64,000 nucleotides of DNA from contig CAVBBF010000001.1 in the NCBI GenBank assembly GCA_963593735.1, positions 9,569 through 73,568 of the forward strand, written 5' to 3'. The notes under the pieces are model-generated. The model made no database searches. It saw nothing but the letters and a program-made list of their open reading frames with translations, and was not told where the DNA came from. This DNA comes from Phascolarctobacterium succinatutens (GTDB taxonomy: Bacteria > Bacillota > Clostridia > Christensenellales > CAG-917). The position numbers and the translations under genes are program-made. Positions 1-64,000 of this stretch are shown in pieces (the stretch's first letter is position 1; each line of letters opens with the position of its first letter).

Positions 1-69
1 TATCGCTATGCCCAAACACAGAACGACAATCGACAGCGCTTTTTTTGCGGAGAACGCTCCCTTGTTCAT
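1..69 (-). CDS. ABC transporter permease, N-terminal fragment (gene continues beyond window edge)
   Basis: ATG at 69-67 overlaps the TGA (68-66) of the upstream permease (ATGA coupling). Translates MNKGAFSAKKALSIVVLCLGIAI, a hydrophobic TM-like start. Position fits the second permease of a PepT-type ABC operon. Confidence 0.5.
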   Translation of the reverse strand, partial: MNKGAFSAKKALSIVVLCLGIAI

Positions 70-1031
70 TGCGCCGCCCTCCTTTGTCGAGGATCGCACA
101 ATGCACAAATCACGTCGGCTATGAAATTTGAAACTATCACGCTTATCGCAATCACCAAAAGCGTGCCTTGCAACATCGGGAAATCCTTGTCGAATATCGC
201 GCGATTTACGAGCATACCCACTCCGTCTATCGAAAACACCTTTTCGATGACAATCGAGCCTGCAATCATATGCCCGAAACTCGTGCCGAGCATAGAAATA
301 AACGCGCCGCTTATGTTGGGGAAAACGTGCGCCGTATTAAGTCGCGCCTCGCTCAATCCCTTTGCGCGCGCATAGGTCATATATTGAGCGTCCTGAACAT
401 TTGCCGATTGATTGCGAACGAGCAAATACTTCTTCGGCACGGACACAAGCGTGAGAGTAGAGACGGGCAAAATCAAATGTAAAAGCCTGTCGCCGAACGG
501 GTTTTGCGCAAAAGGAGAATTGAGTCCGCCCGACGGCAAAATCTTCCACTCGAACGCAAACAGAATGAGCAGCACGATTGCAAAAAGGAAGGTCGGCACG
601 GAATCGAGAATCATCATACCGCCGCTCAACCCCGCATCGAGCAAACTCGACTTTCTGCCGCCCGCGACAAGACCGAGCCAAAACGCCAAAAGCGCGGACA
701 CACTCCACGCAGGCAATGTTATTTGCAACGTGCGCGGTATCTTTTCGAGTATTATCGCTCCCACGTCGCCGCCCCTATGATAGGAATATCCGAGGTCACC
801 TTTCATAAGACCCGAAAGGTAATTTGCAAACTGCTTTCCGAGCGGCAAATCGAGTCCCGCAGCGCGATACAACTCGTCGTACTCTTGTTGCGACAAAGTG
901 GTTTCATCCGCGCCGACGAGGTTTGCAAGCGGATCGCCGGGCATAAGTCGCGGCAAAACGAAATTGACGACCAGCAGTGCCGCAAGCGCAACGATTGAAA
1001 ATATCAATGTTTTTGTTATCCTCTTTGCCAT
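66..1031 (-). CDS. ABC transporter permease, peptide/nickel (PepT) family, DppB/OppB/NikB-like
   Basis: 321 aa ORF with an N-terminal TM followed by LPRLMPGDPLANL and several more TM segments. Operon context includes an SBP and two ATPases. Confidence 0.9.
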   Translation of the reverse strand: MAKRITKTLIFSIVALAALLVVNFVLPRLMPGDPLANLVGADETTLSQQEYDELYRAAGLDLPLGKQFANYLSGLMKGDLGYSYHRGGDVGAIILEKIPRTLQITLPAWSVSALLAFWLGLVAGGRKSSLLDAGLSGGMMILDSVPTFLFAIVLLILFAFEWKILPSGGLNSPFAQNPFGDRLLHLILPVSTLTLVSVPKKYLLVRNQSANVQDAQYMTYARAKGLSEARLNTAHVFPNISGAFISMLGTSFGHMIAGSIVIEKVFSIDGVGMLVNRAIFDKDFPMLQGTLLVIAISVIVSNFIADVICALCDPRQRRAAQ

Positions 1032-1135
1032 AGTTATCTTTTGTCACAATTCGCAGTTTATCGCGCATTTTCGTCGTTATAAAATGCCTTTTACGCTATT
1101 ATCTGCAATATTATTTTGTTTAGCGTTCTGATTTT

Positions 1136-2728
1136 TCAATGCCTTTCGAGCGTTTCGAAAGTCGAGGGATTGAGGATTCCTGAAACCGAGTCGAGTTTGA
1201 ATCCGTCGAGTTTCGCGCTTGCGCCGTACGTCGTCCCGTCATAAAACAAAGCAACGCATATCACGTTTTTCAAGACGTAATCCTGATATTCGCCGACCGC
1301 CGTCGCAAGTTGTTCGGACTTTGCCGCGCCGCTCAACGCATACAGAATTTTGCCGTAATCGGTGAGTCCTTGCTCATCCTCGACAAGCAGTTGTCCGTGC
1401 GCGACGGGGTTTTTCACATCGAGCATGCTCGTGTTTGTCGCAAGCGTGTATCTCGTGCCGTACCCTGCTTCGAAGTCGTAGCCTTTTGCGGTGATTTTGG
1501 CAAGGCTTGCCATATGGTTGCCCGCTTGATAATACTCTTGCCAGTCGCTTCCCTTTTCGACGAGTGCGACGTTGACGAGTCCGCTTTCCTCGATTTGGGT
1601 TTTGAGAAGCGAAGCATATTGCGTGTCGTCCGTGCCGGCATGTACGAGCAGTTCGAAGCGCAACTTGTTTGATTGCGAATATCCCTCGCTCGTCAAAAGT
1701 TCCTTTGCCTTTTCGAGATTGCGAGTCCAAACGGGCGTTTCTTTATATCCGAATATGCCCTCGCCCACGAATCCCTCTCTCGACGGCGCAGCGCCTGCCG
1801 AGGCGAACGTCGAACGGATTTTGTCATAATCTATCGACAAAGCGATTGCGCGCTTTACGTTTGCGTTCGTCATCTTTTGATTGTTGAAAAACAGCGTTTT
1901 TGGCACTTGCTTCGTCGCTTGCGAGATAAGTTTCACGTCGCTTTTAGAGGAAAGCGCGGATATTTGGTCGCTCGTGAGTCCTTTTGCATAGTCGAATATC
2001 AAATCGATTTCGCCGTTTTTGAGCGCGAGCGTGAGCACTTCTTGCGAGCCGTATTGTTTGAATATCACCTTGTCGAATTTGACGGCGGTTGCTTTGGGAT
2101 AATCGGCAAATTTTTCAAAGGTAATCGTTCCTGCCGACTTGTCTACCGACGAAAATTTGAAAGGTCCTGCCCCGACGACGGATTGCTCGTCGGTCACCGT
2201 GTCTTTGGTTTTTCCCTCAAGCAAATGCTTCGGCGCAATCGTGAGTGCGGAAACTTTGGTCAAGAACGTATCGGACGGCGTGCACAACTTATAAACTATC
2301 GAATTTTCCGATTTTTGCACGGATTCGTAGTCCTCGCCCTCTTTCAGAGACGAAAGCGAAAATTCTACGTCGTCGATTGTGACAATTTCGCCGTCGTGCC
2401 ACTTGTATCTGTCTTTTTGCGTGAGGGTGAGCGTTTTTCCGTCCTCGCTCAACACATAATCGCAATCCACGCCGACGTATTCGCCGTCGATTTTGCTTAC
2501 CGCCGCAATCTGCGATATGCTCGAAGCGATTTTGTCAAAGTTGTAGCCGGGTGCGCCGCCGTTTGAATCGAGACGGTTGAGCGAATCGACGCTCATCGTA
2601 GTGCCGACAACAAGCACGCTTTGTTTTTCGTCGCTCGTATTGCAAGCGACAAGCATTGCGGCGCACAAGGCGACGATTAGCAATGCGAGCAAAATATATA
2701 TAGTTTGATTTTTACGTTTGGTTTCCAT
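1136..2728 (-). CDS. ABC transporter substrate-binding lipoprotein (family 5, peptide/nickel type)
   Basis: Lipobox LIVALCAAMLVACNT. Its ~530 aa size and position fit a PepT operon. The ORF-track start at 2749 is GTG without an RBS; ATG at 2728 (METKRKNQ...) is preferred but not certain. Confidence 0.85.
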   Translation of the reverse strand: METKRKNQTIYILLALLIVALCAAMLVACNTSDEKQSVLVVGTTMSVDSLNRLDSNGGAPGYNFDKIASSISQIAAVSKIDGEYVGVDCDYVLSEDGKTLTLTQKDRYKWHDGEIVTIDDVEFSLSSLKEGEDYESVQKSENSIVYKLCTPSDTFLTKVSALTIAPKHLLEGKTKDTVTDEQSVVGAGPFKFSSVDKSAGTITFEKFADYPKATAVKFDKVIFKQYGSQEVLTLALKNGEIDLIFDYAKGLTSDQISALSSKSDVKLISQATKQVPKTLFFNNQKMTNANVKRAIALSIDYDKIRSTFASAGAAPSREGFVGEGIFGYKETPVWTRNLEKAKELLTSEGYSQSNKLRFELLVHAGTDDTQYASLLKTQIEESGLVNVALVEKGSDWQEYYQAGNHMASLAKITAKGYDFEAGYGTRYTLATNTSMLDVKNPVAHGQLLVEDEQGLTDYGKILYALSGAAKSEQLATAVGEYQDYVLKNVICVALFYDGTTYGASAKLDGFKLDSVSGILNPSTFETLERH

Positions 2729-2812
2729 TGTTACGTTTCTCTTTATCACCGTTTCGGGGTGTGTTTGATATAGTTATTCTTTGCTATATTCGTTTTTATT
2801 TTTCGGTTCGGT

Positions 2813-3514
2813 TCAATTCTCCAAACGGCTCAATTTGCCGTCTTCGAGAAGATAAGTTTCGTCGCAAAAGTTTTTCACGAGCGCAACGTCGTGCGAGATG
2901 AAAAGCAACGAAACGCCTCTTTCCTTCACAAGAGCGTCGAGCAGTTCGATTATGTTCTTTTGCGTTGCCGCGTCAAGCATCGACGTAGACTCGTCGCAGA
3001 CGAGAATCCGAGGATCGGTTGCGAGGGCGCGCGCTATGACGGCGCGTTGCGCCTGTCCGCCGCTCAAATGCATTGGAAGCCTTGAAAAAAGCGTGCGCTC
3101 GAGCCCTACGACATCGAAAAGCCGCAACGCCTTTTCTTGTGCGTCCTTGCCCCTCTTTGCCGCCTTTGAAAAGACGAGCATCTCCTTTATCGCACTGCCT
3201 ATGTGCTGCGTAGGGTCGAGTGCGAGAAGGGGTTTTTGCGGTATGAGTTGAACTTTGACGCCTGCCTTTTTGTCGTATCTGTTCTTGCTGTAAAAAAGGC
3301 TTTGACCGTCAAGCAAAACGCTTCCGCCGTCGGGTTTTTCTATGCCGCACAGAATGTTTGCAAGCGTGCTTTTCCCTTCGCCGCTTTTGCCCACCAAGCC
3401 TATCTTTTTGCCATTATCTATGGTTAAAGATACGCTTTTGAGAGGATAAACGCTTGATTTTGATTTTTTATCGCCAACGACGAAGGATTTTGACAAGTCG
3501 ATTGTTTCAAGCAT
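2813..3514 (-). CDS. ABC transporter ATP-binding protein (OppF/DppF/NikE-like)
   Basis: Walker A GKSGEGKST, signature LSGGQAQRAVIARAL, Walker B ILVCDESTSMLD. Start overlaps the upstream ATPase gene by 8 nt. Confidence 0.9.
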   Translation of the reverse strand: MLETIDLSKSFVVGDKKSKSSVYPLKSVSLTIDNGKKIGLVGKSGEGKSTLANILCGIEKPDGGSVLLDGQSLFYSKNRYDKKAGVKVQLIPQKPLLALDPTQHIGSAIKEMLVFSKAAKRGKDAQEKALRLFDVVGLERTLFSRLPMHLSGGQAQRAVIARALATDPRILVCDESTSMLDAATQKNIIELLDALVKERGVSLLFISHDVALVKNFCDETYLLEDGKLSRLEN

Positions 3515-4289
3515 CTTGCACCTCGCTCACCGAAACGAGAGTCTTCGTGTACTCGCCTTTCGGATTTGAAAACACGTCGAGGGTTTTGCCGTATTCAACC
3601 ACTTTTCCCTCTTTCAGCACGAGTACGAAATCACACCTTTTCGCTTCCTCAATATCGTGCGTGACGAACACCGTTGCACAAGACGAAAAGTCGCTTTGGA
3701 TGCAATCCCAAAACGCTTCCTTGGTTTCGCCGTCGATTCCTCTCGTCGCTTCGTCGGCAACGATAAGGTTTGCGTGCGAGCAAAGCGTGATTGCAAGCAC
3801 CACTCTTTGCGCTTCGCCGCCGCTTATTTCAAAGGGGTATTTTTCAAGGATTTCTTCCGCATTTTTAAGTCCCGACTTTTCAAGATTGCGTATCGCCGCT
3901 TCGCGCTTTTGCTCTCTCGTAAGTTTTGCGCCGTTCCTTTTCAACGCCTCGTAAATTTGAGTTTTGATTTTGAGAGAGGGATTCAACGACTCTGCGCCGC
4001 CTTGCGGAATAAGGACGATTTTGTCCCCCGCAAGTTTTTTTGCAAATCTACGGTTTTCAAGCAAATTCACGCCGTCGCACTCAACCTTGCCCGTCGCAAA
4101 ACAGTTGTCCGCAAGCGAGGACGTAAGCGCGTTGACAATCATAGATTTGCCGCTTCCCGACTCGCCCACTATCGCAATTTTTTCGCCACAGTCAAGACGA
4201 AACGAAACGCCTTCGACAATAGTTTCCGTCGAGTGCAAAAATCTTGCGTGTACGTTGAGGTTTTCAACTTGAATTATGCCTTTTCTCAT
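3507..4289 (-). CDS. ABC transporter ATP-binding protein (OppD/DppD/NikD-like)
   Basis: Walker A GESGSGKS, signature ISGGEAQRV, Walker B LIVADEATRGID. The ORF-track start at 4325 is TTG; ATG at 4289 (MRKGIIQVENL) lies 7 nt downstream of a TGgTATAAT box. Confidence 0.9.
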   Translation of the reverse strand: MRKGIIQVENLNVHARFLHSTETIVEGVSFRLDCGEKIAIVGESGSGKSMIVNALTSSLADNCFATGKVECDGVNLLENRRFAKKLAGDKIVLIPQGGAESLNPSLKIKTQIYEALKRNGAKLTREQKREAAIRNLEKSGLKNAEEILEKYPFEISGGEAQRVVLAITLCSHANLIVADEATRGIDGETKEAFWDCIQSDFSSCATVFVTHDIEEAKRCDFVLVLKEGKVVEYGKTLDVFSNPKGEYTKTLVSVSEVQDA

Positions 4290-4296
4290 AGGATAA

Positions 4297-4325
4297 ATTA
4301 TACCATTGTGCGCAACCGCAATCAA
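4297..4325 (-). promoter_or_regulatory. Putative promoter of the ABC importer operon (possibly leaderless)
   Basis: On the minus strand: TTGATT (4325-4320), 17 nt, TGgTATAAT (-10 at 4302-4297). ATG at 4289 follows after 7 nt, with no SD in between. Confidence 0.55.
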
Positions 4326-4375
4326 GTTATATCAACCAATTTTGTACGGTTAAAATTGTAAAAGCCAAACAAATT

Positions 4376-4418
4376 GAAACATTTTGTTTTGTTTTTGTCG
4401 GTTTTTAGAACATTTTGT
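4376..4418. promoter_or_regulatory. Direct repeat GAAACATTTTGT / GAACATTTTGT in the divergent promoter region (candidate TetR operator)
   Basis: Two copies at 4376-4387 and 4408-4418, between the divergent ABC and TetR promoters. Confidence 0.35.
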
Positions 4419-4419
4419 A

Positions 4420-4449
4420 TTGACGAGCGAACACGATGTTTGATATAAT
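4420..4449 (+). promoter_or_regulatory. Putative TetR gene promoter
   Basis: TTGACG (4420-4425), 18 nt, TATAAT (4444-4449). Confidence 0.6.
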
Positions 4450-4478
4450 CGAAAAAAGAAAGATATGCGAGGCAGATT

Positions 4479-5033
4479 ATGAACAAGAAAATAAACGCTA
4501 CAACCGAAAAAATCTACGACGCTTTTGCCGAAGTTTTGCTTGAAAAAGCGTACGCGGACGTGAGAATCCAAGACGTGTTGGACAAAAGCGGCGTTGCGAG
4601 AAGCACGTTTTACGCGCATTACAAAACGAAAGAGGAATTGCTCAAATCCATATGTTCGACCATATTCGGACACGTCTTTTCGCACTCGCTTGCAGAGGAA
4701 AAGAGCCACGATTTTTCAAAATCCTCGATTTTCGATTACAAGCACTTTATAACGCACATCTTCTATCACTTGCACGACGAAAAAACGCTTGTCCACGCCA
4801 TTTTGCTGTCGCAAAGCAAGGACATATTCCTTAGTTTCCTTAGGGGCGAACTTGCCGAATTTGCAACCGCTTGCGTGGAAAACAATTTCGTGACGGGCAA
4901 AAACCTGCCCAAATCCTTGAAAGTCAATTCGATAATCGAAAATTTCGTTTTGCTTGTGGAATACTGGGACGAAACGTCCTTTGCCGACACCCCCGAACGC
5001 CTGACCGATTATTTCCTTATTATGAACGAATGA
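4479..5033 (+). CDS. TetR/AcrR family transcriptional regulator
   Basis: N-terminal HTH VRIQDVLDKSGVARSTFYAHYKTKEELL. 184 aa. Divergent from the ABC importer operon. Confidence 0.85.
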   Translation: MNKKINATTEKIYDAFAEVLLEKAYADVRIQDVLDKSGVARSTFYAHYKTKEELLKSICSTIFGHVFSHSLAEEKSHDFSKSSIFDYKHFITHIFYHLHDEKTLVHAILLSQSKDIFLSFLRGELAEFATACVENNFVTGKNLPKSLKVNSIIENFVLLVEYWDETSFADTPERLTDYFLIMNE

Positions 5034-5057
5034 GCGTGCCAACGGCACGCTTTTTTT
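5033..5057 (+). terminator. Rho-independent terminator after the TetR gene
   Basis: AGCGTGCC aac GGCACGCT followed by T7, starting at the stop codon. Confidence 0.85.
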
Positions 5058-5210
5058 ATGGCGAATTATTATCCAAATTGAGATTAATAACAAACCATCG
5101 TTCTTGAATAAGGTCTCAAACAGATGAAGAACAAGAAACAATATCCTCTCTGTATTATTGAAACAAAACGGTTGCAATATTTGGATGAATTAAAGCATAG
5201 TTTTTGAATA

Positions 5211-5330
5211 AAGCCGATATTGAGATGAAGAACAAGGAAACGCCCCTCTGATAGCAACCCTAATTTACTAAAACGTAAATGAGTTGATAGCAGAGGGGCG
5301 TTGACGATGTTATTCGCTCAATAGCGGCTT
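5211..5330 (+). repeat. Four-helix hairpin repeat (HP), copy 1
   Basis: AAGCCGATATT/GAGATGAAGAACAAGGAA/ACGCCCCTCTG/..CAAC CCTA ATTTAC taaaac GTAAAT GA GTTG../CAGAGGGGCGT/TGACGATGTTATTCGCTC/AATAGCGGCTT. Its last nt is the first nt of the hypA stop codon. Truncated 5' arm copies lie at 5117-5152 and about 5176-5200. Confidence 0.9.
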
Positions 5331-5674
5331 TATTCTACGGCGATTTCTTTGACAAGCACCTCATTCCCTCGTATAAGATAAGTATGTTCACTGCCGCAAT
5401 AGGGGCAGGTCTTGCCATACTCGACGGTGGGGTACTCTTTTTTGCAGTCCTCGCAGTAGGTGACGGCTTTGATAGGCTCGATTTCAAGAGTGCAACCGCG
5501 CAGTAAATCCGTGCGGTTTGCATTCCAGTTCCAACAATCGATGAGTTGATCGTTGACGATTGTAGACACTTCGCCGATTTGCATAACGACTTTTTGGATT
5601 TTGGTTGCCTTGTTTTCTACGGCAACGTCGCGTACCATATCGGCTATGTGAAAAACTACGCCCAATTCGTGCAT
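5330..5674 (-). CDS. hypA: Hydrogenase/urease nickel incorporation protein HypA
   Basis: 114 aa. Starts with MHE, and has a C-terminal zinc site CEDC...CPYC typical of HypA. Lies 9 nt downstream of the 954 aa oxidoreductase gene. Confidence 0.85.
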   Translation of the reverse strand: MHELGVVFHIADMVRDVAVENKATKIQKVVMQIGEVSTIVNDQLIDCWNWNANRTDLLRGCTLEIEPIKAVTYCEDCKKEYPTVEYGKTCPYCGSEHTYLIRGNEVLVKEIAVE

Positions 5675-5683
5675 ATCAACCTC

Positions 5684-8548
5684 TTATTTGTTGGCTTTTT
5701 TTGCAGCCTTTGCCGCTTTGACCGCTTCTTTGTGTTTCTTTTGGGAAGCCTTTTCTTCTGCGGTCTTCTTGCCGAACACGATTCTCATGCCGCGTTTGAA
5801 CGCGTACGGAAGGATTGCTTTGAATTTATCTTCGCTGCGAATCATCGTTGAGCATTCGGGATGTTCTCTGTGGAGATGGATTGCGTCAAATTCGCACTTT
5901 GTGGTGCATACGCCGCATCCGATGCACTTGTTCTCGTCCACGACGCTTGCGCCGCAACCGAGGCAACGACCCGCTTCGATCTTGACTTGCTCTTCGGTGA
6001 GAGTGCCGTGCAAATCTCTGAACGAATGTTTGTCGCCTTCGAGTTCTTTGGCTTCTTGTCTGCCGGCGGTGTCGTAACTGTCGATGACGATGTTGTTCTT
6101 GTCGAGTTCGATGAACTGTCTGCGGTTGCGACCGATGGTCATGCTCGTGCCGGGTTGTACGAAGCGATGGAGAGATACTGCCGCATTCTTGCCCGCTTCG
6201 ATTGCGTCGATTGCGAACTTGGGTCCGCTGTACACGTCGCCGCCGACGAAGATGTCGGGTTCTGCGGTTTGATACGTGAGCGAATCCGCAACGGGGTAAT
6301 TGCCGTGATGGAATTCAACCTTAGTGCCTTTGAGCAAGTCTCCCCAGACAACCGCTTGACCGATTGCGAAGATGACGTGTTGCGCTTCGACGGTGATGGT
6401 GTCGTTCTCGTCGTAAACGGGGCTGAATCTCTTGGTTTGAGGATCGATGACTCTCAAGCACTTCTTGAACACGACCGCCTTGACGGTGCCGTCCTCGTTT
6501 TTGAGGATTTCCTTCGGACCCCAACCGTTGTTGACGGAGATGCCGTCTTCGAGAGTTTCTTCGATTTCGTTCTTGCTTGCGGGCATCGTTTCTCTCGATT
6601 CGAGGCAGTACATACCGACCTCTTCGCTGCCGAAACGAACGGCGGTGCGAGCGCAGTCCACAGCAACGTTGCCGCCGCCGATAACGACTGTCTTGCCGTT
6701 AAGTTTTCTGTCGTGATTTTCGGTTGCGTCGTGCAAGAAGGAAACAGCCATATCCGTTCCGATTGCGTCTTCGCCGGGTACGCCGGGAAGTCTGCCGCCC
6801 TGGCAGCCGATTGCAACGTAGAACGCTTTGTAGCCTTGTTTTCTCAACTCGTCGATGGTGACGTCTTTGCCGACGTTGACGCCTGTCTTGAACTCTACGC
6901 CGAGTTCACGCAAAACGTCGATTTCCGCTTCGATGACATCCTTTTCGAGTTTGTAGGACGGAATACCGTAGGTGAGCATACCGCCGAGTCTTTCGTTCTT
7001 TTCGAACACGGTGGGTTTGTAACCCTTCGTCGCAAGATAGTATGCGCAAGAAAGTCCCGCGGGGCCTGCGCCGATGATCGCTATCTTTTGAGACCATTGC
7101 TTGTCAACGTTGGACGGAATGACGACTTCGGGGACGAATCTCGTTTCCGCGTGCAAATCTTGCTCTGCGACAAACTTCTTGATTGCGTCGATAGACACTG
7201 CCTCGTCAATCGTTCCTCTGGTGCAGGCTGCCTCGCAACGCTTGTTGCAGACGCGACCGCAGATTGCGGGGAACGGGTTGTCCTTCTTGATGAGTTCGAG
7301 AGCCTCTCTGTACTTGCCCTCTTTTGCTTTGCGGATATAACCTTGAACTGCGATGTGCGCAGGGCAAGCCGCTTTGCACGGCGACGTACCCGTTTCGTAG
7401 CAGTTGATACGGTTGTTGTCTCTGTAATCCTCATCCCACTTGTCGGGACCCCAACTGAGGTTGTCGGGAAGTTCGTGCTTGGGATATTTGATTTCGCCTT
7501 GCTTTGTGCAAAGTTTTTGACCGAGTTTGACCGCGCCTGCGGGGCAATACTCAACGCACTTGCCGCAAGCGACGCATTTGTCTTTCTCTACGCGAGCGAC
7601 GTATGCGCTTCTTGACATATTCGGAGTGTTGAAAAGTTGCGACGTACGGAGCGCGTTGCAGATGTTGACATTGCAGTTGCAGATTGCGAAGATTTTGTTC
7701 TCGCCGTCGATGTTGGTGATTTGGTGAACGAAACCGTTCTTTTCGGCATTGCGGAGGATTTGCATAGCCTCGTCGTAGGTGATGTCGCGACCTTTGCCCG
7801 TTTCGCGGCAGTAGTCCGCCATATCGCCGATGCCGATGCACCATTCTTCACAACTGTCGCCGCAGCCTTCGCCGAGTTTGGCTCTGCCATAGCGGCAAGA
7901 GCAGATACCTACGCCGAGATGTCCCTCATACTTCTTGAGCCAGTAGGAAATATGCTCGATGTCCATTGTGCCGTTTTCCATCTCGATTGCTTTTTCGACG
8001 GGGATAACGTGCATACCGATGCCTGCGCCTCCCGGAGGAACCATCGGCGTGACCATCGTCAAGGGAAGATAGGTCATACGCTCGAAGAACATTGCAAGTT
8101 CGGGATGTTCGTCGAGTTGTTGCTTGATCATGTTCGTAAATTCGGCAGAGCCGGGAACGAACATCGGAAGCACGTAGCGACGTTCTCTCTTTGCACCCTT
8201 GATGGGACCGTTCTTGTCATAGTGATTGCCGTAATCGTATTCGAGGATGCCGATGTGGCTCATTTCGTCGAGGATTTTTTGGAAGTCTTCCGCTTTTTTG
8301 TATTGCGGATTGAGTTTCCAAAGTTGCTCGAAGGTGTACGGCGTGCGCAACTTCATTGAAAGCGCGACATCAGCCATTTCGTCGGTCATAATGCAGCGAA
8401 GCCCCCAGTATTCGGGATCGTTGACGGTTACGCCCGCAATTTTGTGGTCGATGCAGTCTGTGATTTTTCTTGCCAGTTTGAGGATTTTCTCACTCGGATT
8501 GGGATCGCCCATAAATTCCGGCTTGAAAGCTTTGCTCATCTCAGCCAT
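5684..8548 (-). CDS. Multidomain Fe-S flavoprotein: Cys-rich N-terminal domain, ferredoxin domains and a GltD-like FAD/NAD(P)H oxidoreductase
   Basis: 954 aa. Dinucleotide fold IAIIGAGPAGLSCAYYL plus GGMLTYGIP, as in the glutamate synthase small chain family. 4Fe-4S motifs CVACGKCVEYCP and CIGCGVCTTKC. N-terminal ~330 aa has clusters CSCRYG...CGDSCEEWC and CNCNVNIC. Lys/Ala-rich C-terminal tail. Confidence 0.8.
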   Translation of the reverse strand: MAEMSKAFKPEFMGDPNPSEKILKLARKITDCIDHKIAGVTVNDPEYWGLRCIMTDEMADVALSMKLRTPYTFEQLWKLNPQYKKAEDFQKILDEMSHIGILEYDYGNHYDKNGPIKGAKRERRYVLPMFVPGSAEFTNMIKQQLDEHPELAMFFERMTYLPLTMVTPMVPPGGAGIGMHVIPVEKAIEMENGTMDIEHISYWLKKYEGHLGVGICSCRYGRAKLGEGCGDSCEEWCIGIGDMADYCRETGKGRDITYDEAMQILRNAEKNGFVHQITNIDGENKIFAICNCNVNICNALRTSQLFNTPNMSRSAYVARVEKDKCVACGKCVEYCPAGAVKLGQKLCTKQGEIKYPKHELPDNLSWGPDKWDEDYRDNNRINCYETGTSPCKAACPAHIAVQGYIRKAKEGKYREALELIKKDNPFPAICGRVCNKRCEAACTRGTIDEAVSIDAIKKFVAEQDLHAETRFVPEVVIPSNVDKQWSQKIAIIGAGPAGLSCAYYLATKGYKPTVFEKNERLGGMLTYGIPSYKLEKDVIEAEIDVLRELGVEFKTGVNVGKDVTIDELRKQGYKAFYVAIGCQGGRLPGVPGEDAIGTDMAVSFLHDATENHDRKLNGKTVVIGGGNVAVDCARTAVRFGSEEVGMYCLESRETMPASKNEIEETLEDGISVNNGWGPKEILKNEDGTVKAVVFKKCLRVIDPQTKRFSPVYDENDTITVEAQHVIFAIGQAVVWGDLLKGTKVEFHHGNYPVADSLTYQTAEPDIFVGGDVYSGPKFAIDAIEAGKNAAVSLHRFVQPGTSMTIGRNRRQFIELDKNNIVIDSYDTAGRQEAKELEGDKHSFRDLHGTLTEEQVKIEAGRCLGCGASVVDENKCIGCGVCTTKCEFDAIHLHREHPECSTMIRSEDKFKAILPYAFKRGMRIVFGKKTAEEKASQKKHKEAVKAAKAAKKANK

Positions 8549-9218
8549 TGTTGTTTTCTCCTTTGAAAAACTTTATTATATTGTATAACTTATTTTCAAG
8601 CATTTCAAGTCCTTCTCCCGATTTTGCGCTAACGTAATATATTTGCGCTCTCGGATTTAGACGAGAAATGTGATTTTCAAACTTGGTTTTGTCAAAATCG
8701 AACGCTTCGAGGGTGTCGATTTTGGTCACGACGATAAGGTCGCACTTTTCAAACATCAGCGGATATTTGAGCGGTTTGTCGTCGCCTTCGGGAACAGAGA
8801 GGAGCATCATATTGAGGTGCGCGCCCGTGTCGAACTCGGCAGGACATACGAGATTGCCGATATTTTCGAGGACGATGAGGTCGCAGTCGTCAAACTTTGC
8901 CTGCGACAACGCCTCTTTCACCATATCCGAGTCGATGTGGCAAAGTCCGCCGTTGTGTATCTGCACGCTCTCGATTCCCGCGCCGTCCGCTATGCGCCGA
9001 GCGTCCACGTCCGTTTCGATGTCAACGTCCATCGCAACGACTTTGAGTTTTTCTTTCAAATCTTTGAGCAACGCGGTGAGCAACGTCGTTTTTCCGCTTC
9101 CGGGTGAGGACATCACGTTGAGCAAGAACGTTCCTTTTTCTTTCAGCGCCGCTCTTATCTCGTCCGCAGTCTTGTCGTTGTTTGAAAATATGCTTTCTTT
9201 TACGGATATAACCCTCAT
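8541..9218 (-). CDS. hypB: Nickel-dependent GTPase HypB (copy 1)
   Basis: P-loop SPGSGKTT, metal site GGLCHIDSD, ENIGNLVCPAEFD motif. ATG at 9218 overlaps the TGA of the upstream hypB copy (ATGA) and has an AAGAGGG RBS. The ORF-track start at 9236 is the alternative. Confidence 0.85.
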   Translation of the reverse strand: MRVISVKESIFSNNDKTADEIRAALKEKGTFLLNVMSSPGSGKTTLLTALLKDLKEKLKVVAMDVDIETDVDARRIADGAGIESVQIHNGGLCHIDSDMVKEALSQAKFDDCDLIVLENIGNLVCPAEFDTGAHLNMMLLSVPEGDDKPLKYPLMFEKCDLIVVTKIDTLEAFDFDKTKFENHISRLNPRAQIYYVSAKSGEGLEMLENKLYNIIKFFKGENNNG

Positions 9219-9889
9219 TTTAAACCCTCTTTCCACGCCGAGTACTTGCCGTAAAGATAGTCGGCAAATTCGTTTACTCCCTCGCCGCTACGAGCGGACA
9301 ACGCAAATACCTTTGCGTTCGGATTTAGCGAGCGGATATATCCCTTGCACTTTTCGATGTCAAAATCGAAATATTTTGCCGTATCGGTTTTTGTGAACAC
9401 CACCGCGTCCGCAACCGAGAACATAAGCGAGTATTTGAGCGGTTTGTCGTCGCCTTCGGGAAGCGCGAGCAACACGACTTTGAGATGCGCGCCCGTGTCG
9501 AACTCGGCAGGACATACAAGGTTGCCGATATTTTCCAAAAACACGATGTCGGAAGTCGTTGCAAATTCCTTGAAACCTTGCCTCGACATATCCGCGTCGA
9601 GATGGCACATACCGCCCGTGTGAAGTTGGATTGCCTCTGCGCCCGCTTCGCGCACGGTGTACGCGTCCACGTCGCCGTCGATGTCCGCTTCCATAACGCC
9701 GACGTTGCATCTGTCCTTCAAAGCCTTTGTAAGCGCAACGAGCAACGTCGTCTTTCCGCTTCCGGGGGCTGACATAACGTTGACGTAATATACGCCCTGC
9801 TTGTCGAGTTCGCCGCGAAGTTTATCCGCGTCCGCGTCGTTGTTTTTGATTATGCTTTCCTTGAGTTCAACGGTTCTGACAATATCCAT
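9215..9889 (-). CDS. hypB: Nickel-dependent GTPase HypB (copy 2, tandem paralog)
   Basis: P-loop APGSGKTT, GGMCHLDAD, ENIGNLVCPAEFD. 224 aa. First gene of the operon. Confidence 0.85.
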   Translation of the reverse strand: MDIVRTVELKESIIKNNDADADKLRGELDKQGVYYVNVMSAPGSGKTTLLVALTKALKDRCNVGVMEADIDGDVDAYTVREAGAEAIQLHTGGMCHLDADMSRQGFKEFATTSDIVFLENIGNLVCPAEFDTGAHLKVVLLALPEGDDKPLKYSLMFSVADAVVFTKTDTAKYFDFDIEKCKGYIRSLNPNAKVFALSARSGEGVNEFADYLYGKYSAWKEGLK

Positions 9890-9912
9890 AATTATATCTT
9901 CTTTCCTCGCCT

Positions 9913-9941
9913 ATTGTAGCACTTGAAAATAATATTTTCAA
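9913..9941 (-). promoter_or_regulatory. Putative promoter of the hypB-hypB-oxidoreductase-hypA operon
   Basis: On the minus strand: TTGAAA (9941-9936), 17 nt, TACAAT (9918-9913), 24 nt upstream of ATG 9889. The palindrome TTGCCA-N6-TGGCAA at 9956-9973 lies just upstream. Confidence 0.6.
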
Positions 9942-10084
9942 TACATTTATATCGATTGCCAATTTTTTGGCAAAATATTCTTAAAAAACGAGGGGCTTTT
10001 GATAATAAATGGAAAATTTGAATCCATTAACCATAAAAAATAGAAAATGTGGGGTGCGAGAAAATAAACAAGAACGCGAAATTA

Positions 10085-10257
10085 AAACTGCGATAAATCG
10101 ATGCATAACGCGAAAGCACCCCTTGAATGGCAACCCTAATTTACAAAGCGTAAATGAGTTGACAGTCAAGGGGTGCTGTAAGGAACGAAGTGACGGAATA
10201 GCGATTGCTACGCTTGCGTCAATCGCGTCCAAAGTTAGGCGCGATTTAGCGCAGTTT
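10085..10257 (+). repeat. HP repeat, copy 2 (variant with a nested ~53 nt hairpin module in the 3' internal loop)
   Basis: S1 AAACTGCGATAAATCG/CGATTTAGCGCAGTTT. GCATAAC:GTTAGGC replaces GAAGAAC:GTTATTC. S2 GCACCCCTTGA/TCAAGGGGTGC. The apex is identical to copy 1. Module H (10178-10230) is inserted where other copies have TGAC-NNN. Ends on the stop codon of the ABC gene. Confidence 0.85.
10178..10230 (+). repeat. Module H (~50 nt hairpin module), copy nested in HP copy 2
   Basis: GTAAGGAACGAAGTGACGGAATAGCGATTG ctacgcttgcgt CAATCGCGTCC. The same module occurs reversed at 57162-57211, and in part at 61143-61170. Confidence 0.8.
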
Positions 10258-13202
10258 TAATCTACGCGGAGAGCGTCAACCACATTCTTGCGCGAAGCCA
10301 TAATCGCCGGAATTATGCCAGAAATTATGGTTAGAAGCAAACTCAGACATACAAGAATGAAGGCGTGAAGCGGATGGAAGTGCAAAAGCGATCCGATGGT
10401 GGTGATTTTCTCGATGATGACGGACAGGATGGGGCAAAGGATATATGTGACGACAATGCCGATGAGCCCGCTCCACAGACCGATGATGGAAGTTTCGGCA
10501 ATAAAGACGTTGCGAATATCCTTTTTGCGTGCGCCAATTGCGCGGAGAATACCGATTTCTCGAGTGCGCTCGACAACCGAGTTTGACGTGATGACTCCGA
10601 TCATAACGGTGGAAACGACAAGGGATATTGCGGCAACGGCTATGAGCATTGCGGATACGAGGTCAAGCGTGCTGCGCATATTGACAAGGAACATTTCGGA
10701 CACGTCGAAGTAGCCGAGATTACCCTTGCCGGACTGTTGCCAAGCGTCGATGTAGTTGCCCGAATTTGTCTTTTGGTTGCTGTCGTTTGGGAAAACGGTG
10801 ATGTAATACGGGCTCTTATCCGCGCCGATTGCGCGCATAAAATACGTGTATTTGAGCGCAGGCGTGTTGGCAACCGTTGCGAGCATCATATTTCCGTCAT
10901 TTATCTCTTTGTTGTCCAAACGAACGCCGAAAACCGTCTTCTTGCTATCGCCGCCGTTGTTTTTGTCAAGGTCCAACTGGCGCTGTGTGAAGGTGCTGTT
11001 CGCCGCGCTTTCGAGAGTGCTTTCGGCAAGCGAGGGTAAAAAGCAAAGCGATGTGCCGACGTATGTGTGTTCCGCATTCTTCTTTGCGCGGATAACGCCC
11101 ACGATTTTGATTTCGTCGGAAGATTCGTCGTACATTTGTTGAAGTTTTTCTTGGGATTCTTCCGAATCGTCATAGCCCCACATCATCTCTTTGCTCTGGT
11201 CTTGAAGAAGGTCGGTCAAACCGCCGCTTCCGTCGCTGCTCGATTCGCTACCCTTGCCGAGACCGAGATTTTCATACGTTCCCCTGTCCTCGTCGTAGGT
11301 GTAATAGGAATCGTTGTCGATGAGTTTGAAAGATTGCCCCAAGAAATATTCGTAAGACACTTTTTCTGTGTCGATTTTGATGGGTTTGCCGTCCTCGTCG
11401 AGTTTGAGAGTGCCGTCCTCGTTCTTTTCGTAAAGTTCGATTCCGAATGCGGAAAGCACCGATTTGCTAATGCTGTTGTCCGTGCCTACGCAGAGCAAAA
11501 TTTCGTTTTTGTTTTGCGGGAATCTGCTTCCCTCGCCGATGAAATCGTAGGAACGCATCATAACGTCTTCGTCCTCAACGAGTTCTTGCCAGTACTTTGC
11601 CTGCAAGCCGTTTTCGCCCAAAACCGTCGTGGCGCACGCCGTCGTGGTGAGCGGTTGCGGCTGTTGCGAAGCGTCCTTGTACACAACGTTGCCGTCTGCG
11701 TCATACGTCTTTCTGACAAGGTTGTATCGCAAGCCGTAAGATATGCTCATCGCCGTGTAATAATCCTTCGGCATCGCCTTCATATATTCGGCAAACTCCT
11801 CGCTCAACGCGTTTTTGGTGACGCCCGTCATAAAGGATTTAACGACGGAGTTGATCAACGTCATCATTGCCGCCGTACTGTTTGAAGTGTTCGAAACCGT
11901 GATTTCGTCGGAGTCGGGATAGAGGCTGGGATCTTCGGACGGTTTTTCCATCATGCTCGTCATCAAATCCATAATGGCGTTGCTGGATACGTTGTATTGA
12001 TAAATGCCGAGAGGAACGCCCGAAAGCATCTCGGTTTCCATCTTGGCAAGATAGATGTTAAATCCGTTGTAGATGGACAAAACGAGCGCAAGACCTATAA
12101 TGCCGATTGCGCCCGCAAAGGACGTAAGCAAAGTGCGGCGTTTTTTGGACACAAGGTTTTTAAGGCTCAGTCCGAACGCCATACCCGCACTCATGGACGT
12201 TGGCTTGAACGCCTTGTCTTTTTTCTTTTTCTTCTTCGTCAGGCTGTTGAGTCCGAGTTTGTCAAACAGTGCTTTCGTTTCCTCGCCGACGTTTCTCATA
12301 GCGCGTTTGCGCTTGCGGTTGGACGTCTTTTTCTGTTTGCCCGTTTCTTCTTCGTTTTGCTCGGTTTGAGTGTTTATCTCTACATTTTGGGATGTTAAAA
12401 CTTCTGTTTTGTCAACTTCGACTTCGGTTACATCGGTTGTGGAATTTTCAAGCGCGCCCGTAAAAGCCTCGATTGTCATCGCTTCTTCGCAAGTTTCTGC
12501 CTGCTCGCAAAACTCGGTTTCGGGGTCGTACGGATTGGTATCCTCGATGAGTTGACCGTCCTTGAATCGGCAAATACGAGTTGCATATTGATAGGCAAGT
12601 TCCGCATTGTGGGTGACCATAATGACAAGACGTTTCTTCGAAATCTCTTGGAGAATGTCCATAACCTGCACGCTCAGTTCGCTGTCAAGCGCGCCCGTCG
12701 GCTCATCGGCAAGAATGATTTTCGGGTCGTTTACAATGGCTCTTGCAATCGCGACGCGCTGCATTTGTCCGCCGCTGAGTTGGTTTGGACGTTTGTCAAT
12801 CTGCTCGTGCATGTTGACTTTGTGAAGCGCGGCAACCGCCTTTGCCCTGCGCTCCTTTTTCTTTTCACCGACAAGGCTCAATGCAAGTTCGACGTTTTCA
12901 AGCACGGAGAGATGAGGAATCAGATTGTAACTTTGAAAGACAAATCCTATGGTTGCGTTGCGATATGCGTCCCAGTGTTCGTCGTCAAATTCCGCCGTGG
13001 AAACGCCGCCGATGACCAAGTCCCCCGAAGTGTATCTGTCAAGACCGCCTATAATGTTGAGCATTGTAGTCTTTCCGCAGCCGCTCGGTCCGAGGATTGC
13101 CACAAATTCGCTTTCGCGGAAATTGAGCGACACCTTTCTCAAAGCGTGTACGGTGGTTGTAGCGGTGGGATAGTCTTTTACTACGTCTTTAAGTTGAAGC
13201 AT
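10257..13202 (-). CDS. Fused ABC transporter ATP-binding/permease protein (MacB/FtsX-like)
   Basis: 981 aa. N-terminal Walker [35 protein letters not shown]. Long extracytoplasmic middle region. C-terminal FtsX-type TM bundle ([16 protein letters not shown]). Confidence 0.85.
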
Positions 13203-13323
13203 ATTTCACCTCAATAAATGCAGATACTCGATTTTTTGTTATTGTTTTTGAAAACGACAAAGAGAATGACGGCTCGTCATTCCCCTTGCGAAAGTTCAAA
13301 TCTATGATCCCCCCAATCACGGA

Positions 13324-13917
13324 TCAAAGCGTGTTTTGATCCATCATCAAGGAAATGCCTTTGCTCATTGCGTCGGAAATATTCTTGCAAAGTTCTTCAA
13401 GCGAGAGCGAACTCTTGTGGTTAAACCAAATCTTGAAACACTCGGTCATGCCTGCCGCCGCAAACGCAACGATGTATTTTGTCTTGCCCAAATCGGACGT
13501 GGACCCCTCGTTGGACGCGAACCAGTGCATATATGCGCTTACGATTCTGTCGTTTATTTTGTCAAGAAGTTGCCCCGACGTGCTTGACGAAAGAATATAT
13601 CTGTTGTTTGCGTCCTGTTTGAGAATCTCTTCGGCGAGCATGCTCAAAAGCGGATACGGATTTTTGATGCTGTTTCGGATGTCCGTTTCGCTCATAATCT
13701 TGTCGATGCCTGCGATTATGACGTTTTCGATGTCCGTGCGAACGTCGCCCACCGTGTCGTAGTACATATAGAAAGTGCTGCGAGTGATGTTGGCTTTTTG
13801 CGTGAGTTCGCTTATGGTGATGTCCGCCATGTCCTTCTCTTGAACGAGTTGCTTGAATGCGTCAAAAATTGCGTTTTTTGTTTTGATAATCCGTTTGTCA
13901 ATACCGCCGTTTTTCAT
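13324..13917 (-). CDS. TetR/AcrR family transcriptional regulator
   Basis: HTH ITISELTQKANITRSTFYMYYDTVGDV. 197 aa. Directly upstream of the fused ABC gene. Confidence 0.85.
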   Translation of the reverse strand: MKNGGIDKRIIKTKNAIFDAFKQLVQEKDMADITISELTQKANITRSTFYMYYDTVGDVRTDIENVIIAGIDKIMSETDIRNSIKNPYPLLSMLAEEILKQDANNRYILSSSTSGQLLDKINDRIVSAYMHWFASNEGSTSDLGKTKYIVAFAAAGMTECFKIWFNHKSSLSLEELCKNISDAMSKGISLMMDQNTL

Positions 13918-14088
13918 TTTTTCTTGTCCTAATAAAATTTTTATATTGCAAAGTGTATCATATCATATATTTGTGCGATTTTCTATCGATTTATAAAATA
14001 TTAATGAAATTAATGAATTATTAAGGTTTGCACATCATATAAATATAAATTTACAACATCGAGGGCGAAATTACCCGAAGGAGGAATT

Positions 14089-14268
14089 ATGAAAATAAGA
14101 CGAACAAGAAAGCACAATGTCCCCCTATCTCACAGCAATTTGACGACGCACGAGAATCTGCGCTCGCGCTTCGACCCGAACGGAAGTTATACGGGCGTAC
14201 CCGAAAAACACGGTTATCCCGACGTGCCCGACGGCGAAAAACCCGTGCAAGACGTAGACGACTTATGA
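14089..14268 (+). CDS. Small hypothetical protein (59 aa)
   Basis: Below the ORF-track cut-off. Strong RBS GAAGGAGGA lies 4-12 nt upstream of ATG 14089. Translates MKIRRTRKHNVPLSHSNLTTHENLRSRFDPNGSYTGVPEKHGYPDVPDGEKPVQDVDDL. Not recognised. Confidence 0.5.
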   Translation: MKIRRTRKHNVPLSHSNLTTHENLRSRFDPNGSYTGVPEKHGYPDVPDGEKPVQDVDDL

Positions 14269-14270
14269 GC

Positions 14271-14327
14271 AAAATTAATAATTAATAATGAATAATTAAT
14301 AATTGCGGGTGGGCTTTGCCCACACCC
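14271..14327 (+). repeat. A/T box plus GC hairpin, copy 1
   Basis: AAAATTAATAATTAATAATGAATAATTAATAATT is followed by GCGGGTGGGC ttt GCCCACACCC. Starts 2 nt after the stop of the 59 aa ORF. Confidence 0.9.
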
Positions 14328-14459
14328 GATTGTGCCTTTGGCGCACTTTGTGCGCGAGCGAAAAATTCAAATCTTCCATCGGCGTGCAAAGCACGCCACC
14401 AAGCAAGCACTCGCACGAAATTGCGGCTTTGCCGCAGTTGCGGAAGATTTGAAAATTGT

Positions 14460-14484
14460 AAAACGGCGAGAGTCTCGCCGTTTT
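14460..14484. terminator. Bidirectional terminator-like hairpin inside a repeat island
   Basis: AAAACGGCGAG agt CTCGCCGTTTT, an 11 bp perfect stem with A/T tracts on both sides. Confidence 0.6.
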
Positions 14485-14524
14485 ATGTTGAATAATCCTT
14501 ATAATATTCGTGCCGCAGGCACGT

Positions 14525-14732
14525 CACCAAGCAGATAATTTGGCGAAACTGTGGCGTGAGGTTTTATCCCTGCTTGAACTGATAGCGCAAATTCTCTGCG
14601 CGGTTAGTGATTGCGAGAACATGTGCGGTTTTTGTCAATCGCCCCAAAGGTTTTCATTTCTATTTATGGGATTCCCACGCTTCGCTCTGAATGACGACGT
14701 GGTCGATTGACTTTGCCGCAACGCCGTTTGAG
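14525..14732 (+). repeat. M3 module, copy 1
   Basis: CACCAAGCAGATAATTTGGCGAAACTG..GCGCGGTTAGTGATTGCGAGAACATGTGCGGTTTTTGTCAATCGCCCCAAAGG..GATTCCCACGCTTCGCTCTGAATGACGACGTGGTCGATTGAC..GCCGCAACGCCGTTTG. Confidence 0.8.
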
Positions 14733-14916
14733 CAATGCAACCCTAGCGTACAAATGTACGTGAGTTGTCAACTCGTGGCTCTGACAAAGTTATTCGCTTA
14801 CAACTTTTGACAAGAGCGCAATAAATGAATAAAGAACAAGAAAACGCCCATCGAATGGCAATCAAATATACAAAAAGTGAGCGTGTCTAATCCCACTCTT
14901 TATTTATTACGAAAGC

Positions 14917-15031
14917 CGCGCCAAATAGATGAAGAACGAGAAAGAGCCACCCGAACCGCAACCCTAATTTACTGATAGTAAATGAGTTGTCGGGCGGGTG
15001 GCTCTGACAAAGTTATTCGTTATTTGGCACG
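14917..15031 (+). repeat. HP repeat, copy 3
   Basis: S1 CGCGCCAAATA/TATTTGGCACG, S2 AGAGCCACCC/GGGTGGCTCT, apex CAAC CCTA ATTTAC tgata GTAAAT GA GTTG. The 3' arm contains the stop and last 3 codons of the M28 peptidase gene. Partial copies lie at 14738-14794 and 14823-14862. Confidence 0.9.
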
Positions 15032-16339
15032 ACTTTCGTCGATTTTGGAAATGACGCGCAACACCACGTCCAACCCCAATCCCACCGTGTCGGGCGAGAA
15101 ACGCTCGGGTACGTCGCGATAGGTGTGATAGTAATCGCTCATGACGGGATTTTGTGCGGCGAATGTGATGGATTTTACGCCGGATTTTTGGAAAGGAGTG
15201 GAATCGCAACCGCCGACGGGGTTTGCGATGTCGCCGGGGTTTTTGATGCCCGCTTCCCTCATAGACTCTTTGAACATGCGCTCCAAATCTTTGTCGAAGC
15301 GAGGGCAAAGCCAACTGTCGCCGTGAATGACTTCAAAGTGATCCGCATCGGCGATGGAATCGATGTTGATGTGATAGGCGTTGTCGAACATACCGTCGTC
15401 TTTGTGCCTGCGAGTGAAGGCAATGGAGCCGCGAAGACCGGATTCCTCCGCGCCGATATTGCAGTCGACGATTCGGCAATTTTTTGGCATTTTGTCGGGG
15501 TTTTCCTTGTAATACTTCACGACTTGATATGCGATGGAAACGCCGGTTGCGTTGTCCATTGCGCCGGGGGAAGCGATTGCTTCCGTCTTTTCGTTGTACA
15601 TCGTTAGCAAGAATGCGCAGACGATGACGACGGGCGACGAATACAAAATAATTTGCGAGAGAATGCTATATGCTTTTGCAACGTTCATATACGTTTCAAC
15701 GCCCAACGAATCCGAGCCGTATTGCAGTATCATTATGAGAATGAGAGCGACTGCGCTGATGAGCGTCACAACTCCCACCGCGATCGCGCCGAGACCCAAG
15801 CGAAGCACGACGCCGACAAAGCCGAGTTTGTGCTGTGACGCGCTGAGTTTGAGCGTCCAACTCGTGTCGGTGTGACCCGAAAGGAAGATTGTATAATCGT
15901 ATTTTCCGTCTTCGGGGAGGAGTTCGGCATATGTATTGTGCGACACTTTGTGCTTGAAGCACCAGTCGAAGCAGGTGTTGTACTTGAACACGCTGACAAT
16001 GAGCCAAATCCAAGTGAACGCCATATACATCGTGCATACGAAGTGGGTTGCAAGTCCTGCATACGTCGAGATGTGCGCGAGCATTGTCGCAATGACGGTG
16101 AGGATGCATCCGATTATGCCTGCCCATCCTGCGTAAGGCAAACCGCCTATGGACGCATGGGGCGCAAAGACAAAACTCTCGGTGACGGGGTTGAGCCCGA
16201 TTTCTTTGAGTTTGTCCGACATATACTCGTGGTATTTCTTCTCGTTGTTCGAGCCGGGAAGGCGCGGGCCTATCTCGTTTGCGGCGTATTCCACCATTTC
16301 ATAGGCTTCGTCGCCATACTTTTTGAGTTCTTCTCTCAT
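15020..16339 (-). CDS. M28 family metallopeptidase with an internal multi-TM segment
   Basis: 439 aa. Metal-ligand-like blocks GAMDNATG and GAEESGLRGS. Hydrophobic central region. Confidence 0.7.
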   Translation of the reverse strand: MREELKKYGDEAYEMVEYAANEIGPRLPGSNNEKKYHEYMSDKLKEIGLNPVTESFVFAPHASIGGLPYAGWAGIIGCILTVIATMLAHISTYAGLATHFVCTMYMAFTWIWLIVSVFKYNTCFDWCFKHKVSHNTYAELLPEDGKYDYTIFLSGHTDTSWTLKLSASQHKLGFVGVVLRLGLGAIAVGVVTLISAVALILIMILQYGSDSLGVETYMNVAKAYSILSQIILYSSPVVIVCAFLLTMYNEKTEAIASPGAMDNATGVSIAYQVVKYYKENPDKMPKNCRIVDCNIGAEESGLRGSIAFTRRHKDDGMFDNAYHINIDSIADADHFEVIHGDSWLCPRFDKDLERMFKESMREAGIKNPGDIANPVGGCDSTPFQKSGVKSITFAAQNPVMSDYYHTYRDVPERFSPDTVGLGLDVVLRVISKIDESRAK

Positions 16340-16420
16340 AATTTTCTTTTCCTTTTTGTTACTTTTTGTTTTATCGATTAAAAGGCAAAACGCGGTTGCG
16401 CTTTTCCCGAAAAACCGTGA

Positions 16421-17704
16421 TTATTTGGTGATTTTTTCCATTCCGCCCATATACTTGCGAAGCACTTCGGGAATGGTTACGCTGCCGTCTGCGTTTTGGA
16501 ATTGCTCGACGATTGCAGGGATAAGTCTCGACGTTGCAAGTCCGCTGCCGTTGAGGGTATGCACAAAGCGCGGTTTGCCCGTTTCGCTGTCGCGGAAACG
16601 AGTGTTGTTGCGGCGCGCTTGATAGTCGTTTGCGTTGGAAACGGAAGAACATTCCTTGTAAATGCCCATAGACGGAATCCAAAGTTCGACATCGTAAGTT
16701 CTCGCCATAGAAGCGGAGCAATCCCCTGCCGCAAGTTTGCTGACTCTGAAATGCAAGCCGAGTTGCTCGACAAGCCTCGAAGCCTTTTCGACAAGTTCTT
16801 CAAAAGCCTCTTTGCTGTGGTCGGGGTGAGCGTATTGCACCATTTCGATTTTGTTGAATTGGTGCCCTCTTATCATACCTCTCTCCTCCGCTCTCGCGCT
16901 GCCCGCCTCTTTTCTGAAACAGGGCGAGTAGGCAAAAAACTTCATAGGCAACTTGCTTTCATCGATGATTTCGCCGGCGTACATATTTACGAGCGCGGTT
17001 TCGGCGGTGGGAAGCATAAAGCGGTTGCGCTTTCTGTCCTCGTCGCAGTCGAGCCAGTACACCTCGTCGCTGAATTTGGGGAATTGACCTGCGCCGAAGC
17101 CGCAGTTGTAGCCGAGTTGATAAGGCGGAAGAATAAATTCGTAACCGTCTTTGAGGTGTTCGTCAATAAAGTAGTTGAGCAACGCCCATTCGAGTCTTGC
17201 GCCCACGCCCCTGTAAATCCAGAAACCGTTGCCCGAAAGTTTTACGCCTCTTTCATAGTCGATCATACCAAGATCCGTGCATATGTCGACGTGATTTTTG
17301 AGCGGAAAATCGAATTTGGGTTGTCCGCCGACGATTTTGATGACCTTGTTGTTTTCCTTCTCGCCGGGAAGAAGATCGGGATCGGGAATGTTGGGCATAC
17401 AGGCAAGAGCGTCGTTGACCTTTGCAACGAGGTCGTTTATCTTTGCGTCGCCCTCTGCGATTTCGTCGCCGAGTTTTCTCATTTCGTCAAATATCGCCTC
17501 GACGGGTTGACCCGCTTTTTTGAGAACGGGGATTTGCGCCGAAACCCTATTTTTTTGTGCCTTGAGTTGTTCGATTCGAGTTATAGTCGCCTTTCTTTCG
17601 TCGTCCCATTCGATGATTTGCGAAAAGTCTGCGGCGTAACCTTTCTTTGCAAGAGCGTCAACCACCTCTTGCGGATTGTTTCTGATTCTTGCCAGATCCA
17701 ACAT
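16421..17704 (-). CDS. serS: Serine--tRNA ligase
   Basis: 427 aa. N-terminal coiled-coil arm (MLDLARIRNNPQEV...). Class II core ending TLNGSGLATSRLIPAIVEQFQ. Confidence 0.95.
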   Translation of the reverse strand: MLDLARIRNNPQEVVDALAKKGYAADFSQIIEWDDERKATITRIEQLKAQKNRVSAQIPVLKKAGQPVEAIFDEMRKLGDEIAEGDAKINDLVAKVNDALACMPNIPDPDLLPGEKENNKVIKIVGGQPKFDFPLKNHVDICTDLGMIDYERGVKLSGNGFWIYRGVGARLEWALLNYFIDEHLKDGYEFILPPYQLGYNCGFGAGQFPKFSDEVYWLDCDEDRKRNRFMLPTAETALVNMYAGEIIDESKLPMKFFAYSPCFRKEAGSARAEERGMIRGHQFNKIEMVQYAHPDHSKEAFEELVEKASRLVEQLGLHFRVSKLAAGDCSASMARTYDVELWIPSMGIYKECSSVSNANDYQARRNNTRFRDSETGKPRFVHTLNGSGLATSRLIPAIVEQFQNADGSVTIPEVLRKYMGGMEKITK

Positions 17705-17752
17705 AGTGTTTTTCCTCTGATGTCGATATAGTCTTTTTATGATTTTATTTGC

Positions 17753-17785
17753 AAAACGCGCTTTTACGTTTCAAATTCGCGCGTT
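17753..17785 (-). terminator. Putative leuS terminator
   Basis: On the minus strand: AACGCGC (17 nt loop) GCGCGTT followed by TTTGC. The large loop lowers confidence. Confidence 0.45.
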
Positions 17786-17795
17786 AAAGCCTTTG

Positions 17796-20216
17796 TTATG
17801 CGATTATGTTCACAAGCCTGTTCGGCACGACGATAATCTTTTTCGGTGCGCCCGAAAGTTGGTCTTTGACGGCTTCGAGCGCCGCTTTTTCGATTTCGTC
17901 CTTGCTTGCCGAAGACGGAACGGTGACCTTTGCTCTCATCTTCGAGTTGATTTGAACGGCGAGTTCAATTTCGTCCAGCACCATTGCGGCAGGATCGAAC
18001 GTCGGATAAGATTGATTGAAAACGCTGTACTTTTGTCCGAGCATTTCCCAAAGTTCCTCGCAGAAATGCGGCGCAAACGGAGCGAGCAAAAGTACGAGGT
18101 CTTTTGCGCAATCCTTGTAGATTGCGTTCTTCTTTGCCACGTTCGCTTCGTAGTTGTACATCGCGTTGACGAATTCCATAAGTCTTGCAACCGCCGTGTT
18201 GAACGAGAATACGCCGAGGTCGTTGGTGACGCACTTTATCGTGTTGTGGCGCACGCGGTTGAGTTCCTTTTCGGCTTTCGAAAGAGGCGCGTTGTCGAAG
18301 TTGACTTCGAAACACTTTTTGACGATGCGTTCCACTCTATCGAAGAAACGGCTGATGGATTCGAGTCCGTTGTCGTTCCACGGACCGCCCTCGACATAGT
18401 TGAAGCCGAACATAAGATACACTCTGAAAATGTCCGCGCCGTACTTTGCAATCGAATCGTCGGGAGAGACGACGTTGCCCTTTGATTTGGACATCTTGTT
18501 GCCGTCGGGGCCCAATATGGTGCCTTGGTGAACGAGAGAAAGGAAGGGTTCGTCAAAGTTGAGATAACCCATATCTCTCAACGCTTTGGTGAAGAAACGC
18601 GCGTACAAAAGGTGCATGCAGGCGTGTTCCGCGCCGCCGATGTATTTGTCCACGGGAAGCATTTTGTTTATCCATTCGGTGTCGAAAGGCTTGTCCTCGT
18701 TCTTGGGGTCGGCGTATCTGAGATAATACCAACTCGAACAGACAAACGTGTCGAGAGTGTCCGCGTCGCGCTTTGCGGGACGTCCGCAAACAGGGCATAC
18801 GGTGTTGATAAATTCGTCGCACTTTTTGAGAGGCGATTCGCCGTCGGGCGTAAAGTTTACGTTATGCGGAAGGCGCACGGGCAAATCTTTTTCGGGAACG
18901 GGAACGTCGCCGCAGTGGTCGCAGTGAATGATGGGGATAGGCGCGCCCCAGTAGCGTTGACGACTTACGAGCCAGTCGCGCAAACGATAGTTGGTTTTAA
19001 GACCTCCCTTGCCTTCTTTTTCGAGTTTTTTGAGAATTGCGAGTTTGCCATCCTCGCTTGTCATACCGTCGAATTCACCGCTGTTGCAAAGCACGCCGTA
19101 TTCACAGAACGGAAGATCGTCGTTTGAACCGTCTCTGCTCTTGATTACTCTCTTTATCGGGAGTCCGAGTTTTTGAGCAAACACGAAGTCGCGCTCGTCG
19201 TGAGCGGCAACGCCCATAACCGCGCCCGTGCCGTAACTTGCGATAACGTAGTCCGCAACCAAAATAGGCACGGCTTCGCCGTTGACGGGATTTATTGCAT
19301 ATGCGCCTGTCGGCACGCCCGTCTTCTCTCTTGTGGAGGACATACGGTCGATTTCGGTGGCTTTCGCGCTCTTTTCTTTGTATTCTTCGACCGCAGCCTT
19401 TTGTTCGTTTGTCACAACCAAATCCACAAGCGGACTCTCGGGTGCGAGAACGACGTAGGTTACGCCGAATATCGTGTCGGCTCTCGTCGTAAACACTTTG
19501 AATTTGACGTCGCTGTCTTTGACTTGGAATTCGACTTCGCCGCCGTAACTTCTGCCGATCCAGTTCTTTTGCATAAGTTTGGTCTTTTCGGGCCAGTCGA
19601 GTTTGTCTATGCAATCGAGCAATTCATCTGCATATGCGGTGATTTTGAAGAACCACTGATTGAGATTCTTGTGCGTGACCTGACTTCCGCATCTTTCGCA
19701 AACGCCGCCTTGCGCTTGTTCGTTGGCAAGCACGGTGTTGCAGGACGGACACCAGTTTACGGGCGCTTCCTTGCGGTAGGCAAGTCCTTTTTTGTAGAGT
19801 TGAAGGAACATCCATTGCGTCCACTTGTAGTAGTCTGGCATACAAGTTTTAATCTCGTAATCCCAATCGTACATTGCGCCGATACGCTTGAGTTGTCCTT
19901 CCATCGTGGCGATGTTTTTAAGCGTGCTTTCCTCGGGGTGAATGCCCGTCTTTATGGCGTAGTTTTCGGCAGGAAGTCCGAAAGCGTCGAATCCCATCGG
20001 CTGAAAAACTTCGTAGCCTTGCATACGCTTAAAACGTGCGAAAGTGTCGGCAGGTCCGTAGTTGTACCAGTGCCCGGCGTGAAGTTTCGCTCCCGAAGGA
20101 TAGGAAAACATTTCGAGACAATAATACTTTTTGTCAACTCTTGAACGGTCGAATTTGTAAAGTCCGGTGTCTGCCCAGATTTTTTGCCACTTGCTTTCTA
20201 TTTGCTTATAGTCCAT
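17796..20216 (-). CDS. leuS: Leucine--tRNA ligase
   Basis: 806 aa. [15 protein letters not shown] (HIGH region) and KMSKSKGN motifs. Confidence 0.95.
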
Positions 20217-20384
20217 AAGCGCGAGTTACCTCTACAAAAATAATAATATTTAGTTTAATACCATAAACGGCACATTGTCAAGCGCGAGCGCAAACTCGAA
20301 CCGCTCTTGCGCCGTGTATACGGCTTAAAATCTCGGAAATATGCGCAATATTCGCATTTTTGAAAGTTTTGCGGCGATTGCCTA

Positions 20385-20413
20385 TTGAATAGGGCTTGAA
20401 AAATTGTTATAAT
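20385..20413 (+). promoter_or_regulatory. Putative promoter of the GH5 gene
   Basis: TTGAAT, 17 nt, TATAAT, 32 nt upstream of ATG 20445. Confidence 0.6.
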
Positions 20414-20444
20414 CGATACGATACCGTCACATAGAGGGAAAATT

Positions 20445-21872
20445 ATGAAAAACCGTATTATTTCGACATTGCTTATAGTCACGATTTTTGCGGCGTTGCT
20501 TACGCTCGTCGCCTGCAACGACAAAGGCGAGAGCGTAACGTTCGTAAAGACGGACGGCGCGAAGATTATAGACGAAAACGGCAAGGCAATCGGGCTTTAC
20601 GGCACGAATCTGGGCGGCTGGCTCGTGCAAGAGAGTTGGCTCGTACCCACCGACATAGGAGAAACCTACGGTCAGATAGATATGATGCTGGAACTTGCAA
20701 ACAGATTCGGCGAGAACGGCATGAACGAATTGCTCGACGTTTACGAGGACAACTGGGTCACCGAACTCGACTTCGAGCGTATCAAAGACCTCGGCTTGAA
20801 CTGCGTGCGCATTCCCTTCACCTATATGAATCTCACAAACCCGATAAAGCAAGTCGGCGACAAATACGAGCGCACGCCGTATGCCGAACTCGCCGTTGAC
20901 GAAAGCAAGTTCGCGCGTCTCGACTGGGCAATCGAGATGTGCAAAAAGTATTCGCTTTACGCCATCCTCGATATGCACGGCGCGGTCGGCTCGCAAAGCG
21001 GCAACGACCATACGGGCGACATTGCGTACCCCGACGGCGGCAGACTTTGGGGCGAGGACGAAACAGGCGAGATTTGCCGCGCAAAAACGAAAGAAATTTG
21101 GGTTGCGATTGCAAATCGCTACAAAAACAACCCGACGGTTGCCGTGTACGACCTTATGAACGAACCCGGCATAAAAAGGAACGGCAACCAAACCACCACG
21201 TCAAGAACTCACGAGTATTTCGACGAACTCTACAAGGCGATTCGCGAGGTTGACAACAACCATATAATCTGCATGGAAGCGTGCTGGAATTTCGGCAATC
21301 TTCCCAATCCGAGCAAATACGGATGGGAAAACGTGATTTATCAATACCATCAGTATAACTGGGCAAGTTCGGGCACTGCCAACGCAGCATATTACGGCTT
21401 TCAAATCACCGCAAACAACCTCGCAACCCAAAAGTATAACGTGCCTGTGCTTATCGGCGAATTCAACGTGTGGCCCGACTCTCACGAGGACAAAGTGAAG
21501 GCGACGGGAAAGGAGTCTTCGCAAACGGAAGAGCAAGCGTGGAGCGGAGTTATGGAACTCTATTGCGGACTGGGCTGGAACTTCACCACATGGAACTTCA
21601 AGCACGCCGCAAAACATTCGTCGTGGGGACTTTTCAACTACGACGACAGCGTCGAGGGGATGAACGAGCAAGCAAATTACAAAACTATGAACAAGGAAGA
21701 AATCGCAAGAATTTGGGCAAAGCACAATTCAAAAAACTACGTTGTCAACACCTCGCTTGCAAATTGCATAACGCCCCACCTTTCCTCATTCAACACAAAC
21801 GGCAACGACAATCGTTCGCTCAATGACATCAAAGCGGAAAAGGACTACTATATTCTTCGCGGCGAAAATTGA
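20445..21872 (+). CDS. Glycoside hydrolase family 5 lipoprotein
   Basis: Lipobox LTLVACND. GH5 catalytic blocks DLMNEPG and IGEFN. 475 aa. Confidence 0.8.
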   Translation: MKNRIISTLLIVTIFAALLTLVACNDKGESVTFVKTDGAKIIDENGKAIGLYGTNLGGWLVQESWLVPTDIGETYGQIDMMLELANRFGENGMNELLDVYEDNWVTELDFERIKDLGLNCVRIPFTYMNLTNPIKQVGDKYERTPYAELAVDESKFARLDWAIEMCKKYSLYAILDMHGAVGSQSGNDHTGDIAYPDGGRLWGEDETGEICRAKTKEIWVAIANRYKNNPTVAVYDLMNEPGIKRNGNQTTTSRTHEYFDELYKAIREVDNNHIICMEACWNFGNLPNPSKYGWENVIYQYHQYNWASSGTANAAYYGFQITANNLATQKYNVPVLIGEFNVWPDSHEDKVKATGKESSQTEEQAWSGVMELYCGLGWNFTTWNFKHAAKHSSWGLFNYDDSVEGMNEQANYKTMNKEEIARIWAKHNSKNYVVNTSLANCITPHLSSFNTNGNDNRSLNDIKAEKDYYILRGEN

Positions 21873-21952
21873 TAAACGAGGATTGAGAGCAACGTTGGAC
21901 ATAACGAATCAATCGTGATATAATAATCCAATCAACAAAAACGAGGGACATT

Positions 21953-22564
21953 ATGTTCGTATCATTCGAAGGTTGCGAGGGCGTGGGAAAATCCACGCAA
22001 CTGAAACTTCTCAAAGAATATCTCGAATCCACAAACCAGCACGCTGTGTATGTGCGTGAGCCGGGCAGCACCCGTATAAGCGAGCAAATCCGCAAGGTCA
22101 TTCTCAACCCCGAAAACGACGAGATGACAGGCGTAACCGAAGCGTATCTTTACGCCTCGTCGAGAGCGCAACTCGTGCGCGAGGTCATAAAACCCGCGCT
22201 CGAAAGAGGCGATCTCGTTGTGTGCGACAGATACGTGGACAGTTCAATTGCTTATCAAGGTTACGCGCGCGGTTTGGGCGCGGACCTCATAAAGAAAATC
22301 AACTCGCCCGCAATAGACGGACTTTTGCCAGACGTTACGATTTTCATCGACTTAAAGCCGAGCGAAGCGTGGCGCACTTTCCGCATAACCGACGACAGAC
22401 TGGAACTCGAATCGGCGGACTTCCACGACAGAGTTTATGCGGGCTATAATGCAGAAATGGCAGGTTCAGACCCTCGTTTCGTGCGGATAAAACCCGATTT
22501 CGACAAAAACGTAACGTCGCAAAAGATTATCGCGGCTCTTAGAGAAAGAGGTGCAATCAAGTGA
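21953..22564 (+). CDS. tmk: dTMP kinase
   Basis: FEGCEGVGKSTQ P-loop and DRYVDSSIAYQG. 203 aa. Confidence 0.95.
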   Translation: MFVSFEGCEGVGKSTQLKLLKEYLESTNQHAVYVREPGSTRISEQIRKVILNPENDEMTGVTEAYLYASSRAQLVREVIKPALERGDLVVCDRYVDSSIAYQGYARGLGADLIKKINSPAIDGLLPDVTIFIDLKPSEAWRTFRITDDRLELESADFHDRVYAGYNAEMAGSDPRFVRIKPDFDKNVTSQKIIAALRERGAIK

Positions 22565-23535
22565 GTGAAATCACCTTTGAAAAAGTCTTGCGCGCCTCGC
22601 GTGCGTACGGACTCATACACAACGATTTTTCTTCGGGACTCGGGCACGCGTATATGGTCGTGTCCCCCGACGACGAAATCGTCGACGAATTTTTCACACT
22701 CGTAGCGGCAAGCGTTTATTGTCAAAAAGGCAACGCCTGCCTTCAATGTTCCGAGTGCAGAAAGGTGCTTCACAACAACCACCCCGACATATATCACGTC
22801 TTCCCCACCAAAGACAAAATCAAGGTTGACGACATCGAGCAAATGCTCGACACCGTGTCCGTCAAACCGCTTTCGGATCGCAAAATCTACTTCATACACC
22901 GCGCGGATCAAATGAACGCGCAGGCGCAAAACAAACTTCTCAAAACTCTCGAAGAACCGCCCAAAGACGTTACTATTTTTCTTGGCGTAGCAAACGAAGC
23001 GAGCGTGCTCGACACCATAAAATCGCGTGCGAGAGGGATTGCTATGGACGTGTTCGACGAGGATGTCGTGTACAATGCGCTTATCTCGCTCGGCATAGAC
23101 GAAGGCACTTGCGCCATAGCGGCGGCGTGCAGCGAAGGTCAACTCGGCAAAGCGCGCAAGATTGCTCTTTCGCCCAAGTACGCAGACCTTTATAAGTGCG
23201 CGATTTACGTCCTCACCAACCTCGCGCGCAGTTCGGATGTCGTAAGAGTGGACGGAATCGTGACGAGCGAGTCGGATCTTAGCGGACTTTTGGACGTTTT
23301 GAGCATCATCCTTCGCGATATGCTCGTATGCAAACAAAATCAAAATCTGATGTTGTCCAAACACTTATCATCGGACATAATAAATTTGAGCGGGCGTTAC
23401 TCGGAGCGCGCCCTTGCGGAAATCCTTTTCAAGATAAACGTCGCAAGACGCAAACTCTCTCTCAACGTCAACGTCACGGCAACCGTAGACGACCTGCTCT
23501 TTTCAATGTTGGAGGCAAAACATAAATGGCAATAA
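22561..23535 (+). CDS. holB: DNA polymerase III subunit delta'
   Basis: Follows tmk with a 4 nt overlap (GTG start). NKLLKTLEEPP motif. 324 aa. Confidence 0.85.
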   Translation: MSEITFEKVLRASRAYGLIHNDFSSGLGHAYMVVSPDDEIVDEFFTLVAASVYCQKGNACLQCSECRKVLHNNHPDIYHVFPTKDKIKVDDIEQMLDTVSVKPLSDRKIYFIHRADQMNAQAQNKLLKTLEEPPKDVTIFLGVANEASVLDTIKSRARGIAMDVFDEDVVYNALISLGIDEGTCAIAAACSEGQLGKARKIALSPKYADLYKCAIYVLTNLARSSDVVRVDGIVTSESDLSGLLDVLSIILRDMLVCKQNQNLMLSKHLSSDIINLSGRYSERALAEILFKINVARRKLSLNVNVTATVDDLLFSMLEAKHKWQ

Positions 23536-24383
23536 TCGTAGGCATAAAATTCAAAAACACCAACAAGGTGTACTATTTCGACCCCAAAGGCTTGACCTTT
23601 GAAGAAAACGACGGCGTTATCGTCGAAACGACGCGCGGACCCGAATACGCAACCTGCGCCATCGCAAACAAGGAAGTGGACGAGCGCGAAATCGTGCAAC
23701 CGCTCAAACCCGTCATCCGCAAAGCGACGGAAGAGGATTTGAACCGCCTTGAAAAAAACAATCAGGACAAGGAACACGCCCTCAAAGTCATTCGCGACAA
23801 AGTGGCGGAAATGAACTTGAGTATGAAACTCGTGGATGCCGAATACACTTTCGACCGCACCAAACTCATATTCTACTTCACAGCCGAAGGGAGAGTGGAC
23901 TTCAGAGAACTCGTGCGCGTGCTTGCGTCCATATTCAAAGTCCGTATCGAACTTCGCCAGATTTACGAGCGCGACGACACCAAAATGCGCGGCGCACTTG
24001 CACCCTGCGGTCGCCCCTGCTGCTGCACCACCCACCTTCCCGACTTTGAAAAAGTGTCCATAAAGATGGCAAAAGTGCAAGGATTGAGCCTCAATCCGCA
24101 AAAGATAAGCGGCGTGTGCGGAAGATTGATGTGCTGCCTTAAATACGAAAACGCGTATTACACCGAAACGTACAAACTTATGCCGAAAGTGGGAAGCAAG
24201 GTCAAAACGCCGGACGGCGAAGGCACGGTTGAATCAAACGATTTGATAAAGCAAACCGCCCGCGTAAAGGTTATGCTCAAAGACGGCAGTTTCGACGTGC
24301 GCACCTACGCCCTCGAAGATATGAAAATCGGCGAACGACAATCCACCGCCGAAATCGACTCGATGTCCGACAAAGAGGACTAA
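23526..24383 (+). CDS. ricT: PSP1 domain protein (RicT/YaaT-like)
   Basis: Conserved tmk-holB-yaaT order. Cys cluster CGRPCCC...CGRLMCCLKYE. 285 aa. Confidence 0.85.
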   Translation: MAIIVGIKFKNTNKVYYFDPKGLTFEENDGVIVETTRGPEYATCAIANKEVDEREIVQPLKPVIRKATEEDLNRLEKNNQDKEHALKVIRDKVAEMNLSMKLVDAEYTFDRTKLIFYFTAEGRVDFRELVRVLASIFKVRIELRQIYERDDTKMRGALAPCGRPCCCTTHLPDFEKVSIKMAKVQGLSLNPQKISGVCGRLMCCLKYENAYYTETYKLMPKVGSKVKTPDGEGTVESNDLIKQTARVKVMLKDGSFDVRTYALEDMKIGERQSTAEIDSMSDKED

Positions 24384-24399
24384 TTAAAAACCGCTAATC

Positions 24400-24447
24400 A
24401 AAAAGAGGCATTTGACCGACAATCCGTCGCACAAATGCCTCTTTTTT
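24400..24447. terminator. Bidirectional terminator between ricT and the 197 aa gene
   Basis: AAGAGGCATTTG (17 nt) CAAATGCCTCTT flanked by A5 and T6 tracts. Genes converge on both sides. Confidence 0.8.
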
Positions 24448-24460
24448 AATACGCAAACAC

Positions 24461-25054
24461 TTAATTATTTTCCCTCTTTGCCTCTTCCAAATCTTTCCCT
24501 TTTCCCCACAAAAATTTGTCAATCTGTCGATATGTATAATTTTGCAAATCAAACACACTTATAAACGCATTATATATTGCAACAAATCTGTCATAAGGGA
24601 TTTTGTCTTTGCAGAACCTGTTTGTAAAACCGTACTTTTTGTTTATATCCGACAACATTTCACGCGAAATTCTATCGTAAATCGGATATTTTGCATTGTT
24701 GAAAAAGGCGCAAAACTTACTCGCAAATGACAAATATTCTTTGTCGCCGACTTTTGAAATTTCCGACACCAACAAAATATCACCGTTGTTAAGTCGATTT
24801 TTTAAATCATTCACATTAATTATTCGTTGAATGAGATTCTCAAAATCAGACGGATAAATGTGCGTGCTATACAGAGTGTTTATCAACGCGGCAACGGCAA
24901 TTATGTTGTTTTCGTTTATCTCGCTTAATTTTGAGAATCTTGCTATCAACTCATCTTGCCTGCCCGATTCGCTCTTATCAAATCGAGCATTGTACTCCTC
25001 TATCTCGGATTTTAATTCTACTATATCTTCAATGTTTATTTTTGTTGTTTCCAT
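24461..25054 (-). CDS. Hypothetical protein (197 aa)
   Basis: ATG at 25054 with a GAGGAAAA RBS; the ORF-track start at 25066 is TTG. No family recognised with confidence. Located in an AT-richer segment. Confidence 0.6.
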   Translation of the reverse strand: METTKINIEDIVELKSEIEEYNARFDKSESGRQDELIARFSKLSEINENNIIAVAALINTLYSTHIYPSDFENLIQRIINVNDLKNRLNNGDILLVSEISKVGDKEYLSFASKFCAFFNNAKYPIYDRISREMLSDINKKYGFTNRFCKDKIPYDRFVAIYNAFISVFDLQNYTYRQIDKFLWGKGKDLEEAKRENN

Positions 25055-25073
25055 ACTTTTCCTCAATATAATC

Positions 25074-27494
25074 TTATGCTACATACTCATAATTCTTAGT
25101 AACATTTATCAATCTTGTATTATTTTCCCCAATGGAAATTGCTTCCCATTGTTCCTTTGTTCCTGTATAGTTTACGGTTTCCAGTCTATCACAATATTCG
25201 AAAGCATAGTCTCCAATACTCGAAACACTATCGGAAAGTGTTACGCTTGTCAAATTTCTACAATTATAAAAGGCATAGGCAAGAATGTTTCCGCCCGACA
25301 CTGTAATATGCCTCAAAGTTGACGGGATATAATAATACCGCTCACGTCTTGTTGATGTACTATCATAATAATATTGCTTTGTGCTAACACAACCGTCATA
25401 ACTGTCAATGCCAAAGATATACCCTAACGGATATTTGTAATCACTGCTTGTGACATTTGCTTTTGCTCCGACAAATGGGATTGTAATGCTTTCAAGAGAC
25501 GAACATCCAGAGAACGCTCCGTAACCGATGCTCGTTACATTGTCCGAAACCGTTATACTCGTTAAACCGGTACAATTTTTCAAGGCATTTGCGGGAATAC
25601 TCGTTATCTCGTTTGGAATGGTAAAATCGCCTGTTGGAATTGCACCGTCAATGTACAGTCTTGCATTAGTTGAAGCGACAAGCGGATTGCTTGAATTATT
25701 CTCAAAATCGATTGCGCACCATTTTGCCAACGATTTAATATTAATATCTTCAATATTTGAACAATAAGAAAACGCATTTTCACCTATTCTCGTCACACTG
25801 TCAGGAATGTTTATACTCGTCAAGCCCCAACAACCATAAAAAGCATTATAGCCAATGTTAGTCACACTATTAGGGATTTCTATCGACTTAATCATCGTGC
25901 AACCCTCGAAGCCAGCAACACGGCTTCCTCCTGCAATGCTTATATGTTCAAGGCCGTTGGGAATATAATAGCCTCTTACTTTTACACTATTCGCAAATTC
26001 TTCACCAGAAAAACAATCTATCCATGAAACATAACCATTTGAGAGTGATAGCGTTGTAAGCCCTGAGCATCCGATCAATGTTCCTTTTCCCATATTCGTT
26101 ACGTTTTCACTAAAAACAACATTTTCAAGACTTGTCACGTTTTTAAACAATCCGTCTTGGAACGTTGCGTTTGTTGCGTTAAAATACGCAGCCGTCAATC
26201 CGATGCAGTTTTCAAATATTTTTTCGCCGATAAATAAAACATTTTGCGGAATCGTTATTACCGACAATTCGCTATGATTTGAAAACAATCCGCTTGCTAT
26301 TACACGCGTATCGTCTTTGAGTTCTTCAATCTTTTTGCAAGCACCCTTTACACCCAATGCAATATCGTTGGAATAAATAACCCCGTCGTTTTGATTTTGA
26401 TACCACAACGAATTTACCAAGACGCTCTTTCCGACAGACGTCACAGAACTCGGCAAAGATATGTTTTTCAATTTGGCACAACCCGCAAAAACGTTATCGC
26501 CGATAGCCTTAATGCTTGTCGGCAATTCGATATGATCAAGAGCAAGCCAATTTCTAAAAGAATCCGTCGGAAGAGATTCTACCGACTCGTCGAGATAAGC
26601 CAAACTTATTACGCTATGATACATTCCGAACGAAGAAGACGGCACTTCTTTTCCGTAGAACTCGGCGCAGAAAGTATTCGCTTCTTGATTGTACATTAAA
26701 ATTGAGCCTTTCACGCTCGATATGCATGCATAACCGCAAAAATCGCACTGTTCACCCGATAGCAATTCTCTGTGCTTGTCGAGATTCTCGACTTGCGCAA
26801 TCTCTTGGCGTCTTTCTGCGCCGCATACTTCGCAAACGTCTATTTCAAATCCGCTTGACGTACACGTTGCAGGAACACTTTTAGTTTTTATATACGTATG
26901 CGTGTGCGACCCTGTCGGAGATCTCGGAATATCCGTAACATCGCGACGCTCTTTACATCCGCTTATTGTGCAATGGTGTGATTTCTCGCCCTTTGTAAAA
27001 TATGTAGGTTCTACATCGATTGTCCATTCCTCTGAAAATTTATGTTCGCCGATAGTCGGCATATCTTCGTACTCTTCCGCATTGCACAGCGAACAATACC
27101 AAACTCTCAACCCCTTTTCGGTGTGCGACGGCATATTAAGAACGTGCCATTCGCCAAACTCGTGTTTGTGCGACACCCATTTTACATAAACGTCCAAATC
27201 ACTGGAAAACCCGATTTTTTTCAACGCCTCAAATGAAGTCGCTGTACGGAACAGTGAATCCAAATATATTCCGTCCATTGAATAGCCTGTTCGTTCTATC
27301 GTAGGTATATCGTCGTCTATTGTCCAAGTAAACGTCTTTTCGCCGTTGTTTGGGTGCACCGTAACAACATACACAACGGGAACAGACGGATTTTGCGGTT
27401 CTTCCGTATTAGAGTCCGTGCTATTGCACGCCACAAGCGCAGTACACAAAATCAAAACCAACGTAATTGCCAAAACAAAAGAAAATTTTTTCAT
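25074..27494 (-). CDS. BspA-type leucine-rich-repeat surface lipoprotein
   Basis: Start at MKKFSFVLAITLVLILCTALVACNS (lipobox) with a GGGAGA RBS. Many ~23 aa repeats of the form IPxSVTxIGxxAFxxCxxLxSI. A Cys-rich N-terminal region precedes the repeats. Confidence 0.85.
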   Translation of the reverse strand: MKKFSFVLAITLVLILCTALVACNSTDSNTEEPQNPSVPVVYVVTVHPNNGEKTFTWTIDDDIPTIERTGYSMDGIYLDSLFRTATSFEALKKIGFSSDLDVYVKWVSHKHEFGEWHVLNMPSHTEKGLRVWYCSLCNAEEYEDMPTIGEHKFSEEWTIDVEPTYFTKGEKSHHCTISGCKERRDVTDIPRSPTGSHTHTYIKTKSVPATCTSSGFEIDVCEVCGAERRQEIAQVENLDKHRELLSGEQCDFCGYACISSVKGSILMYNQEANTFCAEFYGKEVPSSSFGMYHSVISLAYLDESVESLPTDSFRNWLALDHIELPTSIKAIGDNVFAGCAKLKNISLPSSVTSVGKSVLVNSLWYQNQNDGVIYSNDIALGVKGACKKIEELKDDTRVIASGLFSNHSELSVITIPQNVLFIGEKIFENCIGLTAAYFNATNATFQDGLFKNVTSLENVVFSENVTNMGKGTLIGCSGLTTLSLSNGYVSWIDCFSGEEFANSVKVRGYYIPNGLEHISIAGGSRVAGFEGCTMIKSIEIPNSVTNIGYNAFYGCWGLTSINIPDSVTRIGENAFSYCSNIEDINIKSLAKWCAIDFENNSSNPLVASTNARLYIDGAIPTGDFTIPNEITSIPANALKNCTGLTSITVSDNVTSIGYGAFSGCSSLESITIPFVGAKANVTSSDYKYPLGYIFGIDSYDGCVSTKQYYYDSTSTRRERYYYIPSTLRHITVSGGNILAYAFYNCRNLTSVTLSDSVSSIGDYAFEYCDRLETVNYTGTKEQWEAISIGENNTRLINVTKNYEYVA

Positions 27495-27506
27495 TCGTTT
27501 TCTCCC

Positions 27507-27541
27507 AATCAAAAAACGGATGCAAATTTGCACCCGTTTTT
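27507..27541 (-). promoter_or_regulatory. Terminator-like hairpin immediately upstream of the RBS of the LRR lipoprotein gene (possible attenuator)
   Basis: On the minus strand: AAAAACGGGTGCAAA TTTGCATCCGTTTTTT, followed by GATTGGGAGAAAACGA ATG. Confidence 0.5.
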
Positions 27542-27881
27542 CACAAAAATATAACAAGTGCATATCCGCTTGATTTTGCCACAAACCTTATCCAAAGAAC
27601 AATCGGATAACGCGAATAATGCACCTGTTACCATAAGGTAAGGCACCCGATTGTTCTCTATTCAGTTTGTGGCGACAATAGAATATCACCAATCGGGCAA
27701 ATAGTCAATATATCCAAAATCTCAAACCATTACCGAAAACAAAAAGAATTCGCTTTATAAACAGTTTTACGTTTAGAAAGCACATTTATCTTGATTTCTG
27801 CATAACAAGCGGTTAAAAACTTCGATATTTAGATGAAGAACAAGGAAAAGCCCCTTGTTCGGCAACCCTAATGTGTAAGTT

Positions 27882-28008
27882 GTAAAAACTCGCCATTGAG
27901 ATGAAGAACAAGAAAGAGCCTCACAATCAGGCAGGAGCGTACATTGACGTACGTGACTGTTTGATTGAGAGGCTCTGCCGCCGTTATTCGCTCAATGGCG
28001 AGTTTTAC
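27882..28008 (+). repeat. HP repeat, copy 4
   Basis: S1 GTAAAAACTCGCCATTGAG/CTCAATGGCGAGTTTTAC, S2 AGAGCCTC/GAGGCTCT plus CAATCA/TGATTG, apex CAG GA GCGTAC attgac GTACGT GA CTG (symmetric GA/GA loop). The 3' arm covers the stop codon of the 43 aa ORF. A 5'-half copy lies at 27823-27881. Confidence 0.9.
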
Positions 28009-28136
28009 TTGCAGTTTTTGGTTTCTCTGCTCTTTTCACACCCACAATCTTTGGATTTCGTTGTTTTGCTCGTTTTCGGTTCGTCGCAATGGCATGCGCC
28101 GCTGCGTTTGGTTTGTTTGGTTTCGGATTTTGCCAT
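28005..28136 (-). CDS. Small Cys-rich hypothetical protein (43 aa)
   Basis: Not in the ORF track. AAGGAG RBS lies 7 nt upstream of ATG 28136. Translates MAKSETKQTKRSGACHCDEPKTSKTTKSKDCGCEKSRETKNCK. The stop codon lies inside the outer stem of hairpin repeat copy 4. Confidence 0.45.
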   Translation of the reverse strand: MAKSETKQTKRSGACHCDEPKTSKTTKSKDCGCEKSRETKNCK

Positions 28137-28254
28137 AAAATTTCTCCTTTTTAGGCTGTGAGCCTTGATTTTTGTTTATCCTTGCGGACTAATGGTAGTA
28201 TGGCAAAATTCATTGACTTGTATACCTTGCAAGCGCAAAAAATTGTGGTATAAT

Positions 28255-28941
28255 ATGGATATGGTACACATAGGAAACAGTTGGGACGACATTCTCAAAG
28301 AAGATTTTGAAAGCGAAAATTATCGGAATTTGCGCAACTTTCTTGCGGCGGAATATCGCACGCGCGTGATATATCCGAATATGCACGACATTTTCAACGC
28401 GCTCAAATACACGCCGTACGAAAAGGTCAAGGTCGTGATTTTGGGACAAGACCCCTATCACGGCGCAGGACAGGCGCACGGCATGTGCTTCTCGGTGAAG
28501 CCGAACGTGCCCGCACCGCCCTCGCTCGTCAATATATTCAAGGAAATCGAAACGGACGTAGGCGTAAAGAACACGTCGCCGTATCTCGTGAACTGGGCAA
28601 AACAAGGCGTGCTTTTGCTCAACACCGTGCTTACGGTGCGCGAGGGGCAACCCAACTCGCACAGAGGACAAGGTTGGGAAGTGCTGACGGACAGCATAAT
28701 AAAGAAACTCAATGCGAGAAAAGAGCCTATCGTGTTTATGCTTTGGGGCGGAAACGCGCGCTCGAAAAAGGCGCTCATAACCAGTCCGCAACATCTGATT
28801 CTCGAGAGTCCGCACCCCTCGCCGCTGTCGGCGTACGCAGGCTTTTTCGGGTGCAGACACTTCTCAAAATGCAACGATTTTCTCAAAAAACACGGCGAAA
28901 CGCCGATAGACTGGCATACGGACCAAGAGGTGCAGATATGA
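28255..28941 (+). CDS. ung: Uracil-DNA glycosylase
   Basis: GQDPYHGAGQAHG and HPSPLSA motifs. The N-terminal 30 codons of the ORF-track ORF are unlikely to be real. ATG at 28255 or 28261; the latter is 6 nt downstream of TGgTATAAT. Confidence 0.9.
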   Translation: MDMVHIGNSWDDILKEDFESENYRNLRNFLAAEYRTRVIYPNMHDIFNALKYTPYEKVKVVILGQDPYHGAGQAHGMCFSVKPNVPAPPSLVNIFKEIETDVGVKNTSPYLVNWAKQGVLLLNTVLTVREGQPNSHRGQGWEVLTDSIIKKLNARKEPIVFMLWGGNARSKKALITSPQHLILESPHPSPLSAYAGFFGCRHFSKCNDFLKKHGETPIDWHTDQEVQI

Positions 28942-29168
28942 TTGACATTCAAAGAATAAACGAACTTGCAAAGAAATCCAAAACCGTCGGACTTACAGAC
29001 GAAGAAAAAGAGGAACAGGCAAAACTTCGCAAAGAATACGTTCAAAGCGTAGTTGGCAATCTTCGCGCGCAACTTGACAACACATATGTGCTCGACAAGG
29101 ACGAAAACAAAGTGAAACTCACCGCCTACAACAGCGCAAAAAGCAACGAGCAAGAAAAAAAGGACTGA
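28938..29168 (+). CDS. DUF896 (YnzC/UPF0291) family small protein
   Basis: ATG at 28938 overlaps the ung stop (ATGA). Translates MIDIQRINELAKKSKTVGLTDEEKEEQAKLRKEYV..., typical of this family. 76 aa. Confidence 0.75.
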   Translation: MIDIQRINELAKKSKTVGLTDEEKEEQAKLRKEYVQSVVGNLRAQLDNTYVLDKDENKVKLTAYNSAKSNEQEKKD

Positions 29169-29267
29169 AAGAAAATCTCTTTTTGTCTTGAAAAACACGC
29201 GCGTATATCATATAATATACGGGTTGCACGCAACAAACACACTTTGAAAACTTCTCAGGGAGAAACA

Positions 29268-29810
29268 ATGGACAGAATCTATACAGTTGACATCAAGGGC
29301 TTCAACGCCGACCTTCCCGTGCTTCCGCTTCCCAACGGAATCAGCATTTGTTTTTTCAACCTTCACGGCGATGCCGCAATGACGGAGCATTGCGGAAAAG
29401 AACTTGCCAAACTTCTCACGGGTTGCGACATTGTCATCACGGCGGAATCCAAAGGATTGCAACTCAGCCACGTCATCGCGCGCGAACTCGGACAGAGATA
29501 TTATGCCGTTTGCAGAAAATCCAAAAAACTCTATATGCAAGACGGCATACAAACGAGCGTGAAATCCATTACGACGGGCAACGAGCAAACGCTCTATTTG
29601 TCAAAGCACGATGCAGACCTCATCAAGGGCAAAAAGGTCGCAATCGTCGACGATGTCGTGTCCACCGGCGGTAGCCTCAAAGGACTCGAACAAATCGTCA
29701 ATCTCGCAGGCGGAATCGTCTACAAAAAGGGGTTTGTGCTTGCAGAGGGTGTCGCGGCAGATCGCGACGACATCGTGTATCTTGCAAAAATCCCCATCAT
29801 CACGGACTAA
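29268..29810 (+). CDS. Phosphoribosyltransferase (adenine/xanthine PRT-like)
   Basis: PRPP-binding loop VAIVDDVVSTGGSL. ATG at 29268 has an AGGGAGA RBS; the ORF-track start at 29244 is TTG. Confidence 0.75.
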   Translation: MDRIYTVDIKGFNADLPVLPLPNGISICFFNLHGDAAMTEHCGKELAKLLTGCDIVITAESKGLQLSHVIARELGQRYYAVCRKSKKLYMQDGIQTSVKSITTGNEQTLYLSKHDADLIKGKKVAIVDDVVSTGGSLKGLEQIVNLAGGIVYKKGFVLAEGVAADRDDIVYLAKIPIITD

Positions 29811-29834
29811 TCGGAATCAATACGAAATTCACCG

Positions 29835-29863
29835 AATCGGCATTTTATAATGCCGATTTGTGT
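29835..29863 (+). terminator. Terminator after the phosphoribosyltransferase gene
   Basis: AATCGGCATT ttat AATGCCGATT followed by TGTGTTG, a weak U tract. Confidence 0.6.
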
Positions 29864-29947
29864 TGATAAAAGCTCTTGTTTGCACATTTGCAAAAATACC
29901 GTACATAAACGCATCAACTCTTTGGACGATATAGAAAAGGAAACGTT

Positions 29948-31177
29948 ATGCTTGAACTTCTAATGCCGGCGGGCAATCTCAAAAAACTTAAAACCGCTTT
30001 CCACTTCGGCGCAGACGCCGTATATATAGGCGGAAAGGCTTTTTCGTTGCGCGCTTTTGCAGACAATTTTTCAAACGAGGAAATTGTCGATGGCGTGAAT
30101 TTTGCGCATGCGCTCGGCAAAAAAGTGTACGTCACGGCAAACATATTCGCAAGAAACGCCGACCTCGAATCTCTCAAAGAATACTTCGTTTTTTTGCAAT
30201 CCGCAAACGTTGACGCGGTGCTTATAAGCGACGTGGGTCTTGTCGCGCTGTGCAAAGAGGTTGCGCCGTCGCTGACCATTCATTTGTCCACGCAGGCAAA
30301 CACCACCAACCTGCTCGCCGTCAAATTTTGGCAAAGTATGGGCGTAAAACGAGTGGTGCTTGCACGAGAACTCGGACTTGAAGAAATAAAGCAAATTCAC
30401 GAGGCGGTGCCGGATATGGAACTCGAAGCGTTTGTGCACGGCGCAATGTGCATGTCCTACAGCGGTCGCTGTCTGTTGTCCACATACTTTTCGGGGCGCA
30501 GCGCAAACAGAGGCGCGTGCATTCAGCCGTGCAGATGGGGTTATCGCATAACCGAAACCGAACGCCACGCTTCGAAGCCGCTCGATATAGAGCAAGACGA
30601 AAGAGGAACGTATTTTATGAACAGCCGCGACTTGCGACTGCTCGAACACATCCCCTCTCTTGCCGAATGCGGAATCGTGTCGCTGAAAGTGGAAGGCAGA
30701 ATGAAAAGCGAGTTTTACGTCGCTACCGTCGCAAACGCATATCGCCACGCAATCGACGAGTATTTGCAAACGAGCAAAATCGAAAATGCGGCAAAATACA
30801 ACGCCGACCTCGAAACCGTCGCGCACCGCACCTACACCGACGCATACTTCGAGGGCGACAACCTCGACACCGTATGTCTTGACGAGGGACAATCCCCCGA
30901 AAAGTATATCTTCACCGCCGTCGTGCAGACTGCCGAAAACGGCATAGTCACGGTTGAAATGCGCAATCGCTTCAAATCTGGCGAAACCCTTTTCGTATTA
31001 TCCCCCGACCAAAACGACGGCAAATCGTTTGCTCTTGGCGCAATCACGCACGCAAAAGATAACACCCTCACCGACGACGCAAAACTCGTCCAACACTCTT
31101 ACTCGTTTGCCTGTCCGTATAACTTGAAATCGGGCGATATACTGTTGAAAGAAAATCGAGGATTAATTAATAATTAA
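29948..31177 (+). CDS. Peptidase U32 family protein
   Basis: U32 signature EAFVHGAMCMSYSGRCLLS. 409 aa. The last four codons and the stop (LINN*) are encoded by the A/T box repeat. Confidence 0.85.
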   Translation: MLELLMPAGNLKKLKTAFHFGADAVYIGGKAFSLRAFADNFSNEEIVDGVNFAHALGKKVYVTANIFARNADLESLKEYFVFLQSANVDAVLISDVGLVALCKEVAPSLTIHLSTQANTTNLLAVKFWQSMGVKRVVLARELGLEEIKQIHEAVPDMELEAFVHGAMCMSYSGRCLLSTYFSGRSANRGACIQPCRWGYRITETERHASKPLDIEQDERGTYFMNSRDLRLLEHIPSLAECGIVSLKVEGRMKSEFYVATVANAYRHAIDEYLQTSKIENAAKYNADLETVAHRTYTDAYFEGDNLDTVCLDEGQSPEKYIFTAVVQTAENGIVTVEMRNRFKSGETLFVLSPDQNDGKSFALGAITHAKDNTLTDDAKLVQHSYSFACPYNLKSGDILLKENRGLINN

Positions 31178-31217
31178 TAATGAATAATTAATAATTGGGG
31201 GCGGGACACCCGCACCC
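31162..31217 (+). repeat. A/T box plus GC hairpin, copy 2
   Basis: ATTAATTAATAATTAATAATGAATAATTAATAATT is followed by GGGGCGGG aca CCCGCACCC. The box encodes the last codons and stop of the U32 peptidase gene. Confidence 0.9.
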
Positions 31218-31389
31218 GAAACGAAAACTTGTTCGAAGGCTACTTATTAACGGAATGTACTACTTCGAAGACGAGATAAAATCCTCCGTCCGCGATTATA
31301 TCGCGGACTTTTTTAACGCTCACTCGTTCGAAGCGTTCTTATAAACAGTATCTGCCCATTCGAAGACGGAACACGAGCCGCAAGGCGGC

Positions 31390-31625
31390 ATTGCTCAAAC
31401 GGCGTTGCGGCAATGTCAATCGCCCACGCCGTCATTCAGAGCGTAGCGTGGGAATCCCCTAAACAGAAATGAAAACTTTTGGGGCGATTGACAAAAACCG
31501 AACTTGTTCTCGCAATCACTAACCGCGCAAGCCCTCTTTGCTCTCCCGAATAAAACGGACAAGAACTCAAACCGCAATTCCGTGCGAGTGCTTGCTTGGT
31601 GAGGGCGTGCTACGCACGCAAGCGG
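31390..31625 (-). repeat. M3 module, copy 2 (reverse orientation, inserted inside an LE)
   Basis: Reverse complement of the same module. It interrupts an LE right after GAGCCGCAAGGCGGC, and the LE sequence restarts at about 31629. Confidence 0.8.
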
Positions 31626-31680
31626 TTAAACGAACACTTATTCGAAGCGTTCTTATTAACGGAATGTGCCTGTTCGAAGA

Positions 31681-31949
31681 CGTAACTCGAGCCGCAGGGC
31701 GGCGAGCCTATGAGCGCCGAGCTGGACGATTTGTACGAGAATGCGTGGCATTCCGTTGCGAAGCCGCCACGCAGGCGAAGTGGCATAATAAGTGAAATGC
31801 CCCTATCTATGCGAGTGCCGTCTGTCTCCCCCGCGAACGACGACTACTTGTGTAGAGAAATGCCCCTAACTGAGTGGTGGGAGAAATACCCGAGAGGGAA
31901 AGAGGGGGCGCATCTTTTTAGAGTACACGCCGCTCGCTCTTGTAGAGCA
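31681..31949 (+). repeat. Long-element (LE) core, copy 1
   Basis: ..GAGCCGCAGGGCGGCGAGCCTATGAGCGCCGAGCTGGACGA..GTGGCATAATAAGTGAAATGCCCCTATCTATGCGAGTGCCG..CTTGTAGAG. Same subfamily as the 54792 copy in its 5' half. Confidence 0.85.
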
Positions 31950-32018
31950 AGAATAAAAAGACCTCGATAAATCGATGCATAACGCGAAAGCACCCCTTGA
32001 ATGACAACCCTAATTATT

Positions 32019-32144
32019 AAAACCGCGATATTGAGATGAAGAGCAAGGAAACGCCCTTTTGCGAACCCGCCTAGCGTACTAAATCGTACGTGACGGGTGA
32101 ACAAAAGGGCGTTGACACAGTTATTCGCTCAATAGCGCGGTTTT
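32019..32144 (+). repeat. HP repeat, copy 5
   Basis: S1 AAAACCGCGATATTGAG/CTCAATAGCGCGGTTTT, S2 ACGCCCTTTTG/CAAAAGGGCGT, apex ACCCG CCTA GCGTAC taaatc GTACGT GA CGGGT. Its end overlaps the phosphoesterase stop codon. A 5'-half variant copy lies at 31965-32016. Confidence 0.9.
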
Positions 32145-33621
32145 AATGGTTGGCGGCGTAATCGTTAGCCCCGGTAAAATCCGCATAATAATTCTTCGCA
32201 ACGCAATCGAAAGTGCTGTCCGATTTGAGAGAGATGACGGTTGTGCCGCGCTGGGATTTTTCCTTGTAAATGCCGACGTAGGCGAGATAGTCGATGGACA
32301 TACCGTAGGTGAGACGGATGGATCGAGACGCACCGGTCGGCGTGTAGTTCACTGAGAAGTTGTTGTAGTGGTCGTGTCCGCAGAATATGCCTTGCATTCC
32401 GTGCGTAAGACCCGTTTCAAAGAGCATGTCGGTGCTGCTTCCGCAGAATACGCCGTAGGTGCGAACGCCGTTTTTCTTCTTGTCGGACTCGCCCATTGTG
32501 CCGTAGAGGAATTCGGTTGTGCCGTTATCGGACGTGAGAATCGTTCCGCGAGTCAATTCGTCTTCGGATTTGCCCGACTCGATGACGTTTGCCCACGCAA
32601 GACGATATTCTTCAAGCGGAATATGGAAGAACACAAGGTTGTTGACTTCCTTGCCTTTGTTTGCGGCTTTGAGTTTGTCCATTTCGGTTGCGTACCAGTC
32701 GATTTGGCATTGATGAATATTGTCGTACTTCCACGCCATTCCGAAATAGTCGCCGTCGGTGTAACTGTGGCTGTCGAGCGTAACGAGCGCTTGGTTGATG
32801 GGATTTTCGGAGTCGCTCGGATTCTTTACGACGATGACATCGTTGCCGAAGCCTCTCGAAGTTTTGCTTATCTCGTCCTTCTCGTCGCAGAAACCTGCTC
32901 TGAAAAGACAATATTTGAAACCTGCGTTTGCATAGTAGTCGCAGATTTTGTCGCGGCCGTACAGGCTGTACATCTCGGTGTCGTGGTTGCCGAACGCAAA
33001 CGTCCAGTACACGCCGAGATTTTCCATCATATTCGCAAAGATTTTGGTTGCGTTAAGGTTGTTGAACGTACCTGCTTGGAAGGGAACGGGATACGCAATA
33101 TCGCCCGTTACGACAACGAGGTCGGGTTGAGATTGACGAATCATCGTTGCAACCGCACTCATAGCCCAGTTGTCTTTCGTGCCCGAAAACGCGCCGCCGC
33201 CGATATGTACGTCGGTGAATTGCAACACTTTGAAATCCCTGTCCTCTTCTTTTTCAAACGTCCAGTGTCCGAGTTCGTTGTCGAAAGTCGGAACAAGTTG
33301 CGTATGCTCGGTGTATTCCACCTTTTCAAAACTCGAAGCAAGCGAAAGGTGCGCATTTGTATTGACGGTCGAGGCAATGGCGCAACCGCTGAAAAAGATG
33401 ACGATTGCAAGCACCACGCACCCCGTGATAATCAAGGCTTTTGCGGTTTTTCTTTTCTTTTGTTCGGGTGTGAGTTGTTTTTTCTCTTTTTTGCCCTTCT
33501 TTGCCTTTTTGCCGTCGAAGTCGTTGAGTATACCCTCGTTTTCGACGTTTTCTTCAAGACCGTTTACGCCTTGTTGCGATTCCTCTTGCGGAATATCCGC
33601 ATTTTTGATTTCGTCGCTCAT
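32143..33621 (-). CDS. Membrane-anchored metallophosphoesterase
   Basis: Calcineurin-like blocks QFTDVHIG, VVTGDIAYP, FGNHD, FFHIP, CGHDH. N-terminal TM follows a Lys-rich segment. Confidence 0.8.
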   Translation of the reverse strand: MSDEIKNADIPQEESQQGVNGLEENVENEGILNDFDGKKAKKGKKEKKQLTPEQKKRKTAKALIITGCVVLAIVIFFSGCAIASTVNTNAHLSLASSFEKVEYTEHTQLVPTFDNELGHWTFEKEEDRDFKVLQFTDVHIGGGAFSGTKDNWAMSAVATMIRQSQPDLVVVTGDIAYPVPFQAGTFNNLNATKIFANMMENLGVYWTFAFGNHDTEMYSLYGRDKICDYYANAGFKYCLFRAGFCDEKDEISKTSRGFGNDVIVVKNPSDSENPINQALVTLDSHSYTDGDYFGMAWKYDNIHQCQIDWYATEMDKLKAANKGKEVNNLVFFHIPLEEYRLAWANVIESGKSEDELTRGTILTSDNGTTEFLYGTMGESDKKKNGVRTYGVFCGSSTDMLFETGLTHGMQGIFCGHDHYNNFSVNYTPTGASRSIRLTYGMSIDYLAYVGIYKEKSQRGTTVISLKSDSTFDCVAKNYYADFTGANDYAANH

Positions 33622-33660
33622 AAATCCCTCCTTGTTGCCACACTATATAGATATTATATA

Positions 33661-34914
33661 CTATTTTTCGTTATTTTCAATAGAAGAATATTCGGATTCG
33701 CCCTCGTTTTCGGTTGAGTTTCCGCCCTCACCGTTCGTATTTTTGTTTTGATTCTCGGCTTGGTTGTTGTTTTTTCCCTCGTTATTTACCGATGCGTCGA
33801 CAAATGTAACGCTTGCGTTGGTTTTTTCCTTAACCTCTGCGCTCATAGCCTCAAAGTCCGAGTTCTTGCTTGCTTTGACAAATGCGTTGCCCACTTTCGC
33901 GCCGTAGCCGTAATCGTGAAGTTCGGTTTTGACGAGGGTTGCGTTTTGAGATTTGCACGCGTCCTCGATTGCCGCAATCTCGACTTTTGCACCGTCGCCC
34001 AAAACAATCGCGCGCACGTTTTCAACAACCATCTTTATGCCGACGGCGACAATCACTATGCTCATCACGATGCCGACGATTGCGTCAACCGCATAGTCAA
34101 CTCTTGCAGTCACCGCAAACGCGACGAGACTTGTTGCGGTGATGCCCATATCGAGAAAACTATCGAGCATAAGCGCGCGCACCGCTTGCGAGCAAATCTT
34201 TTTGTTTGCAAACATATACGCAAGGCCTATGCCGAGTTTTATGGGCAGACATGCGCTGATAAGCACGATGCTCTGCCAGCCGTAATAGACGGGTTCGGGC
34301 ATTGCCATGCGATTGAGCGAGCGCACAAAAAACAGTCCGCCCATAACCACCGAAACGACCGCGACGATAAAGCCTGCGAGATATTCCCCTCTGCCATAGC
34401 CGTACGGCGCGTTTTCGCCTCTCGGCAAAAGAAGTACGATAAACACGATGAGCGTGACGATGCAAGTGAGCGTATCGAGAAAACTGTTCATTGCGTCGAG
34501 CATAATGCAAAGGCTGTTAGAGGCAAGCCCTACATACATCTTTATCGCAGCAAGCGCAATGTTGACGACAATGCCGACGGCAACCAAAAGGATGGATTTT
34601 TTTATTCTGTCCCTCATTTTTCGCCCTCGCCTTTTGCCGCATTTTGCTTGTTTTTTTTTGCCGTGACGAAGTTTCTTTTGCGCGGTGTTTTTGACCGTTT
34701 TATTTTCAGTGTTTTTTGCACAATCGGACGTTTTTGTCCACGTTTCCTTTGTATAAACGTGCTTTTCGAGTCGTTTGACGTCTGCTTTGTGTCTCGTGTA
34801 GAGCATAAGCGACAAAACGATTACGACCACGCAAAGCATACCCGTAAGCGCAAGCAAAAACGCAAAGAGGAAGTTTGAAAGATTGAACGTTGCGCACATC
34901 AAATCGTATGTCAT
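33661..34914 (-). CDS. Cation diffusion facilitator family transporter with an N-terminal TM/basic extension
   Basis: CDF core begins at MRDRIKKSILLVAVGIVVNIALAAIKMYVG. ATG at 34914 overlaps the TGA of the upstream gene (ATGA), adding a ~100 aa extension. A start at the internal MRDRIKK is the alternative. Confidence 0.75.
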   Translation of the reverse strand: MTYDLMCATFNLSNFLFAFLLALTGMLCVVVIVLSLMLYTRHKADVKRLEKHVYTKETWTKTSDCAKNTENKTVKNTAQKKLRHGKKKQAKCGKRRGRKMRDRIKKSILLVAVGIVVNIALAAIKMYVGLASNSLCIMLDAMNSFLDTLTCIVTLIVFIVLLLPRGENAPYGYGRGEYLAGFIVAVVSVVMGGLFFVRSLNRMAMPEPVYYGWQSIVLISACLPIKLGIGLAYMFANKKICSQAVRALMLDSFLDMGITATSLVAFAVTARVDYAVDAIVGIVMSIVIVAVGIKMVVENVRAIVLGDGAKVEIAAIEDACKSQNATLVKTELHDYGYGAKVGNAFVKASKNSDFEAMSAEVKEKTNASVTFVDASVNNEGKNNNQAENQNKNTNGEGGNSTENEGESEYSSIENNEK

Positions 34915-36626
34915 ACCAAATACCTCTTTTGCTTTTTCCATGCCACGCAAAGCGCGACGACGGCGATTGTAAGCACGCCGCAAATTGCCGTGAGCGAGAT
35001 ATTTGCAGGCGTAAATGTCTTTGTCGCAACGTCGCCCTCTATGAAGCAAATCACGTTGTATTGCTTTGACAACACCACGCCGTTTTCGTTTATGTCAAAA
35101 AGTTCGTCCTTGCCGTAAACCGCAAAATATCCTACGTTTTCGGGCGCATTCTCCCATGTTACCGAAAAGGCTTCTTCGGGGGTAACGTCGTTGCCGTCGC
35201 CGTCAACAAACACGAATTTGTATGCGGCGCACACGGGTTTGTCATACTTGTTTTCCACCTCGATTCTGCTCGCCGTGACGATTACATCCATAAGTCCGCT
35301 TCCGAAAAACACATAGAAAACCTGTCCGTCGTCGGCGACCACTTCCACTTGCTTTGCATAGACAAAGTATCTGCCGTAGTTTGCAAACTGACTTTCGTAA
35401 CTGTGGCAATCGGGCGTGTAGTTCGGGTTTGAAAACACAATATACGAGCGATACATCATGCTCGGCACATCCTTGTCTGCGTTGTACTCGAAACTCACGC
35501 CGAGATTATCTTCGGTGTCGCCGCCCACAAGTGCGGATACGATTTGAAATTTGGGGACGGAAAACTCCTCGCCGGCAAGCGAATATGCGTCGCGTATGCG
35601 AACGTAAAGCGTGCGCGCGCTTATGTCGATTTGCACCGCGATTTTTTCGAGAGGCACATAGTTGTCTGTGTCGGGAACAAAATCAAAATACACGGTATGT
35701 CCGCCGTCTTTTACGCCCAAATATGTTGAACTCGGATCGGCAACGCTTGTCAATTCGTCATCCGACTGCTCCGCGCTCGGCACGAATTTGCCCTGTACTT
35801 TCTCGTCGCAAAAATCCGTCGATTCGAGCGAGTTTGCAATATATGACAAACTTGCGCCGTACACAAAACTCTTTTTCGGTTGTTTTTGCACAGAAAGTTC
35901 CGCTTTTTCTATGGTGCAGGCAAACGTCTGCGAGTATCTTACGGACTCGTACTCAAACGGCACGAGTTGCTCGTTGACCTCGTATCTTATTCTCTCGGTT
36001 GCCACGAGGCGCACTTGGTATTCGCCTGCGTCAACGCCCCTGCCGAACAAATAGCCGCCGGCAGTGTAATCCGCAGATGCTCTTTGCCACTCGCCGTCCT
36101 CTTTTTTATACTCGAAGACAATGCGCGGCGAGGCTATTATCTGCAAGACCCTTGCGCCGAAAAATACGCCTTGCGAGCCGTATTTTGCCGTGTTTTGATC
36201 GACCGAAGAAACTATGTCGGGAAGTTTGAAGGATATATCGCAATAGTTTGCAATGATAAAATCGTCCGTATCGGGAACTTCCACATCCGAATCGCGCAGC
36301 CATGTTTTTATTGCCTCATACATTTTGAGCGCAACGCAATTGCGATTGTTTGCCTCTATAAAGGGACCGCTACACTCTGCGCCGTCAACGTTTTGCCCGT
36401 TCAAAGACAACGTCCAGTTTTCGCCGTCGGCGGTTGCGATAACAAACGACGGCAATGCGGCTGCATTTTCGCCCGCGTCATGCCCGTCAGCGGCATCCGC
36501 AACAAAATCGGCTTCTGCCGCTACAAAAACATCGCGCGGATACAATTCGAGCAACGCACAAACCGCCGTGCCAAGCACGACGAGCAAGCAACATATAAGC
36601 ACGATTGCCATCTTCTTTGCGGACAT
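34911..36626 (-). CDS. Hypothetical membrane-anchored protein (about 571 aa)
   Basis: N-terminal TM MAIVLICCLLVVLGTAVCALL and C-terminal TM GVLTIAVVALCVAW flank a large middle domain. ATG at 36626 has an AGAGGG RBS; the ORF-track start at 36653 is TTG. No family recognised. Confidence 0.65.
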   Translation of the reverse strand: MSAKKMAIVLICCLLVVLGTAVCALLELYPRDVFVAAEADFVADAADGHDAGENAAALPSFVIATADGENWTLSLNGQNVDGAECSGPFIEANNRNCVALKMYEAIKTWLRDSDVEVPDTDDFIIANYCDISFKLPDIVSSVDQNTAKYGSQGVFFGARVLQIIASPRIVFEYKKEDGEWQRASADYTAGGYLFGRGVDAGEYQVRLVATERIRYEVNEQLVPFEYESVRYSQTFACTIEKAELSVQKQPKKSFVYGASLSYIANSLESTDFCDEKVQGKFVPSAEQSDDELTSVADPSSTYLGVKDGGHTVYFDFVPDTDNYVPLEKIAVQIDISARTLYVRIRDAYSLAGEEFSVPKFQIVSALVGGDTEDNLGVSFEYNADKDVPSMMYRSYIVFSNPNYTPDCHSYESQFANYGRYFVYAKQVEVVADDGQVFYVFFGSGLMDVIVTASRIEVENKYDKPVCAAYKFVFVDGDGNDVTPEEAFSVTWENAPENVGYFAVYGKDELFDINENGVVLSKQYNVICFIEGDVATKTFTPANISLTAICGVLTIAVVALCVAWKKQKRYLV

Positions 36627-36648
36627 ACACCCTCTTCGTATTTGCCGT

Positions 36649-36733
36649 CTCAAATTCGATTATCTGTCTATCAAGTTTGGGGTTCGGCTTCTCAAATTCG
36701 ATATCTATCAATCAAATTTGATTATCTATCGAC
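36649..36733. promoter_or_regulatory. Three ~22 bp direct repeats between promoter and start codon
   Basis: CTCAAATTCGATTATCTGTCTATCAA (36649-36674), CTCAAATTCGATATCTATCAAT (36691-36712), CAAATTTGATTATCTATCGAC (36713-36733). Confidence 0.5.
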
Positions 36734-36742
36734 TCAACCTCG

Positions 36743-36771
36743 ATTGTACCACGAAAATACCCTTTTCGCAA
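36743..36771 (-). promoter_or_regulatory. Putative promoter of the 571 aa membrane protein / CDF operon
   Basis: On the minus strand: TTGCGA (36771-36766), 17 nt, TGgTACAAT (-10 at 36748-36743). Confidence 0.6.
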
Positions 36772-36846
36772 TATGCGCGCGTTATTATGTTATATTTAAT
36801 ATACATAATAGGATAAGGTTTTATTTGATAAATAAGTAAATTTTTG

Positions 36847-36878
36847 AATTAATAATTAATAATGAATAATTAATAATT
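36847..36878 (+). repeat. A/T box, copy 3 (no GC hairpin)
   Basis: AATTAATAATTAATAATGAATAATTAATAATT is followed by GCGCCGAATGCAAAAC rather than the hairpin. Confidence 0.85.
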
Positions 36879-36916
36879 GCGCCGAATGCAAAACACAGAA
36901 AAACAATTAAATAAAA

Positions 36917-37150
36917 CTTCCCCCTTCCTCACGTGTTTCCCCTACCGCCGTTCCCCCTCTGCATAAATTTGAGGGAACCCACGACGTCCGCTCCGCGTGG
37001 GGCAACACTCGGCACTCGCATAGATAGGGACATTTCTTTACTTGTGCCACTGCGCTTTGTGCGCCAGCTTCGCACCCAAACGGCGCAGTCGCTTGTACTA
37101 TCCGTCAAGCTCGGCGCTCCCTTTTCTCGCCGCCTTGCGGCTCGTGTTCC
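36917..37150 (-). repeat. LE core, copy 2 (reverse orientation)
   Basis: The reverse complement reads GGAACACGAGCCGCAAGGCGGCGAG..GAGCGCCGAGCTTGACGGATAGTACAAGCGACTGCGCC..GCGCAGTGGCAC..CCCTATCTATGCGAGTGCCG.. . Its distal part matches the 61050 copy. Confidence 0.8.
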
Positions 37151-37189
37151 GTCTGTGAATTAGCACATTCCGTTACAAAATACTAATAT

Positions 37190-37315
37190 AAAACCGCGAT
37201 ATTTGGATGAAGAATGCGAAAGGCACGGCTTGAATCAAAACCCAGTGTACATAGGCGTACACGATTTTGAGACAAGCCGTGCCTGACAAAATTATTCGCC
37301 AAATAGCGCGGTTTT
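37190..37315 (+). repeat. HP repeat, copy 6
   Basis: S1 AAAACCGCGATATTTGG/CCAAATAGCGCGGTTTT, S2 AGGCACGGCTTG/CAAGCCGTGCCT (12 bp perfect), apex CAAAA CCCA GTGTAC ataggc GTACAC GA TTTTG. Its end overlaps the SDR stop codon. Confidence 0.9.
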
Positions 37316-38036
37316 ACAGTCCGGCGGTGATGGACAAGATAGAGCCTACACAATACCCGCTCTCCGCCAAATAAAGTATCGCTTTGGCGATTTCGGTGGG
37401 GGTTGCGAGTCTGCCGAGAGGTATGCTGTCGCGGCAGAGTTCCTCTTTTTCGAGAGAGGTGTAGACGGACATCATATCGGTGTCGACTGCGCCGGGTGCG
37501 ACGGCGTTGACGAGAACGCCCATTGGAGCAACCTCTTTGGCGAGGGCTTTGGTGAAGCCGATGATGGCGGCTTTTGAGGCAGAATAGGCGACTTCCATAC
37601 TTGCTCCCTTCTCGCCCCAGACGGACGACAGATTGACGATCGAGCCTTGTCTGCGAAAAAGCATATCGGGGAGAACGGCTTTTGTGACGTTGAACGTGCC
37701 GTTGACGTTGATGTCGAATATGCGCTTGAAGTCGTCAAGCGACGTATCTATCAAAAGTCCGCTCTTTGCGATACCTGCGTTGTTGACGAGAATATCGATT
37801 TTGCCAAAACGTTTTTTTACGGTTTCGACGGCGTTTGCGACGCTGTCGGGATTTGTAACGTCGCACTCGATTGCGAGCACGCCGCCAAAACGAGAATCAA
37901 GCGCATTCTGCAAAGAAAGCGCTTTCTCCTTTGAGGAATTGTAGGTGAAAGCGACGTTGTAATTTCCCGCCGCCAAGCGTACGACCGCTTCGCCTATTCC
38001 CCGACTTCCACCCGTAATAAAAATGGTTTTGGTCAT
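37314..38036 (-). CDS. SDR family oxidoreductase (3-oxoacyl-ACP reductase FabG-like)
   Basis: TGGSRGIG cofactor motif, NNAG, catalytic YSASKAA. 240 aa. Confidence 0.85.
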   Translation of the reverse strand: MTKTIFITGGSRGIGEAVVRLAAGNYNVAFTYNSSKEKALSLQNALDSRFGGVLAIECDVTNPDSVANAVETVKKRFGKIDILVNNAGIAKSGLLIDTSLDDFKRIFDINVNGTFNVTKAVLPDMLFRRQGSIVNLSSVWGEKGASMEVAYSASKAAIIGFTKALAKEVAPMGVLVNAVAPGAVDTDMMSVYTSLEKEELCRDSIPLGRLATPTEIAKAILYLAESGYCVGSILSITAGL

Positions 38037-38070
38037 TGATTTGTTGTTGGATGACGCTTAATTCGCAGAA

Positions 38071-39456
38071 TTAAGCGTCTTTCTCGTCGAGTCTGTCGGT
38101 CGGACAACCGATATAAGTGCTTTCGGCGTCCTCTGCGTCCTTGTCGAAAGTCGAAAGGTTGATTGTATGCAGATAGTTGTCGTCGTCGCTTGCAAAGAAG
38201 TAGAAGTCATCGCCGACGAAATCGAGAACGAGCCAGTCGGTTTTGATGCCTTCGGACATCACGACGGTTGCGGTTGCGTTGGCTTGCTTGTATGAAATCT
38301 TGGAAATGCTGCTTGCAGAAGAAGTTGCCGTGTAATACACGATTCCCTTAGCCTGATCTACCTTCCAGATGGTTTGAGAAGTGCTTGTCACTTGCACGGG
38401 GTTTTCGGCGTTGGTGCCGTTATACCAGCAGTAAACGCTTTGGCTGTTGTACGCAAGCGCGCCTTCCTCGTAGCCGAGCGGAACGAGAGTTGTGGAAGCG
38501 ATGGTGTTGAGTTTCTTTTCGCTATCCTTGACGTTGCTCGCCTTTGCGACAAACAAACCGTCGGACACGCTCGAACTGTTGAGCGTATGGGATTTGGTGT
38601 AGTACAAAGAGCAATCGCCGTCCGATTCGACATACATATTGACGAGGCTGAATTTGAACACGTCAAGTTGGTTGTTGAGGGGATCGTCGGTGAACGTGTT
38701 TTGCGTTGCGAGGGTCTTTTGGTTGCTTCCGTCGGCGTTGATAGAGCAGAGATTGTTGTAGTTTTTGTAACTATCCTCGCTCGGCGCGCTTTGGACGTAG
38801 AAAATCGTGTCGGAATCGTAGGACCAGACGACGTTTTCGACGTTTTCGACGAGAGTGCCTTTGACTGCGCCCTTACCTTTGTCGGTCACTTTGTCGTTCA
38901 TACCCGAGAAGTCGATATAACTGACGGTGCTGTTGAGATAATAAAGCACGCGTGATTTTGTGAAGATATATTTGGACGAGCGCGACGCGATGGTGCCGAT
39001 GAGTTGGGTCACCGAACCGTCGGTTTTGGTGCGCATAAAGTCGGTGTTGGTGGTTGAAGCCGTGCCGCTCTTGTCCTTGTCGGTGTTGACGGACGTATAG
39101 TAAATCCACTCGCCGTAAACAGCGATACCGCCTGCGGTGGAGGAATTGTACACGCTCTTTGGAACGACGAGTTTTGCCGATTCGGGATCGACTTTGCCGT
39201 CCTTGACTTCGGCGCGCACAATACCTTGTTTTGTAGCCGCGCCCCATGCATTGTCCGCGCTTTCGCCGACGTAGCCGTTGATGAAGTAGACAAAGTTGCC
39301 TTGTTTGACGACGTAACCGCCGTTTGATTCGGCAGGTGCGGAAGAATCGCCGCTGCCGATAGAGTCCGCTTTGTACGGATTGCAAGCAACGAGTGCCGCT
39401 ATGCAAAGCACAAGCACCAAAACTGCCGCAAATACGCTAAAAAGTTTCTTTTTCAT
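38071..39456 (-). CDS. Hypothetical lipoprotein (possible beta-propeller, DUF5050-like)
   Basis: Lipobox LCIAALVACNP. Repeated YY/FY-containing strands (VYFINGY, WIYYTS, VLYYLN, IFYVQS, VYCWYNG, IVYYTA). Confidence 0.6.
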   Translation of the reverse strand: MKKKLFSVFAAVLVLVLCIAALVACNPYKADSIGSGDSSAPAESNGGYVVKQGNFVYFINGYVGESADNAWGAATKQGIVRAEVKDGKVDPESAKLVVPKSVYNSSTAGGIAVYGEWIYYTSVNTDKDKSGTASTTNTDFMRTKTDGSVTQLIGTIASRSSKYIFTKSRVLYYLNSTVSYIDFSGMNDKVTDKGKGAVKGTLVENVENVVWSYDSDTIFYVQSAPSEDSYKNYNNLCSINADGSNQKTLATQNTFTDDPLNNQLDVFKFSLVNMYVESDGDCSLYYTKSHTLNSSSVSDGLFVAKASNVKDSEKKLNTIASTTLVPLGYEEGALAYNSQSVYCWYNGTNAENPVQVTSTSQTIWKVDQAKGIVYYTATSSASSISKISYKQANATATVVMSEGIKTDWLVLDFVGDDFYFFASDDDNYLHTINLSTFDKDAEDAESTYIGCPTDRLDEKDA

Positions 39457-39493
39457 TATATTTCTCCTGGGGATACGAGTCCCTTTTGATGTC

Positions 39494-41254
39494 TTATTTG
39501 TTTTCTTCTTTGGGCAAATCGATTTTGATATGCACTTCTTTGAGTTGCTTCTCGGTGACCGTTCCGGGTGCGCCCATAAGGATGTCGCGCGCGTTTCTGT
39601 CCATCGGGAAGGTGATGATTTCTCTTATGCTCGGCTCGTTTGCAAGAAGCATAACGATACGGTCTACGCCCGGTGCGATGCCTGCGTGCGGCGGCGCGCC
39701 GAACTTGAATGCGTTGTAAAGAGCGGAGAATTTCTCCTCGATGACATCTTTGCCGTAGCCGACGATTTCAAACGCTCTTTCCATGATTGCGGGTTCGTGA
39801 TTTCTGACCGCTCCCGAACTCAATTCCACGCCGTTGACAACGCTGTCGTACTGATACGCCACGATGTCGAGCGGATCTTTGGTGTTGAGTGCTTCGAGAC
39901 CGCCTTGCGGCATAGAAAACGGATTGTGGCAGAATCCGAGAACTCCGTCATCGTCGTATTCGTACATCGGGAAGTCCACAATCCAGCAGAAGCGGAAAGC
40001 GTTTTTCTCGATAAGGTCGAGCCCGTTGCCGAGTTCGGTGCGAACGTAACCCGCTTGCTTTTCCACGCCCTTTTCCTCTGCGAGGATTGCGACGAACGAG
40101 CCTGTCGTAAGACCGAGTCTTTCAACGAGTGCGTCTTTGCTCTCACCGACGAATTTTGCGATACCGCCTGCAAGTTCGCCCTTCTCGTCGAGTTTGAACC
40201 AGTACATATTGCTTGCGCCGTTTTGTTTGGATTTTTCAACGAGAGCGTCAATCCACTTTCTCGTTTCCTTGAAATCGGGTACGGCGATTGCTTTTATCGT
40301 CTTGCCTTTCTCGAAGAAAGGCGCTTTTTCGCAAAGAATGTCGGTGACGTCCTTGATTATGAGCGGATTGCGAAGGTCGGGTTTGTCCGAGCCGTAATCT
40401 CTCATTGCGTCGCGGTAAGTGATGCGACGGAACGGACCTTGGTCGACTTTGTATCCTTCGGGCGAAAACTCTTTGAACACGCCGCTCAAAACTTCTTCCA
40501 TAACCGCGAATACGTCCTCTTGCGTTGCAAAGCACATCTCGGTGTCGAGTTGATAGAATTCGCCGGGGCTTCTGTCCGCGCGCGCGTCTTCGTCTCTGAA
40601 ACAGGGCGCGATTTGGAAGTATTTGTCAAAGCCCGAAGCCATAAGCAACTGCTTGTATTGTTGCGGCGCTTGCGGAAGCGCATAGAAGTGACCGGGGTAT
40701 AATCTCGACGGCACGATGTAGTCGCGCGCGCCTTCGGGCGAGGACGACGTAAGAATCGGCGTTGCGATTTCCAAGAATCCGAGAGAGGTCATCTTGTTGC
40801 GAAGCCAACTGACAACTTTCGAGCGGAAAACGATTTTCGCCTTAACGTCGGGATTTCTCAAATCGAGGAAACGATATTTGAGGCGGACGTCCTCTCTCGA
40901 TTGCGTGCTTGTCGCGATCTCGAAAGGAAGTTGCTCGTAACATCTGCCGAGCACCTCGATCGTATCGGGCTCGATTTCGATCATACCGGTGGGCATTTCC
41001 TTGTTGGGCGCGCTGCGAAGGACGACTTTGCCCTCAACGCTTATCGTGCTTTCGCGCGGAATTGCACGTATTTGCTCCTTTTTCGCCTCGTCGCTCACAA
41101 CCGCTTGCGTATAGCCGTAGTAGTCGCGCAACACGAAAAAGATGACTGCGCCAAGGTCGCGAACGCTTGAAAGCCATCCGCAAAGTTTGACGTGTTTGCC
41201 TTCGTCTGATTGACGCAATTCGCCACAATTATGTGTTCTGAGTTCCATATACAC
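39494..41254 (-). CDS. aspS: Aspartate--tRNA ligase
   Basis: 586 aa. Class II motif 2 CFRDEDARADRSPGEFYQLD and motif 3 PHAGIAPGVDRIVML. Confidence 0.95.
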   Translation of the reverse strand: MYMELRTHNCGELRQSDEGKHVKLCGWLSSVRDLGAVIFFVLRDYYGYTQAVVSDEAKKEQIRAIPRESTISVEGKVVLRSAPNKEMPTGMIEIEPDTIEVLGRCYEQLPFEIATSTQSREDVRLKYRFLDLRNPDVKAKIVFRSKVVSWLRNKMTSLGFLEIATPILTSSSPEGARDYIVPSRLYPGHFYALPQAPQQYKQLLMASGFDKYFQIAPCFRDEDARADRSPGEFYQLDTEMCFATQEDVFAVMEEVLSGVFKEFSPEGYKVDQGPFRRITYRDAMRDYGSDKPDLRNPLIIKDVTDILCEKAPFFEKGKTIKAIAVPDFKETRKWIDALVEKSKQNGASNMYWFKLDEKGELAGGIAKFVGESKDALVERLGLTTGSFVAILAEEKGVEKQAGYVRTELGNGLDLIEKNAFRFCWIVDFPMYEYDDDGVLGFCHNPFSMPQGGLEALNTKDPLDIVAYQYDSVVNGVELSSGAVRNHEPAIMERAFEIVGYGKDVIEEKFSALYNAFKFGAPPHAGIAPGVDRIVMLLANEPSIREIITFPMDRNARDILMGAPGTVTEKQLKEVHIKIDLPKEENK

Positions 41255-41280
41255 CTTTCAGAATAAAGATTTCTTATTTA

Positions 41281-42291
41281 TTACAACAGGTTTATACCTG
41301 CTTGTTCGCATTTTTCGTGCATATCGTCGGGCCAAAGTCCCGATTGCACCTCGCCGATGTGTGCCTTTTGCAGCAACAGCATACACAGCCTCGACTGCCC
41401 TATTCCGCCGCCTACCGTGAGAGGAAGATTGCCCTCGACCACGTCTTTGTGGAATTGATTTTGAAGTCTCTGCTCGCAGCCTGCGATTTTGAGTTGCTTC
41501 ACCATACTCTCAGAGTCCACGCGTATGCCCATAGAGGATATTTCCAGACTGTCGTCAAGCACTTTGTCATAGAAGATTATGTCTCCGTTCAAATCCCAGT
41601 CGTCATAGTCGGGCGCACGTCCGTCGTGAGGCTTGCCGTTTGAAAGCGCGCCGCCGATTTGCAAAAGGAACAATGTTCCGTACTCCTTTGCAAGAGCGCG
41701 TTCTCTTGCGTGCGAATCGAGGTCGGGATATTTGTCGAAAGCCTCTTGCGTCGTGACGAACGCAACCTCTCTTTTGAGGTCGAGATCGATGCACGGATAC
41801 GCCTTTTTCGTTTCGTCAAGGGTGTCGCAAATCGCCCCTACAAGCCTTCTGACTATCATTTTGAGGAAGTCGAGGTTGCGCTGTTCTTTGCTTATCACCA
41901 TTTCCCAATCCCATTGATCGACGTATATCGAGTGTTGGTTGTCGCACTTGTCGTCGCGGCGGATGGCGTTCATATCCGTATAGATACCCTCGCCGCTTCT
42001 GAATCCGTAACGCTTGAGCGCGGCACGTTTCCATTTTGCCAGCGAGTGTACGATTTCCGCCTCAACGCCGCCTTGCTCCTTCACGTCGAAGCGCACGGCA
42101 CGTTCAACTCCGTTGAGATCGTCGTTCATGCCCGTTCCGCTCTTTACGAAAAGCGGCGCGGACACCCTTTCAAATCCAAAGTTTTTTATCAAATTACGCT
42201 GAAAGGAATCTTTCACGAATTTGATTGCTTTTTCTGTTTCGCGGATGGTCATTTTCGGCTTATAGTCGCTCGGGATAACTAAATTTTCCAT
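41281..42291 (-). CDS. asnA: Aspartate--ammonia ligase (asparagine synthetase A)
   Basis: VHSLAKWKR, SIYVDQWDWE and GGGIGQSRLCMLLL match AsnA. ATG at 42291 (MENLVIPSDY) has a GGAGA RBS. 26 nt upstream of aspS. Confidence 0.9.
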   Translation of the reverse strand: MENLVIPSDYKPKMTIRETEKAIKFVKDSFQRNLIKNFGFERVSAPLFVKSGTGMNDDLNGVERAVRFDVKEQGGVEAEIVHSLAKWKRAALKRYGFRSGEGIYTDMNAIRRDDKCDNQHSIYVDQWDWEMVISKEQRNLDFLKMIVRRLVGAICDTLDETKKAYPCIDLDLKREVAFVTTQEAFDKYPDLDSHARERALAKEYGTLFLLQIGGALSNGKPHDGRAPDYDDWDLNGDIIFYDKVLDDSLEISSMGIRVDSESMVKQLKIAGCEQRLQNQFHKDVVEGNLPLTVGGGIGQSRLCMLLLQKAHIGEVQSGLWPDDMHEKCEQAGINLL

Positions 42292-42469
42292 TTTTTCTCC
42301 TTTTCGGTTGCATCGCCTACACGGTGGCGTCAACCCTCCGTTTGAGATTTTGTTTTATTCAATTTTCCCCCGACTGTAATGATACCGCCATTTATGACAT
42401 CGTGCATTTTGCACGACTATACCAAAACTCTGTTTTGGCTTGTATATTCTTCATTGCGCCAAAGGCACT

Positions 42470-43078
42470 TTTTCTTCCGTACCTGCGGCATCGCTACCTT
42501 TCGCCACGCTTGATTCCTACGGTCACTTCGTTCCCTCTGAATGACATCGTGGGCGATTGACTTTGCCGCAACGCCGTTTGAATTCTCCTCTTGCGTGCGT
42601 AGCATGCACCCACCAAGCAGATAATTTGGCGAAACTGCGGTTTGAGTTCTTGCCCCTCTTTTTTTTGAGAGCAAAGAGGGCTTGCGCGGTTAGCGATTGC
42701 GAGAACAAGTGCGGTTTTTGACAATCGCCCCAAAAGTTCTCGTTTCTGTTTAGGGGATTCCCACGCTTGCGCTCTGAATGACGATGTGGGCGATTGACAT
42801 CACCGCAACGCCGTTTGGGTTCTCCGCTTGCGTGCAAAGCACGCTTTACCAAGCAAGCACTCGCGCGGAATTGCGGATGGATTCTTTGTCCGTCTTATTC
42901 GGGAGAGCAAAGAGGGCTTGCGCGGTTAGTAGCGCAATAAATCGAGCAAGGCTCTCGGCGAGACGCACACTTGCGTGTTGCCGTTGCCTTAGCGACGATT
43001 TTTGCGCAATCTCACTTGCGCACAGCGCAAATTTCACTGTCCGTAAGGACAATTTCACGCACGCTTGCGTGCATTTCA
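42470..43078 (+). repeat. M3 modules, tandem/mosaic block (about 2.5 units, period ~238 nt)
   Basis: CTCTGAATGAC..GTGGGCGATTGAC..GCCGCAACGCCGTTTG..CTTGCGTGC..AGCA.GC..ACCAAGCA recurs at 42533 and 42771. GAGAGCAAAGAGGGCTTGCGCGGTTAG recurs at 42668 and 42903. Confidence 0.8.
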
Positions 43079-43094
43079 CCGCATCGCAGATGCG

Positions 43095-44486
43095 TCACAC
43101 CATGAGGTCGCCTGCCGTTCGCGAATAGAGTTGCACGTCGCGAATGTTGCCTATGCCGGTGACGTACATAAGGATACGCTCGAGCCCGAGTCCGAATCCG
43201 CTGTGAGGCACCGTGCCGTACTTTCTCAAATCCATATAGCCGGTGTAATCGTCAAGATTCATACCCCTTTCGACCATAGCCTGTTTGAGTTTGTCATAAT
43301 CGGCTTCTCTCTCGCTACACCCAATGATTTCGCCAACGCCCGGCACCAAAAGGTCGGTTGCCGCAACGGTGAGTCCGTCGTCGTTTTGCTTCATATAGAA
43401 GGATTTTATCTTCTTTGGATAGTTGATGACAAAAACGGGTTTGTTGAACACCTTTTCGGTGATGTATCTCTCGTGTTCGCTTTGAAGATCGAGCCCCCAC
43501 TCGACAGGATACGCAAATTCGACTTTGCTCTCTTTGAGGATGTCGATTGCCTTCGAGTAATCGAGCACCACGAAGTCGCTGTCAACGACGTGTTGAAGTT
43601 TGTCTTTAAGACCGGGTTCAAACGCTTTTTCAAAGAATGCGATTTCGTCGGGGCATTCGTCAAGCACCGCTTTGATGATGTATTTTATCATCTTTGTTGC
43701 AATCTCGATGATGTCGGGAAGTTTTGCAAACGCAACTTCGGGTTCGACCTGCCAGAACTCCGCAGCGTGACGGGGCGTGTTGCTGTTTTCCGCTCTGAAC
43801 GTAGGTCCGAACGTGTAAATCTTGCCCATAGCCATTGCCGCGACTTCGCCTTCGAGTTGTCCGCTGACAGTGAGACCCGCTTTCCTCTTGAAGAAATCGT
43901 TTGCGATGTATTCCGCCTCGTCCTTTGCGAGTTTTGCGTCGTTGTAGTTTTGAGTGGTCACCCTGAAAATCTCGCCTGCGCCCTCGCAGTCGCTGCCCGT
44001 GATAATCGGGGTGTGAACGTAGGTGTAGCCGTTTTCTTGGAAGAAACGATGGATTGCGAAACTAAGTTTGGAGCGCACGCGAAGCATTGCGTTCATAGTG
44101 TTTGTCCTCGGACGCAAATGCGGAATGGTACGCAAAAACTCCATCGTGTGATACTTCTTTTGAAGGGGATAATCTTGAGGACAATCGCCCAAAAGTTCCA
44201 CTCTTTCGGCGTTAATTTCAAATTCGCCTTCTTTCATAGCGGCAACAACTTCGCCGTCGCATACGACGGACGCGCCGTTTTTCATAACCGCGGAAAGCGC
44301 GTTTTGGTCAAATTTCGTTTTGTCTATAACAATTTGCAAATGTTTAAGCGACGTGCCGTCGTTGAGTGCCAAAAACGCCATGGTTTTGCTGTCGCGCGCA
44401 GAGCGAACCCAGCCCGCCACCGTGACGCGCTTGCCTTGATACGCCGCGCCGTTTTTCAAAATTTCGGAAATGTCTATGTTCTGCAT
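43095..44486 (-). CDS. asnS: Asparagine--tRNA ligase
   Basis: 463 aa. FRAENSNTPRHAAEFWQVEPE and GFGLGLERILMYVTG. Confidence 0.95.
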   Translation of the reverse strand: MQNIDISEILKNGAAYQGKRVTVAGWVRSARDSKTMAFLALNDGTSLKHLQIVIDKTKFDQNALSAVMKNGASVVCDGEVVAAMKEGEFEINAERVELLGDCPQDYPLQKKYHTMEFLRTIPHLRPRTNTMNAMLRVRSKLSFAIHRFFQENGYTYVHTPIITGSDCEGAGEIFRVTTQNYNDAKLAKDEAEYIANDFFKRKAGLTVSGQLEGEVAAMAMGKIYTFGPTFRAENSNTPRHAAEFWQVEPEVAFAKLPDIIEIATKMIKYIIKAVLDECPDEIAFFEKAFEPGLKDKLQHVVDSDFVVLDYSKAIDILKESKVEFAYPVEWGLDLQSEHERYITEKVFNKPVFVINYPKKIKSFYMKQNDDGLTVAATDLLVPGVGEIIGCSEREADYDKLKQAMVERGMNLDDYTGYMDLRKYGTVPHSGFGLGLERILMYVTGIGNIRDVQLYSRTAGDLMV

Positions 44487-44607
44487 AAGTTACCTCATTA
44501 TGTTAAATAATTATATAAGTCAAAAACTTATTTGTAAAGTAAAATTTGCGCGTTTGTGCGCGCGCAAGGTCAAAAGCGCGATTTTTAGCAATCCGCGCAA
44601 CCCTCGA

Positions 44608-44636
44608 TTGACTGTTTGAGACAAGCGTTATATAAT
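44608..44636 (+). promoter_or_regulatory. Putative trxB promoter
   Basis: TTGACT, 17 nt, TATAAT, 18 nt upstream of ATG 44655, with a GAGGTG RBS in between. Confidence 0.7.
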
Positions 44637-44654
44637 ACTTTTTGAGGTGAAACT

Positions 44655-45554
44655 ATGTACGACGCAATCATAATCGGAGCAGGTCCGGCAGGACTTTCGG
44701 CAGGAATATACGCCCGTCGCGGCGGACTTAAAACCGTTATAATCGAAAAGCAAAGCGTGGGCGGACAAGCGCAGAATGCCGCAGACATTCAAAACTACCC
44801 CGGCATTCCCTCGACGAGCGGATTCGACCTTTGCTATGCGATGATGAATCAATGCGCGACTTTCGGCGCGGATTTCGTTTTTGATACGATTTCGCAAATA
44901 AAACTTGACGGCGAAGTCAAAAAAGTCATGCTGTCAAGCGGCGAGGAAATCGAGGGCAAAACCGTGATTATCGCAAGCGGCGCGAGCGCAAGAAAACTCG
45001 GCGTTGAAAACGAAAACGAATTTATCGGAAAAGGCATAAGTTATTGCGCAACTTGCGACGGCGCGTTTTTCAAGGGCAAAACGGTTGCCGTGATAGGCGG
45101 CGGAAACACGGCGGCGGAAGATTCGCTCTACCTTGAAAAACTTGCAAAAAAGGTGTATCTCGTGCATCGGCGCGACGCGCTTCGCGCAGACAAAATCCTT
45201 TGCGACAGACTTGAAAAAAGCGGCGTTTCCATAATTTGGGACAGCGTTGTCGAAAGTTTGTCCGGCGAAGGTAAAATCGCACAAGTGACGCTTAAAAACG
45301 TCAAAAACGGCACTTTAACACCGCTTTCTGTTGAAGGCGTGTTTATCGCAATCGGCGAGATTCCCAACTCGCAACTATTTGAAAACGTCAAAAAAACGCC
45401 TTCGGGATATATCGTCACAAACGACGTTATGCGCACAAATATAGACGGAGTATACGCCGTCGGCGACGTAAGAGAAAAATCGCTTCGCCAAGTCGTCACG
45501 GCATGTGCGGACGGCGCAATCGCCGCAGACGACATAATAAAATCATTGGATTAA
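44655..45554 (+). CDS. trxB: Thioredoxin-disulfide reductase
   Basis: IIGAGPAGLSAGIY, redox-active CATCDG, second dinucleotide fold VIGGGNTAAED. 299 aa. Confidence 0.9.
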   Translation: MYDAIIIGAGPAGLSAGIYARRGGLKTVIIEKQSVGGQAQNAADIQNYPGIPSTSGFDLCYAMMNQCATFGADFVFDTISQIKLDGEVKKVMLSSGEEIEGKTVIIASGASARKLGVENENEFIGKGISYCATCDGAFFKGKTVAVIGGGNTAAEDSLYLEKLAKKVYLVHRRDALRADKILCDRLEKSGVSIIWDSVVESLSGEGKIAQVTLKNVKNGTLTPLSVEGVFIAIGEIPNSQLFENVKKTPSGYIVTNDVMRTNIDGVYAVGDVREKSLRQVVTACADGAIAADDIIKSLD

Positions 45555-45617
45555 CGTTATTATAACATCGCTTTTTTCCAAAAAAAGATGAGTTTTTTGC
45601 TTGAAACAGCACGTTTC

Positions 45618-45642
45618 GGATGTCGAAAAGACATCCTTTTTT
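45618..45642 (+). terminator. trxB terminator
   Basis: GGATGTC gaaaa GACATCC followed by T6. Confidence 0.8.
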
Positions 45643-45777
45643 ATGACTGGCGTTGGAGTTTTATTGCGGTTTTTTTGCAGTATTTGCAACTTTTTATAGC
45701 AATTATTTGCCAAAAAAACCGCTTTTTTTATCTTTTATTCTTATCCGTAGCGAAAGCGTTTTCATATACTGAATACT

Positions 45778-47130
45778 ATGCAATACTTTGGTACGGACGG
45801 CATAAGACAAAAGGCCGATTTTCTTTTAAGCAATCAGATTCCTTTCCTTTTGGGGAAAGCGCTTTCTCAATCGGGAGCGAAAGTCATCGTCGCGCGCGAC
45901 GTAAGGCAGCACTCGAAAGACATCGAAAAACAGTTGTGCAAAGGCTTGCTCGAAGGCACTGCGCAAATTTGGCTTGCAGGCGTTTTGCCAACCCCTGCTC
46001 TCGCCTACACCGCTCAAACTCAAAAAGCGGATTATGCGGTTATGATAACCGCATCGCACAACGCCCCCGAATTTAACGGACTTAAAGTGTTCGGAAAGAA
46101 CGGACGGAAACTGTCAAAAGAGGAAGAACTTGCGCTTGACGACAAACTTTGCCAAATAAGGGATAATCCCACTCCGCCCGTATCGCTCGTGGACGTATGC
46201 GCCGACGCATTGACGGAAGACGAGCAGTTGAGCGAATTGCACATCACGATTTCACAGCAAAATCATAGGATAAGAATCGTCGACGGCGCAGAATTTTTGT
46301 ACGCGAAACACGTCAAATCTATGTTTCCTCGCTTCGACGGCGTAAAGGTGCGCCTCGATTGCGCATACGGTTGCTTTGCAACGCTCGCTCCCGCAATATT
46401 TTTGTCGCTCGGCGCAGTCGTTTGCGCCGAAAATAACGTCCGCGACGGCGAAAAAGTCAATGTCGATTGCGGCTCGACTCATATTGCGAAATTTGCGCAA
46501 AGAGTGGAAAAGGGCGAAATAGGTTTTGCCTTCGACGGCGACGGAGACAGAGTTATTGCGGTTGTGGGCGGCAAGGTTTACGACGGCGACGCTATGCTTC
46601 TTGCCTTGTCCACCCTCTACCGCTTGCAAGGAAAACTCAAAAAACGCTTTATCGTCGGCACGGTTTTGTCGAACACGAAACTCCAACGCGAACTTGCATA
46701 TCAAAACATCGCGCTCATTCGCACGGACGTCGGCGACAAGAATGTTCTTGACGCACTCAAAGCAAACGGGTGCCTTTTGGGCGGCGAAAAGAGCGGACAT
46801 ATAATTATGCTCGACAGAACCAACACAGGCGACGGACTTGTCACTGCCCTCACCCTGCTCGAAGTGAAACGCACCGTCGGAGGCCTGCCGAAGTTTACGC
46901 CCTATCCTATGCTCGAACTTAACGTCAAAACCGACACCCCGAAAGAAACGCTCGCAAGCGACGAGTTCCAAGAAAAGATAGCCGAAGCAAACGCAATGTA
47001 TTCAAAATCGGGCAGATTGATAGTCCGCCCCAGCGGCACAGAACCCTACATCCGTATAACTTACGAATGTTTTTCGTCCTCGCCCCACGCCATCTTCACC
47101 GGCATAAAACAGATTTTCGATAATGTTTAG
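45778..47130 (+). CDS. glmM: Phosphoglucosamine mutase / phosphohexomutase family
   Basis: FGTDGIR start, phosphoserine loop TASHNAPEFNGLKVF, Mg site FDGDGDR, GGEKSGH. 450 aa. Confidence 0.75.
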   Translation: MQYFGTDGIRQKADFLLSNQIPFLLGKALSQSGAKVIVARDVRQHSKDIEKQLCKGLLEGTAQIWLAGVLPTPALAYTAQTQKADYAVMITASHNAPEFNGLKVFGKNGRKLSKEEELALDDKLCQIRDNPTPPVSLVDVCADALTEDEQLSELHITISQQNHRIRIVDGAEFLYAKHVKSMFPRFDGVKVRLDCAYGCFATLAPAIFLSLGAVVCAENNVRDGEKVNVDCGSTHIAKFAQRVEKGEIGFAFDGDGDRVIAVVGGKVYDGDAMLLALSTLYRLQGKLKKRFIVGTVLSNTKLQRELAYQNIALIRTDVGDKNVLDALKANGCLLGGEKSGHIIMLDRTNTGDGLVTALTLLEVKRTVGGLPKFTPYPMLELNVKTDTPKETLASDEFQEKIAEANAMYSKSGRLIVRPSGTEPYIRITYECFSSSPHAIFTGIKQIFDNV

Positions 47131-47289
47131 CGGATATTTACTTTTCGCCTATTCAAGGTGTACTTATAAAACGGAATGTGCCTATTCGCAGACGAGATGA
47201 AAACCGCCGTCCGCTCTCCTTGCAAAGCGGACTTCTAACGAACACTCATTCGAAGCGTACTTATACACGGAATGTGCTTATTCGTAGAT

Positions 47290-47554
47290 GGAACACGAGC
47301 CGCAGCGGCGGCGAGCCTATGAGCGCCGAACTTGACGAACAGTACAAGCGACTACGCCGTCCGTTGGCCACTGCCTGGCGCACAAAGCGCAGTGGCATAA
47401 TGAGAGAAATGCCCCCTATCTATGTGAGTGCCGACTTCCCCTCTTGCGAACGATGCGTGTTTTTGTAGAGAAATGACGTTAGTTTGAGCAATAGGGGAAA
47501 GCCCGAAGGGAAGGGGTGATGTGTTATTTTAAGAGTACACGCCGTGCACTCTTT
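47290..47554 (+). repeat. LE core, copy 3
   Basis: GGAACACGAGCCGCAGCGGCGGCGAGCCTATGAGCGCCGAACTTGACGAACAGTACAAGCGACTACGCC..GCCACTGCCTGGCGCACAAAGCGCAGTGGCATAATGAGAGAAATGCC..CAATAGGGGAAAGCCCGAAGGGAAGGGGTGATGTG. Confidence 0.85.
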
Positions 47555-47658
47555 TATTAACTAAACACTTTTATTGTGCCAAACAGATGAAGAACAAGGA
47601 AACACCCTTTTGCAAATCCGCCCAGCGTACTTATGCGTACGCTTTTTTATTACCAATA

Positions 47659-47787
47659 CTTTTATGGCATAAGTGAGATGAATGACGCGAAAAAACCCTG
47701 ATTTTGACAACCCTAATTTACTAATCGTAAATGAGTTGGCAAAATCAGGGCGTTGACAAAGTCAGTCGCTCACTTATGCCATAAAAG
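47659..47787 (+). repeat. HP repeat, copy 7 (orphan, not next to a stop codon)
   Basis: S1 is 19 bp perfect, CTTTTATGGCATAAGTGAG/CTCACTTATGCCATAAAAG. GAATGAC:GTCAGTC replaces GAAGAAC:GTTATTC. S2 CCCTGATTTT/AAAATCAGGG. The apex is as in copy 1. A truncated copy lies at 47577-47641. Confidence 0.9.
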
Positions 47788-48210
47788 CGCAAACGACCTC
47801 GGGTGAACACCCAAAGCCGCTTGCTATGATAAGGGGGAAAATTATGAGCTGTTTGATTTGTAATCCGTTTGTCTCTTGATTACATTGACATATTAGCACC
47901 GAAAAAATAGTTCGTCAAGGGGTTTTTGTAAATTTTTTTTATTTTTTTTGATTTTTTTACAAAATTTCTAACAAAAGTGCAAAATAAAATTCATTGCGAA
48001 TGCAAGATTTGTAGATTTTTTTGCAAAACATGCACCAAAAAAGCGCAAAAATAAGCCGTGCCGATTGACATTAGAATGCCGATTTTAGTAAAATCGGCAT
48101 TCTAAACGGGCGTTTTGTTTTTGACACGGCAATTACTTTAAAAATCATTAATTTTTCGTGATTCTAACACTGTTAAACACAAAATAAAAGGTTTTTTCGA
48201 ATTTTTGCCG

Positions 48211-48247
48211 CAAACAAAAGAAAAACTCGCCTGCAAAAGCAAGCGAG
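48211..48247 (-). terminator. mnmG terminator
   Basis: On the minus strand: CTCGCTTGC tttt GCAGGCGAG followed by TTTTTCTTTTGTTTG, 20 nt after the stop. Confidence 0.8.
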
Positions 48248-48267
48248 CGGAAAATCAAGTTTGTTTT

Positions 48268-50100
48268 TCAGCGCAATGCGACAATCAAGACGGCAACGTC
48301 GGCAGGCGACACACCGGATATGCGCGAGGCTTGACCGAGATTGAGGGGGCGTATTTCGGACAATTTTTGTCTTGCCTCGATGCGCAACGCTTTTATGGAC
48401 TCATAATCGAAGTCTTTTGGGATAAGTTTGTTTTCGAGTCGCTTTTGTTCGTTCACGGCGGCTTGCTCTTTTTTGAGATAGCCCTCGTATTTCAACTCCA
48501 CGACCGCCGCCGACAACGCTTCGTCGTCGCACGGAAAATCGACAAACTCTCTCACGTCCGCATAAGATACGGCAGGTCGTCTGCATATCTCGCCGAGCGT
48601 GGGCGTTTTTTGCGGCGTTTCTTCACCGAGAGCCGCAAAGAGTTCGTCAACCTTTTCTCTCGGCATGGTCTTTTGCGACATAGCAAGCACTTTTTGAATC
48701 ATCTCTTTCTTTTCGAGATAGCGAGCGTAGCGCTTGTCGTCCACAAGTCCTATTTCTCTGCCTACAGGCGTAAGGCGCATATCCGCATTGTCTTGGCGGA
48801 GCATAATTCTATGTTCTGCGCGCGCGGTCATCATACGATAGGGTTCGTTTGTGCCTTTGGTCACGAGGTCGTCGATAAGCACGCCTATATACGCTTCGTC
48901 GCGACCGAGAACGAGCGACTCTTTTCCGTCAATCTTGCGCGCGGCGTTTATTCCTGCGATAAGTCCTTGCGCCGCAGCCTCTTCGTATCCGCTACTTCCG
49001 TTCATCTGCCCTGCCGAGAACAAGCCTTCGACGGCTTTGTTTTCAAGCGACGGATACATTCCGAGCGGGTCGAGACAGTCGTACTCGATTGCATATCCGT
49101 ACTTTGCGAATCTGCAATTTTCAAGCCCGGGCAAAGTGCGATACATCTTCTCTTGCACGTCGTGCGGCAAAGACGTTGACATACCCTGTATATACATTTC
49201 CTCGCTGTTTGCGCCTTCGGGTTCGACGAAAATCTGGTGGCGTTCCTTGTCCTTGAAACGCATAACTTTTGTTTCTATGGACGGGCAATAGCGAGGACCT
49301 ACCGACAAAATCGTGCCGTTGTAAAGCGGACTTCTATCTATATTGTCAAGTATGATTTTGTGCGTTTGCGCGTTGGTGTAAGTGAGATAGCACGGCTCTT
49401 CTTCAAACGTTGAGTGCGGCGACATAAAAGAAAACCTGTCGCTGTCGTCGCCGAGTTGAATTTCCATTTTGGAAAAGTCTATACTGTCGCGATATATTCT
49501 CGCCGGCGTTCCCGTCTTGAATCTGCGCATAGGTACGCCGAGTTTCACAAGGCTGTCGTTGAGACTATTCGCCGCGCGGAATCCGCTCGGACCGCTCTTT
49601 TTGACGTAATCGCCTATGATTATCGCCCCGTTGAGATATACGCCCGTTGCAAGCACGACGGCTTTGCACTCGAACTTTTCACCGTCCGTCGTGGCAACGC
49701 CCTCGACTTTACCGTCTTTGCAAATAACCTCGCTCGCCTCTTTGTCGAGAACGGTGAGATTGTCGGTGTTTTTCACCACGTCGAGCATAATCTCGTGATA
49801 CAGAGCCTTGTCCTCTTGTCCGCGAAGAGAAAACACGGCAGGACCTTTTGCCGAATTGAGCGTCTTGATTTGCAAAAGCGCTTTGTCTGCCGAAAGTCCC
49901 ATTTGTCCGCCGAGCGCGTCTACCTCTTTGACGAGATGTCCCTTTGCCGTACCGCCGATTGCAGGATTGCAAGGCATAAAAGAAACCGTGCCGTAATCGA
50001 GGCACAACATCAGCGTTTTTTTATTGAGTCTTGCGCTTGCAAGCGCGGCTTCCACACCTGCGTGTCCGCCGCCTATGACGATAACGTCAAACTTTTCCAT
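48268..50100 (-). CDS. mnmG: tRNA uridine 5-carboxymethylaminomethyl modification enzyme MnmG
   Basis: 610 aa. VIVIGGGHAGVEAA FAD fold. Conserved mnmE-mnmG order. Confidence 0.95.
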   Translation of the reverse strand: MEKFDVIVIGGGHAGVEAALASARLNKKTLMLCLDYGTVSFMPCNPAIGGTAKGHLVKEVDALGGQMGLSADKALLQIKTLNSAKGPAVFSLRGQEDKALYHEIMLDVVKNTDNLTVLDKEASEVICKDGKVEGVATTDGEKFECKAVVLATGVYLNGAIIIGDYVKKSGPSGFRAANSLNDSLVKLGVPMRRFKTGTPARIYRDSIDFSKMEIQLGDDSDRFSFMSPHSTFEEEPCYLTYTNAQTHKIILDNIDRSPLYNGTILSVGPRYCPSIETKVMRFKDKERHQIFVEPEGANSEEMYIQGMSTSLPHDVQEKMYRTLPGLENCRFAKYGYAIEYDCLDPLGMYPSLENKAVEGLFSAGQMNGSSGYEEAAAQGLIAGINAARKIDGKESLVLGRDEAYIGVLIDDLVTKGTNEPYRMMTARAEHRIMLRQDNADMRLTPVGREIGLVDDKRYARYLEKKEMIQKVLAMSQKTMPREKVDELFAALGEETPQKTPTLGEICRRPAVSYADVREFVDFPCDDEALSAAVVELKYEGYLKKEQAAVNEQKRLENKLIPKDFDYESIKALRIEARQKLSEIRPLNLGQASRISGVSPADVAVLIVALR

Positions 50101-50217
50101 ATCGGTCTATGTCGTATCTTTAATTCTATTCTTTTGCGTTTATATCGTTTATATAAATCGTATGTAACTTTATACGTTTTATATAATTGTTCCCTTATTT
50201 TGCGTTTGTTTTGCGGT

Positions 50218-51603
50218 TTACTTTCCTACGCAGAATTTTGAAAAGATGCTATTCACAACGTCTTGCGTTGCGGTCTTGCCGGTTATCTCGCCGAGTGCGT
50301 CGTATGCCCTTCTCAAATCTATAAGCGTGCAGTCGATTGTGTCGTCAAGTGACGAAATCGCGCATTCAAGTGCCGTTTTTGCTTCGTAAAGTGCCGAAAC
50401 GTGCCTTTCGGATGTGATTATCTCGCCGTCGCCGACCTTGCTTTGCTTGTACAAAGCGGCTATTGCGTACACCAACTCGTCCACCCCCTCGCCCGTCTTT
50501 GCGCTTATCTTAAATTCGTTTTCGCCGCACTTTTTGTCAAAATGCGAAACGTCGCATTTGTTGTAAACCTCAAATACGGTCTTGCCGGAAAAATCCCATT
50601 CCTTATCGTCGGGGGCGGTTGTGTCCACGACGTGCAATATTACATCCGCACCCTCGAACGCGCGTTTTGCCCTTTCGATTCCCTTTGTCTCGACGATATC
50701 GTCGCTCTCGCGTATACCCGCCGTATCGACGAGATTTATCTTCACGCCGTCGCACTCGAAACTGTCCTCGACCGTGTCGCGAGTGGTTCCGGCAACGTCG
50801 GTTACGATTGCCCTGTCCTCTTTGAGCAGCGCGTTCATAAGCGAGGATTTGCCTGCGTTGGTGTTGCCTGCAAGCGCAACGTTTATGCCGTGTTTTGCAA
50901 TGCGTCCGCTCTTTGCGGTGGATATAAGTTTGTTTACGTCGTCGAGAATTTCGTTTACCGAATCTGGTAAGGACGGCAAAACCTCGTCTTCCATTTCGTC
51001 GGGATAATCGAGAGTCGCTTCGAGCGTTGCAATAAGCACGCCGAGTTTTTCGAGGATTGCGTCGATACACTTGGACACGTTGCCCTGCATAAGCCTGTAC
51101 GCCGCCTTTACGCCCGCCACGCTCTGTGCGTTTATCATATCGATGACTCCCTCTGCGTCGGCAAGCGAGAGCCGTCCGTTGAGGAAAGCGCGCTTGGTAA
51201 ACTCGCCGTTTTTTGCCATAACCGCGCCGCCGCGCAAGAGTGCGTCGAGCGCGCCCTGCATTATGCGAACGCCGCCGTGCAAATAAAACTCAACCGTATC
51301 TTCGCCTGTATACGAGCGTCCCTTTGGAAAATAAACGGCGTATCCCTTGTCGCAAAACTCGCCTGCGTCAAATACGCCGTAATTCATATAAAACGGCACC
51401 CACACTTGGCGAAGCCCTTTTTCTTGCTCGACGTCGATTTTGTTTTGCTCGTCGCCGCAAGCGGAAAGAACGCCTTTAGAGGCGTTTTTGCGTGAAAAAG
51501 AGAAAATGGCATCGGCGATGCGAAGCGCGTCCTCGCCGGACACGCGCACTATGCCGATACCACCTGCACCTATCGGTGATGAAATTGCCGCTATCGTACT
51601 CAT
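50218..51603 (-). CDS. mnmE: tRNA modification GTPase MnmE
   Basis: ATG at 51603 (MSTIAAISSPIG...) with an AAGGAAG RBS. G1 GNTNAGKSSLMNAL. C-terminal FCVGK. Confidence 0.95.
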   Translation of the reverse strand: MSTIAAISSPIGAGGIGIVRVSGEDALRIADAIFSFSRKNASKGVLSACGDEQNKIDVEQEKGLRQVWVPFYMNYGVFDAGEFCDKGYAVYFPKGRSYTGEDTVEFYLHGGVRIMQGALDALLRGGAVMAKNGEFTKRAFLNGRLSLADAEGVIDMINAQSVAGVKAAYRLMQGNVSKCIDAILEKLGVLIATLEATLDYPDEMEDEVLPSLPDSVNEILDDVNKLISTAKSGRIAKHGINVALAGNTNAGKSSLMNALLKEDRAIVTDVAGTTRDTVEDSFECDGVKINLVDTAGIRESDDIVETKGIERAKRAFEGADVILHVVDTTAPDDKEWDFSGKTVFEVYNKCDVSHFDKKCGENEFKISAKTGEGVDELVYAIAALYKQSKVGDGEIITSERHVSALYEAKTALECAISSLDDTIDCTLIDLRRAYDALGEITGKTATQDVVNSIFSKFCVGK

Positions 51604-51628
51604 TATTTTCTTCCTTTCGGAATGATTG

Positions 51629-52501
51629 TCAGAATTTCTTTTTACCGCCGAAACTCTTGAATTTGGGCGGTCCGGATTGCGCAACGGGTTTTACGAAATC
51701 GTCTTGCTCGGTAAAATATCCGCGATATACTCTGCCGTCCGGCGCTTCGGGTTCTTCCTCTCTGGGCTTGCGCTCACGAGTATCCTTTCTGTTTCTCACG
51801 TCTCTATGGTCGCCTTTGCGAGAATCCTTGCGGTCTCTCTTGCCGTCCTTTCTCGGCTCTCTCTCGCCGTTCTTGATGGGACGCTGGTCTTTGAGTTCCA
51901 CACCCTTCGGGATGATGACGATATAGCGATTGGGTTCTTCGCCCTCGCTTTCGGTGTCCGCAATATCGCTGTCCGCAAGCGCGCTGTGAATGATTCTTCT
52001 TTCAAACGGATTCATAGGTTCGAGAGCGATTTTTCTTTGCAAACGCACGGCTTTTTGCGCAAGTTTGAGAGCGAGCGCCGAAAGGGTTTCTTTGCGTTTT
52101 TCGCGGTAGTTTTCGCAATCGACAACGACTTTTTTGAAGTCGCATTTCTGCTCATTGAGGAAGGTGAGCGCAAGATACTGAAAAGCGTCGAGCGCTTCGC
52201 CTCTGTATCCGATTGCGATGCCGCTGTCGTCGCCCGCAATCGTGATGTAGAGCGTGCCGTTTTTGTCTTCTACGCTCGCGCGGGATACGAGTCCCATACG
52301 AGAAAGCGTACCGTTGAAAAATTCCGCCATTTTGTCGGCGATTGAATCCTTGAGGGTGACTCTGACTTTCGCCTTGGAAAAGAGTCCACCCTTCGAGATG
52401 ACTTCAACGTCAACTTTGTCTTTTGATACACCGAGTTCCACCAACGCCTTCTCTACTGCGAGATCGACGGATGAAGCCTGTGTTTCTATCGATTTTTCCA
52501 T
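51629..52501 (-). CDS. jag: RNA-binding protein Jag/KhpB (Jag-N, KH, R3H) with a charged C-terminal tail
   Basis: Position between yidC and mnmE. R3H block ERRIIHSALAD. The ~90 aa Arg/Lys/Asp/Glu-rich C-terminal extension is unusual. Confidence 0.85.
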   Translation of the reverse strand: MEKSIETQASSVDLAVEKALVELGVSKDKVDVEVISKGGLFSKAKVRVTLKDSIADKMAEFFNGTLSRMGLVSRASVEDKNGTLYITIAGDDSGIAIGYRGEALDAFQYLALTFLNEQKCDFKKVVVDCENYREKRKETLSALALKLAQKAVRLQRKIALEPMNPFERRIIHSALADSDIADTESEGEEPNRYIVIIPKGVELKDQRPIKNGEREPRKDGKRDRKDSRKGDHRDVRNRKDTRERKPREEEPEAPDGRVYRGYFTEQDDFVKPVAQSGPPKFKSFGGKKKF

Positions 52502-52509
52502 TTTATCTC

Positions 52510-53754
52510 CTATCTTTTTGCAACTCCGCTCGCGCCTTCTCTGCTCTTATCGACGAGTTTTGCGATAAGGTTGAAGGTGAGTTGGAACAGAATCGCGCAT
52601 AACGAACTTGTGAACATATAAAGCGCGAACGCACCCGAATAGAACAGTGCGAACACACCCATCATGATGGGCATAACGTACTGCATCATCTTCATAGACT
52701 GTTGTTGCGCTTTGGCTTTTTCCGCGCCCTCGCCTTGTGCGTCCTGTGCGGGAGCAGGGGGTTGCGCTTGCGAGCCCGAAAGCAATTTTGTGGAAAGAAA
52801 ACTGAGCGCTATGGACAACACGGGAAGGATGAGCAAGCCGTTCCATTTGCCGTCTTTGCCGTAGCCGCCCGTTCCGAGCACGTCCGACATAACGTCGTTG
52901 TATTCGTCGATGGTGATGCCGGTGAGTTTGGACGTTGCCATTCCCTTTTGCCCGGTGACAGTCGCAAAGTCGGGAACTGCTTGCGCCCAGTTGTCCGAAA
53001 CAAAAATGTTTTTAATCCAAAGGAAACTTCTTATCTTGACTTGGTCTTTGGAATAATAGACTTCGTAAACGGCGTGTTGAGCGTTTTTCTTTGCCTTTGC
53101 ATAAAATTCCGCGCCTGCTTCGGTCTTTGCAACGTCGTCGATGTCATATTTGCCGTCGTTGTTGTCGATGATAAATTCCTCTTCTTTATTTTGCTCGATT
53201 TGCTCGGAAATAGACGCGTTGTAGGTCTTTACGCACTCTTTGTAGTCCTTTGCGAACTGATAGCCGACCATTTGTCTGAATCCTGCGAACACGACGAAGA
53301 ACACGACGAAAGTCACGATTGTGGGCAAACACATTCCCATCGTGGAATACTTCTCTTTTTTGTAAAGAGCCATTTGCTCTTGTTGCAGTCTTTGCTTGTC
53401 GTCGGCGTATCTTGCCTGCAAAACTTCAAGTTGCGGCTTCATACGCTCCATCGCCTTGTTGTTCTTTCTTGCGATGACCTTTTGCCAAATGTCGAGCGGC
53501 GAAAGGATAAGACGCAATACGACCGTAAACAAAACGACCGTCCAACCAAAACTCGCAACGCCGCCGCCGAGAGCATTGTTGATGACAATCATAAATCTTG
53601 CCATAAAGTGGGTCGGTTCGCTCACGGTGTCGCCTGCAACACTGTAAGAGTTGTCGCTGTTGCACGCAACCAGAATGCAGCACAAAATCGCGAGCATCGC
53701 CGCGATGAGATATATCTGCAATTTCCGCCTGCGCGGATAACTCATATTAACCAT
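52510..53754 (-). CDS. yidC: Membrane protein insertase YidC (lipoprotein type)
   Basis: Lipobox CCILVACNS, multi-TM Oxa1-type core, basic C-terminus. The alternative ATG at 53745 overlaps the yidD stop. Confidence 0.9.
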   Translation of the reverse strand: MVNMSYPRRRKLQIYLIAAMLAILCCILVACNSDNSYSVAGDTVSEPTHFMARFMIVINNALGGGVASFGWTVVLFTVVLRLILSPLDIWQKVIARKNNKAMERMKPQLEVLQARYADDKQRLQQEQMALYKKEKYSTMGMCLPTIVTFVVFFVVFAGFRQMVGYQFAKDYKECVKTYNASISEQIEQNKEEEFIIDNNDGKYDIDDVAKTEAGAEFYAKAKKNAQHAVYEVYYSKDQVKIRSFLWIKNIFVSDNWAQAVPDFATVTGQKGMATSKLTGITIDEYNDVMSDVLGTGGYGKDGKWNGLLILPVLSIALSFLSTKLLSGSQAQPPAPAQDAQGEGAEKAKAQQQSMKMMQYVMPIMMGVFALFYSGAFALYMFTSSLCAILFQLTFNLIAKLVDKSREGASGVAKR

Positions 53755-53987
53755 TTAGTTTTTCCTCGATAGTTCTCTCTGACGGGGTCGAAACCGCCTT
53801 TTGCAAACGGGGTGCATCTCAAAAGCCTCTCGATTGTCAAAGCAATCCCCAAAAGCGCGCCGTACTTGCTTATGGCATCGTACGAATACATCGAACACGT
53901 CGGAGTGTATGCGCAACGGTTGCCCGTTATCGGCGAAAGCGTGCGCTTGTACAAAAGCAGCAAAAACAAACAAAATTTCTTTATCAT
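53742..53987 (-). CDS. yidD: Membrane protein insertion efficiency factor YidD
   Basis: 81 aa. CAYTPTCSMY motif. Confidence 0.9.
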   Translation of the reverse strand: MIKKFCLFLLLLYKRTLSPITGNRCAYTPTCSMYSYDAISKYGALLGIALTIERLLRCTPFAKGGFDPVRENYRGKTKWLI

Positions 53988-54316
53988 TTGAGTTTCCCCG
54001 CTCTTGAAAACGCCTGTTCAACCGACTTCGACACCGAGAAAAAATCTTTCTCGGCAATGGACGGATACGCCACAATAACGTACATAAATCCGTCGTCGAT
54101 TCTGTCCGTAAGCGGCTTTATCGCCTCTCTAAGCAACCTCTTGACGCGGTTGCGAGTGACGGCATTGCCCACTTTTTTGGATACGGACAACCCTATTTTC
54201 AATCCTTCTTTGGATTTTGCGCTCAAAAGCAACAAGTCCCTTGCAGAGGCTTTTTCGCCTTTGCGGTAAACGTAGGCAAACGCCGCTCTCTTTTTGAGTC
54301 TGAATTGCTTTTGCAT
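53984..54316 (-). CDS. rnpA: Ribonuclease P protein component
   Basis: 110 aa basic protein. GNAVTRNRVKRLLRE motif. Directly downstream of rpmH. Confidence 0.9.
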   Translation of the reverse strand: MQKQFRLKKRAAFAYVYRKGEKASARDLLLLSAKSKEGLKIGLSVSKKVGNAVTRNRVKRLLREAIKPLTDRIDDGFMYVIVAYPSIAEKDFFSVSKSVEQAFSRAGKLK

Positions 54317-54329
54317 TTCGGATTACGCC

Positions 54330-54464
54330 TTATGCGCTAAGTTTCTTTCTGCCTCTGTTGCGACGTCTTTTGAGAACGTTTCTGCCGCTCTTGGTGGACA
54401 TTCTCTCACGGAAGCCGTGAACTTTGCTTCTTTGTCTTTTCTTGGGTTGGTAGGTTTGTTTCAT
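54330..54464 (-). CDS. rpmH: 50S ribosomal protein L34
   Basis: Not in the ORF track (44 aa). Translates [53 protein letters not shown] and a consensus promoter lie upstream. Confidence 0.95.
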
Positions 54465-54537
54465 ACTGATATCCCTCCGTCTTTTAAGGACTTTTATTTT
54501 TGCTATCTATTATAAATAAATATATAAATGCTAAACC

Positions 54538-54566
54538 ATTATAAAAAAAAGAAGCAGTCGTGTCAA
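54538..54566 (-). promoter_or_regulatory. rpmH operon promoter
   Basis: On the minus strand: perfect consensus TTGACA (54566-54561), 17 nt, TATAAT (54543-54538), ~70 nt upstream of the rpmH ATG. Confidence 0.8.
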
Positions 54567-54585
54567 GCGAAAGGGGGAATATGAG

Positions 54586-54641
54586 AAATTAATAATGAAT
54601 AATTAATAATTAATAATTGCGGGTGGGCTTTGCCCACACCC
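54586..54641 (+). repeat. A/T box plus GC hairpin, copy 4
   Basis: AAATTAATAATGAATAATTAATAATTAATAATT (internally permuted) is followed by GCGGGTGGGC ttt GCCCACACCC. Lies ~20 nt upstream of the -35 of the rpmH promoter on the opposite strand. Confidence 0.9.
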
Positions 54642-54791
54642 AAACGAACACTTATTCGTAGCCTACTTATTAACGGTATGTGCTAATTCGCAGACGAGAT
54701 GAAAACCGCCGTCCGCGAACTTGCAGAGTGGACTTTCTAACGAACACTTATTCGAAGTTTACTTATAAACGGTATGTGTTTATTCGAAGAC

Positions 54792-55054
54792 GGAACACGA
54801 GCCGCAAGGCGGCGAGCCTATGAGCGCCGAGCTGGACGATTTGTACGAGAATGCGTGGCATTCCGTTGCGAAGCCGCCACGCAGGCGAAGTGGCATAATG
54901 AGTGAAATGCGCCTATCTATGCGAGTGCCGATTTCCCCTCTTGCGAACGATGTGCAATCTTGTAGAGAATTGACGTTTGTTTGAGCAATAGGGGAAAGCC
55001 CGAAGGGAAGGGGTGATGTGTGATTTAAAGTACACGCCGTACACTCTTGTAGAG
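54792..55054 (+). repeat. LE core, copy 4
   Basis: GGAACACGAGCCGCAAGGCGGCGAGCCTATGAGCGCCGAGCTGGACGATTTGTACGAG..GTGGCATAATGAGTGAAATGCGCCTATCTATGCGAGTGCCG..CAATAGGGGAAAGCCCGAAGGGAAGGGGTGATGTG..CTTGTAGAG. Confidence 0.85.
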
Positions 55055-55217
55055 AAAGAAAAACGCCCTTCTTTTTTCGAGAGGGGTGTTAACACAGTTA
55101 TTCGCTCAATAGCGACATTACATATGTGAGTGCGCCAAACAGATGTATAACAAGAAAGACACGACTTGAATCAAAACCCAGTGTACATAGTCGTACACGA
55201 TTACACAAAAACAATGT

Positions 55218-55336
55218 AAGCCGATATTGAGATGAAGAACAAGGAAACGCCCTCTTGCGAACCCGCCCAGCGTACTATTCGTACGTGACGGGTGAACAAA
55301 AGGGCGTTGACGATGTTATTCGCTCAATAGCGGCTT
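55218..55336 (+). repeat. HP repeat, copy 8
   Basis: S1 AAGCCGATATTGAG/CTCAATAGCGGCTT, S2 ACGCCCTCTTG/CAAAAGGGCGT (one C:A), apex ACCCG CCCA GCGTAC tattc GTACGT GA CGGGT. Its end overlaps the argS stop codon. Partial copies lie at 55051-55115 and 55128-55202. Confidence 0.9.
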
Positions 55337-57017
55337 ACATTTCTTCGGGAGCGGAAATGCCGAGCAACCCCAACCCACACTTTATCACGTTGCCCACCGC
55401 TTTGGTGAGAGCAAGACGTGCGTTGCGAGTGGGTGCGTCATCGACGAGTATGCGATGATCGATGTAGAAACGATTGAACTTTTCGGCAAGATCGACGATG
55501 TGACGAGTGACGTAGCAGGGCTCGCGCAGTTTGGCGGCTTGGCGCACGGAATCGCCGAAAGCAATGACGGATTTTATGACGTCGTAACCCTCGTCGGAAG
55601 TTATTGCGGACAAGTCGACGTTTGCATAATCGATGTCGCCGCCCTTGCGAAGCGCGCTTGCGCAACGAGCATAGGTATATTGAACGTAAGGTGCGGTTTC
55701 GCCGTCGAAATTAAGCACCTTGTCGTATGAAAACACGATGTCTTTTATACGGTTGTTCCAAAGGGACGAGAACACCACCGCGCCTACGCCGACGCTCTCT
55801 GCGATTTCGTCTTTGTTTGGTGTGTTCGGATTCTTTTCCTCGATGATTTTTCTTGCTTTTTCAACCGCCTTGTCCAGCACTTCTTGAAGCCAAATTACGC
55901 GCCCCGAACGCGTTGACATAGAGCCGTCTTCCATAGAAACCATGCCGTATGCGACGTGCTCCATATCGTCTGCACCTGCAAAATCCATAAGTTTAAGCAC
56001 CTGAAACAGTTGCTTAAAGTGCAGATTCTGCTGATATGCGACAACGTAAAGGCATTTGTAGAAGTCGTACGTTTTCTTGCGATAATACGCCGCGGCGATG
56101 TCGCGCGTTGCATACAAAGTCGCGCCGTCCGCCTTGACCAAAAGGCACGGCGGCATATCGTATTCGTCGAGGTTTACAACCTGTGCGCCGTCGCTTTCGA
56201 CAAGCAAGTTTTTCTCTCTCAATATGTCGAGGCACGCCTCCATTTTGTCGTTGTAGAAACTCTCGCCGGCATAACTGTCGAACTTGATTTTCAAGCGATC
56301 GTAAATCTTTCCGACGGCGGTCATCGTAACCTTTTTGAATACGTCGAAATACTTTGTCGCTTCCTCGTCGCCGTCCTCGATACGCTTGAACCAAGCGCGA
56401 GCCTCGTCGTCCATTTCGGGATGTTCTTCCGCCTCTTTGTGATAGCGCACGTAAAGTTTGTTGAGGAAGTATTCGTCGTTTTCCGCCACTTCCTCGAGAG
56501 AAGACCATTTGCGAGTTGCGACGATGAGTTTTCCGAATTGCGTACCCCAGTCGCCGAGATGGTTTATGCCGACGACATTGTAGCCGAGATGTTCAAAAAT
56601 GCGATAAAGTGCGCCGCCGATGACAGTCGTACCGAGATGTCCGATGTGAAAAGGCTTTGCGATGTTGACCGAACTATAATCGATGCAAATGGTTTTGCCT
56701 GCGCCCTCGTCGCTCGCGCCGACGTTTTCGTCCGTCGCGCTTTCGAGAGCCTTTTTCGCAAGCGTATTTCTGTCAAAGAAAATGTTGAGATAGCCGCCCA
56801 CAACCTCGACTTTTTCCACGAAATCGAGTGCCTGAACATAAGGCAAAAGTTTGTTTGCGATAACGGGCGGCGCAAGGCGCATTGTGCGTGCAAATTTGAA
56901 GCACGGCAAACAAATATCGCCCATTTTCGCTTCTTTCGGCGTTTCGAGAGCCGATTCGACGTCTTGCACCGAAAGCCCTTCGACGGCAAGCGCATTTGTT
57001 AATTCTTTTTCAAACAT
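55335..57017 (-). CDS. argS: Arginine--tRNA ligase
   Basis: 560 aa. SVNIAKPFHIGHLGTT (HIGH region). C-terminal anticodon-binding DALR-like region ending ISAPEEM. Confidence 0.95.
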   Translation of the reverse strand: MFEKELTNALAVEGLSVQDVESALETPKEAKMGDICLPCFKFARTMRLAPPVIANKLLPYVQALDFVEKVEVVGGYLNIFFDRNTLAKKALESATDENVGASDEGAGKTICIDYSSVNIAKPFHIGHLGTTVIGGALYRIFEHLGYNVVGINHLGDWGTQFGKLIVATRKWSSLEEVAENDEYFLNKLYVRYHKEAEEHPEMDDEARAWFKRIEDGDEEATKYFDVFKKVTMTAVGKIYDRLKIKFDSYAGESFYNDKMEACLDILREKNLLVESDGAQVVNLDEYDMPPCLLVKADGATLYATRDIAAAYYRKKTYDFYKCLYVVAYQQNLHFKQLFQVLKLMDFAGADDMEHVAYGMVSMEDGSMSTRSGRVIWLQEVLDKAVEKARKIIEEKNPNTPNKDEIAESVGVGAVVFSSLWNNRIKDIVFSYDKVLNFDGETAPYVQYTYARCASALRKGGDIDYANVDLSAITSDEGYDVIKSVIAFGDSVRQAAKLREPCYVTRHIVDLAEKFNRFYIDHRILVDDAPTRNARLALTKAVGNVIKCGLGLLGISAPEEM

Positions 57018-57035
57018 AGTTACTCCTATTTTATT

Positions 57036-57352
57036 CCTCTACAAAAGTTTGACGGCGTGAACTTTAAAATCACACATCACCCCTTCCCTTCGGGCTTTCC
57101 CCTATTGCTCAAACGAACGTCATTTCTCTGTCAGATTACACATCGTTCGCAAGAGATGGTAGGACGCGATTGACTTCGTAACAATCGCTATTCCGTCACT
57201 GCGTTCCTTACGGCACTCACATAGATAGGGGCATTTCTCTCATTATGCCACTGCGCTTTGTGCGCCAGGCAGTGGCCAACGGACGGCGCAGTCGCTTGTA
57301 CTATTCGTCAAGTTCGGCGCTCATATGCGAGCCGCCGTTGCGGCTCGTGTTC
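57036..57352 (-). repeat. LE core, copy 5 (reverse orientation, carries nested module H)
   Basis: Reverse complement of the copy 3 subfamily. Module H (57162-57211) is inserted between ..CGCAAGAGATGGTA and GGCACTCACATAGATAGG. The TTGTAGAG end lies 19 nt from the argS start codon. Confidence 0.85.
57162..57211 (-). repeat. Module H, copy nested in LE core copy 5
   Basis: GGACGCGATTGAC ttcgtaa CAATCGCTATTCCGTCACTGCGTTCCTTAC is the reverse complement of the 10178-10230 module, with a different hairpin loop. Confidence 0.8.
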
Positions 57353-57420
57353 CGTCTACGAATTAGCACATACCGTTAATAAGTACGCTTCGAATGAGTG
57401 TCCGTTTTAAGCACACTTTT

Positions 57421-57545
57421 TTAAGTGCGATATTGAGATGCAGAGCAAGGAAGATACTTTCGCACGGCAACCCTAATTTACTATGCGTAAATGAGTTGAC
57501 GGGCGAAGGTGTCTGACGAAGTTATTCGCCGAATAGTGCGCTTAA
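57421..57545 (+). repeat. HP repeat, copy 9 (tandem with copy 10)
   Basis: S1 TTAAGTGCGATATTGAG/CCGAATAGTGCGCTTAA (imperfect), S2 AGATACTTTCGC/GCGAAGGTGTCT (two G:T), apex CAAC CCTA ATTTAC tatgc GTAAAT GA GTTG. Confidence 0.85.
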
Positions 57546-57548
57546 TTT

Positions 57549-57668
57549 GAGTGCGATATTTGGATGAAGAACAAGGAAGATGCGATTTTTGAACAACGAG
57601 CGTACTTAGGCGTACGTGACTTGTGAAAAAATCGTATCTGACGAAGTTATTCGCCAAATAGCACGCTC
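57549..57668 (+). repeat. HP repeat, copy 10
   Basis: S1 GTGCGATATTTGG/CCAAATAGCAC, S2 AGATGCGATTTTT/AAAAATCGTATCT (one G:T), apex ACAA C GA GCGTAC ttaggc GTACGT GA C TTGT. Ends at the ychF stop codon (57667-57669). Confidence 0.85.
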
Positions 57669-58749
57669 AAACGTTGATGCGGAACAAAACCACATCATTA
57701 TCCTGCATCACATAATCCTTCCCCTCGCTGCGTACTTTGCCGCGCTCTTTGGCGACGTTGAAGGAGCCGCATTCGAGAAGGGTTTGATAATCGACAATTT
57801 CGGCACGAATGAAACCGCGCTCGAAGTCGCTGTGAATTTTGCCGGCGGCTTGGGGGGCTTTGGTGCCTTTGACGATGGTCCAAGCACGCGTTTCTTTTTC
57901 ACCGGCGGTGAGATAACTGATGAGCCCCAAAAGTTTGTAAGACGCTTTGACGAGGCGGTCGAGTCCGCTCTCTTTAAGCCCGTAATCTTCCATAAACATT
58001 GCGCGGTCGTCGTCGGAAAGTTCGCTCAAATCTTCTTCGAGTTTGGCGCAAAGCACGATTGCTTCGGTGTTTTCCTCTTTGGCGATACTCTCGACTTCCT
58101 CGGTATACGCATTACCGTTTATGCCCGCTTCGTCGGTGTTTGCAACGTAGATGACGGGTTTGGACGTGAGCAAAAATTGCTCGTCAACAAAGCGTTTGAA
58201 GTCCTCGTCCATATCGAGATTGCGAAGGGGCTTGCCGCTTTCGAGCCACTTTTGCATAACAACGAGGCGGTCGATGTCCTCTTGATATTTTTTGTCCGCT
58301 TTCACCTTGACTTGCGCCGAAGCCATACGGCGTTCGAGGGTTTCCATATCGGCAAAAATAAGTTCGAAATTGATTGTTTCGATGTCTCTTTGCGGATTGA
58401 CCGAACCGTCGACGTGCGTTATGTTCGCGTCGTCGAAACAGCGAACAACGTGTACGATTGCGTCCACTTCCCTTATATGCGAAAGAAATTTGTTGCCGAG
58501 TCCTTCGCCTTTGCTTGCGCCCTTGACAAGACCCGCGATATCCACGAATTCAAGCGAAGTCGGGGTGATTTTTTTGCTGTCGTAAAGAGCGGCAAGTTTT
58601 TCGAGTCTTTCGTCGGGAACGGCAACAACACCTACGTTAGGCTCGATCGTGCAGAACGGATAATTCGCCGCTTGCGCGCCCGCCTTTGTGATTGCGTTGA
58701 AAAGCGTACTCTTGCCCACGTTTGGCAAACCTACGACACCGAGTTTCAT
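57667..58749 (-). CDS. ychF: Redox-regulated ribosome-binding ATPase YchF
   Basis: ATG at 58749 (MKLGVVGLPNVGKSTLFNA) with a GAGGT RBS. The upstream part of the ORF-track ORF is non-coding read-through. 360 aa. Confidence 0.95.
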   Translation of the reverse strand: MKLGVVGLPNVGKSTLFNAITKAGAQAANYPFCTIEPNVGVVAVPDERLEKLAALYDSKKITPTSLEFVDIAGLVKGASKGEGLGNKFLSHIREVDAIVHVVRCFDDANITHVDGSVNPQRDIETINFELIFADMETLERRMASAQVKVKADKKYQEDIDRLVVMQKWLESGKPLRNLDMDEDFKRFVDEQFLLTSKPVIYVANTDEAGINGNAYTEEVESIAKEENTEAIVLCAKLEEDLSELSDDDRAMFMEDYGLKESGLDRLVKASYKLLGLISYLTAGEKETRAWTIVKGTKAPQAAGKIHSDFERGFIRAEIVDYQTLLECGSFNVAKERGKVRSEGKDYVMQDNDVVLFRINV

Positions 58750-58860
58750 ATTTCTACCTCTTGCACGTTCTCGCGTGCGAATTTCTTTAATACAATATTT
58801 TAGTATAGACGAAAATACAAATCGTGTAAAGGGAAAACGAAAACAAGGAGTAAAAACAAT

Positions 58861-59691
58861 ATGGAAATATGGGAAGCGTTGGCGCTCGGTTTGGCGCAAG
58901 GGTTGAGCGAGTTTCTGCCGATATCGTCGTCGGGACATCTGTTGATTTTGGAAAAATTCGGAATAGGACAAGAAAACTTGTTCTTCAACATAATGTTGCA
59001 CATCGGCACGCTTTTTGCCGTGCTTATCGCTTTGCGCAAAACTTGGATTCCGCTTTTGCTTTTTCCTTTTTCGAAAAAGAAAAAATCGCAATGCGGCAAT
59101 CTCGAAATCCAAACCGTTTTCGGCGGACTGTCCGCAGGCAAAATCGACGGCTACGTCGTGCTTGCGTGCCTGCCCACCGTTGCGCTCGCATTCGTTTTCA
59201 AACTGCTTGCGCCGTCCCTTCTCGACGGCAAACTTTTGGGTTGCGGTTTTGTGTTGACCGCCGTGCTTTTGTATCTCGGCGAAAACTTCAAACCGACAAA
59301 ATCGACACTTCTTACACCCAAAACGAGTATATTAACAGGCGTTTTGCAAGGTATCGCGGTTTTACCCGGTGTGTCGAGAAGCGGCGCTACGATATCCGCG
59401 CTGACCCTTCAAGCCGTTGACAAAAAGGCGGCAACAACCTTTTCTTTTCTGCTGTCAATTCCGATAATTATAGGCTCTGCTCTTTACGAAAGCCTCGATT
59501 TAATCACGGGAAAAGCAACTCTTTCAATCTCTGCTTCAGCCGTTGTCGTGGGCGTGGTCGCCGCGTTTTTGTCGGGACTTGCCGCAATAAAATTCTTCCT
59601 TAAACTCATCGAAAAACACTCTATGACAGGCTTTATCGTATACACTCTTTTGCTCGGAACAGCGGTGAGTATCTATCCGTTTTTCGTATAA
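58861..59691 (+). CDS. uppP: Undecaprenyl-diphosphate phosphatase
   Basis: SEFLPISSSGHL motif. 276 aa polytopic membrane protein. Confidence 0.9.
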   Translation: MEIWEALALGLAQGLSEFLPISSSGHLLILEKFGIGQENLFFNIMLHIGTLFAVLIALRKTWIPLLLFPFSKKKKSQCGNLEIQTVFGGLSAGKIDGYVVLACLPTVALAFVFKLLAPSLLDGKLLGCGFVLTAVLLYLGENFKPTKSTLLTPKTSILTGVLQGIAVLPGVSRSGATISALTLQAVDKKAATTFSFLLSIPIIIGSALYESLDLITGKATLSISASAVVVGVVAAFLSGLAAIKFFLKLIEKHSMTGFIVYTLLLGTAVSIYPFFV

Positions 59692-59700
59692 ATTCGATTG

Positions 59701-59739
59701 AAAAAACCGCGATTTTTTGATAAAAAACGCGGTTTTTTT
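59701..59739. terminator. Bidirectional terminator between uppP and the flavodiiron gene
   Basis: AAAAAACCGCG (16 nt) CGCGGTTTTTTT. Genes converge on both sides. Confidence 0.8.
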
Positions 59740-59790
59740 GAATGTTTTTATGTCGTTTTCGAGCCGCCGGAACGGCGTTTTTCGAAAGAC

Positions 59791-60945
59791 TTATTTTGCC
59801 AGTTCGTCGGCGAGATTTTTAATTTGCGCTATGTTTTCTTCGCTCATAGAGGAGAGAATTTTGACTTCGGTTTGCGCAAACGTGAGGGTTTTGCATCCTT
59901 CGAGCATACCCTTCATAACCTTTGTCGCAAGAGGTGCCCACGAGCCGTTTTCAATGAACGCAACCGTGCGATTTTGGAAATTGCGCTCGGTGAGATGAAG
60001 GATAAATTCTCTCATAACGGGGAACACGTCGCCGTTGTAAGTGGGGGCGGCAAGCACGAGTTTGCCGTAGCGGAACGCGTCTTCGACATTCTCTGCCCAG
60101 TCGCTGCGAGCGAGGTCGGAAACAGTGGCTTTTACGCCCTTTTCTTCGAGTTGCTCTGCAAGCAATTTCGCCGCTTTTTCGGTGTGCCCGTAGACGGAAG
60201 CGTATGCAACGAACACGCCTTCGCTTTCAACGCCGTACGTTGACCAAACGATGTAGAGATTGAGATAATATCCGAGATTGTCTGTAAGCACCGGTCCGTG
60301 AAGCGGACAAATGATTTTTATGTCAAGTCCCGCAATCTTTTTGAAGAGGCTTTGCACTTGCGCGCCGTATTTGCCGACTATGCCGAAATAATATCTTCTC
60401 GCCTCGCACGCCCAGTCCTCATCCTCGACATCCAACGCGCCGAACTTGCCGAACGCGTCTGCGGAAAAGAAAACTTTGTCCGTCTTGTCGTATGTCATTA
60501 TAACTTCGGGCCAATGCACCATAGGCGCGGTGACGAATTGAAACTCGTGTCTGCCCGTCACAAGCGTCGAGCCGTCGCCGACGACTATCCTTCTTTCCTC
60601 AAATGACGTGCCGAAATAGTTTTGCATCATTGCAAACGCCTTTTGAGAGGAAACAATCGTCGCGCTCGGATATGCCGTCATAAACTCGACGATGTTTGCC
60701 GAATGGTCGGGCTCCATGTGTTGTACGACGAGATAATCGGGCTTTTTGCCGTCAAGCACGCTTTGAACGTTTGCAAGCCACTCTTTGCCGAAATGCGCGT
60801 CAACGCTGTCGAAAACGGTGATTTTGTCGTCGAAAACGACGTAGGAATTGTACGCCATGCCGTTGGGAACGACGTATTGCCCCTCGAACAAATCAATACC
60901 ATTGTCGTTTACGCCGACGTATTTAATATCGTTTGTGATAATCAT
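59791..60945 (-). CDS. Flavodiiron protein (FprA-type, MBL fold plus flavodoxin domain)
   Basis: ATG at 60945 (MIITNDIKYVG) with an AGGAG RBS. Di-iron motif HMEPDHS. C-terminal flavodoxin-like domain. Confidence 0.85.
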   Translation of the reverse strand: MIITNDIKYVGVNDNGIDLFEGQYVVPNGMAYNSYVVFDDKITVFDSVDAHFGKEWLANVQSVLDGKKPDYLVVQHMEPDHSANIVEFMTAYPSATIVSSQKAFAMMQNYFGTSFEERRIVVGDGSTLVTGRHEFQFVTAPMVHWPEVIMTYDKTDKVFFSADAFGKFGALDVEDEDWACEARRYYFGIVGKYGAQVQSLFKKIAGLDIKIICPLHGPVLTDNLGYYLNLYIVWSTYGVESEGVFVAYASVYGHTEKAAKLLAEQLEEKGVKATVSDLARSDWAENVEDAFRYGKLVLAAPTYNGDVFPVMREFILHLTERNFQNRTVAFIENGSWAPLATKVMKGMLEGCKTLTFAQTEVKILSSMSEENIAQIKNLADELAK

Positions 60946-61049
60946 ATTTGCTCCTATATAAAAATTTATTTTCTGTTTGATGAGATTATTGTAACACAGA
61001 AACGAAGGAACGAACAATAGATTAACAAACAATCGCAAACTTAATTAAA

Positions 61050-61340
61050 GCTTCCCCCTTCCTCACGTGTTTCCCCCACCGCCGTTCCCCCTCTGCATAC
61101 TTTGAGGGAACCCACGGTGTCCGCTTCGCGTGGGGCAACACTGACGCGATTGACTTCGTAGCAATCGCTAGTTCGTTGCGCGCAACGAACGGCAGACGGG
61201 CTGTTGGCAATACAAATCGGCTGAAAGCCGTGCCACCGTCCTTTGTGTGCCAGCTACGCACCCAAACGGCACAGTCGGACGGTACTAATCGTCGAGCTTC
61301 GACGCTCGCTTTTCTCGCCGCCGTTGCGGCTCGCGTTCCG
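61050..61340 (-). repeat. LE core, copy 6 (reverse orientation, diverged)
   Basis: Shares CTTCCCCCTTCCTCACGTGTTTCCCC.ACCGCCGTTCCCCCTCTGCATA.TTTGAGGGAACCCACG with copy 2, and ..CGCCGCCGTTGCGGCTCG.GTTCC with all copies. Contains a module H fragment (61143-61170) and a perfect 20 nt palindrome (61171-61190). Confidence 0.75.
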
Positions 61341-61439
61341 TCTTCGAATATACACATATCGTTTACAAAACAGACTGTGTGAGATAAAGAACACGAAAAC
61401 GCCCCTTTGCGATTCGCTCGGCGTTTGACAAGCAGTGCT

Positions 61440-61542
61440 AAATCGATGCATAACGCGAAAGCACCCCTTGCATGACAACCCTAATTTACTAAATCGTAAA
61501 TGAGTTGACAGGCGGGTGTCTCTGCCGCAGTTATTCGCGATT
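61440..61542 (+). repeat. HP repeat, copy 11 (chimeric: variant 5' arm, standard 3' arm)
   Basis: The 5' arm AAATCGATGCATAACGCGAAAGCACCCC matches copy 2. The apex is CAAC CCTA ATTTAC taaatc GTAAAT GA GTTG. The 3' arm is ..CTGCCGCAGTTATTCGCGATT. S2 is only partly complementary. A truncated copy lies at 61366-61437. Confidence 0.75.
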
Positions 61543-61556
61543 CCTTATTGACTTCA

Positions 61557-61684
61557 TCAAACAGTCTGTGTGAGATAAAGAACACGAAAACGCCCCTTTG
61601 ATAGCAATCCTAACGTACTTAGGCGTACGTGAATTGATAGCAAAGGAGCGTTGACGCAGTTGTTTGCTCACACAGGCTGTTTGA
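61557..61684 (+). repeat. HP repeat, copy 12
   Basis: S1 TCAAACAGTCTGTGTGAG/CTCACACAGGCTGTTTGA (one T:G), S2 ACGCCCCTTTG/CAAAGGAGCGT (one C:A), apex CAAT CCTA ACGTAC ttaggc GTACGT GA ATTG. The 3' arm is the stop plus last 5 codons of the 61668-62453 lipoprotein gene. Confidence 0.9.
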
Positions 61685-62453
61685 TGGCAAGGTGGATGTT
61701 CATAAACTCAATCGACAAAGCCCCCATCGTATCGTTTTCGGTCAATGTGAAGACACCAAAGGGCGCAGTTTGAGGATTGTCCTTGACTTTGTAGCCAAGA
61801 TAAATGGCTCTAAAGTGCGTGTCGTCGGAAGCGGTCAAGTCGCGGAGGGCGTATTGCGTGTCGAGAGTGAGACGAAGGACGGTGTCCTGAGGTATGGCAT
61901 CGAGAAGATCGGCAGGAAGAGCCATGTTTTCACCGACATATTTAAGTGCCGCTTTGACTTTTTCGTTTTGAAGGTCGAGACCGTCGATGTTGAAGCCGAG
62001 ACTGTGTTTGATAAGTCCAAGCGCACCCTGCAAATCGCTGTCTTTGAGTTTTTGCGTGAAGCCGGGGAACATAGGTTCGACATAATAATCGACGCTTGTT
62101 TTTATGTCAAAACCCGAAAGCGCGGTCGAGAGGTCAACTCCAAAATAATTGAGCAGTCCTGTTATGTTTTTGAACAATCCCGCTTTGGTTTGGATTTGCA
62201 TATGCATGGTTCCGTCGGTTTTGAACTCGAAATAAGTGTTGTCGGTGTCGATTGCCGCTTTGACGATAAGTTCGAGGAGTTTTTTGTTCATCCCCATCAT
62301 ATTGAGGTTGTCGTAATCAACGTCGAAGCGAGTGTTTTGAGCAAAAACCGAATCGTCGGTTTTTTCGTTGCAGGCGCAGAGTGCGAACAGACAAGAGGAA
62401 AGCAAAACGAGCGCGATTGCTATCGTGAAAATTCTAATAACGGATTTTTTCAT
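61668..62453 (-). CDS. Hypothetical lipoprotein (261 aa)
   Basis: Lipobox FALCACNE. No family recognised. The last 5 codons plus the stop lie inside the outer stem of hairpin repeat copy 12. Confidence 0.7.
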   Translation of the reverse strand: MKKSVIRIFTIAIALVLLSSCLFALCACNEKTDDSVFAQNTRFDVDYDNLNMMGMNKKLLELIVKAAIDTDNTYFEFKTDGTMHMQIQTKAGLFKNITGLLNYFGVDLSTALSGFDIKTSVDYYVEPMFPGFTQKLKDSDLQGALGLIKHSLGFNIDGLDLQNEKVKAALKYVGENMALPADLLDAIPQDTVLRLTLDTQYALRDLTASDDTHFRAIYLGYKVKDNPQTAPFGVFTLTENDTMGALSIEFMNIHLAIKQPV

Positions 62454-62469
62454 CGTTTCTTCCCCCTTA

Positions 62470-63792
62470 TCAATAGTTGACGGGAACGTACCCGTTCGTC
62501 TTGTCGAAATACGCTCTCGTGGTTGCGTAGTAGGTGGCCGCGCCGTTCACTGCGTCTTTTGCGGCTTGAAGATCGAAACCTTGAACGCCCGAATATATTC
62601 TATCGAGTTGGTCACACTTGATCGCCTTGTACTTGGCAAGAGCGTCGCTGCCCGCTATGCCGAGTTGTTCGAGCAATTTTTGAGTTTCTTCTGCAATGAC
62701 CGCGTGTCCGAAATTGGACGGATGCGTGAAGTCCTCGAATAGAAGCGATCTGCCGAGACTTTTTGCGGACAAGTCCACAACGTCGTCTTTGACATCGGTT
62801 TTGGTGATGTCGTCAAACGCCTTTTGGATGTCGAGGGTGTAAACCTTGCTGTCGGGATGTTTTTGATTGTACTCGTCAAGCATACCGTTGAGATGGCGTG
62901 TGAGAAGTTCGCCTGCGAGGTCTCTCACCTTTGCGATTGTGTCATAGCCTTTTTCGGCAAGAGCCTTATACTCCCACTTGGAGAGAAGGGTCGTGCCTTC
63001 GTAAACGGGATTGTAAACCTTTTGGAAAATTATCTTTGCCGTCGGATTGAGTTCGCGAAGTTTGGCAACGATATCTACGATGTTTTGATATGTGGGCGGA
63101 AAATTAAATTGGGGGTCAGCCATATTCGGATTTTTACCGTCCGAGCGATCGCCGAAACTTATTGTTTCGCCGTCGCCCGACCATATGGACGGGCGCACGT
63201 TCTCGAGCGTGCCGCCATCGTGCAGATAATCGAAAAGGGATTTGTCGTCGGCGTAATACTCTTTGAGTCCATTCCTCGTTGCCTCGTCGGTTTCGCGGTC
63301 GAAGCAGGATTGATACCAACTGTTTTCACTGCCCGCCTCGATTCCTGCGAGTTCGTCCGCCATCTCGAGCATCATAGACCCCAAACTATATTGCAAAATG
63401 TTGTTGCCGAGAATTGAAATATGTATAACGTCCGCCTCGACGATGTGCGTACGAATGAGCGTTGCCGTTTCGGTGGGTCTCGATATAACTTCGAGCAATC
63501 CCTCTCCCGACTTGTCCATCATATTGCCGGATGTGAGATGCCCCGACATAGAATGGTTGTAGTAATTGTAATCGTTGGTTTTGCCGACAATGGCATAATA
63601 TCCGTAGTTGTCACGCTCGCTCACCGGCGACGATCCTATCAACGCTTCCGCAATGGAATCGCCCAAAAACACGATATTGAGTTTTCCGTCTGCGGAATTC
63701 GAATCATCGGGCTTTTCGTTGCAAGCCGCAAAAGACACGGCGGTGAGCGCAACCAACGCCACGACGATAAAAATGGTCCAAACTTTCTTCAT
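62470..63792 (-). CDS. SGNH/GDSL hydrolase family lipoprotein
   Basis: Lipobox VSFAACNE. GDS block LNIVFLGDSIAEA. HP block near the C-terminus (FTHPSNFGH). 440 aa. Confidence 0.8.
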   Translation of the reverse strand: MKKVWTIFIVVALVALTAVSFAACNEKPDDSNSADGKLNIVFLGDSIAEALIGSSPVSERDNYGYYAIVGKTNDYNYYNHSMSGHLTSGNMMDKSGEGLLEVISRPTETATLIRTHIVEADVIHISILGNNILQYSLGSMMLEMADELAGIEAGSENSWYQSCFDRETDEATRNGLKEYYADDKSLFDYLHDGGTLENVRPSIWSGDGETISFGDRSDGKNPNMADPQFNFPPTYQNIVDIVAKLRELNPTAKIIFQKVYNPVYEGTTLLSKWEYKALAEKGYDTIAKVRDLAGELLTRHLNGMLDEYNQKHPDSKVYTLDIQKAFDDITKTDVKDDVVDLSAKSLGRSLLFEDFTHPSNFGHAVIAEETQKLLEQLGIAGSDALAKYKAIKCDQLDRIYSGVQGFDLQAAKDAVNGAATYYATTRAYFDKTNGYVPVNY

Positions 63793-63869
63793 AATTACCC
63801 CCTATACGCATTTGCACGGAATCCGTACACTTGTATATTTTATAGGAAGAAACGGAAAAAGTAAATATG

Positions 63870-63931
63870 AAAATTAAATTAATAATTAATAATGAATAAT
63901 TAATAATTGAGGGAGTGCTCTGCCCTCACCC
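63870..63931 (+). repeat. A/T box plus GC hairpin, copy 5
   Basis: AAAATTAAATTAATAATTAATAATGAATAATTAATAATT is followed by TGAGGG agtgctctg CCCTCA CCC, then CGAAACGAAAACTTATTCGAAG as in copy 2. The element runs off the window end. Confidence 0.9.
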
Positions 63932-64000
63932 GAAACGAAAACTTATTCGAAGACTACTCTTACACGAAATGTGCAACTTCGAAGACGAGATGAAACCGCC

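Follow-up and report, generated by a model that had tools for sequence, protein, structure and literature searches.

Integron attC sites are folded bottom strands with the core-site consensus RYYYAAC/GTTRRRY, and group IIC introns and IS1397 target hairpins. REP, BIME and REPIN sequences are extragenic, imperfect palindromes present in many copies at transcription-unit 3' ends. They have long hairpins (~100 nt), conserved stem irregularities and mosaic and tandem arrangements, and their less conserved parts show compensatory changes (PMC3116915, PMC8266576). In Neisseria and Pasteurellaceae, terminators contain inverted DUS/USS pairs (PMC1852404). In quasipalindromes, replication template switching uses one arm of an inverted repeat as the template for the other, which perfects and extends the palindrome and produces apparent "compensatory" changes in one step (PMC7202029, PMC8604942, PMC8794818).

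A family of hairpin repeats of about 125 bases, placed on the stop codons of ordinary genes, was found in the window, the whole 64-kb stretch of DNA analysed. The family is genuine, occurs in a group of uncultured human-gut Clostridia and apparently has no earlier description. The repeats share all the above features of REP, BIME and REPIN sequences. However, they carry no GTAG motif, no RAYT was seen, their orientation relative to the gene is fixed, their basal stem is made from the gene's stop-codon region, and the host is a Firmicutes-type clade. Their loops and irregular helices are conserved and their stems variable, whereas REPINs show the reverse. Like attC sites, the repeats lie in one orientation after ORFs, the strand that folds is the ORF's antisense strand, AAC/GTT triplets flank an unpaired spacer, and the family is set by structure rather than sequence. 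They differ from attC in having an extra outer stem, no conserved extrahelical bases, no cassette array and no intI; the neighbours are syntenic housekeeping genes, and the main subfamily departs from the core-site consensus. With terminator-associated repeats (DUS/USS pairs; Correia, ERIC and RUP; group IIC introns and IS1397) they share the location in or at gene-end hairpins, a repeat flanked by A/T tracts and a GC clamp, and probable bidirectional terminator activity. The repeats here are far larger, and their core is conserved and has internal structure; they show neither direct target duplication nor a TIR-plus-transposase relationship, and they are neither an uptake signal nor an intron. 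Quasipalindrome template switching is a mutational mechanism, not an element family, and is not described as a propagation route for a dispersed repeat; under it, the asymmetries conserved here would tend to be lost. Direct target-site duplications were looked for at the copies and not found, and a MITE was rejected. REP in the strict sense was rejected by the missing GTAG motif, and attC in the strict sense by the missing cassette array and intI.

The preliminary description had listed twelve full and at least nine truncated copies, and 12 full and 9 truncated copies were located in the window, all on the + strand (Table 1). A covariance model built from 11 of the 12 claimed full copies recovered 12/12. 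Eleven full copies scored 81.6-138.6 bits; the copy at 10085-10257 matched through its inner half only because an unrelated 50-nt hairpin repeat interrupts it at 10180-10229. The 5' motif GAGATGAAGAACAAGGAAA occurred 12 times at ≤3 mismatches, on the + strand only, compared with 0.02 expected. Every copy formed the described hairpin, with folding energies of -29 to -73 kcal/mol. The Rfam check proposed earlier was carried out against Rfam 15 and gave no matching family, neither at the gathering score nor at E up to 10, consistent with the earlier statement that the family matched no named RNA family.

Table 1. Copies of the repeat in the window, with covariance-model (CM) score, folding energy and gene end or structural detail.
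Copy	Position	Strand	CM score and fold	Gene end or structural detail
Full	5208..5333	+	138.6 bits; -57.5 kcal/mol	Right arm holds stop codon (5330-5332) and last codon of hypA (5330-5674, -); stem GAATAAAGCCG/CGGCTTTATTC takes in GAA TAA
Full, GCATAAC/GTTAGGC subfamily	10085..10257	+	56 bits, inner half alone	Adjoins stop (10257-10259) of ABC transporter gene 10257-13202 (-)
Full	14912..15036	+	112.9 bits	Right arm encloses stop (15020-15022) of M28-peptidase-like ORF 15020-16339 (-)
Full	27884..28007	+	114.9 bits	Stop of 43-aa Cys-rich ORF (28005-28136, -) at right end
Full	32019..32144	+	132.1 bits	Basal stem has stop (32143-32145) of metallophosphoesterase-like ORF 32143-33621 (-)
Full	37190..37315	+	127.6 bits	Basal stem has stop (37314-37316) of SDR gene 37314-38036 (-)
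Full	47661..47785	+	117.4 bits	Convergent intergenic region, ~480-530 nt from closest stops
Full	55215..55339	+	123.7 bits	Basal stem AATGTAAGCCG/CGGCTTACATT mirrors ATG last codon and stop (55335-55337) of argS (55335-57017, -)
Full, gene-distal of tandem pair	57421..57545	+	115.2 bits	Stop at +122
Full, gene-proximal of tandem pair	57547..57670	+	116.2 bits	Basal stem has stop (57667-57669, TGA) of ychF (57667-59112, -); left arm TTTGAG mirrors the stop; ortholog L015 has TTTAAG/TAA
Full, chimeric	61429..61554	+	81.6 bits; just -29.4 kcal/mol	Left half, GCATAAC/GCACCCCTTG variant; right half, GGGTGTCTC/GTTATTCGC variant; S2 arms non-complementary; crossover within shared apex
Full	61558..61683	+	123 bits	ORF 61668-62453 (-) enters right arm by 15 nt; its stop is the TGA of core TGAG
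Left (gene-distal) half	5106..5152	+		Own GAATAAGG left arm; missing from orthologous loci L023 and L061
Right half (apex to 3' motif)	14737..14804	+	19.4 bits	End of repeat family C stands in place of left half
Left half	14816..14871	+		
Left half, ends just past CCCTAAT	27812..27881	+		Stacked distal to full copy 27884; also in orthologs L022 and L076
Left half, GCATAAC subfamily	31960..32015	+		Ends at CCCTAATT; stacked distal to full copy 32019
Left half and apical hairpin	47568..47642	+		No right arm
Internally deleted	55058..55116	+		S2 arms and 3' motif only
Truncated	55126..55202	+		No right S2 arm, no 3' motif
Left half	61368..61429	+		Left arm AAACAGACTGTGTGAG common to full copy 61558

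The copies form one family with the single architecture claimed for them, in which irregular loops are conserved and stems covary heavily. In the window alone, double changes were found at 34 of 47 pairs (11 copies, structure-blind MAFFT alignment). Covariation was also tested with 124 distinct copies from 23 assemblies. Standard pairing was found in 96.1% of predicted-pair cells, both sides had changed at 41/47 pairs, and the covariation score was 0.598, compared with 0.158 in shuffles (0/500) and ≤0.125 in slid controls. Almost all of 125 high-scoring copies were 123-127 nt long. Each copy is two-layered, with a portable core of ~100 nt and a site-specific basal stem. The core has a basal module, GAG-A-TGAA-G-AAC paired with GTT-A-TTCG-CTC, in which one A is bulged and the irregular pairs are a T.G and a G.A mismatch. 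Next to it is an internal loop rich in purines (AAGGAA facing TGAC-RMA), and beyond lies the apical module CCYA-NNNTAC-loop-GTANNN-GA. The stems fix the spacing between the two invariant modules and differ in sequence among ~40 variant lineages; divergent lineages retain the basal module alone. The GAAGAAC:GTTATTC helix does covary and yet retains one purine-purine mismatch, as reported. Internal-loop changes are linked, AAGGAA occurring with TGAC and AAGAAA with TGCC. G.U pairs outnumber A.C on one strand (152 to 89), and a U.G is invariant. Between MAGs with 20-30% difference in their housekeeping genes, the asymmetric loops and mismatches do not vary, and interior variants are 91-97% identical between species. 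The near-constant length, the two invariant modules and the conserved interior variants argue for a fold under selection. Covariation alone is no proof of RNA or single-stranded-DNA function, because replication template switching can also preserve the arm complementarity of a DNA palindrome (PMC8794818, PMC7202029).

The outer stem S1, first described as part of the repeat, is instead the gene's stop-codon region and its mirror image. It is site-specific and takes in the stop codon and 0-14 coding nt of the upstream gene, often with an A-tract and a GC clamp; its far side is an inverted copy of the gene-end sequence. Both sides co-vary between species at orthologous sites (GAATAA/GATTAA at hypA, TTTGAG/TTTAAG at ychF). 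In a gene family ending ...SRIEL*, 13 coding nt are mirrored in the stem. Pairing runs past the stop codon in ~87% of cases, compared with a chance expectation of 25% (our own table count). At locus L014 the gene end had changed and the left arm was not updated. Cores at separate loci of one genome are 93-100% identical with unrelated outer stems, and cores at unrelated sites can be 100% identical.

In about 75% of the copies the repeat adjoins or overlaps a convergent gene's stop codon, its right end lying at -23 to +10 nt from that stop, so repeat orientation follows the gene. Copies at about +125 from the stop are distal tandem members. The orientation in the window is uniformly + because the adjoining genes are on the - strand, and the copy at 47661..47785 is the sole exception in position. 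At locus L062, two opposite-oriented copies 1.2 kb apart each match the direction of their own gene. The better-folding strand is antisense to the gene; with DNA parameters, one strand folded better in 105/124 copies. The flanked genes are housekeeping genes (leuS, argS, ychF, hypA) with synteny conserved across species. The preliminary description was silent on gene-end position, the division into core and stem, variant replacement and the antisense folding bias.

Replacement of the core variant at orthologous sites outpaces divergence of the flanking genes: elements are 64-79% identical where flanks are 89-94% identical. These variants are met again at further sites and in further species, and between species their cores show more conservation than the flanking genes do. 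Replaced stretches vary in extent and resemble conversion tracts. The remnants left behind are stacked gene-distal half-copies, tandems of up to 4 copies, and chimeras; the breakpoint lies after CCCTAA(T/C) in 9 of ~17 half-copies. Judged by these sequence patterns, the copies are actively copied. The earlier view of a selected fold was thus supported, but its denial of recent amplification was not, given the near-identical cores within a genome. The stem differences, previously read as structure-keeping drift, separate the ~40 old variant lineages and not drifting fixed copies. The family was found at ≥109 loci in >20 MAG species and, as far as sampled, is confined to a clade of uncultured gut Clostridia labelled at NCBI as "Christensenella sp. 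UBA...", "Firmicutes bacterium CAG:238/CAG:475" and UMGS Clostridiales. The partner protein suggested earlier was sought in the window and ~830 kb of flanks, and no transposase, RAYT or integrase was found; the RAYT, IS200 and IntI queries were approximate, and one single-copy gene is easily overlooked.

A T-run of ≥3 directly past the distal GC clamp was found in 89/121 copies and in the other direction in 78/121; about a quarter of the copies have no T-run. Another canonical terminator was present at 3/70 element-bearing gene ends, compared with 60/317 other ends (gene calls were noisy), and an ordinary terminator is present at orthologs without the element. We tentatively favour, at somewhat below even confidence, a new REP/BIME-like palindromic module embedded in terminators, which recombination or template switching would spread and a putative protein would recognise. 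At the RNA level, the 125-nt hairpin from stop codon to T-run would serve its transcription unit as terminator or as protective 3' hairpin, and its terminator activity may often be bidirectional. At the DNA level, cores would be copied between gene ends and over resident copies. The route would be recombination between copies or replication template switching from one to another, with hairpins on the gene-antisense strand as the stimulus. The distal arm would then be rebuilt from the gene end by fold-back copying. Such copying would yield complementary arms, old distal half-copies, tandems and chimeras, and also the mirrored stop codons and coding bases, because template switching copies one arm onto the other. 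The two invariant modules would presumably be the protein-binding site. Against this reading, the hairpin is ~10x the length of a canonical terminator stem, about a quarter of the copies have no T-run, a function in mRNA leaves the antisense better-folding strand unexplained, and homology blocks of only ~24 nt are on the short side for RecA-type conversion as frequent as that seen here.

A single-stranded-DNA transposon of the non-autonomous kind (REPIN- or PATE-like) is less probable. Its folded strand would be cut and pasted in trans by one enzyme (HUH/Y1 or other) encoded elsewhere in the genome, which would recognise the two invariant modules and target gene-end hairpins, with terminator activity as a by-product. 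The invariant irregular helices, with mismatches seemingly required, fit this reading; in E. coli REP a stem bulge is necessary for TnpA-REP activity (PMC8266576). The long hairpin, many copies and compensatory changes are as in REPINs (PMC3116915). The identical cores at unrelated sites and the better folding of one strand also agree, and a nick site would yield the shared half-copy endpoint and the apical crossover of one chimera. However, the GTAG guide motif is absent, and approximate queries found no Y1, RAYT or IS200 homologs in the ~830 kb of flanks. Orientation tracks the gene and not the replication strand, and for co-directional genes the strand that folds is the template of the leading strand, whereas IS200/IS605 elements behave the opposite way. 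Replaced stretches vary like conversion tracts, and the CCCTAAT breakpoints are explicable by TAA microhomology with the TAAAAC of the next copy. A cis-acting structured RNA with its own protein partner, for which DNA-level copying would be merely the means of spread, is improbable. It would act as a 3'-UTR form, or as an antisense transcript with the better-folding purine-rich form, and control mRNA 3'-end formation, stability or antisense transcription. The fixed orientation with a start at the stop codon, constant length, two conserved modules, kept interior variants, invariant U.G, G.U excess on one strand, and linked loop changes with possible tandem G.A pairs suit an RNA, but folded single-stranded DNA fits the same features equally well. 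Moreover, the RNA-like strand is antisense to the sole certain transcript, a promoter for an antisense RNA was not identified, Rfam holds no relative, and mirrored coding bases and stacked half-copies are DNA-level phenomena.

Very little probability is given to attC-like sites, that is, folded bottom-strand substrates of an integron-type tyrosine recombinase scattered behind chromosomal genes. Every site comes immediately after an ORF, always in the same orientation relative to it, and has the stop codon inside or adjoining. As with the attC bottom strand, it is the strand antisense to the ORF that is structured. An unpaired central spacer lies between invariant AAC...GTT triplets, structure is kept while sequence varies, and the length is within the attC range. 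A minor subfamily reads GCCTAAC...GTTATGC in gene orientation, near RYYYAAC/GTTRRRY, but the main subfamily (GAATAAC/GTTCTTC in gene sense, or GAAGAAC/GTTATTC) does not agree with it. An 18-29-bp stem lies outside the "R box", where attC sites have none, S2 has no conserved extrahelical bases, the neighbours are leuS, argS, ychF and hypA and not cassettes, and no integrase was found in the window or flanks. Functionless palindromic junk, a drifting ancestral hairpin homogenised by template switching and gene conversion without selection, is already disfavoured and seems equally remote. Template switching could maintain arm complementarity without selection (PMC8794818), and decayed, truncated and chimeric copies are numerous. 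However, asymmetric loops and mismatches are invariant at 20-30% housekeeping divergence, where template switching would erase asymmetries; length is constant, cores are more conserved between species than flanking genes, and position and orientation are non-random.

For the favoured terminator-embedded module, template switching alone fails to explain the landing of the core 0-8 nt past stop codons, the fixed orientation despite a symmetric basal stem, and irregular modules invariant over deep divergence. The latter invariance suggests a dedicated enzyme.

With up to 3 mismatches allowed, the 5' motif GAGATGAAGAACAAGGAAA was matched 12 times in the window, where 0.02 matches were expected; every match was on the + strand. 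All twelve claimed full copies were predicted to fold into the long hairpin attributed to them, with energies of −29 to −73 kcal/mol. When 11 copies were aligned with MAFFT, blind to structure, a 47-pair consensus emerged with double (compensatory) changes in 34 of the 47 pairs. A covariance model built on this alignment found all window copies, each on the + strand, and no comparable match besides. The preliminary description had claimed twelve full copies with an outer stem (S1), inner stems (S2, S3) and an apical stem (S4), at least nine truncated copies, and compensatory stem changes between copies. Folding and the covariance model confirmed the full copies, nine truncated ones were located, and the observation held in every detail checked. 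The window was chromosomal, containing the housekeeping genes leuS, serS, aspS/asnS-type ligases, argS, ychF and the rnpA-yidC-jag-mnmE-mnmG cluster. A protein identical to one of the window was present in two NCBI MAGs (GCA_963609315.1 and GCA_963643295.1).

The hairpin element was found in at least 109 loci when one genome for each species was scanned by pattern. The hosts were almost all MAGs of uncultured gut Clostridia, with the labels 'Christensenella sp. UBA6880/7588/767/1242', 'Firmicutes bacterium CAG:238, CAG:475, TM09-10' or UMGS1042/1043/1170/1331/1366, and one was a complete 1.65-Mb MAG chromosome (CP091723.1). A covariance-model search, of the kind proposed in the preliminary description, yielded 125 high-scoring copies in the loci from the scan and the window, nearly all 123–127 nt long. 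Standard pairs occupied 96.1% of the cells of these copies, and both sides had changed in 41 of 47 pairs. The covariation score of 0.598 was not reached by shuffles (0.158; 0/500) or by slid partners (at most 0.125). In Rfam 15, no match to the element was obtained at the gathering score, and a permissive search of three copies (starting at 5208, 57421 and 57547) with E up to 10 gave only chance-level miRNA and snoRNA matches. The sole gathering-score match in the window was Gut-1, away from the hairpin copies. A scan of a viral contig collection gave one chance match only, without the hairpin. Literature searches on the motif, Christensenellales repeats, MITE/terminator/stop-codon combinations and Clostridia integrons found no description of the family. 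It appears to be undescribed, being absent from Rfam and from the papers found, consistent with the earlier failure to match it to a named repeat or RNA family. Divergent lineages kept the basal module only: UBA1242 (loci L045 and L057) and Bacteroidales-binned contigs (L093 and L094). In the latter (L093:1570–1689, L094:7554–7673), only GAGATGAAGAACAAGG ... AGTTATTCGCTC was kept and the interior was different; these hairpins reflect either mis-binning or a wider host range.

Two near-invariant modules, basal and apical, were present in 124 copies, with the conserved blocks GAGATGAAGAAC, GTTATTCGCTC and CCYA..TAC..GTA..GA. The basal module consisted of GAG-A-TGAA-G-AAC paired with GTT-A-TTCG-CTC, with a bulged A and a G.A mismatch, and its T.G pair was retained in 123 of 124 copies. 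The internal loop after this helix was AAGGAA (variants AAGAAA and GCGAAA) opposite TGAC/TGCC-RMA, and its linked variants would be compatible with non-canonical G.A or A.C contacts. The apical module was composed of CCYA, NNNTAC, a 5–6-nt loop, GTANNN and GA. The intervening stems, S2, S3 and S4 in its first half, varied with their spacing kept. Invariant asymmetric modules indicate selection on the hairpin element, which probably acts via a putative binding protein. Two such irregular modules point to a putative nucleic acid–protein recognition system.

The + form is the strand antisense to the adjoining gene. Its right (gene-proximal) end lay −23 to +10 nt from the stop of the convergent ORF in about three quarters of copies; the stop codons were mostly TAA, and copies at about +125 were distal members of tandem arrays. 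Nine of the 12 window copies abutted − strand stops, those of hypA, an ABC transporter, an M28-type peptidase, a 43-aa ORF, a phosphoesterase, an SDR, argS, ychF and ORF 61668–62453. Two others were distal tandem members, and copy 47661 stood alone. The uniform + orientation in the window arose because the adjoining genes were on the − strand. At L062, a locus from a related assembly, two opposite-oriented copies 1.2 kb apart each followed their own gene; therefore, replication strand was rejected as the cause of the uniform orientation. Neither the gene-end position nor the gene-following orientation had been reported in the preliminary description.

Two gene ends in the window gave additional observations. 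The stop of the 43-aa ORF, which is Lys- and Cys-rich (28005–28136, −; MAKSETKQTKRSGACHCDEPKTSKTTKSKDCGCEKSRETKNCK), was embedded in copy 27884–28007, and the ORF's end (...TGCAAGTAA) was kept in loci L022, L105 and L076. Gene 23526–24383 was element-free; the stretch after its stop, 24384–24400 (TAATTAAAAACCGCTAATC), resembled the usual gene-side arm TAAAACCGCGCTATTGAG and may be the footprint of a lost hairpin copy. A full element occupied the orthologous position in L024, L069 and L115. A metagenome scan for orthologs of this gene, aimed at an empty site with the bare basal palindrome, found an element at L115 and ordinary terminators at L113, L114 and L124; none of these sites was close enough to fix the insertion boundaries.

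The ~100-nt core, spanning the 5' motif through the 3' motif, was shared across sites, and the outer stem was site-specific. Cores at unrelated loci of one genome were 93–100% identical (100% for L017/L031 and L065/L071), and their outer stems were unrelated. Cores are being copied now, which contradicts the earlier statement that these were not recently amplified copies. The gene-side arm of the outer stem was the gene's own 3' end, namely the stop codon and 0–14 coding bases, and the far arm was its inverted copy. The C-termini ...EEM of ArgRS and ...RINV of YchF, directly before the stop, are presumably native. Gene end and left arm co-varied among orthologs: hypA ending GAA TAA had the left arm GAATAA versus GATTAA for GAT TAA (L089), and ychF ending in TGA had TTTGAG versus TTTAAG for TAA. 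In a family ending ...SRIEL and a stop, 13 coding bases were mirrored in three species. At L014, the gene end had changed and the left arm had not been updated. Stem pairing extended beyond the stop codon in ~87% of cases by hand count, versus 25% by chance. No direct target-site duplication was detected, and the length distribution of abutting direct repeats equalled that of the control. The family is a natural case of a hairpin basal stem co-evolving with coding sequence and stop codons.

The interiors formed 43 clusters at 90% similarity, and the three largest (20, 19 and 16 copies) were found in 6–11 assemblies each. Window copies had 91–97% identical partners at non-orthologous sites in other species. 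At orthologous sites, the elements were only 64–79% identical, compared with 89–94% for the flanking genes, because a different variant occupied the site. The exchange involved the interior alone or with the GC clamp, and both arms were always exchanged together. Old left (gene-distal) halves were stacked outside the current full copy, often with the site's own left arm (three at L022; also L029 and window 5106, 27812, 31960 and 61368). In nine of ~17 half-copies, the end lay immediately behind CCCTAA(T/C), with two bases of the apical stem included. Tandem arrays of up to four copies (L072) and chimeras (window 61429, L105:1665) were also observed. The selected RNA or ssDNA fold proposed earlier is supported as regards selection, by the constant geometry, the conserved asymmetries and the between-species conservation of variants. 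Covariation alone cannot separate RNA/ssDNA function from DNA-level arm copying.

With RNA parameters, the + form was more stable than its complement in 90 of 124 copies (Wilcoxon p = 1e-7); with DNA parameters, this held for 105 of 124 (p = 2e-17). The mean difference was ~3.5 kcal/mol. The variable stems on this strand had 152 G.T versus 89 A.C, and the conserved mismatches were purine-purine. Deamination of the non-transcribed strand would give the opposite bias. By these predictions, folding favours the strand that serves as template for transcription.

The stem base of the hairpin lay at the stop codon. Most outer stems had the order TAAAA, GC clamp, core, GC clamp, TTTTA and look, in their sequence, like bidirectional terminators. 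Three or more T followed the distal GC clamp in 89 of 121 copies, and in the opposite direction in 78 of 121. Another terminator was present at 3 of 70 element-bearing gene ends versus 60 of 317 other ends, with noisy gene calls, and orthologs without the element carried ordinary terminators. A simple terminator scan of the window showed no enrichment over shuffles and was therefore uninformative.

No transposase, recombinase or RT was detected by Pfam and NCBIfam on ~40 ORFs of the window. All-against-all clustering of 2117 flank ORFs from the sampled loci gave no multi-copy ORF, and no split hairpin copy enclosing a gene was seen in these loci. A phmmer search of 6211 ORFs (~830 kb of flanks and the window) with approximate query sequences for IS200 TnpA, IntI1 and E. 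coli RAYT gave no match; a gene present once in the genome, outside this sequence, could escape it. The L062 island between two inverted copies was limited to an XRE-like HTH and a 174-aa protein, with no candidate mobility gene.

In kind, the family is one of interspersed palindromic repeats, unusual in its stop-codon-mirroring stem and antisense folded strand. REP, BIME and REPIN sequences share copy number, extragenic 3' location, a long imperfect hairpin and mosaic or tandem arrangement (PMC3116915, PMC8266576). The hairpin family behaves like them in all of these, and like REP/REPIN it is a high-copy extragenic palindrome with compensatory changes. It differs in that their defining GTAG (guide) tetranucleotide, which adjoins the palindrome, was missing from all conserved columns of the 124 copies. 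A RAYT gene, typically flanked by the repeats in REP/REPIN systems, did not appear in the window and ~830 kb of flanks with approximate queries. The usual definition of a MITE does not fit the family, because its flanks are inverted copies of each other without direct duplication; as for ends shared with an autonomous IS, no split copy and no multi-copy ORF occurred in the sampled loci. IS200/IS605-derived PATEs have two separate subterminal hairpins and insert 3' of a fixed tetra- or pentanucleotide, whereas this family has a single continuous hairpin and no conserved tetranucleotide on the gene side of the core (CTA, TGA, CCA, TCA and others); Y1 TnpA was not found in the window and ~830 kb of flanks with an approximate query. 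Resemblances to the hammerhead, to the C/D-box or K-turn and to rolling-circle ssoA (CS-6 TAGCGT) were dropped because motif order or position did not fit and Rfam gave no support.

Tentatively, and with slightly more doubt than conviction, the hairpin element is read as a terminator-embedded portable palindromic module. In sequence, a GC-rich stem at the stop codon followed by a T tract resembles an intrinsic (Rho-independent) terminator, although ~47 pairs in 125 nt differ from the usual stem of ~5–14 bp and loop of 3–8 nt. The RNA hairpin from the stop codon to the T-run would be the unit's terminator or 3' hairpin, often bidirectional. Cores would spread and overwrite one another by recombination or template switching between copies, and the distal arm would be rebuilt from the gene end by fold-back copying. 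Template or fold-back copying perfects and extends inverted repeats and makes one-step 'compensatory' changes (PMC7202029, PMC8604942, PMC8794818). Pure junk is scarcely credible beside the selection indicated by the invariant modules. DNA-level arm copying and old variant lineages can supply much 'compensatory' signal, a caution for covariation-based RNA discovery. An RNA-level regulator is very unlikely. The antisense-strand preference is hard to account for by an mRNA function.

A dedicated ssDNA enzyme is consistent with the strand preference under DNA parameters; the gene searches of the window and ~830 kb of flanks returned no candidate, and this explanation is unlikely, though worth keeping in view. 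That the repeats are attC-like sites is extremely improbable. Position, orientation, a folded strand and AAC/GTT triplets are shared with attC, and the template strand folds better, as does the attC 'bottom strand'. However, attC core sites are RYYYAAC/GTTRRRY, and those here are GAAGAAC/GTTATTC (gene sense GAATAAC/GTTCTTC) with AAC and GTT invariant; only a minor subfamily, GCCTAAC/GTTATGC, approaches the consensus. The family also has an extra outer stem. The folded attC strand has an unpaired central spacer and extrahelical bases; here, a 6x8 internal loop came after the AAC/GTT helix, and S2 had no conserved extrahelical bases. Integron attC sites belong to arrays of mobile promoterless cassettes beside intI and attI. 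There was no cassette array or intI, no integrase was found in the window or flanks, and the flanked genes, such as leuS, argS, ychF and hypA, were in conserved synteny across species. A bolder form of the portable-module reading seems quite unlikely: the ~100-nt core would be copied just past a stop codon and would make its terminal inverted repeat from the target, as an inverted (not direct) duplication, by fold-back synthesis of the gene's 3' end. A putative enzyme on the antisense folded strand would drive or recognise it, and such chromosome-wide attC-like portable terminators would be new mobile DNA. Mirrored-stem insertion, if true, would add a new way for repeats to propagate and might hint at the origin of attC-like sites.

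If 12 full copies per 64 kb holds genome-wide, the repeats would make up ~2% of ~1.6-Mb genomes. The host lineage is prevalent and uncultured in the human gut, and copies mark most transcription-unit ends in the window. The element could be used as a strain-typing marker and as a source of compact portable terminators.

Other repeats were found near the hairpin copies (see table). The second repeat family (~330–400 nt, 73–83% identity between copies) occurred in either orientation, always just distal to a hairpin element; it had no Rfam match, and its fold was not unusual (z = −0.7). Repeat family C, the third (~230 nt, 82–94% identity, fold z = −2.4), ended in GCAACGCCGTTTGAGCAA. It replaced the left half of hairpin copy 14737 and was also present in L017 and L032. 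The AT-rich repeat consisted of TTAATAATGAATAATTAATAATTG, then a GGGTGGGCTTTGCCCACACCC hairpin and AACGAACACTTATTCGAAG-type units, and lay directly behind stops of + strand genes, e.g. 31177.

Atypical hairpin copies and neighbouring repeats in the window
Feature	Position	Strand	Remark
Atypical hairpin copy	10085–10257	+	50-nt unrelated hairpin repeat inserted at 10180–10229
Chimeric hairpin copy	61429–61554	+	arms from two variants, unpaired in S2
Second repeat family	31629–31956, 47224–47556, 54739–55062	+	
Second repeat family	36994–37183, 57029–57419, 61230–61370	−	
Repeat family C	14515–14738, 42587–42817, 42824–42930	+	
Repeat family C	31388–31625	−	
AT-rich repeat	31165–31280, 54587–54710, 63877–63995, ~14275, ~36865		reversed at ~36865
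~50-nt hairpin repeat	10180–10229, ~57150–57200 (−), ~61140–61180 (−)		also in L062, L089, L006

The ~50-nt hairpin repeat (..GACGGAATAGCGATTGCTACGCTTGCGTCAATCGCGTC) was inserted in the unpaired internal loop of hairpin-element copies, on the 3' side in window copy 10085, L062 and L089, whereas in L006 the insertion was on the 5' side. The repeat may represent another small element that targets the hairpin element, or a composite variant spreading as a unit. The Gut-1 RNA (RF01706, 55.3 bits) at 43004–43081 (−) lay 14 nt past an Asn/Asp-tRNA-ligase-like gene, whose stop is at 43095. To our knowledge, descriptions of this motif come from gut metagenomes only, with no host assigned; in the window, it was in a Christensenellales-like MAG, at a gene 3' end beside copies of repeat family C. 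Two proteins, one of 201 aa and a leucine-rich-repeat adhesin-like one of 836 aa, were encoded by a 3.4-kb low-GC (~40%) island at 24461–27584. The island was absent at the orthologous loci L022, L105 and L113, and in the window it sat between a terminator and the half-copy stack.

Follow-up and report, generated by a model that had tools for sequence, protein, structure and literature searches.

A mosaic of small intergenic repeat families with a long hairpin anchored at stop codons

Composition of the repeat islands

The window (the whole stretch of 64,000 nucleotides analysed here) carries an island of repeated modules at 54586-55345, between the rpmH promoter (54566->54538, minus strand) and the argS stop codon. 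All of its modules are given on the + strand. At the left end, an A/T box of TAATAAT-type repeats (54586..54618) lies ~20 nt upstream of the -35 element of the rpmH promoter and adjoins a GC hairpin (GCGGGTGGGCtttGCCCACACCC, 54619..54641). In the argS direction (minus strand), the pair consists of a 10-bp GC stem followed by the 33-nt A/T box (58% U), and judged by its sequence it looks like a terminator. Rightward follow a 55-nt TTCGAAG unit (copy 1, U1, 54642..54696), a small spacer hairpin (GTCCGC...GTGGAC, 54697..54738) separating it from a second such unit, and the non-coding LE element of ~325 nt, made up of that second unit and a core (54739..55063). The island continues with a degenerate short hairpin remnant bearing the right-hand motif GTTATTCGCTCAATAGCG (55048..55123) and with the left half of a decayed hairpin copy (55140..55202), which keeps the left motif and apical stem-loop and has no right arm, and it ends with a full hairpin element (HP, 55209..55345) at the argS stop. 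The basal helix of this HP takes in the last codon and the stop codon of argS (55335-55337, minus strand). Predicted folding energies are -66 to -70 kcal/mol for the argS HP and -41 to -53 kcal/mol for the ychF HP (z of -7 to -10). The focal island gave no Rfam match at E up to 10.

An earlier note on this DNA estimated that such islands fill ~6 kb, or ~10%, of the window; self-blastn measured 6,111 repeated bases (9.5%). All ten places that the note listed were recovered (5190-5335, 10084-10230, 14264-15019, 31165-32147, 36829-37316, 47161-47787, 54580-55341, 57029-57665, 61041-61600, and 63862-64000), together with two islands absent from its list (27823-28006 and 42531-42930). The proposed layout was borne out as well: by covariance model, a full hairpin is the right-most repeat in 9/9 islands ending inside the window (the island from 63870, cut by the window end, was left out of this count), the five islands with an A/T box all carry it at the left end (14272, 31165, 36847, 54586, and 63876), and LE occurs both in + orientation (31629, 47237, and 54739) and in minus orientation (37009-37174, 57029-57406, and 61282-61368). 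The LE core had been put at ~260 nt; the LE unit is ~325 nt long including one TTCGAAG unit, and a longer form of ~477 nt runs from the A/T box through the LE end.

The remaining islands combine the same modules, on the + strand unless stated. An HP stands at the hypA stop (5202..5339; hypA 5330..5674, minus strand), with a hairpin remnant nearby at about 5110-5150. At the stop of an ABC/FtsX gene, an HP of the GATGCATAAC subfamily (10091..10257) holds the 51-nt module H in its TGAC motif (10180-10230). The HP of the M28 peptidase gene (14906..15042) has a right arm formed by the last six codons of the gene. A half HP (27823-27872) and a full HP (27878-28013) make up 27823..28013, the full copy being placed at the stop of a 47-aa Cys-rich ORF (28148->28008, minus strand). 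The island at 31165..32150, between convergent genes, begins with the A/T box and GC hairpin, a unit, and LE positions 1-75, and proceeds through M3 (31390-31625), a full LE (31629-31956), a half HP (31965-32015), and a full HP (32013-32150). M3 had been read as an insertion within one LE; instead, it is flanked by a truncated LE (positions 1-75) and a complete one. The island at 36847..37321 comprises an A/T box (36847-36881), P (36900-37009), a minus-orientation LE (37009-37182), and an HP (37184-37321), and the minus-strand island in the asnS/asnA spacer (42531..43081) comprises M3 in ~1.7 copies (42531-42930) and a Gut-1 RNA (43004-43081).

The island after glmM (47147..47791) contains LE (47147-47557), a half HP (47585-47641), and an HP (47655-47791). 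The AT-rich spacer at 47.8-48.3 kb was considered as a replication origin and ruled out, since it has no DnaA-box cluster. In the ychF/argS spacer (57029..57676), a minus-orientation LE (57029-57415), with 13-16 nt between its 3' end and the argS ribosome-binding site, precedes two tandem HPs (57427-57539 and 57541-57676). Module H is inserted in this LE (57162-57216) as it is in the hairpin at 10180-10230, and the orthologous LE of relative L001 is uninterrupted, which upholds the nesting of H that the note had described. The island at 61041..61689 consists of P (61041-61142), H (61143-61176), a minus-orientation LE fragment (61180-61412), a truncated HP (61368-61430), and two HPs (61433-61550 and 61552-61689), the last with a right arm spanning the last five codons of gene 61668..62453. 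Finally, an A/T box, GC hairpin, and unit (63876..64000) form the start of the island cut by the window end.

A conserved hairpin at stop codons

With tandem pairs counted, the covariance model found 12 HP copies across the window, all on the + strand. The right-most HP of an island adjoins the stop codon of a minus-strand gene, with the exception of 47655-47791, where only a putative 41-aa ORF stops. A pattern describing HP matched exactly five times in the window and never in 100 shuffles. The element is a hairpin of ~130 nt with three conserved motifs (GATGAAGAACAAGGAAA, TGACnnnGTTATTCGC, and CGTAC..GTACGTGA). Compensatory changes on both sides were observed at 30 of its 40 predicted pairs, and 93.6% of alignment cells pair, compared with 71.6% in shuffles (a value of 93.6% was reached in 0/500 shuffles) and 34-42% when partners were slid. 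HP is a genuine conserved hairpin, supported by covariation. A pattern scan of species-representative assemblies located it in at least 32 species-level MAGs whose labels read Christensenella or Clostridiales.

Of 114 HP copies, 81 had a stop codon on the GTTATTCGC side, one had it on the opposite side, and none on both; the modal distance was 12-14 nt. The stop codon is fully paired in 71/91 copies (TAA 67, TGA 22, and TAG 2), and the basal helix often takes in the last one to six codons as well. TTT/AAA is found at the stem base in 56% of HPs and a run of four (TTTT) in 33%, compared with 19-23% in controls. The TGA-type copies are without a U tract, and a canonical intrinsic terminator therefore cannot fully explain HP. 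The variable helices contain 136 G-T and 124 A-C pairs and display no strand bias (p = 0.5). The constraint on HP therefore need not act on RNA, and the absent bias fits arm-to-arm correction at the DNA level. With regard to the acting strand, the sense mRNA is suggested by how strictly HP is oriented to the gene, whereas the invariant U.G, G.A, and tandem G.A/A.G features of HP make folding of the gene-antisense strand (+ in the window) more likely. Three conserved modules and a stem of ~55 bp exceed what a simple terminator needs, suggesting a putative binding factor.

Two other readings of the HP sequence were rejected. A small HP-encoded peptide (MKNKE...) was discarded because changes in the motifs are compensated by the opposite arm and codons are not conserved. 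The middle module has the tandem G.A pairs of a k-turn, but the strand expected to be unbulged has 4-7 extra bases, which makes it non-canonical. Rfam scans of the whole window, run both at gathering scores and with E as high as 1, returned only Gut-1 at 43 kb and noise, with no match for HP, LE, M3, H, P, or the A/T box. HP was not found in viral, plasmid, and phage collections (including IMG/VR), no tRNA or tmRNA origin of the repeats was found, and a literature search on repeats in Christensenellales/Christensenellaceae, or on Gut-1, yielded no papers. Gut-1 was the only module with a match in Rfam or in the plasmid and phage collections.

Two HPs and an LE precede argS, with no evident promoter, both in the window and in L001. 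Either transcription passes the HPs or a promoter is supplied by LE.

Other modules and turnover among relatives

The A/T box and GC hairpin occupy the island end distal to HP and are co-oriented with HP in 12/12 cases within 1 kb. The ordered, modular islands that the note described are real; however, their order stems from two modules tied to gene direction and is no property of an "island unit", because HP and the A/T box with GC hairpin both take their direction from the upstream gene. LE, M3, H, P, and Gut-1 occupy the interior in either orientation. LE is non-coding, since its copies vary by 1-nt indels between conserved blocks, which ruled out a protein gene. As a structured RNA it was also set aside (the consensus fold of 21 copies is weak, at -21 and -18 kcal/mol on the two strands), as it was as a gene-specific leader such as a T-box: it precedes argS in two genomes and tadA in another, and elsewhere it faces a convergent gene. 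A viral origin of LE was dismissed, the lone 19-mer match in IMG/VR being a chance hit within a high-GC coding region. Gut-1 (RF01706) scores 55.3 bits in the window (43004-43081), 58.6 in L117 (2910-2988), and 52.3 in L072 (1488-1568), all above the Rfam gathering score of 50, and in L117 and L072 it immediately precedes a co-oriented LE.

When relatives were compared at the same loci, gene order around the islands was collinear and module content differed, empty sites included. LE is absent at the orthologous site in L030. The 42.5-kb island is absent in L077 and L028, where the asnS-asnA spacer measures ~110 nt and ~54 nt, respectively. L007 has an A/T box and GC hairpin at the place of P, H, and LE in the window. 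An ordinary terminator replaces HP in some orthologues: the gene end at 24383 has a classical terminator in the window and an HP in L047, and L117 carries a terminator at a site where the window, L120, and L039 carry HP. After ychF, L001 holds two HP interiors in swapped order, one of them 100% identical to the window copy of the opposite slot. In 80 non-orthologous HP pairs with interiors at least 90% identical, flank identity drops to background beyond ~15 nt on each side. HP interiors are exchangeable, whereas each locus has outer stems of its own, which mirror the final codons of the gene. Additional decaying HP copies in L059 share one locus-specific arm.

At the M28 peptidase gene, the distal arm of HP follows the coding arm in three lineages, and a relic of the old arm persists in the window (14806..14870). 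This leftover distal arm of an older HP shares 96% identity with L120. It mirrors the codons (QERTK) at the C-terminal end of the L120 M28 peptidase gene, from which we infer that the ancestor of the window formerly had these codons in its own gene. In one gene, four C-terminal codons were rewritten by HP turnover. Insertion of HP into the loop of an earlier terminator was considered for the M28 peptidase locus and rejected, as an HP-less relative has no inverted copy of the coding end; the outgroup search at this locus returned only relatives of at least 85% identity, whose loci were used.

Origin and possible function

The islands are probably pile-ups of at least seven small, non-coding, non-autonomous families (HP, the A/T box with GC hairpin, LE, M3, H, P, and Gut-1), anchored by 3'-end hairpins, reshaped by recombination, and confined to one clade of uncultured gut Clostridia, whose MAGs bear the labels Christensenella or Clostridiales. 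HP and the GC hairpin with its A/T box would both act in mRNA as 3'-end hairpins. HP may serve as a terminator and/or a 3' stabiliser in place of an ordinary intrinsic terminator, and the GC hairpin followed by the U-rich A/T box would mark the far end of the island, just ahead of the next gene. Between these two anchors, the gap would be filled by the other modules and by decaying older HP copies. HP interiors are presumed to be swapped by recombination or conversion at the conserved motifs, with local tandem duplication followed by decay, and nesting of modules, as further routes by which content may change. The arms of the palindrome would correct each other, which would keep the distal arm complementary to the coding end and could also overwrite C-terminal codons.

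The note had argued for repeated mobilisation or recombination rather than simple duplication. Fast turnover among relatives by module replacement, exchange, and nesting agrees with this view, and so do exchanges at the conserved motifs that resemble recombination or conversion; tandem copies also arise locally and then decay, however, and transposition is unsupported, given variable hairpin ends, locus-specific outer stems, and no recurring transposase in ~0.8 Mb of flanks. We regard it as unlikely that HP and the other modules are classical MITEs moved by a transposase encoded elsewhere (for example of the TA-targeting IS630/Tc1 type), with the islands as insertion hot spots. The size and palindromic shape of HP do recall RUP, Correia, and ERIC elements, many copies sit within TA...TA brackets (TA|AAAC..GTTT|TA), H is nested within HP and within LE, and presence varies among relatives. 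Yet the ends of HP are not fixed: the TA flanks are found at TAA-ending genes, at a variable distance from the HP core, and TGA-ending genes show inverted TGA...TCA arms in their place. Outer stems differ between loci even where interiors are at least 90% identical, leaving no shared terminal inverted repeats, and an 81:1 orientation relative to the gene is unexpected for a symmetric element of that kind. When 1,512 ORFs from 115 loci were clustered, ABC ATPases and spurious antisense ORFs were all that emerged, with no recurring or repeat-linked transposase family; a RAYT-type search of these loci and the window for any recurring non-housekeeping ORF family found none, and phage and plasmid collections were without a match.

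It is rather improbable that each island or LE is a non-coding RNA gene, with the A/T box as promoter, the GC hairpin as 5' stabiliser, LE with or without Gut-1 as body, and HP as terminator. The A/T box includes -10-like hexamers but has no -35 or extended -10; the order of A/T box, GC hairpin, unit, and LE is kept in other species, and Gut-1, an Rfam sRNA candidate, lies directly upstream of co-oriented LE in L117 and L072, but LE occurs both ways round relative to HP and the A/T box. On the + strand, which the invariant G.U and G.A of HP also favour, LE folds slightly better than shuffles (single-copy z = -2.3, with a second single-copy z-score of -1.4), but 21 copies give only a weak consensus fold on either strand, and the focal island has no Rfam match at E up to 10. 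The related proposal of one transcript per island, from A/T box to hairpin, went unsupported because LE lies either way round and many hairpins are solitary, with neither LE nor an A/T box (as at 5202 and 27878). We give very little credence to HP being an attC-like site for a tyrosine recombinase acting on folded single-stranded DNA, whose products would be the exchanged interiors and half-sites. HP has a 7-bp inverted core with AAC at the end and GTT at the start (GAAGAAC/GTTATTC), an unpaired spacer whose TGAC seems an insertion hot spot, a variable palindromic centre, conserved mismatched bases, a size (~95-130 nt) within the attC/VCR range, a single orientation at gene 3' ends, and interiors exchanged between slots. 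However, the attC consensus RYYYAAC/GTTRRRY fails in both readings (GTTATTC and GTTCTTC), with only the AAC and GTT triplets fitting; the neighbours are housekeeping genes in conserved order (argS, ychF, hypA, and the M28 peptidase gene) instead of an array of promoterless cassettes, no integrase gene was found in the window or the loci examined, and the exchange concerns the interior of the site rather than the gene. Chimeric repeats from metagenome assembly or binning are effectively refuted. Related sequences come nearly all from MAGs, and short repeats are difficult to assemble, but at least 32 independent assemblies contain the modules, among them the complete 1.65-Mb MAG chromosome CP091723.1 (isolate name "nC33_lr_bin.267"), and the islands are therefore no assembly artefact; the same modules occupy orthologous loci in independent assemblies from different projects, flanking genes are collinear, and arm covariation follows the gene sequence.

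The islands belong to a known kind of bacterial repeat landscape, and the unusual part is the ~130-nt hairpin at the stop codon of the upstream gene. BIME/REP elements, rhizobial RIME, and Neisseria NIME/Correia elements are mosaics of palindromic units, mostly at gene 3' ends or between convergent genes, that make up a large part of intergenic DNA and have roles in mRNA 3' stabilisation or termination; a mosaic of palindromic units and short motifs at gene ends is common to them and to the islands. REP units are 20-40 nt long, with a GTAG head, alternating orientation in BIMEs, and RAYT transposases, whereas HP is ~130 nt long, has motifs of its own and no GTAG-type head, and lies on the same strand in 12/12 window copies. 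NIME units are flanked by 20-bp dRS3 repeats, and Correia elements are bounded by fixed 26-bp terminal inverted repeats with a TA duplication; the islands have neither dRS3 flanks nor fixed 26-bp terminal inverted repeats. Mycobacterial MIRUs are oriented intergenic repeats whose ends overlap flanking stop and start codons. HP shares with them the orientation and the overlap with stop codons, but MIRUs are tandem direct repeats of 40-100 bp within operons, with small ORFs, and HP is a long hairpin. The attC sites and Vibrio cholerae repeats resemble HP: they too are imperfect palindromes of comparable length that occupy gene 3' ends in a fixed orientation, and their AAC...GTT core, unpaired spacer, and variable centre have counterparts in HP. 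HP differs in having no core consensus, cassette array, or integrase, and in adjoining housekeeping genes in conserved synteny. Around half of HPs also look like bidirectional intrinsic terminators, with a GC-rich stem between A and T tracts (AAAAC.GCG...CGC.GTTTT), but the HP stem is ~55 bp long with conserved internal loops, contains the stop codon, and lacks a U tract in 44% of copies.

Among the pneumococcal BOX, RUP, and SPRITE repeats, several small non-coding families cluster intergenically and insert in or beside each other, BOX is modular, and SPRITE, a long duplex followed by a ~48% U tract, is enriched near coding-sequence 3' ends, where it is believed to have been recruited as a terminator (Croucher et al. 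2011, PMC3049150, where BIME, NIME, and Correia elements are also cited). The GC hairpin with A/T box (10-bp stem, then 33 nt of 58% U) is SPRITE-like in form. HP is far longer than these repeats and has three motifs, a locus-specific basal helix containing the stop codon, and a near-absolute orientation; BOX and RUP, for their part, have ends resembling those of IS elements. One minor island module belongs to the Gut-1 RNA motif family (RF01706). What is described here is a new mosaic repeat system of the BIME/NIME/BOX-SPRITE kind, with an unusual hairpin anchored at stop codons.

A bolder reading of HP, which we think has only a slim chance of being right, is that it goes beyond a selfish or terminator repeat and is a new class of gene-end device in about one-fifth of the genes of the clade. 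The basal helix would sequester the stop codon, with the middle module beginning 12-14 nt downstream of the stop. A terminating ribosome covers about that length of mRNA. Translation termination would then melt the basal helix and thereby couple termination to 3'-end formation, to read-through into the next gene, or to a putative factor binding the three motifs. Arm-to-arm conversion would let the palindrome maintain itself, making the interiors exchangeable cassettes and repeatedly rewriting the C-terminal codons of the host gene.

Under the preferred account of recombining repeat families, the system makes up ~10% of the small (~1.6 Mb) genomes of an abundant uncultured gut lineage, and the orphan motif Gut-1 gains a context as one of its modules. 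Gene callers now call spurious ORFs on LE and HP, and covariance and HMM definitions would improve MAG annotation. HP is of interest as a three-motif structure without an Rfam family that replaces ordinary terminators and whose turnover can rewrite the last codons of proteins. If HP is a terminator or a factor-binding 3' element, it would mark the 3' ends of transcription units by a signal defined in sequence and used across the lineage; otherwise, it would be a well-defined example of gene-end evolution driven by a palindrome. A plain terminator in the window (59697-59742) fits the outer stem of the HP covariance model.

Modules of the intergenic islands

Self-comparison of the window by blastn yielded 147 repeat alignments covering 6,111 bases (9.5% of the window). 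Every island listed in an earlier note, which had estimated a repeat content of about 10%, was recovered (at 5.2, 10.1, 14.3–15.0, 31.2–32.1, 36.8–37.3, 47.2–47.8, 54.6–55.3, 57.0–57.7, 61.0–61.6 and 63.9 kb), together with two further islands at 27.8–28.0 and 42.5–42.9 kb. We split the island at 54586–55336 into modules and mapped these back over the whole window. The mapping reproduced the claimed order: an A/T box of TAATAAT-type repeats (54586–54618), a GC hairpin (54619–54641), a 55-nt ‘TTCGAAG’ unit (54642–54696), a small spacer hairpin, a second unit with the core of the repeat LE (54739–55063), two decayed hairpin pieces, and the full hairpin repeat (HP, ~130 nt; 55209–55345).

LE is non-coding, as its copies differ by 1-nt indels. 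The actual unit measures ~325 nt rather than the ~260 nt ascribed to its core, and other species also have a long form of ~477 nt that spans the A/T box through the end of LE. LE occurs in either orientation, as previously described, forms only local hairpins with a weak consensus fold, and has ~58 further matches in the loci fetched from related assemblies (70 counting the window's own copies); the module P is an alternative 3′ half of LE. In the window and in the related locus L001, the LE 3′ end adjoins the argS ribosome-binding site, and in locus L112 that of tadA; it lies 13–27 nt before the start codons (window 57018–57045; L112 6780–6807). A gene-specific leader is ruled out, since LE precedes argS in two of these places and tadA in the third. 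No recognisable promoter was found between the LE 3′ end and the argS or tadA start codons; an outward promoter may lie in LE, or transcription from upstream may continue across the hairpins into both genes.

Two smaller modules, M3 (236 nt) and H (51 nt), have the hairpin motif GTCAATCGC...GCGATTGAC in common (31390–31625, 42531–42930 and 57162–57216), M3 additionally having CGTCATTCAGAGCG(A/T)AGCGTGGGAATCCC, and they may represent one family of small nested insertions. The reported nesting of H holds: it splits an HP within the TGAC motif at 10180–10230, and at 57162–57216 it interrupts an LE that is uninterrupted in L001. M3 at 31390–31625, which had been placed inside an LE, instead has a truncated LE on one side and a full one on the other. 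A further island module is Gut-1 (Rfam RF01706), small hairpins in a row with GUGAAAU/GUGAUAU between them, located on the minus strand at 43004–43081 (next to M3, between asnS and asnA), directly upstream of LE in locus L117 (2910–2988), and between LE pieces in locus L072 (1488–1568). To our knowledge, Gut-1 has so far been known from gut metagenomes only. On LE and hairpin sequences, public gene calls and ORF finders give ‘hypothetical proteins’ of ~60–110 aa that are spurious (window 61022..61357, minus strand, and 47178..47468, plus strand; L117 2656–2988), and the protein catalogues of these MAGs are likely inflated by them.

HP and its position at stop codons

A regular-expression search for HP gave 167 matches in the window and loci, including two coding false positives later taken out, and a covariance model located 12 plus-strand copies in the window and none on the minus strand. 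Alignments describe HP as a single long hairpin in which three sequence-conserved modules are separated by variable helices. The basal module (GCGATATTnA / TnAATAGCGC) contains a conserved A.G mismatch; the middle module (GATGAAGAACAAGGAAA / TGACnnnGTTATTCGC) contains an invariant U.G, a G.A, and tandem G.A/A.G pairs; the apical module reads CCTAaCGTAC-loop-GTACGTGA. Standard pairs fill 93.6% of the pair cells in 50 diverse copies, compared to 71.6% in shuffles and 34–42% with slid partners, and none of 500 shuffles reached the observed pairing. Compensatory changes on both sides were found for 30 of 40 pairs, and the folding energy of single copies is −41 to −70 kcal/mol (z of −7 to −10) on either strand. 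No Rfam match for HP was found.

HP is locked to gene ends. For 115 of 152 copies, the GTTATTCGC side has the end of an opposite-strand ORF no more than 30 nt away, with 12–14 nt the commonest distance; when stricter ORFs and full flanks were used, the gene end lay on the GTTATTCGC side in 81 cases, on the other side in one, and on both in none. The stop codon is base-paired in the basal helix of 71 out of 91 copies irrespective of its type (TAA 67, TGA 22 and TAG 2 among the 91), and the pairing extends into coding sequence by a mean of 1.6 bp, versus 0.3 bp in a shifted control. The full hairpin always occupies the right end of an island, as had been noted, because of this anchoring and because the window genes adjoining HP lie on the minus strand.

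We counted 26 copies of the A/T box with its GC hairpin across the window and loci; all 12 HPs within 1 kb on the GC-hairpin side of this module are co-oriented with it. Read in the direction of the HP-bearing gene, the module combines a GC stem of 10 bp with 33 nt of 58% U downstream of it, a form matching that of the pneumococcal SPRITE, a terminator-like repeat composed of a duplex and a U-rich tract (PMC3049150). It closes the island directly before the next gene; the copy at 54586–54641 lies ~20 nt upstream of the rpmH promoter, a perfect TTGACA-17-TATAAT. This accounts for the A/T box always standing at the left end, as noted. The proposed island order is thus real, but its source is two gene-oriented modules, HP and the A/T box plus GC hairpin.

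One hairpin coincides exactly with the end of an unannotated ORF of 47 aa, rich in Cys and Lys (MAKSETKQTKRSGACHCDEPKTSKTTKSKDCGCEKSRETKNCK; 28008–28148, minus strand), which has a good ribosome-binding site and for which no Pfam match was found. A 480-nt AT-rich spacer with long T runs (47788–48267) extends from a hairpin to the mnmG end. It contains a near-perfect 35-nt palindrome (48071–48105) and a possible 41-aa ORF (47774..47899, minus strand), is 81% conserved in locus L077 over 47790–47977, and gave no DnaA-box cluster.

Termination, hairpin replacement and island turnover

The consensus basal helix of HP, AAAAC.GCG...CGC.GTTTT, looks like a bidirectional intrinsic terminator, and a plain terminator at 59697–59742 matches the outer stem of the HP covariance model. 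Ordinary terminators and HP replace each other in two orthologue comparisons: the window gene ending at 24383 has a classical terminator where its orthologue in locus L047 has an HP at the stop, and the M28 peptidase gene bears HP in the window, L039 and L120 and a classical terminator in L117. An A/T run of at least 3 at the stem base is present in only 56% of HP copies, which makes termination by HP plausible but not general. HP is best regarded as a putative 3′-end hairpin or terminator; anchored as it is at the stop codon, it is a genuine oddity that awaits explanation and can be tested.

In 80 pairs of non-orthologous HPs sharing at least 90% identity in their interiors, flank identity is at background beyond ~15 nt on either side, and the outer stems can differ entirely. 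Downstream of ychF, the two HP interiors of the window recur in L001 with their slots exchanged, and one of them matches its counterpart at 100% identity; the outer arms have not moved. The M28 peptidase gene has different C-termini in three lineages (QERTK, ESRTK and ESRAK), and in each of them its last 5–6 codons are mirrored by the distal, non-coding arm of HP. The last codons change from QERTK* in L120 (2585–2830) to ESRAK* in the window (14806–15042) along with a hairpin replacement, and the window retains at 14806–14870 a relic of the old distal arm, mirroring QERTK and 96% identical to L120. This relic indicates that the replacement was accompanied by the rewriting of four codons, and protein C-termini seem to be rewritten by hairpin turnover. 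Were the structure selected on one RNA strand, an excess of one opposition type would be expected in the variable helices, where G-T and A-C oppositions number 136 and 124 (p = 0.5). Arm-to-arm templated correction of DNA palindromes is a known template-switch mechanism; the balance fits such correction, and we infer that it acts at HP.

Related loci differ extensively in island content. A single site holds an A/T box and GC hairpin in L007, from a 93% relative, versus P, H and LE in the window. L001 is without the whole gene and island of 59.7–61.7 kb. The missing gene is of flavodiiron type (59791..61038, metallo-beta-lactamase and flavodoxin domains), and opposite window 59698–61676 L001 has 291 nt of A/T box, GC hairpin and hairpins (647–938). 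A different HP adjoins the neighbouring gene there (61668 in the window), with a C-terminal change of the same kind as in the peptidase (KQR* in L001, KQPV* in the window). The ychF–argS spacer has no LE in L030, and the 824-nt island at 42.3–43.1 kb compares with spacers of ~110 nt in L077 and ~54 nt in L028. At the 5-kb island, three relatives vary in extra HP copies; these have the arm specific to that locus and are in decay or inverted. The ‘partial hairpins’ standing between LE and a full HP are therefore older HP copies.

Distribution and relation to known repeats

The window genes include rpmH-rnpA-yidC-jag-mnmE-mnmG, argS, ychF, glmM, asnS/asnA, hypA and others. Scanning one genome per species for the hairpin pattern gave at least 115 loci from uncultured gut Clostridia (at least 32 assemblies), whose labels include ‘Christensenella sp. 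UBA...’, ‘Firmicutes bacterium CAG:475’, ‘CAG:238’ and ‘Clostridiales UMGS...’. These assemblies include a complete MAG chromosome of 1.65 Mb, and the coding DNA of the nearest relatives is ~93% identical to the window. It follows from this distribution that the repeats belong to the clade and do not stem from assembly. A literature search gave nothing on repeats in this clade.

The repeat landscape works like that of BIMEs, RIMEs and NIMEs and bears its closest likeness to the pneumococcal BOX/RUP/SPRITE clusters (PMC3049150). The repeats differ from REP/BIME in unit size, head motif and alternating orientation, from MITEs with respect to fixed ends, and from attC sites in core consensus and cassette arrays; Gut-1 is the only module belonging to a described family. 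No recurring transposase or recombinase was found near the repeats, and no copies were found in viral contigs, phages or plasmids. Of the repeated mobilisation or recombination suggested earlier, recombination and turnover are borne out by the relatives' loci, while transposition, with no recurring transposase, is not. We consider probable the overall account of islands whose modules undergo recombination and turnover, whose order is set by the two gene-oriented modules, and in which HP acts as a 3′-end hairpin or terminator.

GC content drops to 37–41% at 24400–28000, from ~49% elsewhere. This stretch encodes a BspA-type leucine-rich-repeat protein of 836 aa (25074..27584, minus strand) and may have been gained, as surface-protein DNA, by horizontal transfer. 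The adjacent, 72% identical paralogues at 8541..9236 and 9215..9889 (minus strand; match 8752–9121 / 9420–9783) are a tandem gene duplication, separate from the repeat islands.

Follow-up and report, generated by a model that had tools for sequence, protein, structure and literature searches.

The window analyzed here, a stretch of 64,000 nucleotides of DNA from Phascolarctobacterium succinatutens with a G+C content of 48%, contains 12 full or near-full and approximately eight partial copies of an imperfect palindrome of ~126 nt, which were identified by an nhmmer profile built from ten of the window copies. Every significant match lies on the plus strand, i.e., the family occurs in a single orientation, and the right-hand neighbor of each array is a gene encoded on the minus strand. 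It was claimed in an earlier note on this DNA that the hairpin arms overlap the stop codons of these neighboring genes, and this was confirmed for nine of them: in nine of the ten window arrays the stop codon of the right-hand gene is located inside the facing arm, the chance of finding at least nine of ten arrays at a stop being P = 1.6e-10. The array-adjoining genes are named by Pfam as HypA, a fused ABC-FtsX protein, an M28 peptidase, a metallophosphoesterase, an SDR, ArgRS and YchF, and a lipoprotein gene (stop 61668–61670) has no Pfam match. ORFs inside the element are short and not conserved.

Copy 1 (5207–5334; nhmmer E = 9e-36) is full length and holds in its proximal arm the hypA stop at 5330–5332. 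Copy 2 (10083–10259) has the stop of the ABC-FtsX fusion gene (10257–10259) as its outermost triplet and is interrupted by a foreign hairpin insert of ~51 nt (10179–10229) which is missing in the orthologues of this copy at the related loci L038, L069 and L001. Copy 3 (14911–15038), again full length, encodes in its outer arm the residues ESRAK and the stop (15020–15022) of the M28 peptidase; the stop and the last codons had been placed correctly within this stem before, the number of codons being five and not three. Distal to copy 3, two partial older copies at 14733–14801 and 14816–14871 were recognized by nhmmer and by polarity analysis. The full copy 4 (27883–28010) holds the stop (28005–28007) of a conserved 43-aa Cys-rich ORF and is accompanied by a partial older copy of which only the distal half is retained (27817–27874). 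Copy 5 (32018–32146) is full length, its ends read TAAAACCGCG...CGCGGTTTTA, and its first triplet is the metallophosphoesterase stop (32143–32145); next to it the distal half of an older copy, termed Y (31960–32014), was recognized by comparison with L116. The first triplet of the full copy 6 (37189–37317) is the SDR stop (37314–37316).

Copy 7 (47660–47787), which had been regarded as an orphan, is full length, has a partial older copy distal to it (47570–47641) and is indeed not placed at a stop codon; its outer arm begins in the T tract of a classical terminator hairpin of 16 bp (47824–47789, minus strand). Copy 8 (55217–55341), a full copy, starts with the argS stop (55335–55337), its stem pairs the terminal Met codon as well, and two partial older copies (55080–55120 and 55126–55202) lie distal to it. 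An exact search with the ArgRS sequence of the window matched no record. The ychF array consists of two full units, copy 9 (57420–57547) as the second unit and copy 10 (57546–57671), the first triplet of which is the ychF stop TGA (57667–57669) paired with TCA of the far arm. Finally, the lipoprotein array (61377–61538 for its older units) comprises an internally deleted copy (61377–61411), copy 11 lacking the proximal outer arm (61432–61538), and the full copy 12 (61558–61685), which carries in its outer arm the last four to five codons (IKQPV) and the TGA stop of the lipoprotein. On the minus strand, 61555–61687 folds as one continuous hairpin (RNA −65.9 kcal/mol, z = −11.3; DNA z = −9.3). 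The far arm of copy 12, CATCAAACAGTCTGTGTGAG, matches the last 14 coding nucleotides plus TGA with one mismatch, and the statement that its 5′ arm is an inverted copy of coding sequence holds.

Read in the direction of the upstream gene, the proximal arm is composed in the order TRA, zero to three A, a GC-rich pentamer, CTATTNR and GCGAATAAC. Its outer part of ~17 nt begins with TRA(A)n, and in ~80% of the anchored copies this triplet is the in-frame stop codon of the gene. The arm offers stops in all three frames, namely the outermost TRA, TGA or TAG within ATTGAG/ATTTAG, and the TAA of GAATAAC. GCGAATAAC-UGCGUCA on one side and CUUUCUUGUUCUUCAUC on the other side form a conserved asymmetric internal loop; further parts are a GC-rich middle stem of variable sequence, a short apical stem-loop and the complementary far arm, and the ends of the whole element can be written as TRA(A)nSSGCG ... 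CGCSS(T)nTYA. Sequence conservation of the unpaired positions and of the asymmetric internal loop defines the orientation of the element. The outer arms pair over ~17–28 nt and, unlike typical TIRs, their sequences covary between copies, only variations on the theme of TRA(A)n, GC-rich pentamer and CTATTNR being seen.

For 101 non-redundant copies, 91.5% of the cells are paired compared to 67% after shuffling and 38–44% with slid partners, and 45 of the 48 base pairs have changed on both sides. This includes the stop codon. The far arm complements the stop in 82 of 111 copies (among the matches listed and in the window), as was supposed when the TAA itself was described as base-paired. As an example, stop and far arm of ychF read TGA/TCA in the window and TAA/TTA in the L034 orthologue, and in the M28 gene, where GAA replaces the usual TAA, the far arm holds the matching change. 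Pairing of the far arm runs on average 1.58 nt into the coding sequence compared to 0.41 nt in controls; it usually extends 1–4 nt past the stop (2 nt for hypA, 4 nt for argS) and in a few copies reaches 11–15 nt. The hairpin has been kept paired along its whole length, stop codon included. G-U and A-C mismatches are similarly frequent (108 vs 130 overall) and symmetric in every helix, and the antisense RNA folds slightly better than the gene-sense RNA. Selection on one RNA strand was therefore rejected, as the G-U excess expected from it is absent and the stems do not look as if they were kept in this way; both observations together suggest that the palindrome is kept at the DNA level, where it might be held by fold-back templated correction or by a hairpin-recognizing enzyme. 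Two further origins of the outer stem were rejected. It is not the gene's own terminator stem carrying the element in its loop, because the arms follow one theme, identical arms are found on unrelated genes, and native terminator stems begin 0–77 nt after the stops; local templating between the outer arms of tandem partners left no signal (identity 0.54 vs 0.51 for random pairs).

The anchoring on stop codons extends beyond the window. A scan with one genome per species matched at least 115 loci in related gut Clostridia, almost all of them uncultured gut Clostridia-type bins labelled Christensenella sp., CAG:475, CAG:238, UMGS and similar; the scan pattern covered the conserved core only and was silent on the flanks, so that the anchoring was not imposed by the search. 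Among the matches listed there are 211 family matches in 783 kb, 135 of them full length. With gene calls made by ORF heuristics and not by a trained gene finder, an ORF of at least 100 codons ends within the proximal arm in 112 of 145 full copies (matches listed plus window), and in the mirror-image test on the distal arm of the same copies the distribution of ORF ends is flat. The enrichment at stops beyond chance, for which the earlier note had proposed to compare distances between element end and stop codon, thus holds at these related loci. Most of the 112 anchored copies, i.e., 90, have the ORF end at the outermost TRA, 18 at an internal TGA/TAG and four at the TAA of GCGAATAAC. The 33 non-anchored full copies of the same set are for the most part second or third array units (about 25), a few follow short or cut ORFs, and four seeming orphans, window copy 7 included, begin in the T tract of a classical terminator. 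Moreover, some truncated nhmmer matches are anchored copies with divergent outer arms (e.g., L031), and L118 contains one inverted, unanchored copy in an operon spacer. In relatives with an identity of 76% or less in the test gene no copies were found. Viral contigs gave no match to the family; in Rfam the sole match of the window at gathering score is Gut-1 (43004–43081), and an E-value search with one element gave nothing meaningful. A phage-borne element or a known RNA family was therefore rejected.

Position is nucleotide-sharp and orientation follows the gene. At L053 and L118, a copy after a plus-strand gene and the one after the minus-strand M28 gene are ~8 kb apart and have opposite orientations, by which an orientation set by replication direction, as for single-strand transposons, was rejected in the tested neighborhood. 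In the window there are 618 intergenic TRA triplets outside the elements and 42 stop codons; placement driven by the motif would put ~6% of the arrays on a stop, and the motif alone was consequently rejected as the determinant. Upstream of the stop no target consensus was found, only codon periodicity, and native terminators as insertion targets do not explain the anchoring rule. Stop codon usage (TAA/TGA/TAG) is 0.66/0.28/0.05 at element-bearing genes compared to 0.49/0.42/0.09 (p = 0.008), a moderate shift to TAA. Subfamilies of the arm keep their own triplet, such as TGAGGGCA, which occurs on at least four unrelated genes.

The proposal that the element donates the stop codon together with C-terminal residues applies to a part of the genes. 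Among the 112 ORFs of the matches listed and the window, 22 read into the arm and end at the internal TGA/TAG or TAA. By homology, the M28 tail ESRAK is outer-arm sequence with GAA at the place of the usual TAA, and in an outgroup lacking the family the tail is unrelated and the terminator is of the classical type. The lipoprotein family ends in ...I-[AG]-[IL]-K-[QT]-x(-x), with KTA as the end of distant homologues; the last two to three residues vary among relatives, and the last one or two between close relatives. From this pattern Lys-Gln corresponds to ancestral residues, and the distal arm (61558–61577) is thus an inverted copy of partly native coding sequence. In contrast to these two, ArgRS, YchF, SDR and HypA follow their Pfam profiles to the last residue (the HypA match reaches profile position 111 of 112) and keep their native C-termini, and a protein of 285 aa (23526–24383) has equal length in relatives with and without the element. 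The comparison of C-termini with orthologues, which had been suggested as a check, and with profiles revealed a changed tail in the M28 peptidase and the lipoprotein and unchanged ends in most genes: the native C-terminus is kept in the majority, and the arm encodes the tail in a minority.

Anchored copies are kept at orthologous sites of proteins that are 65–99% identical, and the interiors of such orthologous copies can be unrelated. At the phosphoesterase gene, L116 has the complete copy Y on the stop; in the window another complete copy, copy 5, occupies the stop and is followed by what is left of Y, its distal half. Copy 5 arrived later and displaced Y. At the SDR gene of L016, the interior of the copy 6 orthologue was replaced. 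Copies at three other genes are near-identical to the acquired one, and their 13-nt filler and the start of their downstream partial copy arrived along with it. Recombination crossed over within the proximal arm and within the conserved apical segment. As judged from these comparisons, resident copies are replaced by ectopic gene conversion with crossovers in conserved segments. This process explains the partial copies, in which the distal end is retained and the proximal end is lost and which lie on the distal side of a full copy: the newest copy is found on the stop codon and the truncated older copies further away. Presence/absence polymorphism was found at the gene of the 285-aa protein: L053 and L118 carry the element on its stop, and the site is empty in the window, L116, L049 and L127. 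The copies of L053 and L118 differ in sequence yet occupy the stop of the same gene. This gene is the only polymorphic site in the sample that bears on de novo colonization, with flanks too diverged to define the junction.

The same gene is informative on the function of the element. At the empty sites a classical terminator is located 15–30 nt after the stop, whereas at the filled sites the element begins on the stop and there is no other terminator; filled sites do without a separate classical terminator. Among the matches listed, a classical terminator follows nine of 84 arrays compared to 73 of 309 element-free gene ends (p = 0.0097), with a background of 32/700 within genes; the generic terminator scan is close to this background and was used for single, strong sites only. 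Ordinary terminators of these genomes begin 0–77 nt after the stop, have unique sequences and are not palindromic beyond their stem. The inner hairpin of the element has a mean stability of −31.9 kcal/mol and is followed in gene sense by the conserved tract UUCUUGUUCUU; the 8 nt next to the hairpin, UUCUUGUU, contain 5.0 U on this strand compared to 1.0 U in antisense. Conservation of a U.G wobble is confined to gene sense, the U-rich tract is broken by C and G, and most copies end in a further U run beyond the outer stem. As in intrinsic terminators, the gene-sense strand of the element has a stable GC-rich hairpin with a U-rich tract directly behind it. Furthermore, what is left of the L196 copy and of the second L031 unit is proximal arm, hairpin and T run, the former proximal arm serving as a spacer of ~30 nt before the hairpin. 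Copies thus decay to simple hairpin-plus-T-tract terminators.

The suggestion that the element is a selected 3′-UTR terminator is supported in silico by the filled sites lacking a classical terminator and by the gene-sense U-rich tract; the balance of G-U and A-C mismatches speaks against the part of it that would have the stems selected on one RNA strand. The gene-sense inner hairpin (about −32 kcal/mol) with its U-rich tract may act as intrinsic terminator or as 3′-end protector of the upstream gene, and such a role would explain the fixed orientation. The element reads as a mobile terminator anchored on the stop codon, a variant of the MITE/REP-like repeats.

With a probability of roughly 0.55, we regard the family as a clade-restricted, non-coding, MITE/REPIN-like palindromic repeat of ~126 nt that acts as a movable gene-end module with a terminator role, is kept up at the DNA level and colonizes gene ends in an end-directed manner. 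A naive gene end would be colonized by joining of the TRA(A) terminus of the element to the end of the upstream unit, which could be the stop codon or a terminator T tract, and the far end of the element would be copied from the near flank by fold-back copying. Nucleotide-sharp anchoring, the gene-following orientation, the two filled sites compared to four empty ones, and the exceptions in T tracts form a pattern that supports insertion targeted to gene 3′ ends or terminators, as considered in the earlier note. The analysis covered stretches of 8–20 kb around copies; near the copies, neither a transposase nor a reverse transcriptase or recombinase turned up, and no recurrent transposase-like family was seen among 610 nearby ORFs. 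There is also no excess of direct-repeat target-site duplications between CDS end and element start (3.21 vs 3.15 nt); the flanks of the element are inverted complements, and copies of the TAA type could still carry a 2-nt TA duplication. Among the explanations considered, end-directed integration with fold-back copying ranks first, followed by differential retention, an RNA-defined unit and a non-mobile regulatory structure.

Differential retention would dispense with targeting. Insertion would occur in both orientations at ordinary sites, either short A/T-rich ones or TRA; away from stops, copies would be harmful by polar termination or be quickly lost, as is usual for long palindromes, and purifying selection would hold those copies that serve as the only stop codon and terminator, so that survivors pile up at stops. 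The persistence of anchored copies at orthologous sites down to 65–69% protein identity, the fast decay of non-anchored array units and the inverted, unanchored copy of L118 fit this process, as do the stops in three frames of the arm, the inner ones of which are used by 22 of 112 ORFs (matches listed plus window). However, a share of ~6% at stops is all that insertion by motif provides to start from, and almost no unanchored full or partial copies exist away from arrays. Only two of ~115 copies lie 12–14 nt after a stop, although for native terminators a distance of 0–77 nt is harmless. Moreover, decay strips the interior and the far arm while the stop remains, which shows that the stop codon is not truly held hostage. 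We consider differential retention rather unlikely, with a chance of about one in five.

It is rather unlikely that the insertion point is read off by translation or by RNA ends instead of DNA sequence, either because an RNA-defined module moves or because a machinery sensing ribosomes or transcript ends carries out the integration. Such sensing would land the element on in-frame stops and terminator T tracts and not on the ~15-fold more common identical triplets. In a weaker form, the hairpin may be a terminator gated by the ribosome on the stop codon. The first variant would have the 3′-UTR RNA, from the stop codon as ribosomal A-site boundary to the terminated 3′ end, as the moving unit; it would join the 3′ end of another RNA, i.e., an mRNA cut at the stop or a terminated transcript, be copied to DNA and be recombined, with the gene side fixed by homology and the far side joined imprecisely. 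In-frame stops are set apart from the other 618 TRA triplets by translation alone, the element has a sharp near end and a fuzzy far end where filler and co-transferred flank are found, the exceptions begin exactly in terminator T tracts and thereby at RNA 3′ ends, the orientation follows the gene, and the unit ends with hairpin and U run. Yet this variant is improbable: several rare steps in series are required, no reverse transcriptase was found near the copies, and gene conversion between resident copies already accounts for the fuzzy far boundary and the flank. To our knowledge there is no bacterial precedent for a mobile 3′-UTR unit defined by RNA.

An equally improbable explanation does without mobility. 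Here, the element would be a cis-regulatory terminator, the ribosome on the stop codon would melt the outer stem, and termination or 3′-end protection would depend on translation; the similarity between copies would stem from gene conversion among vertically inherited sites. The stop is always found within the stem base with its pairing kept by compensating changes, most sites are ancient and orthologous, and gene conversion was demonstrated. In addition, a reporter study found repression by the terminating ribosome for a terminator located a few bp downstream of a gene (PMC4824070), a result in favor of such gating. A non-mobile structure is difficult to reconcile with the presence/absence polymorphism and the two unrelated copies on one stop, with identical outer arms on unrelated genes, or with a family of hundreds of copies including arrays and nested inserts. 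An excess of G-U over A-C is missing as well, and if the inner hairpin with its U tract terminates transcription, the far outer arm is seldom transcribed. That the hairpins are attC-like sites, i.e., folded single-strand substrates of a tyrosine recombinase with the upstream genes as cassettes, can be dismissed as highly improbable: the length of ~126 nt fits species-specific attC families such as VCR, and conservation of structure over sequence, conserved unpaired positions, fixed ORF orientation and abutment on the stop agree with it, but the genes are core housekeeping genes (argS, ychF, hypA) in ordinary operons with synteny across species, RYYYAAC/GTTRRRY boxes are absent at the ends, and arrays of truncated copies without intervening ORFs are not cassette-like.

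Small palindromic repeats at bacterial gene ends are common, their placement is usually loose and their host function is debated. The family described here follows a nucleotide-exact and orientation-specific rule tied to the reading frame in many species of an uncultured gut lineage, and the data contain a life cycle from arrival on a stop codon via replacement by gene conversion to decay into ordinary-looking terminators. If end-directed colonization by a movable gene-end module is true, a mobile element can supply and renew a sizeable share of the terminators of a lineage, and elements of this kind can alter the final few residues of proteins. It would also mean that some process finds in-frame stop codons, and the family would offer a concrete system to ask how. 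In practical terms, the annotation of gene ends and the assembly of metagenome bins of this clade will suffer from confusion by these repeats.

A full-text literature search gave no account of this family or of stop-codon-anchored repeats, and in a review of small mobile sequences stop codons appear only as content of elements. We know of no bacterial repeat family with such a frame-exact, single-orientation anchoring on stop codons. The element shares with MITEs a size of less than 300 bp, the non-coding and multi-copy nature, terminal inverted repeats and the presence/absence polymorphism at orthologous sites; a flanking target-site duplication, which is typical of MITEs, was not detected. 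Correia elements insert at TA with duplication, occur in both orientations and at varied distances to genes, contain an IHF site and can create promoters. The family here resembles them (CREE/NEMIS, ~100–155 bp) in being non-coding, in the terminal inverted repeats and in the hundreds of copies; it differs by the missing duplication, the one orientation, the start on the stop codon, and arms that covary rather than being conserved. The CREE/NEMIS of Neisseria are co-transcribed as long RNA hairpins and influence the expression of their neighbors (PMC2649163, PMC2229807).

The size and the palindrome of the element are similar to those of ERIC/IRU and YPAL, without sequence similarity and with no Rfam match on the side of the element. 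These repeats of enterobacteria and Yersinia are imperfect palindromes of ~127 bp which are transcribed from intergenic regions and affect the stability of the upstream mRNA in an orientation-dependent manner; as far as we know, no report describes a nucleotide-precise anchoring on stop codons or a single orientation in their case. REP, BIME and REPIN sequences, which are linked to RAYT transposases, are extragenic palindromes concentrated at gene 3′ ends and proposed as mRNA stabilizers or terminators, with units of 20–40 nt, a GTAG or CGTC tag and alternating orientations. The family here differs from REP/REPIN by the missing tag, the units in direct orientation and the stop codon in the stem; its unit measures ~126 nt, and there is no conserved tetranucleotide outside the stem. 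For REPIN doublets, one study describes hairpins of ~100 nt whose structure matters for mobility (PMC3733652).

The element is like attC in length, palindromic structure and position after an ORF, and unlike it in the absence of core sites and cassette context and in its location at syntenic housekeeping genes. Integron attC sites (VCR ~123–126 nt) are imperfect palindromes after an ORF, often overlap the stop and have a fixed orientation, a conserved fold and conserved unpaired bases in an otherwise variable sequence. The element has no R″/R′ core sites at its ends, the GAATAAC/GTTCTTC boxes being internal and off consensus, and no array of promoterless mobile cassettes with intI/attI is seen, as argS, ychF, hypA, the ABC transporter and others are syntenic across species. 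Mycobacterial MIRUs are intergenic repeats with one orientation relative to the operon, and their ends overlap flanking stop and start codons; in contrast to the hairpins described here, they are tandem direct repeats with translation-coupling small ORFs inside, and neither hairpins nor terminators. With intrinsic terminators the element shares the GC-rich hairpin and the U-rich tract, it replaces classical ones and its decayed copies resemble them, whereas ordinary terminators are not repeated palindromes of ~126 nt with a stop codon in the stem. The closest kinds are the palindromic repeats of the Correia, ERIC and REPIN type together with intrinsic terminators, and attC is alike in form only.

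The hairpin element, an imperfect palindromic repeat of ~126 nt whose proximal arm usually contains the stop codon of the upstream gene, follows that gene in its orientation, and the sole clear departure from this rule is an inverted copy in an operon spacer (L118 5662-5782; L-numbers denote loci from related gut Clostridia genomes, with locus-internal coordinates). This copy ends without A/T runs, the upstream stop codon lies 45 nt before it and the Shine-Dalgarno sequence of the downstream gene follows 1 nt after it. Among the genes followed directly by an element is a 43-aa Lys/Cys-rich ORF (…CHCDEPK…DCGCEK…NCK; window 28005-28136, minus strand), which is conserved in L049, L116 and L117. 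Elements are likewise present at other Cys/His-rich ORFs that end in …CCHH*, in L036 and L115. The window holds many long ORFs antisense to real genes, such as 5861-7615 (+) within 5684-8548 (-), so that genes of the source genome cannot be called reliably from the length of an ORF alone.

Copy 7 of the element (47660-47787, minus strand), which is not placed on a stop codon, is joined to a strong 16-bp terminator (47824-47789, minus strand) located ~100 nt downstream of a promoter-like site at 47918-47890 on the same strand. No convincing ORF was found between this site and the terminator, and the region 47789-47930 (-) may represent a small RNA gene.

Several repeat families are stacked in the intergenic regions of the window. 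A hairpin unit of ~51 nt (…GAAGTGNCGGAATAGCGATTGNTACGCTTGCGNCAATCGCGTC…) is inserted within hairpin elements at several loci, i.e., in copy 2 (window 10179-10229), in L116 (~11090-11150) and in L016, and resembles a mobile element in its own right, smaller than the one in which it is nested. A second repeat of the window, observed at 14272-14327, 31164-31219, 36846-36901, 54586-54641 and 63876-63931, consists of a GC-rich hairpin preceded by an AT-rich block, AAATTAATAATTAATAATGAATAATTAATAATTG. Its copy at 54586 sits 20 nt upstream of a perfect TTGACA-17-TATAAT promoter on the minus strand (54566-54538), and the repeat may act as an UP-element/promoter module with an insulating hairpin. Units of 73-95 nt from the families D3/D5/D8/D9 separate the hairpin arrays from this AT-rich block (31209-31390, 31618-31862, 47170-47312, 54632-54972, 63923-63995). 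The family D13/D15/D16 occurs at 14525-14757 and at 42535-42929, where it adjoins the sole Rfam match in the window, a Gut-1 RNA (43004-43081, minus strand; 55.3 bits).

Finally, some copies of the hairpin element have decayed. The element-free gene 23526-24383 has a 3' UTR (window 24384-24460; TAATTAAAAACCGCTAATCAAAAAGAGGCAT…ATGCCTCTTTTTT) that is similar to the outer arm and middle stem of one element subfamily and may itself be a decayed copy. The reduced copies in L196 (2280-2350), L031 (7160-7235) and L197 (2310-2420) retain only the proximal arm, the middle-stem hairpin and a T run, and in this form they look like classical terminators. In L197, a decayed distal arm overlaps the stop codon of a PPIase gene that runs convergently. 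The element may have left many of the seemingly ordinary terminators of this clade as its remnants.
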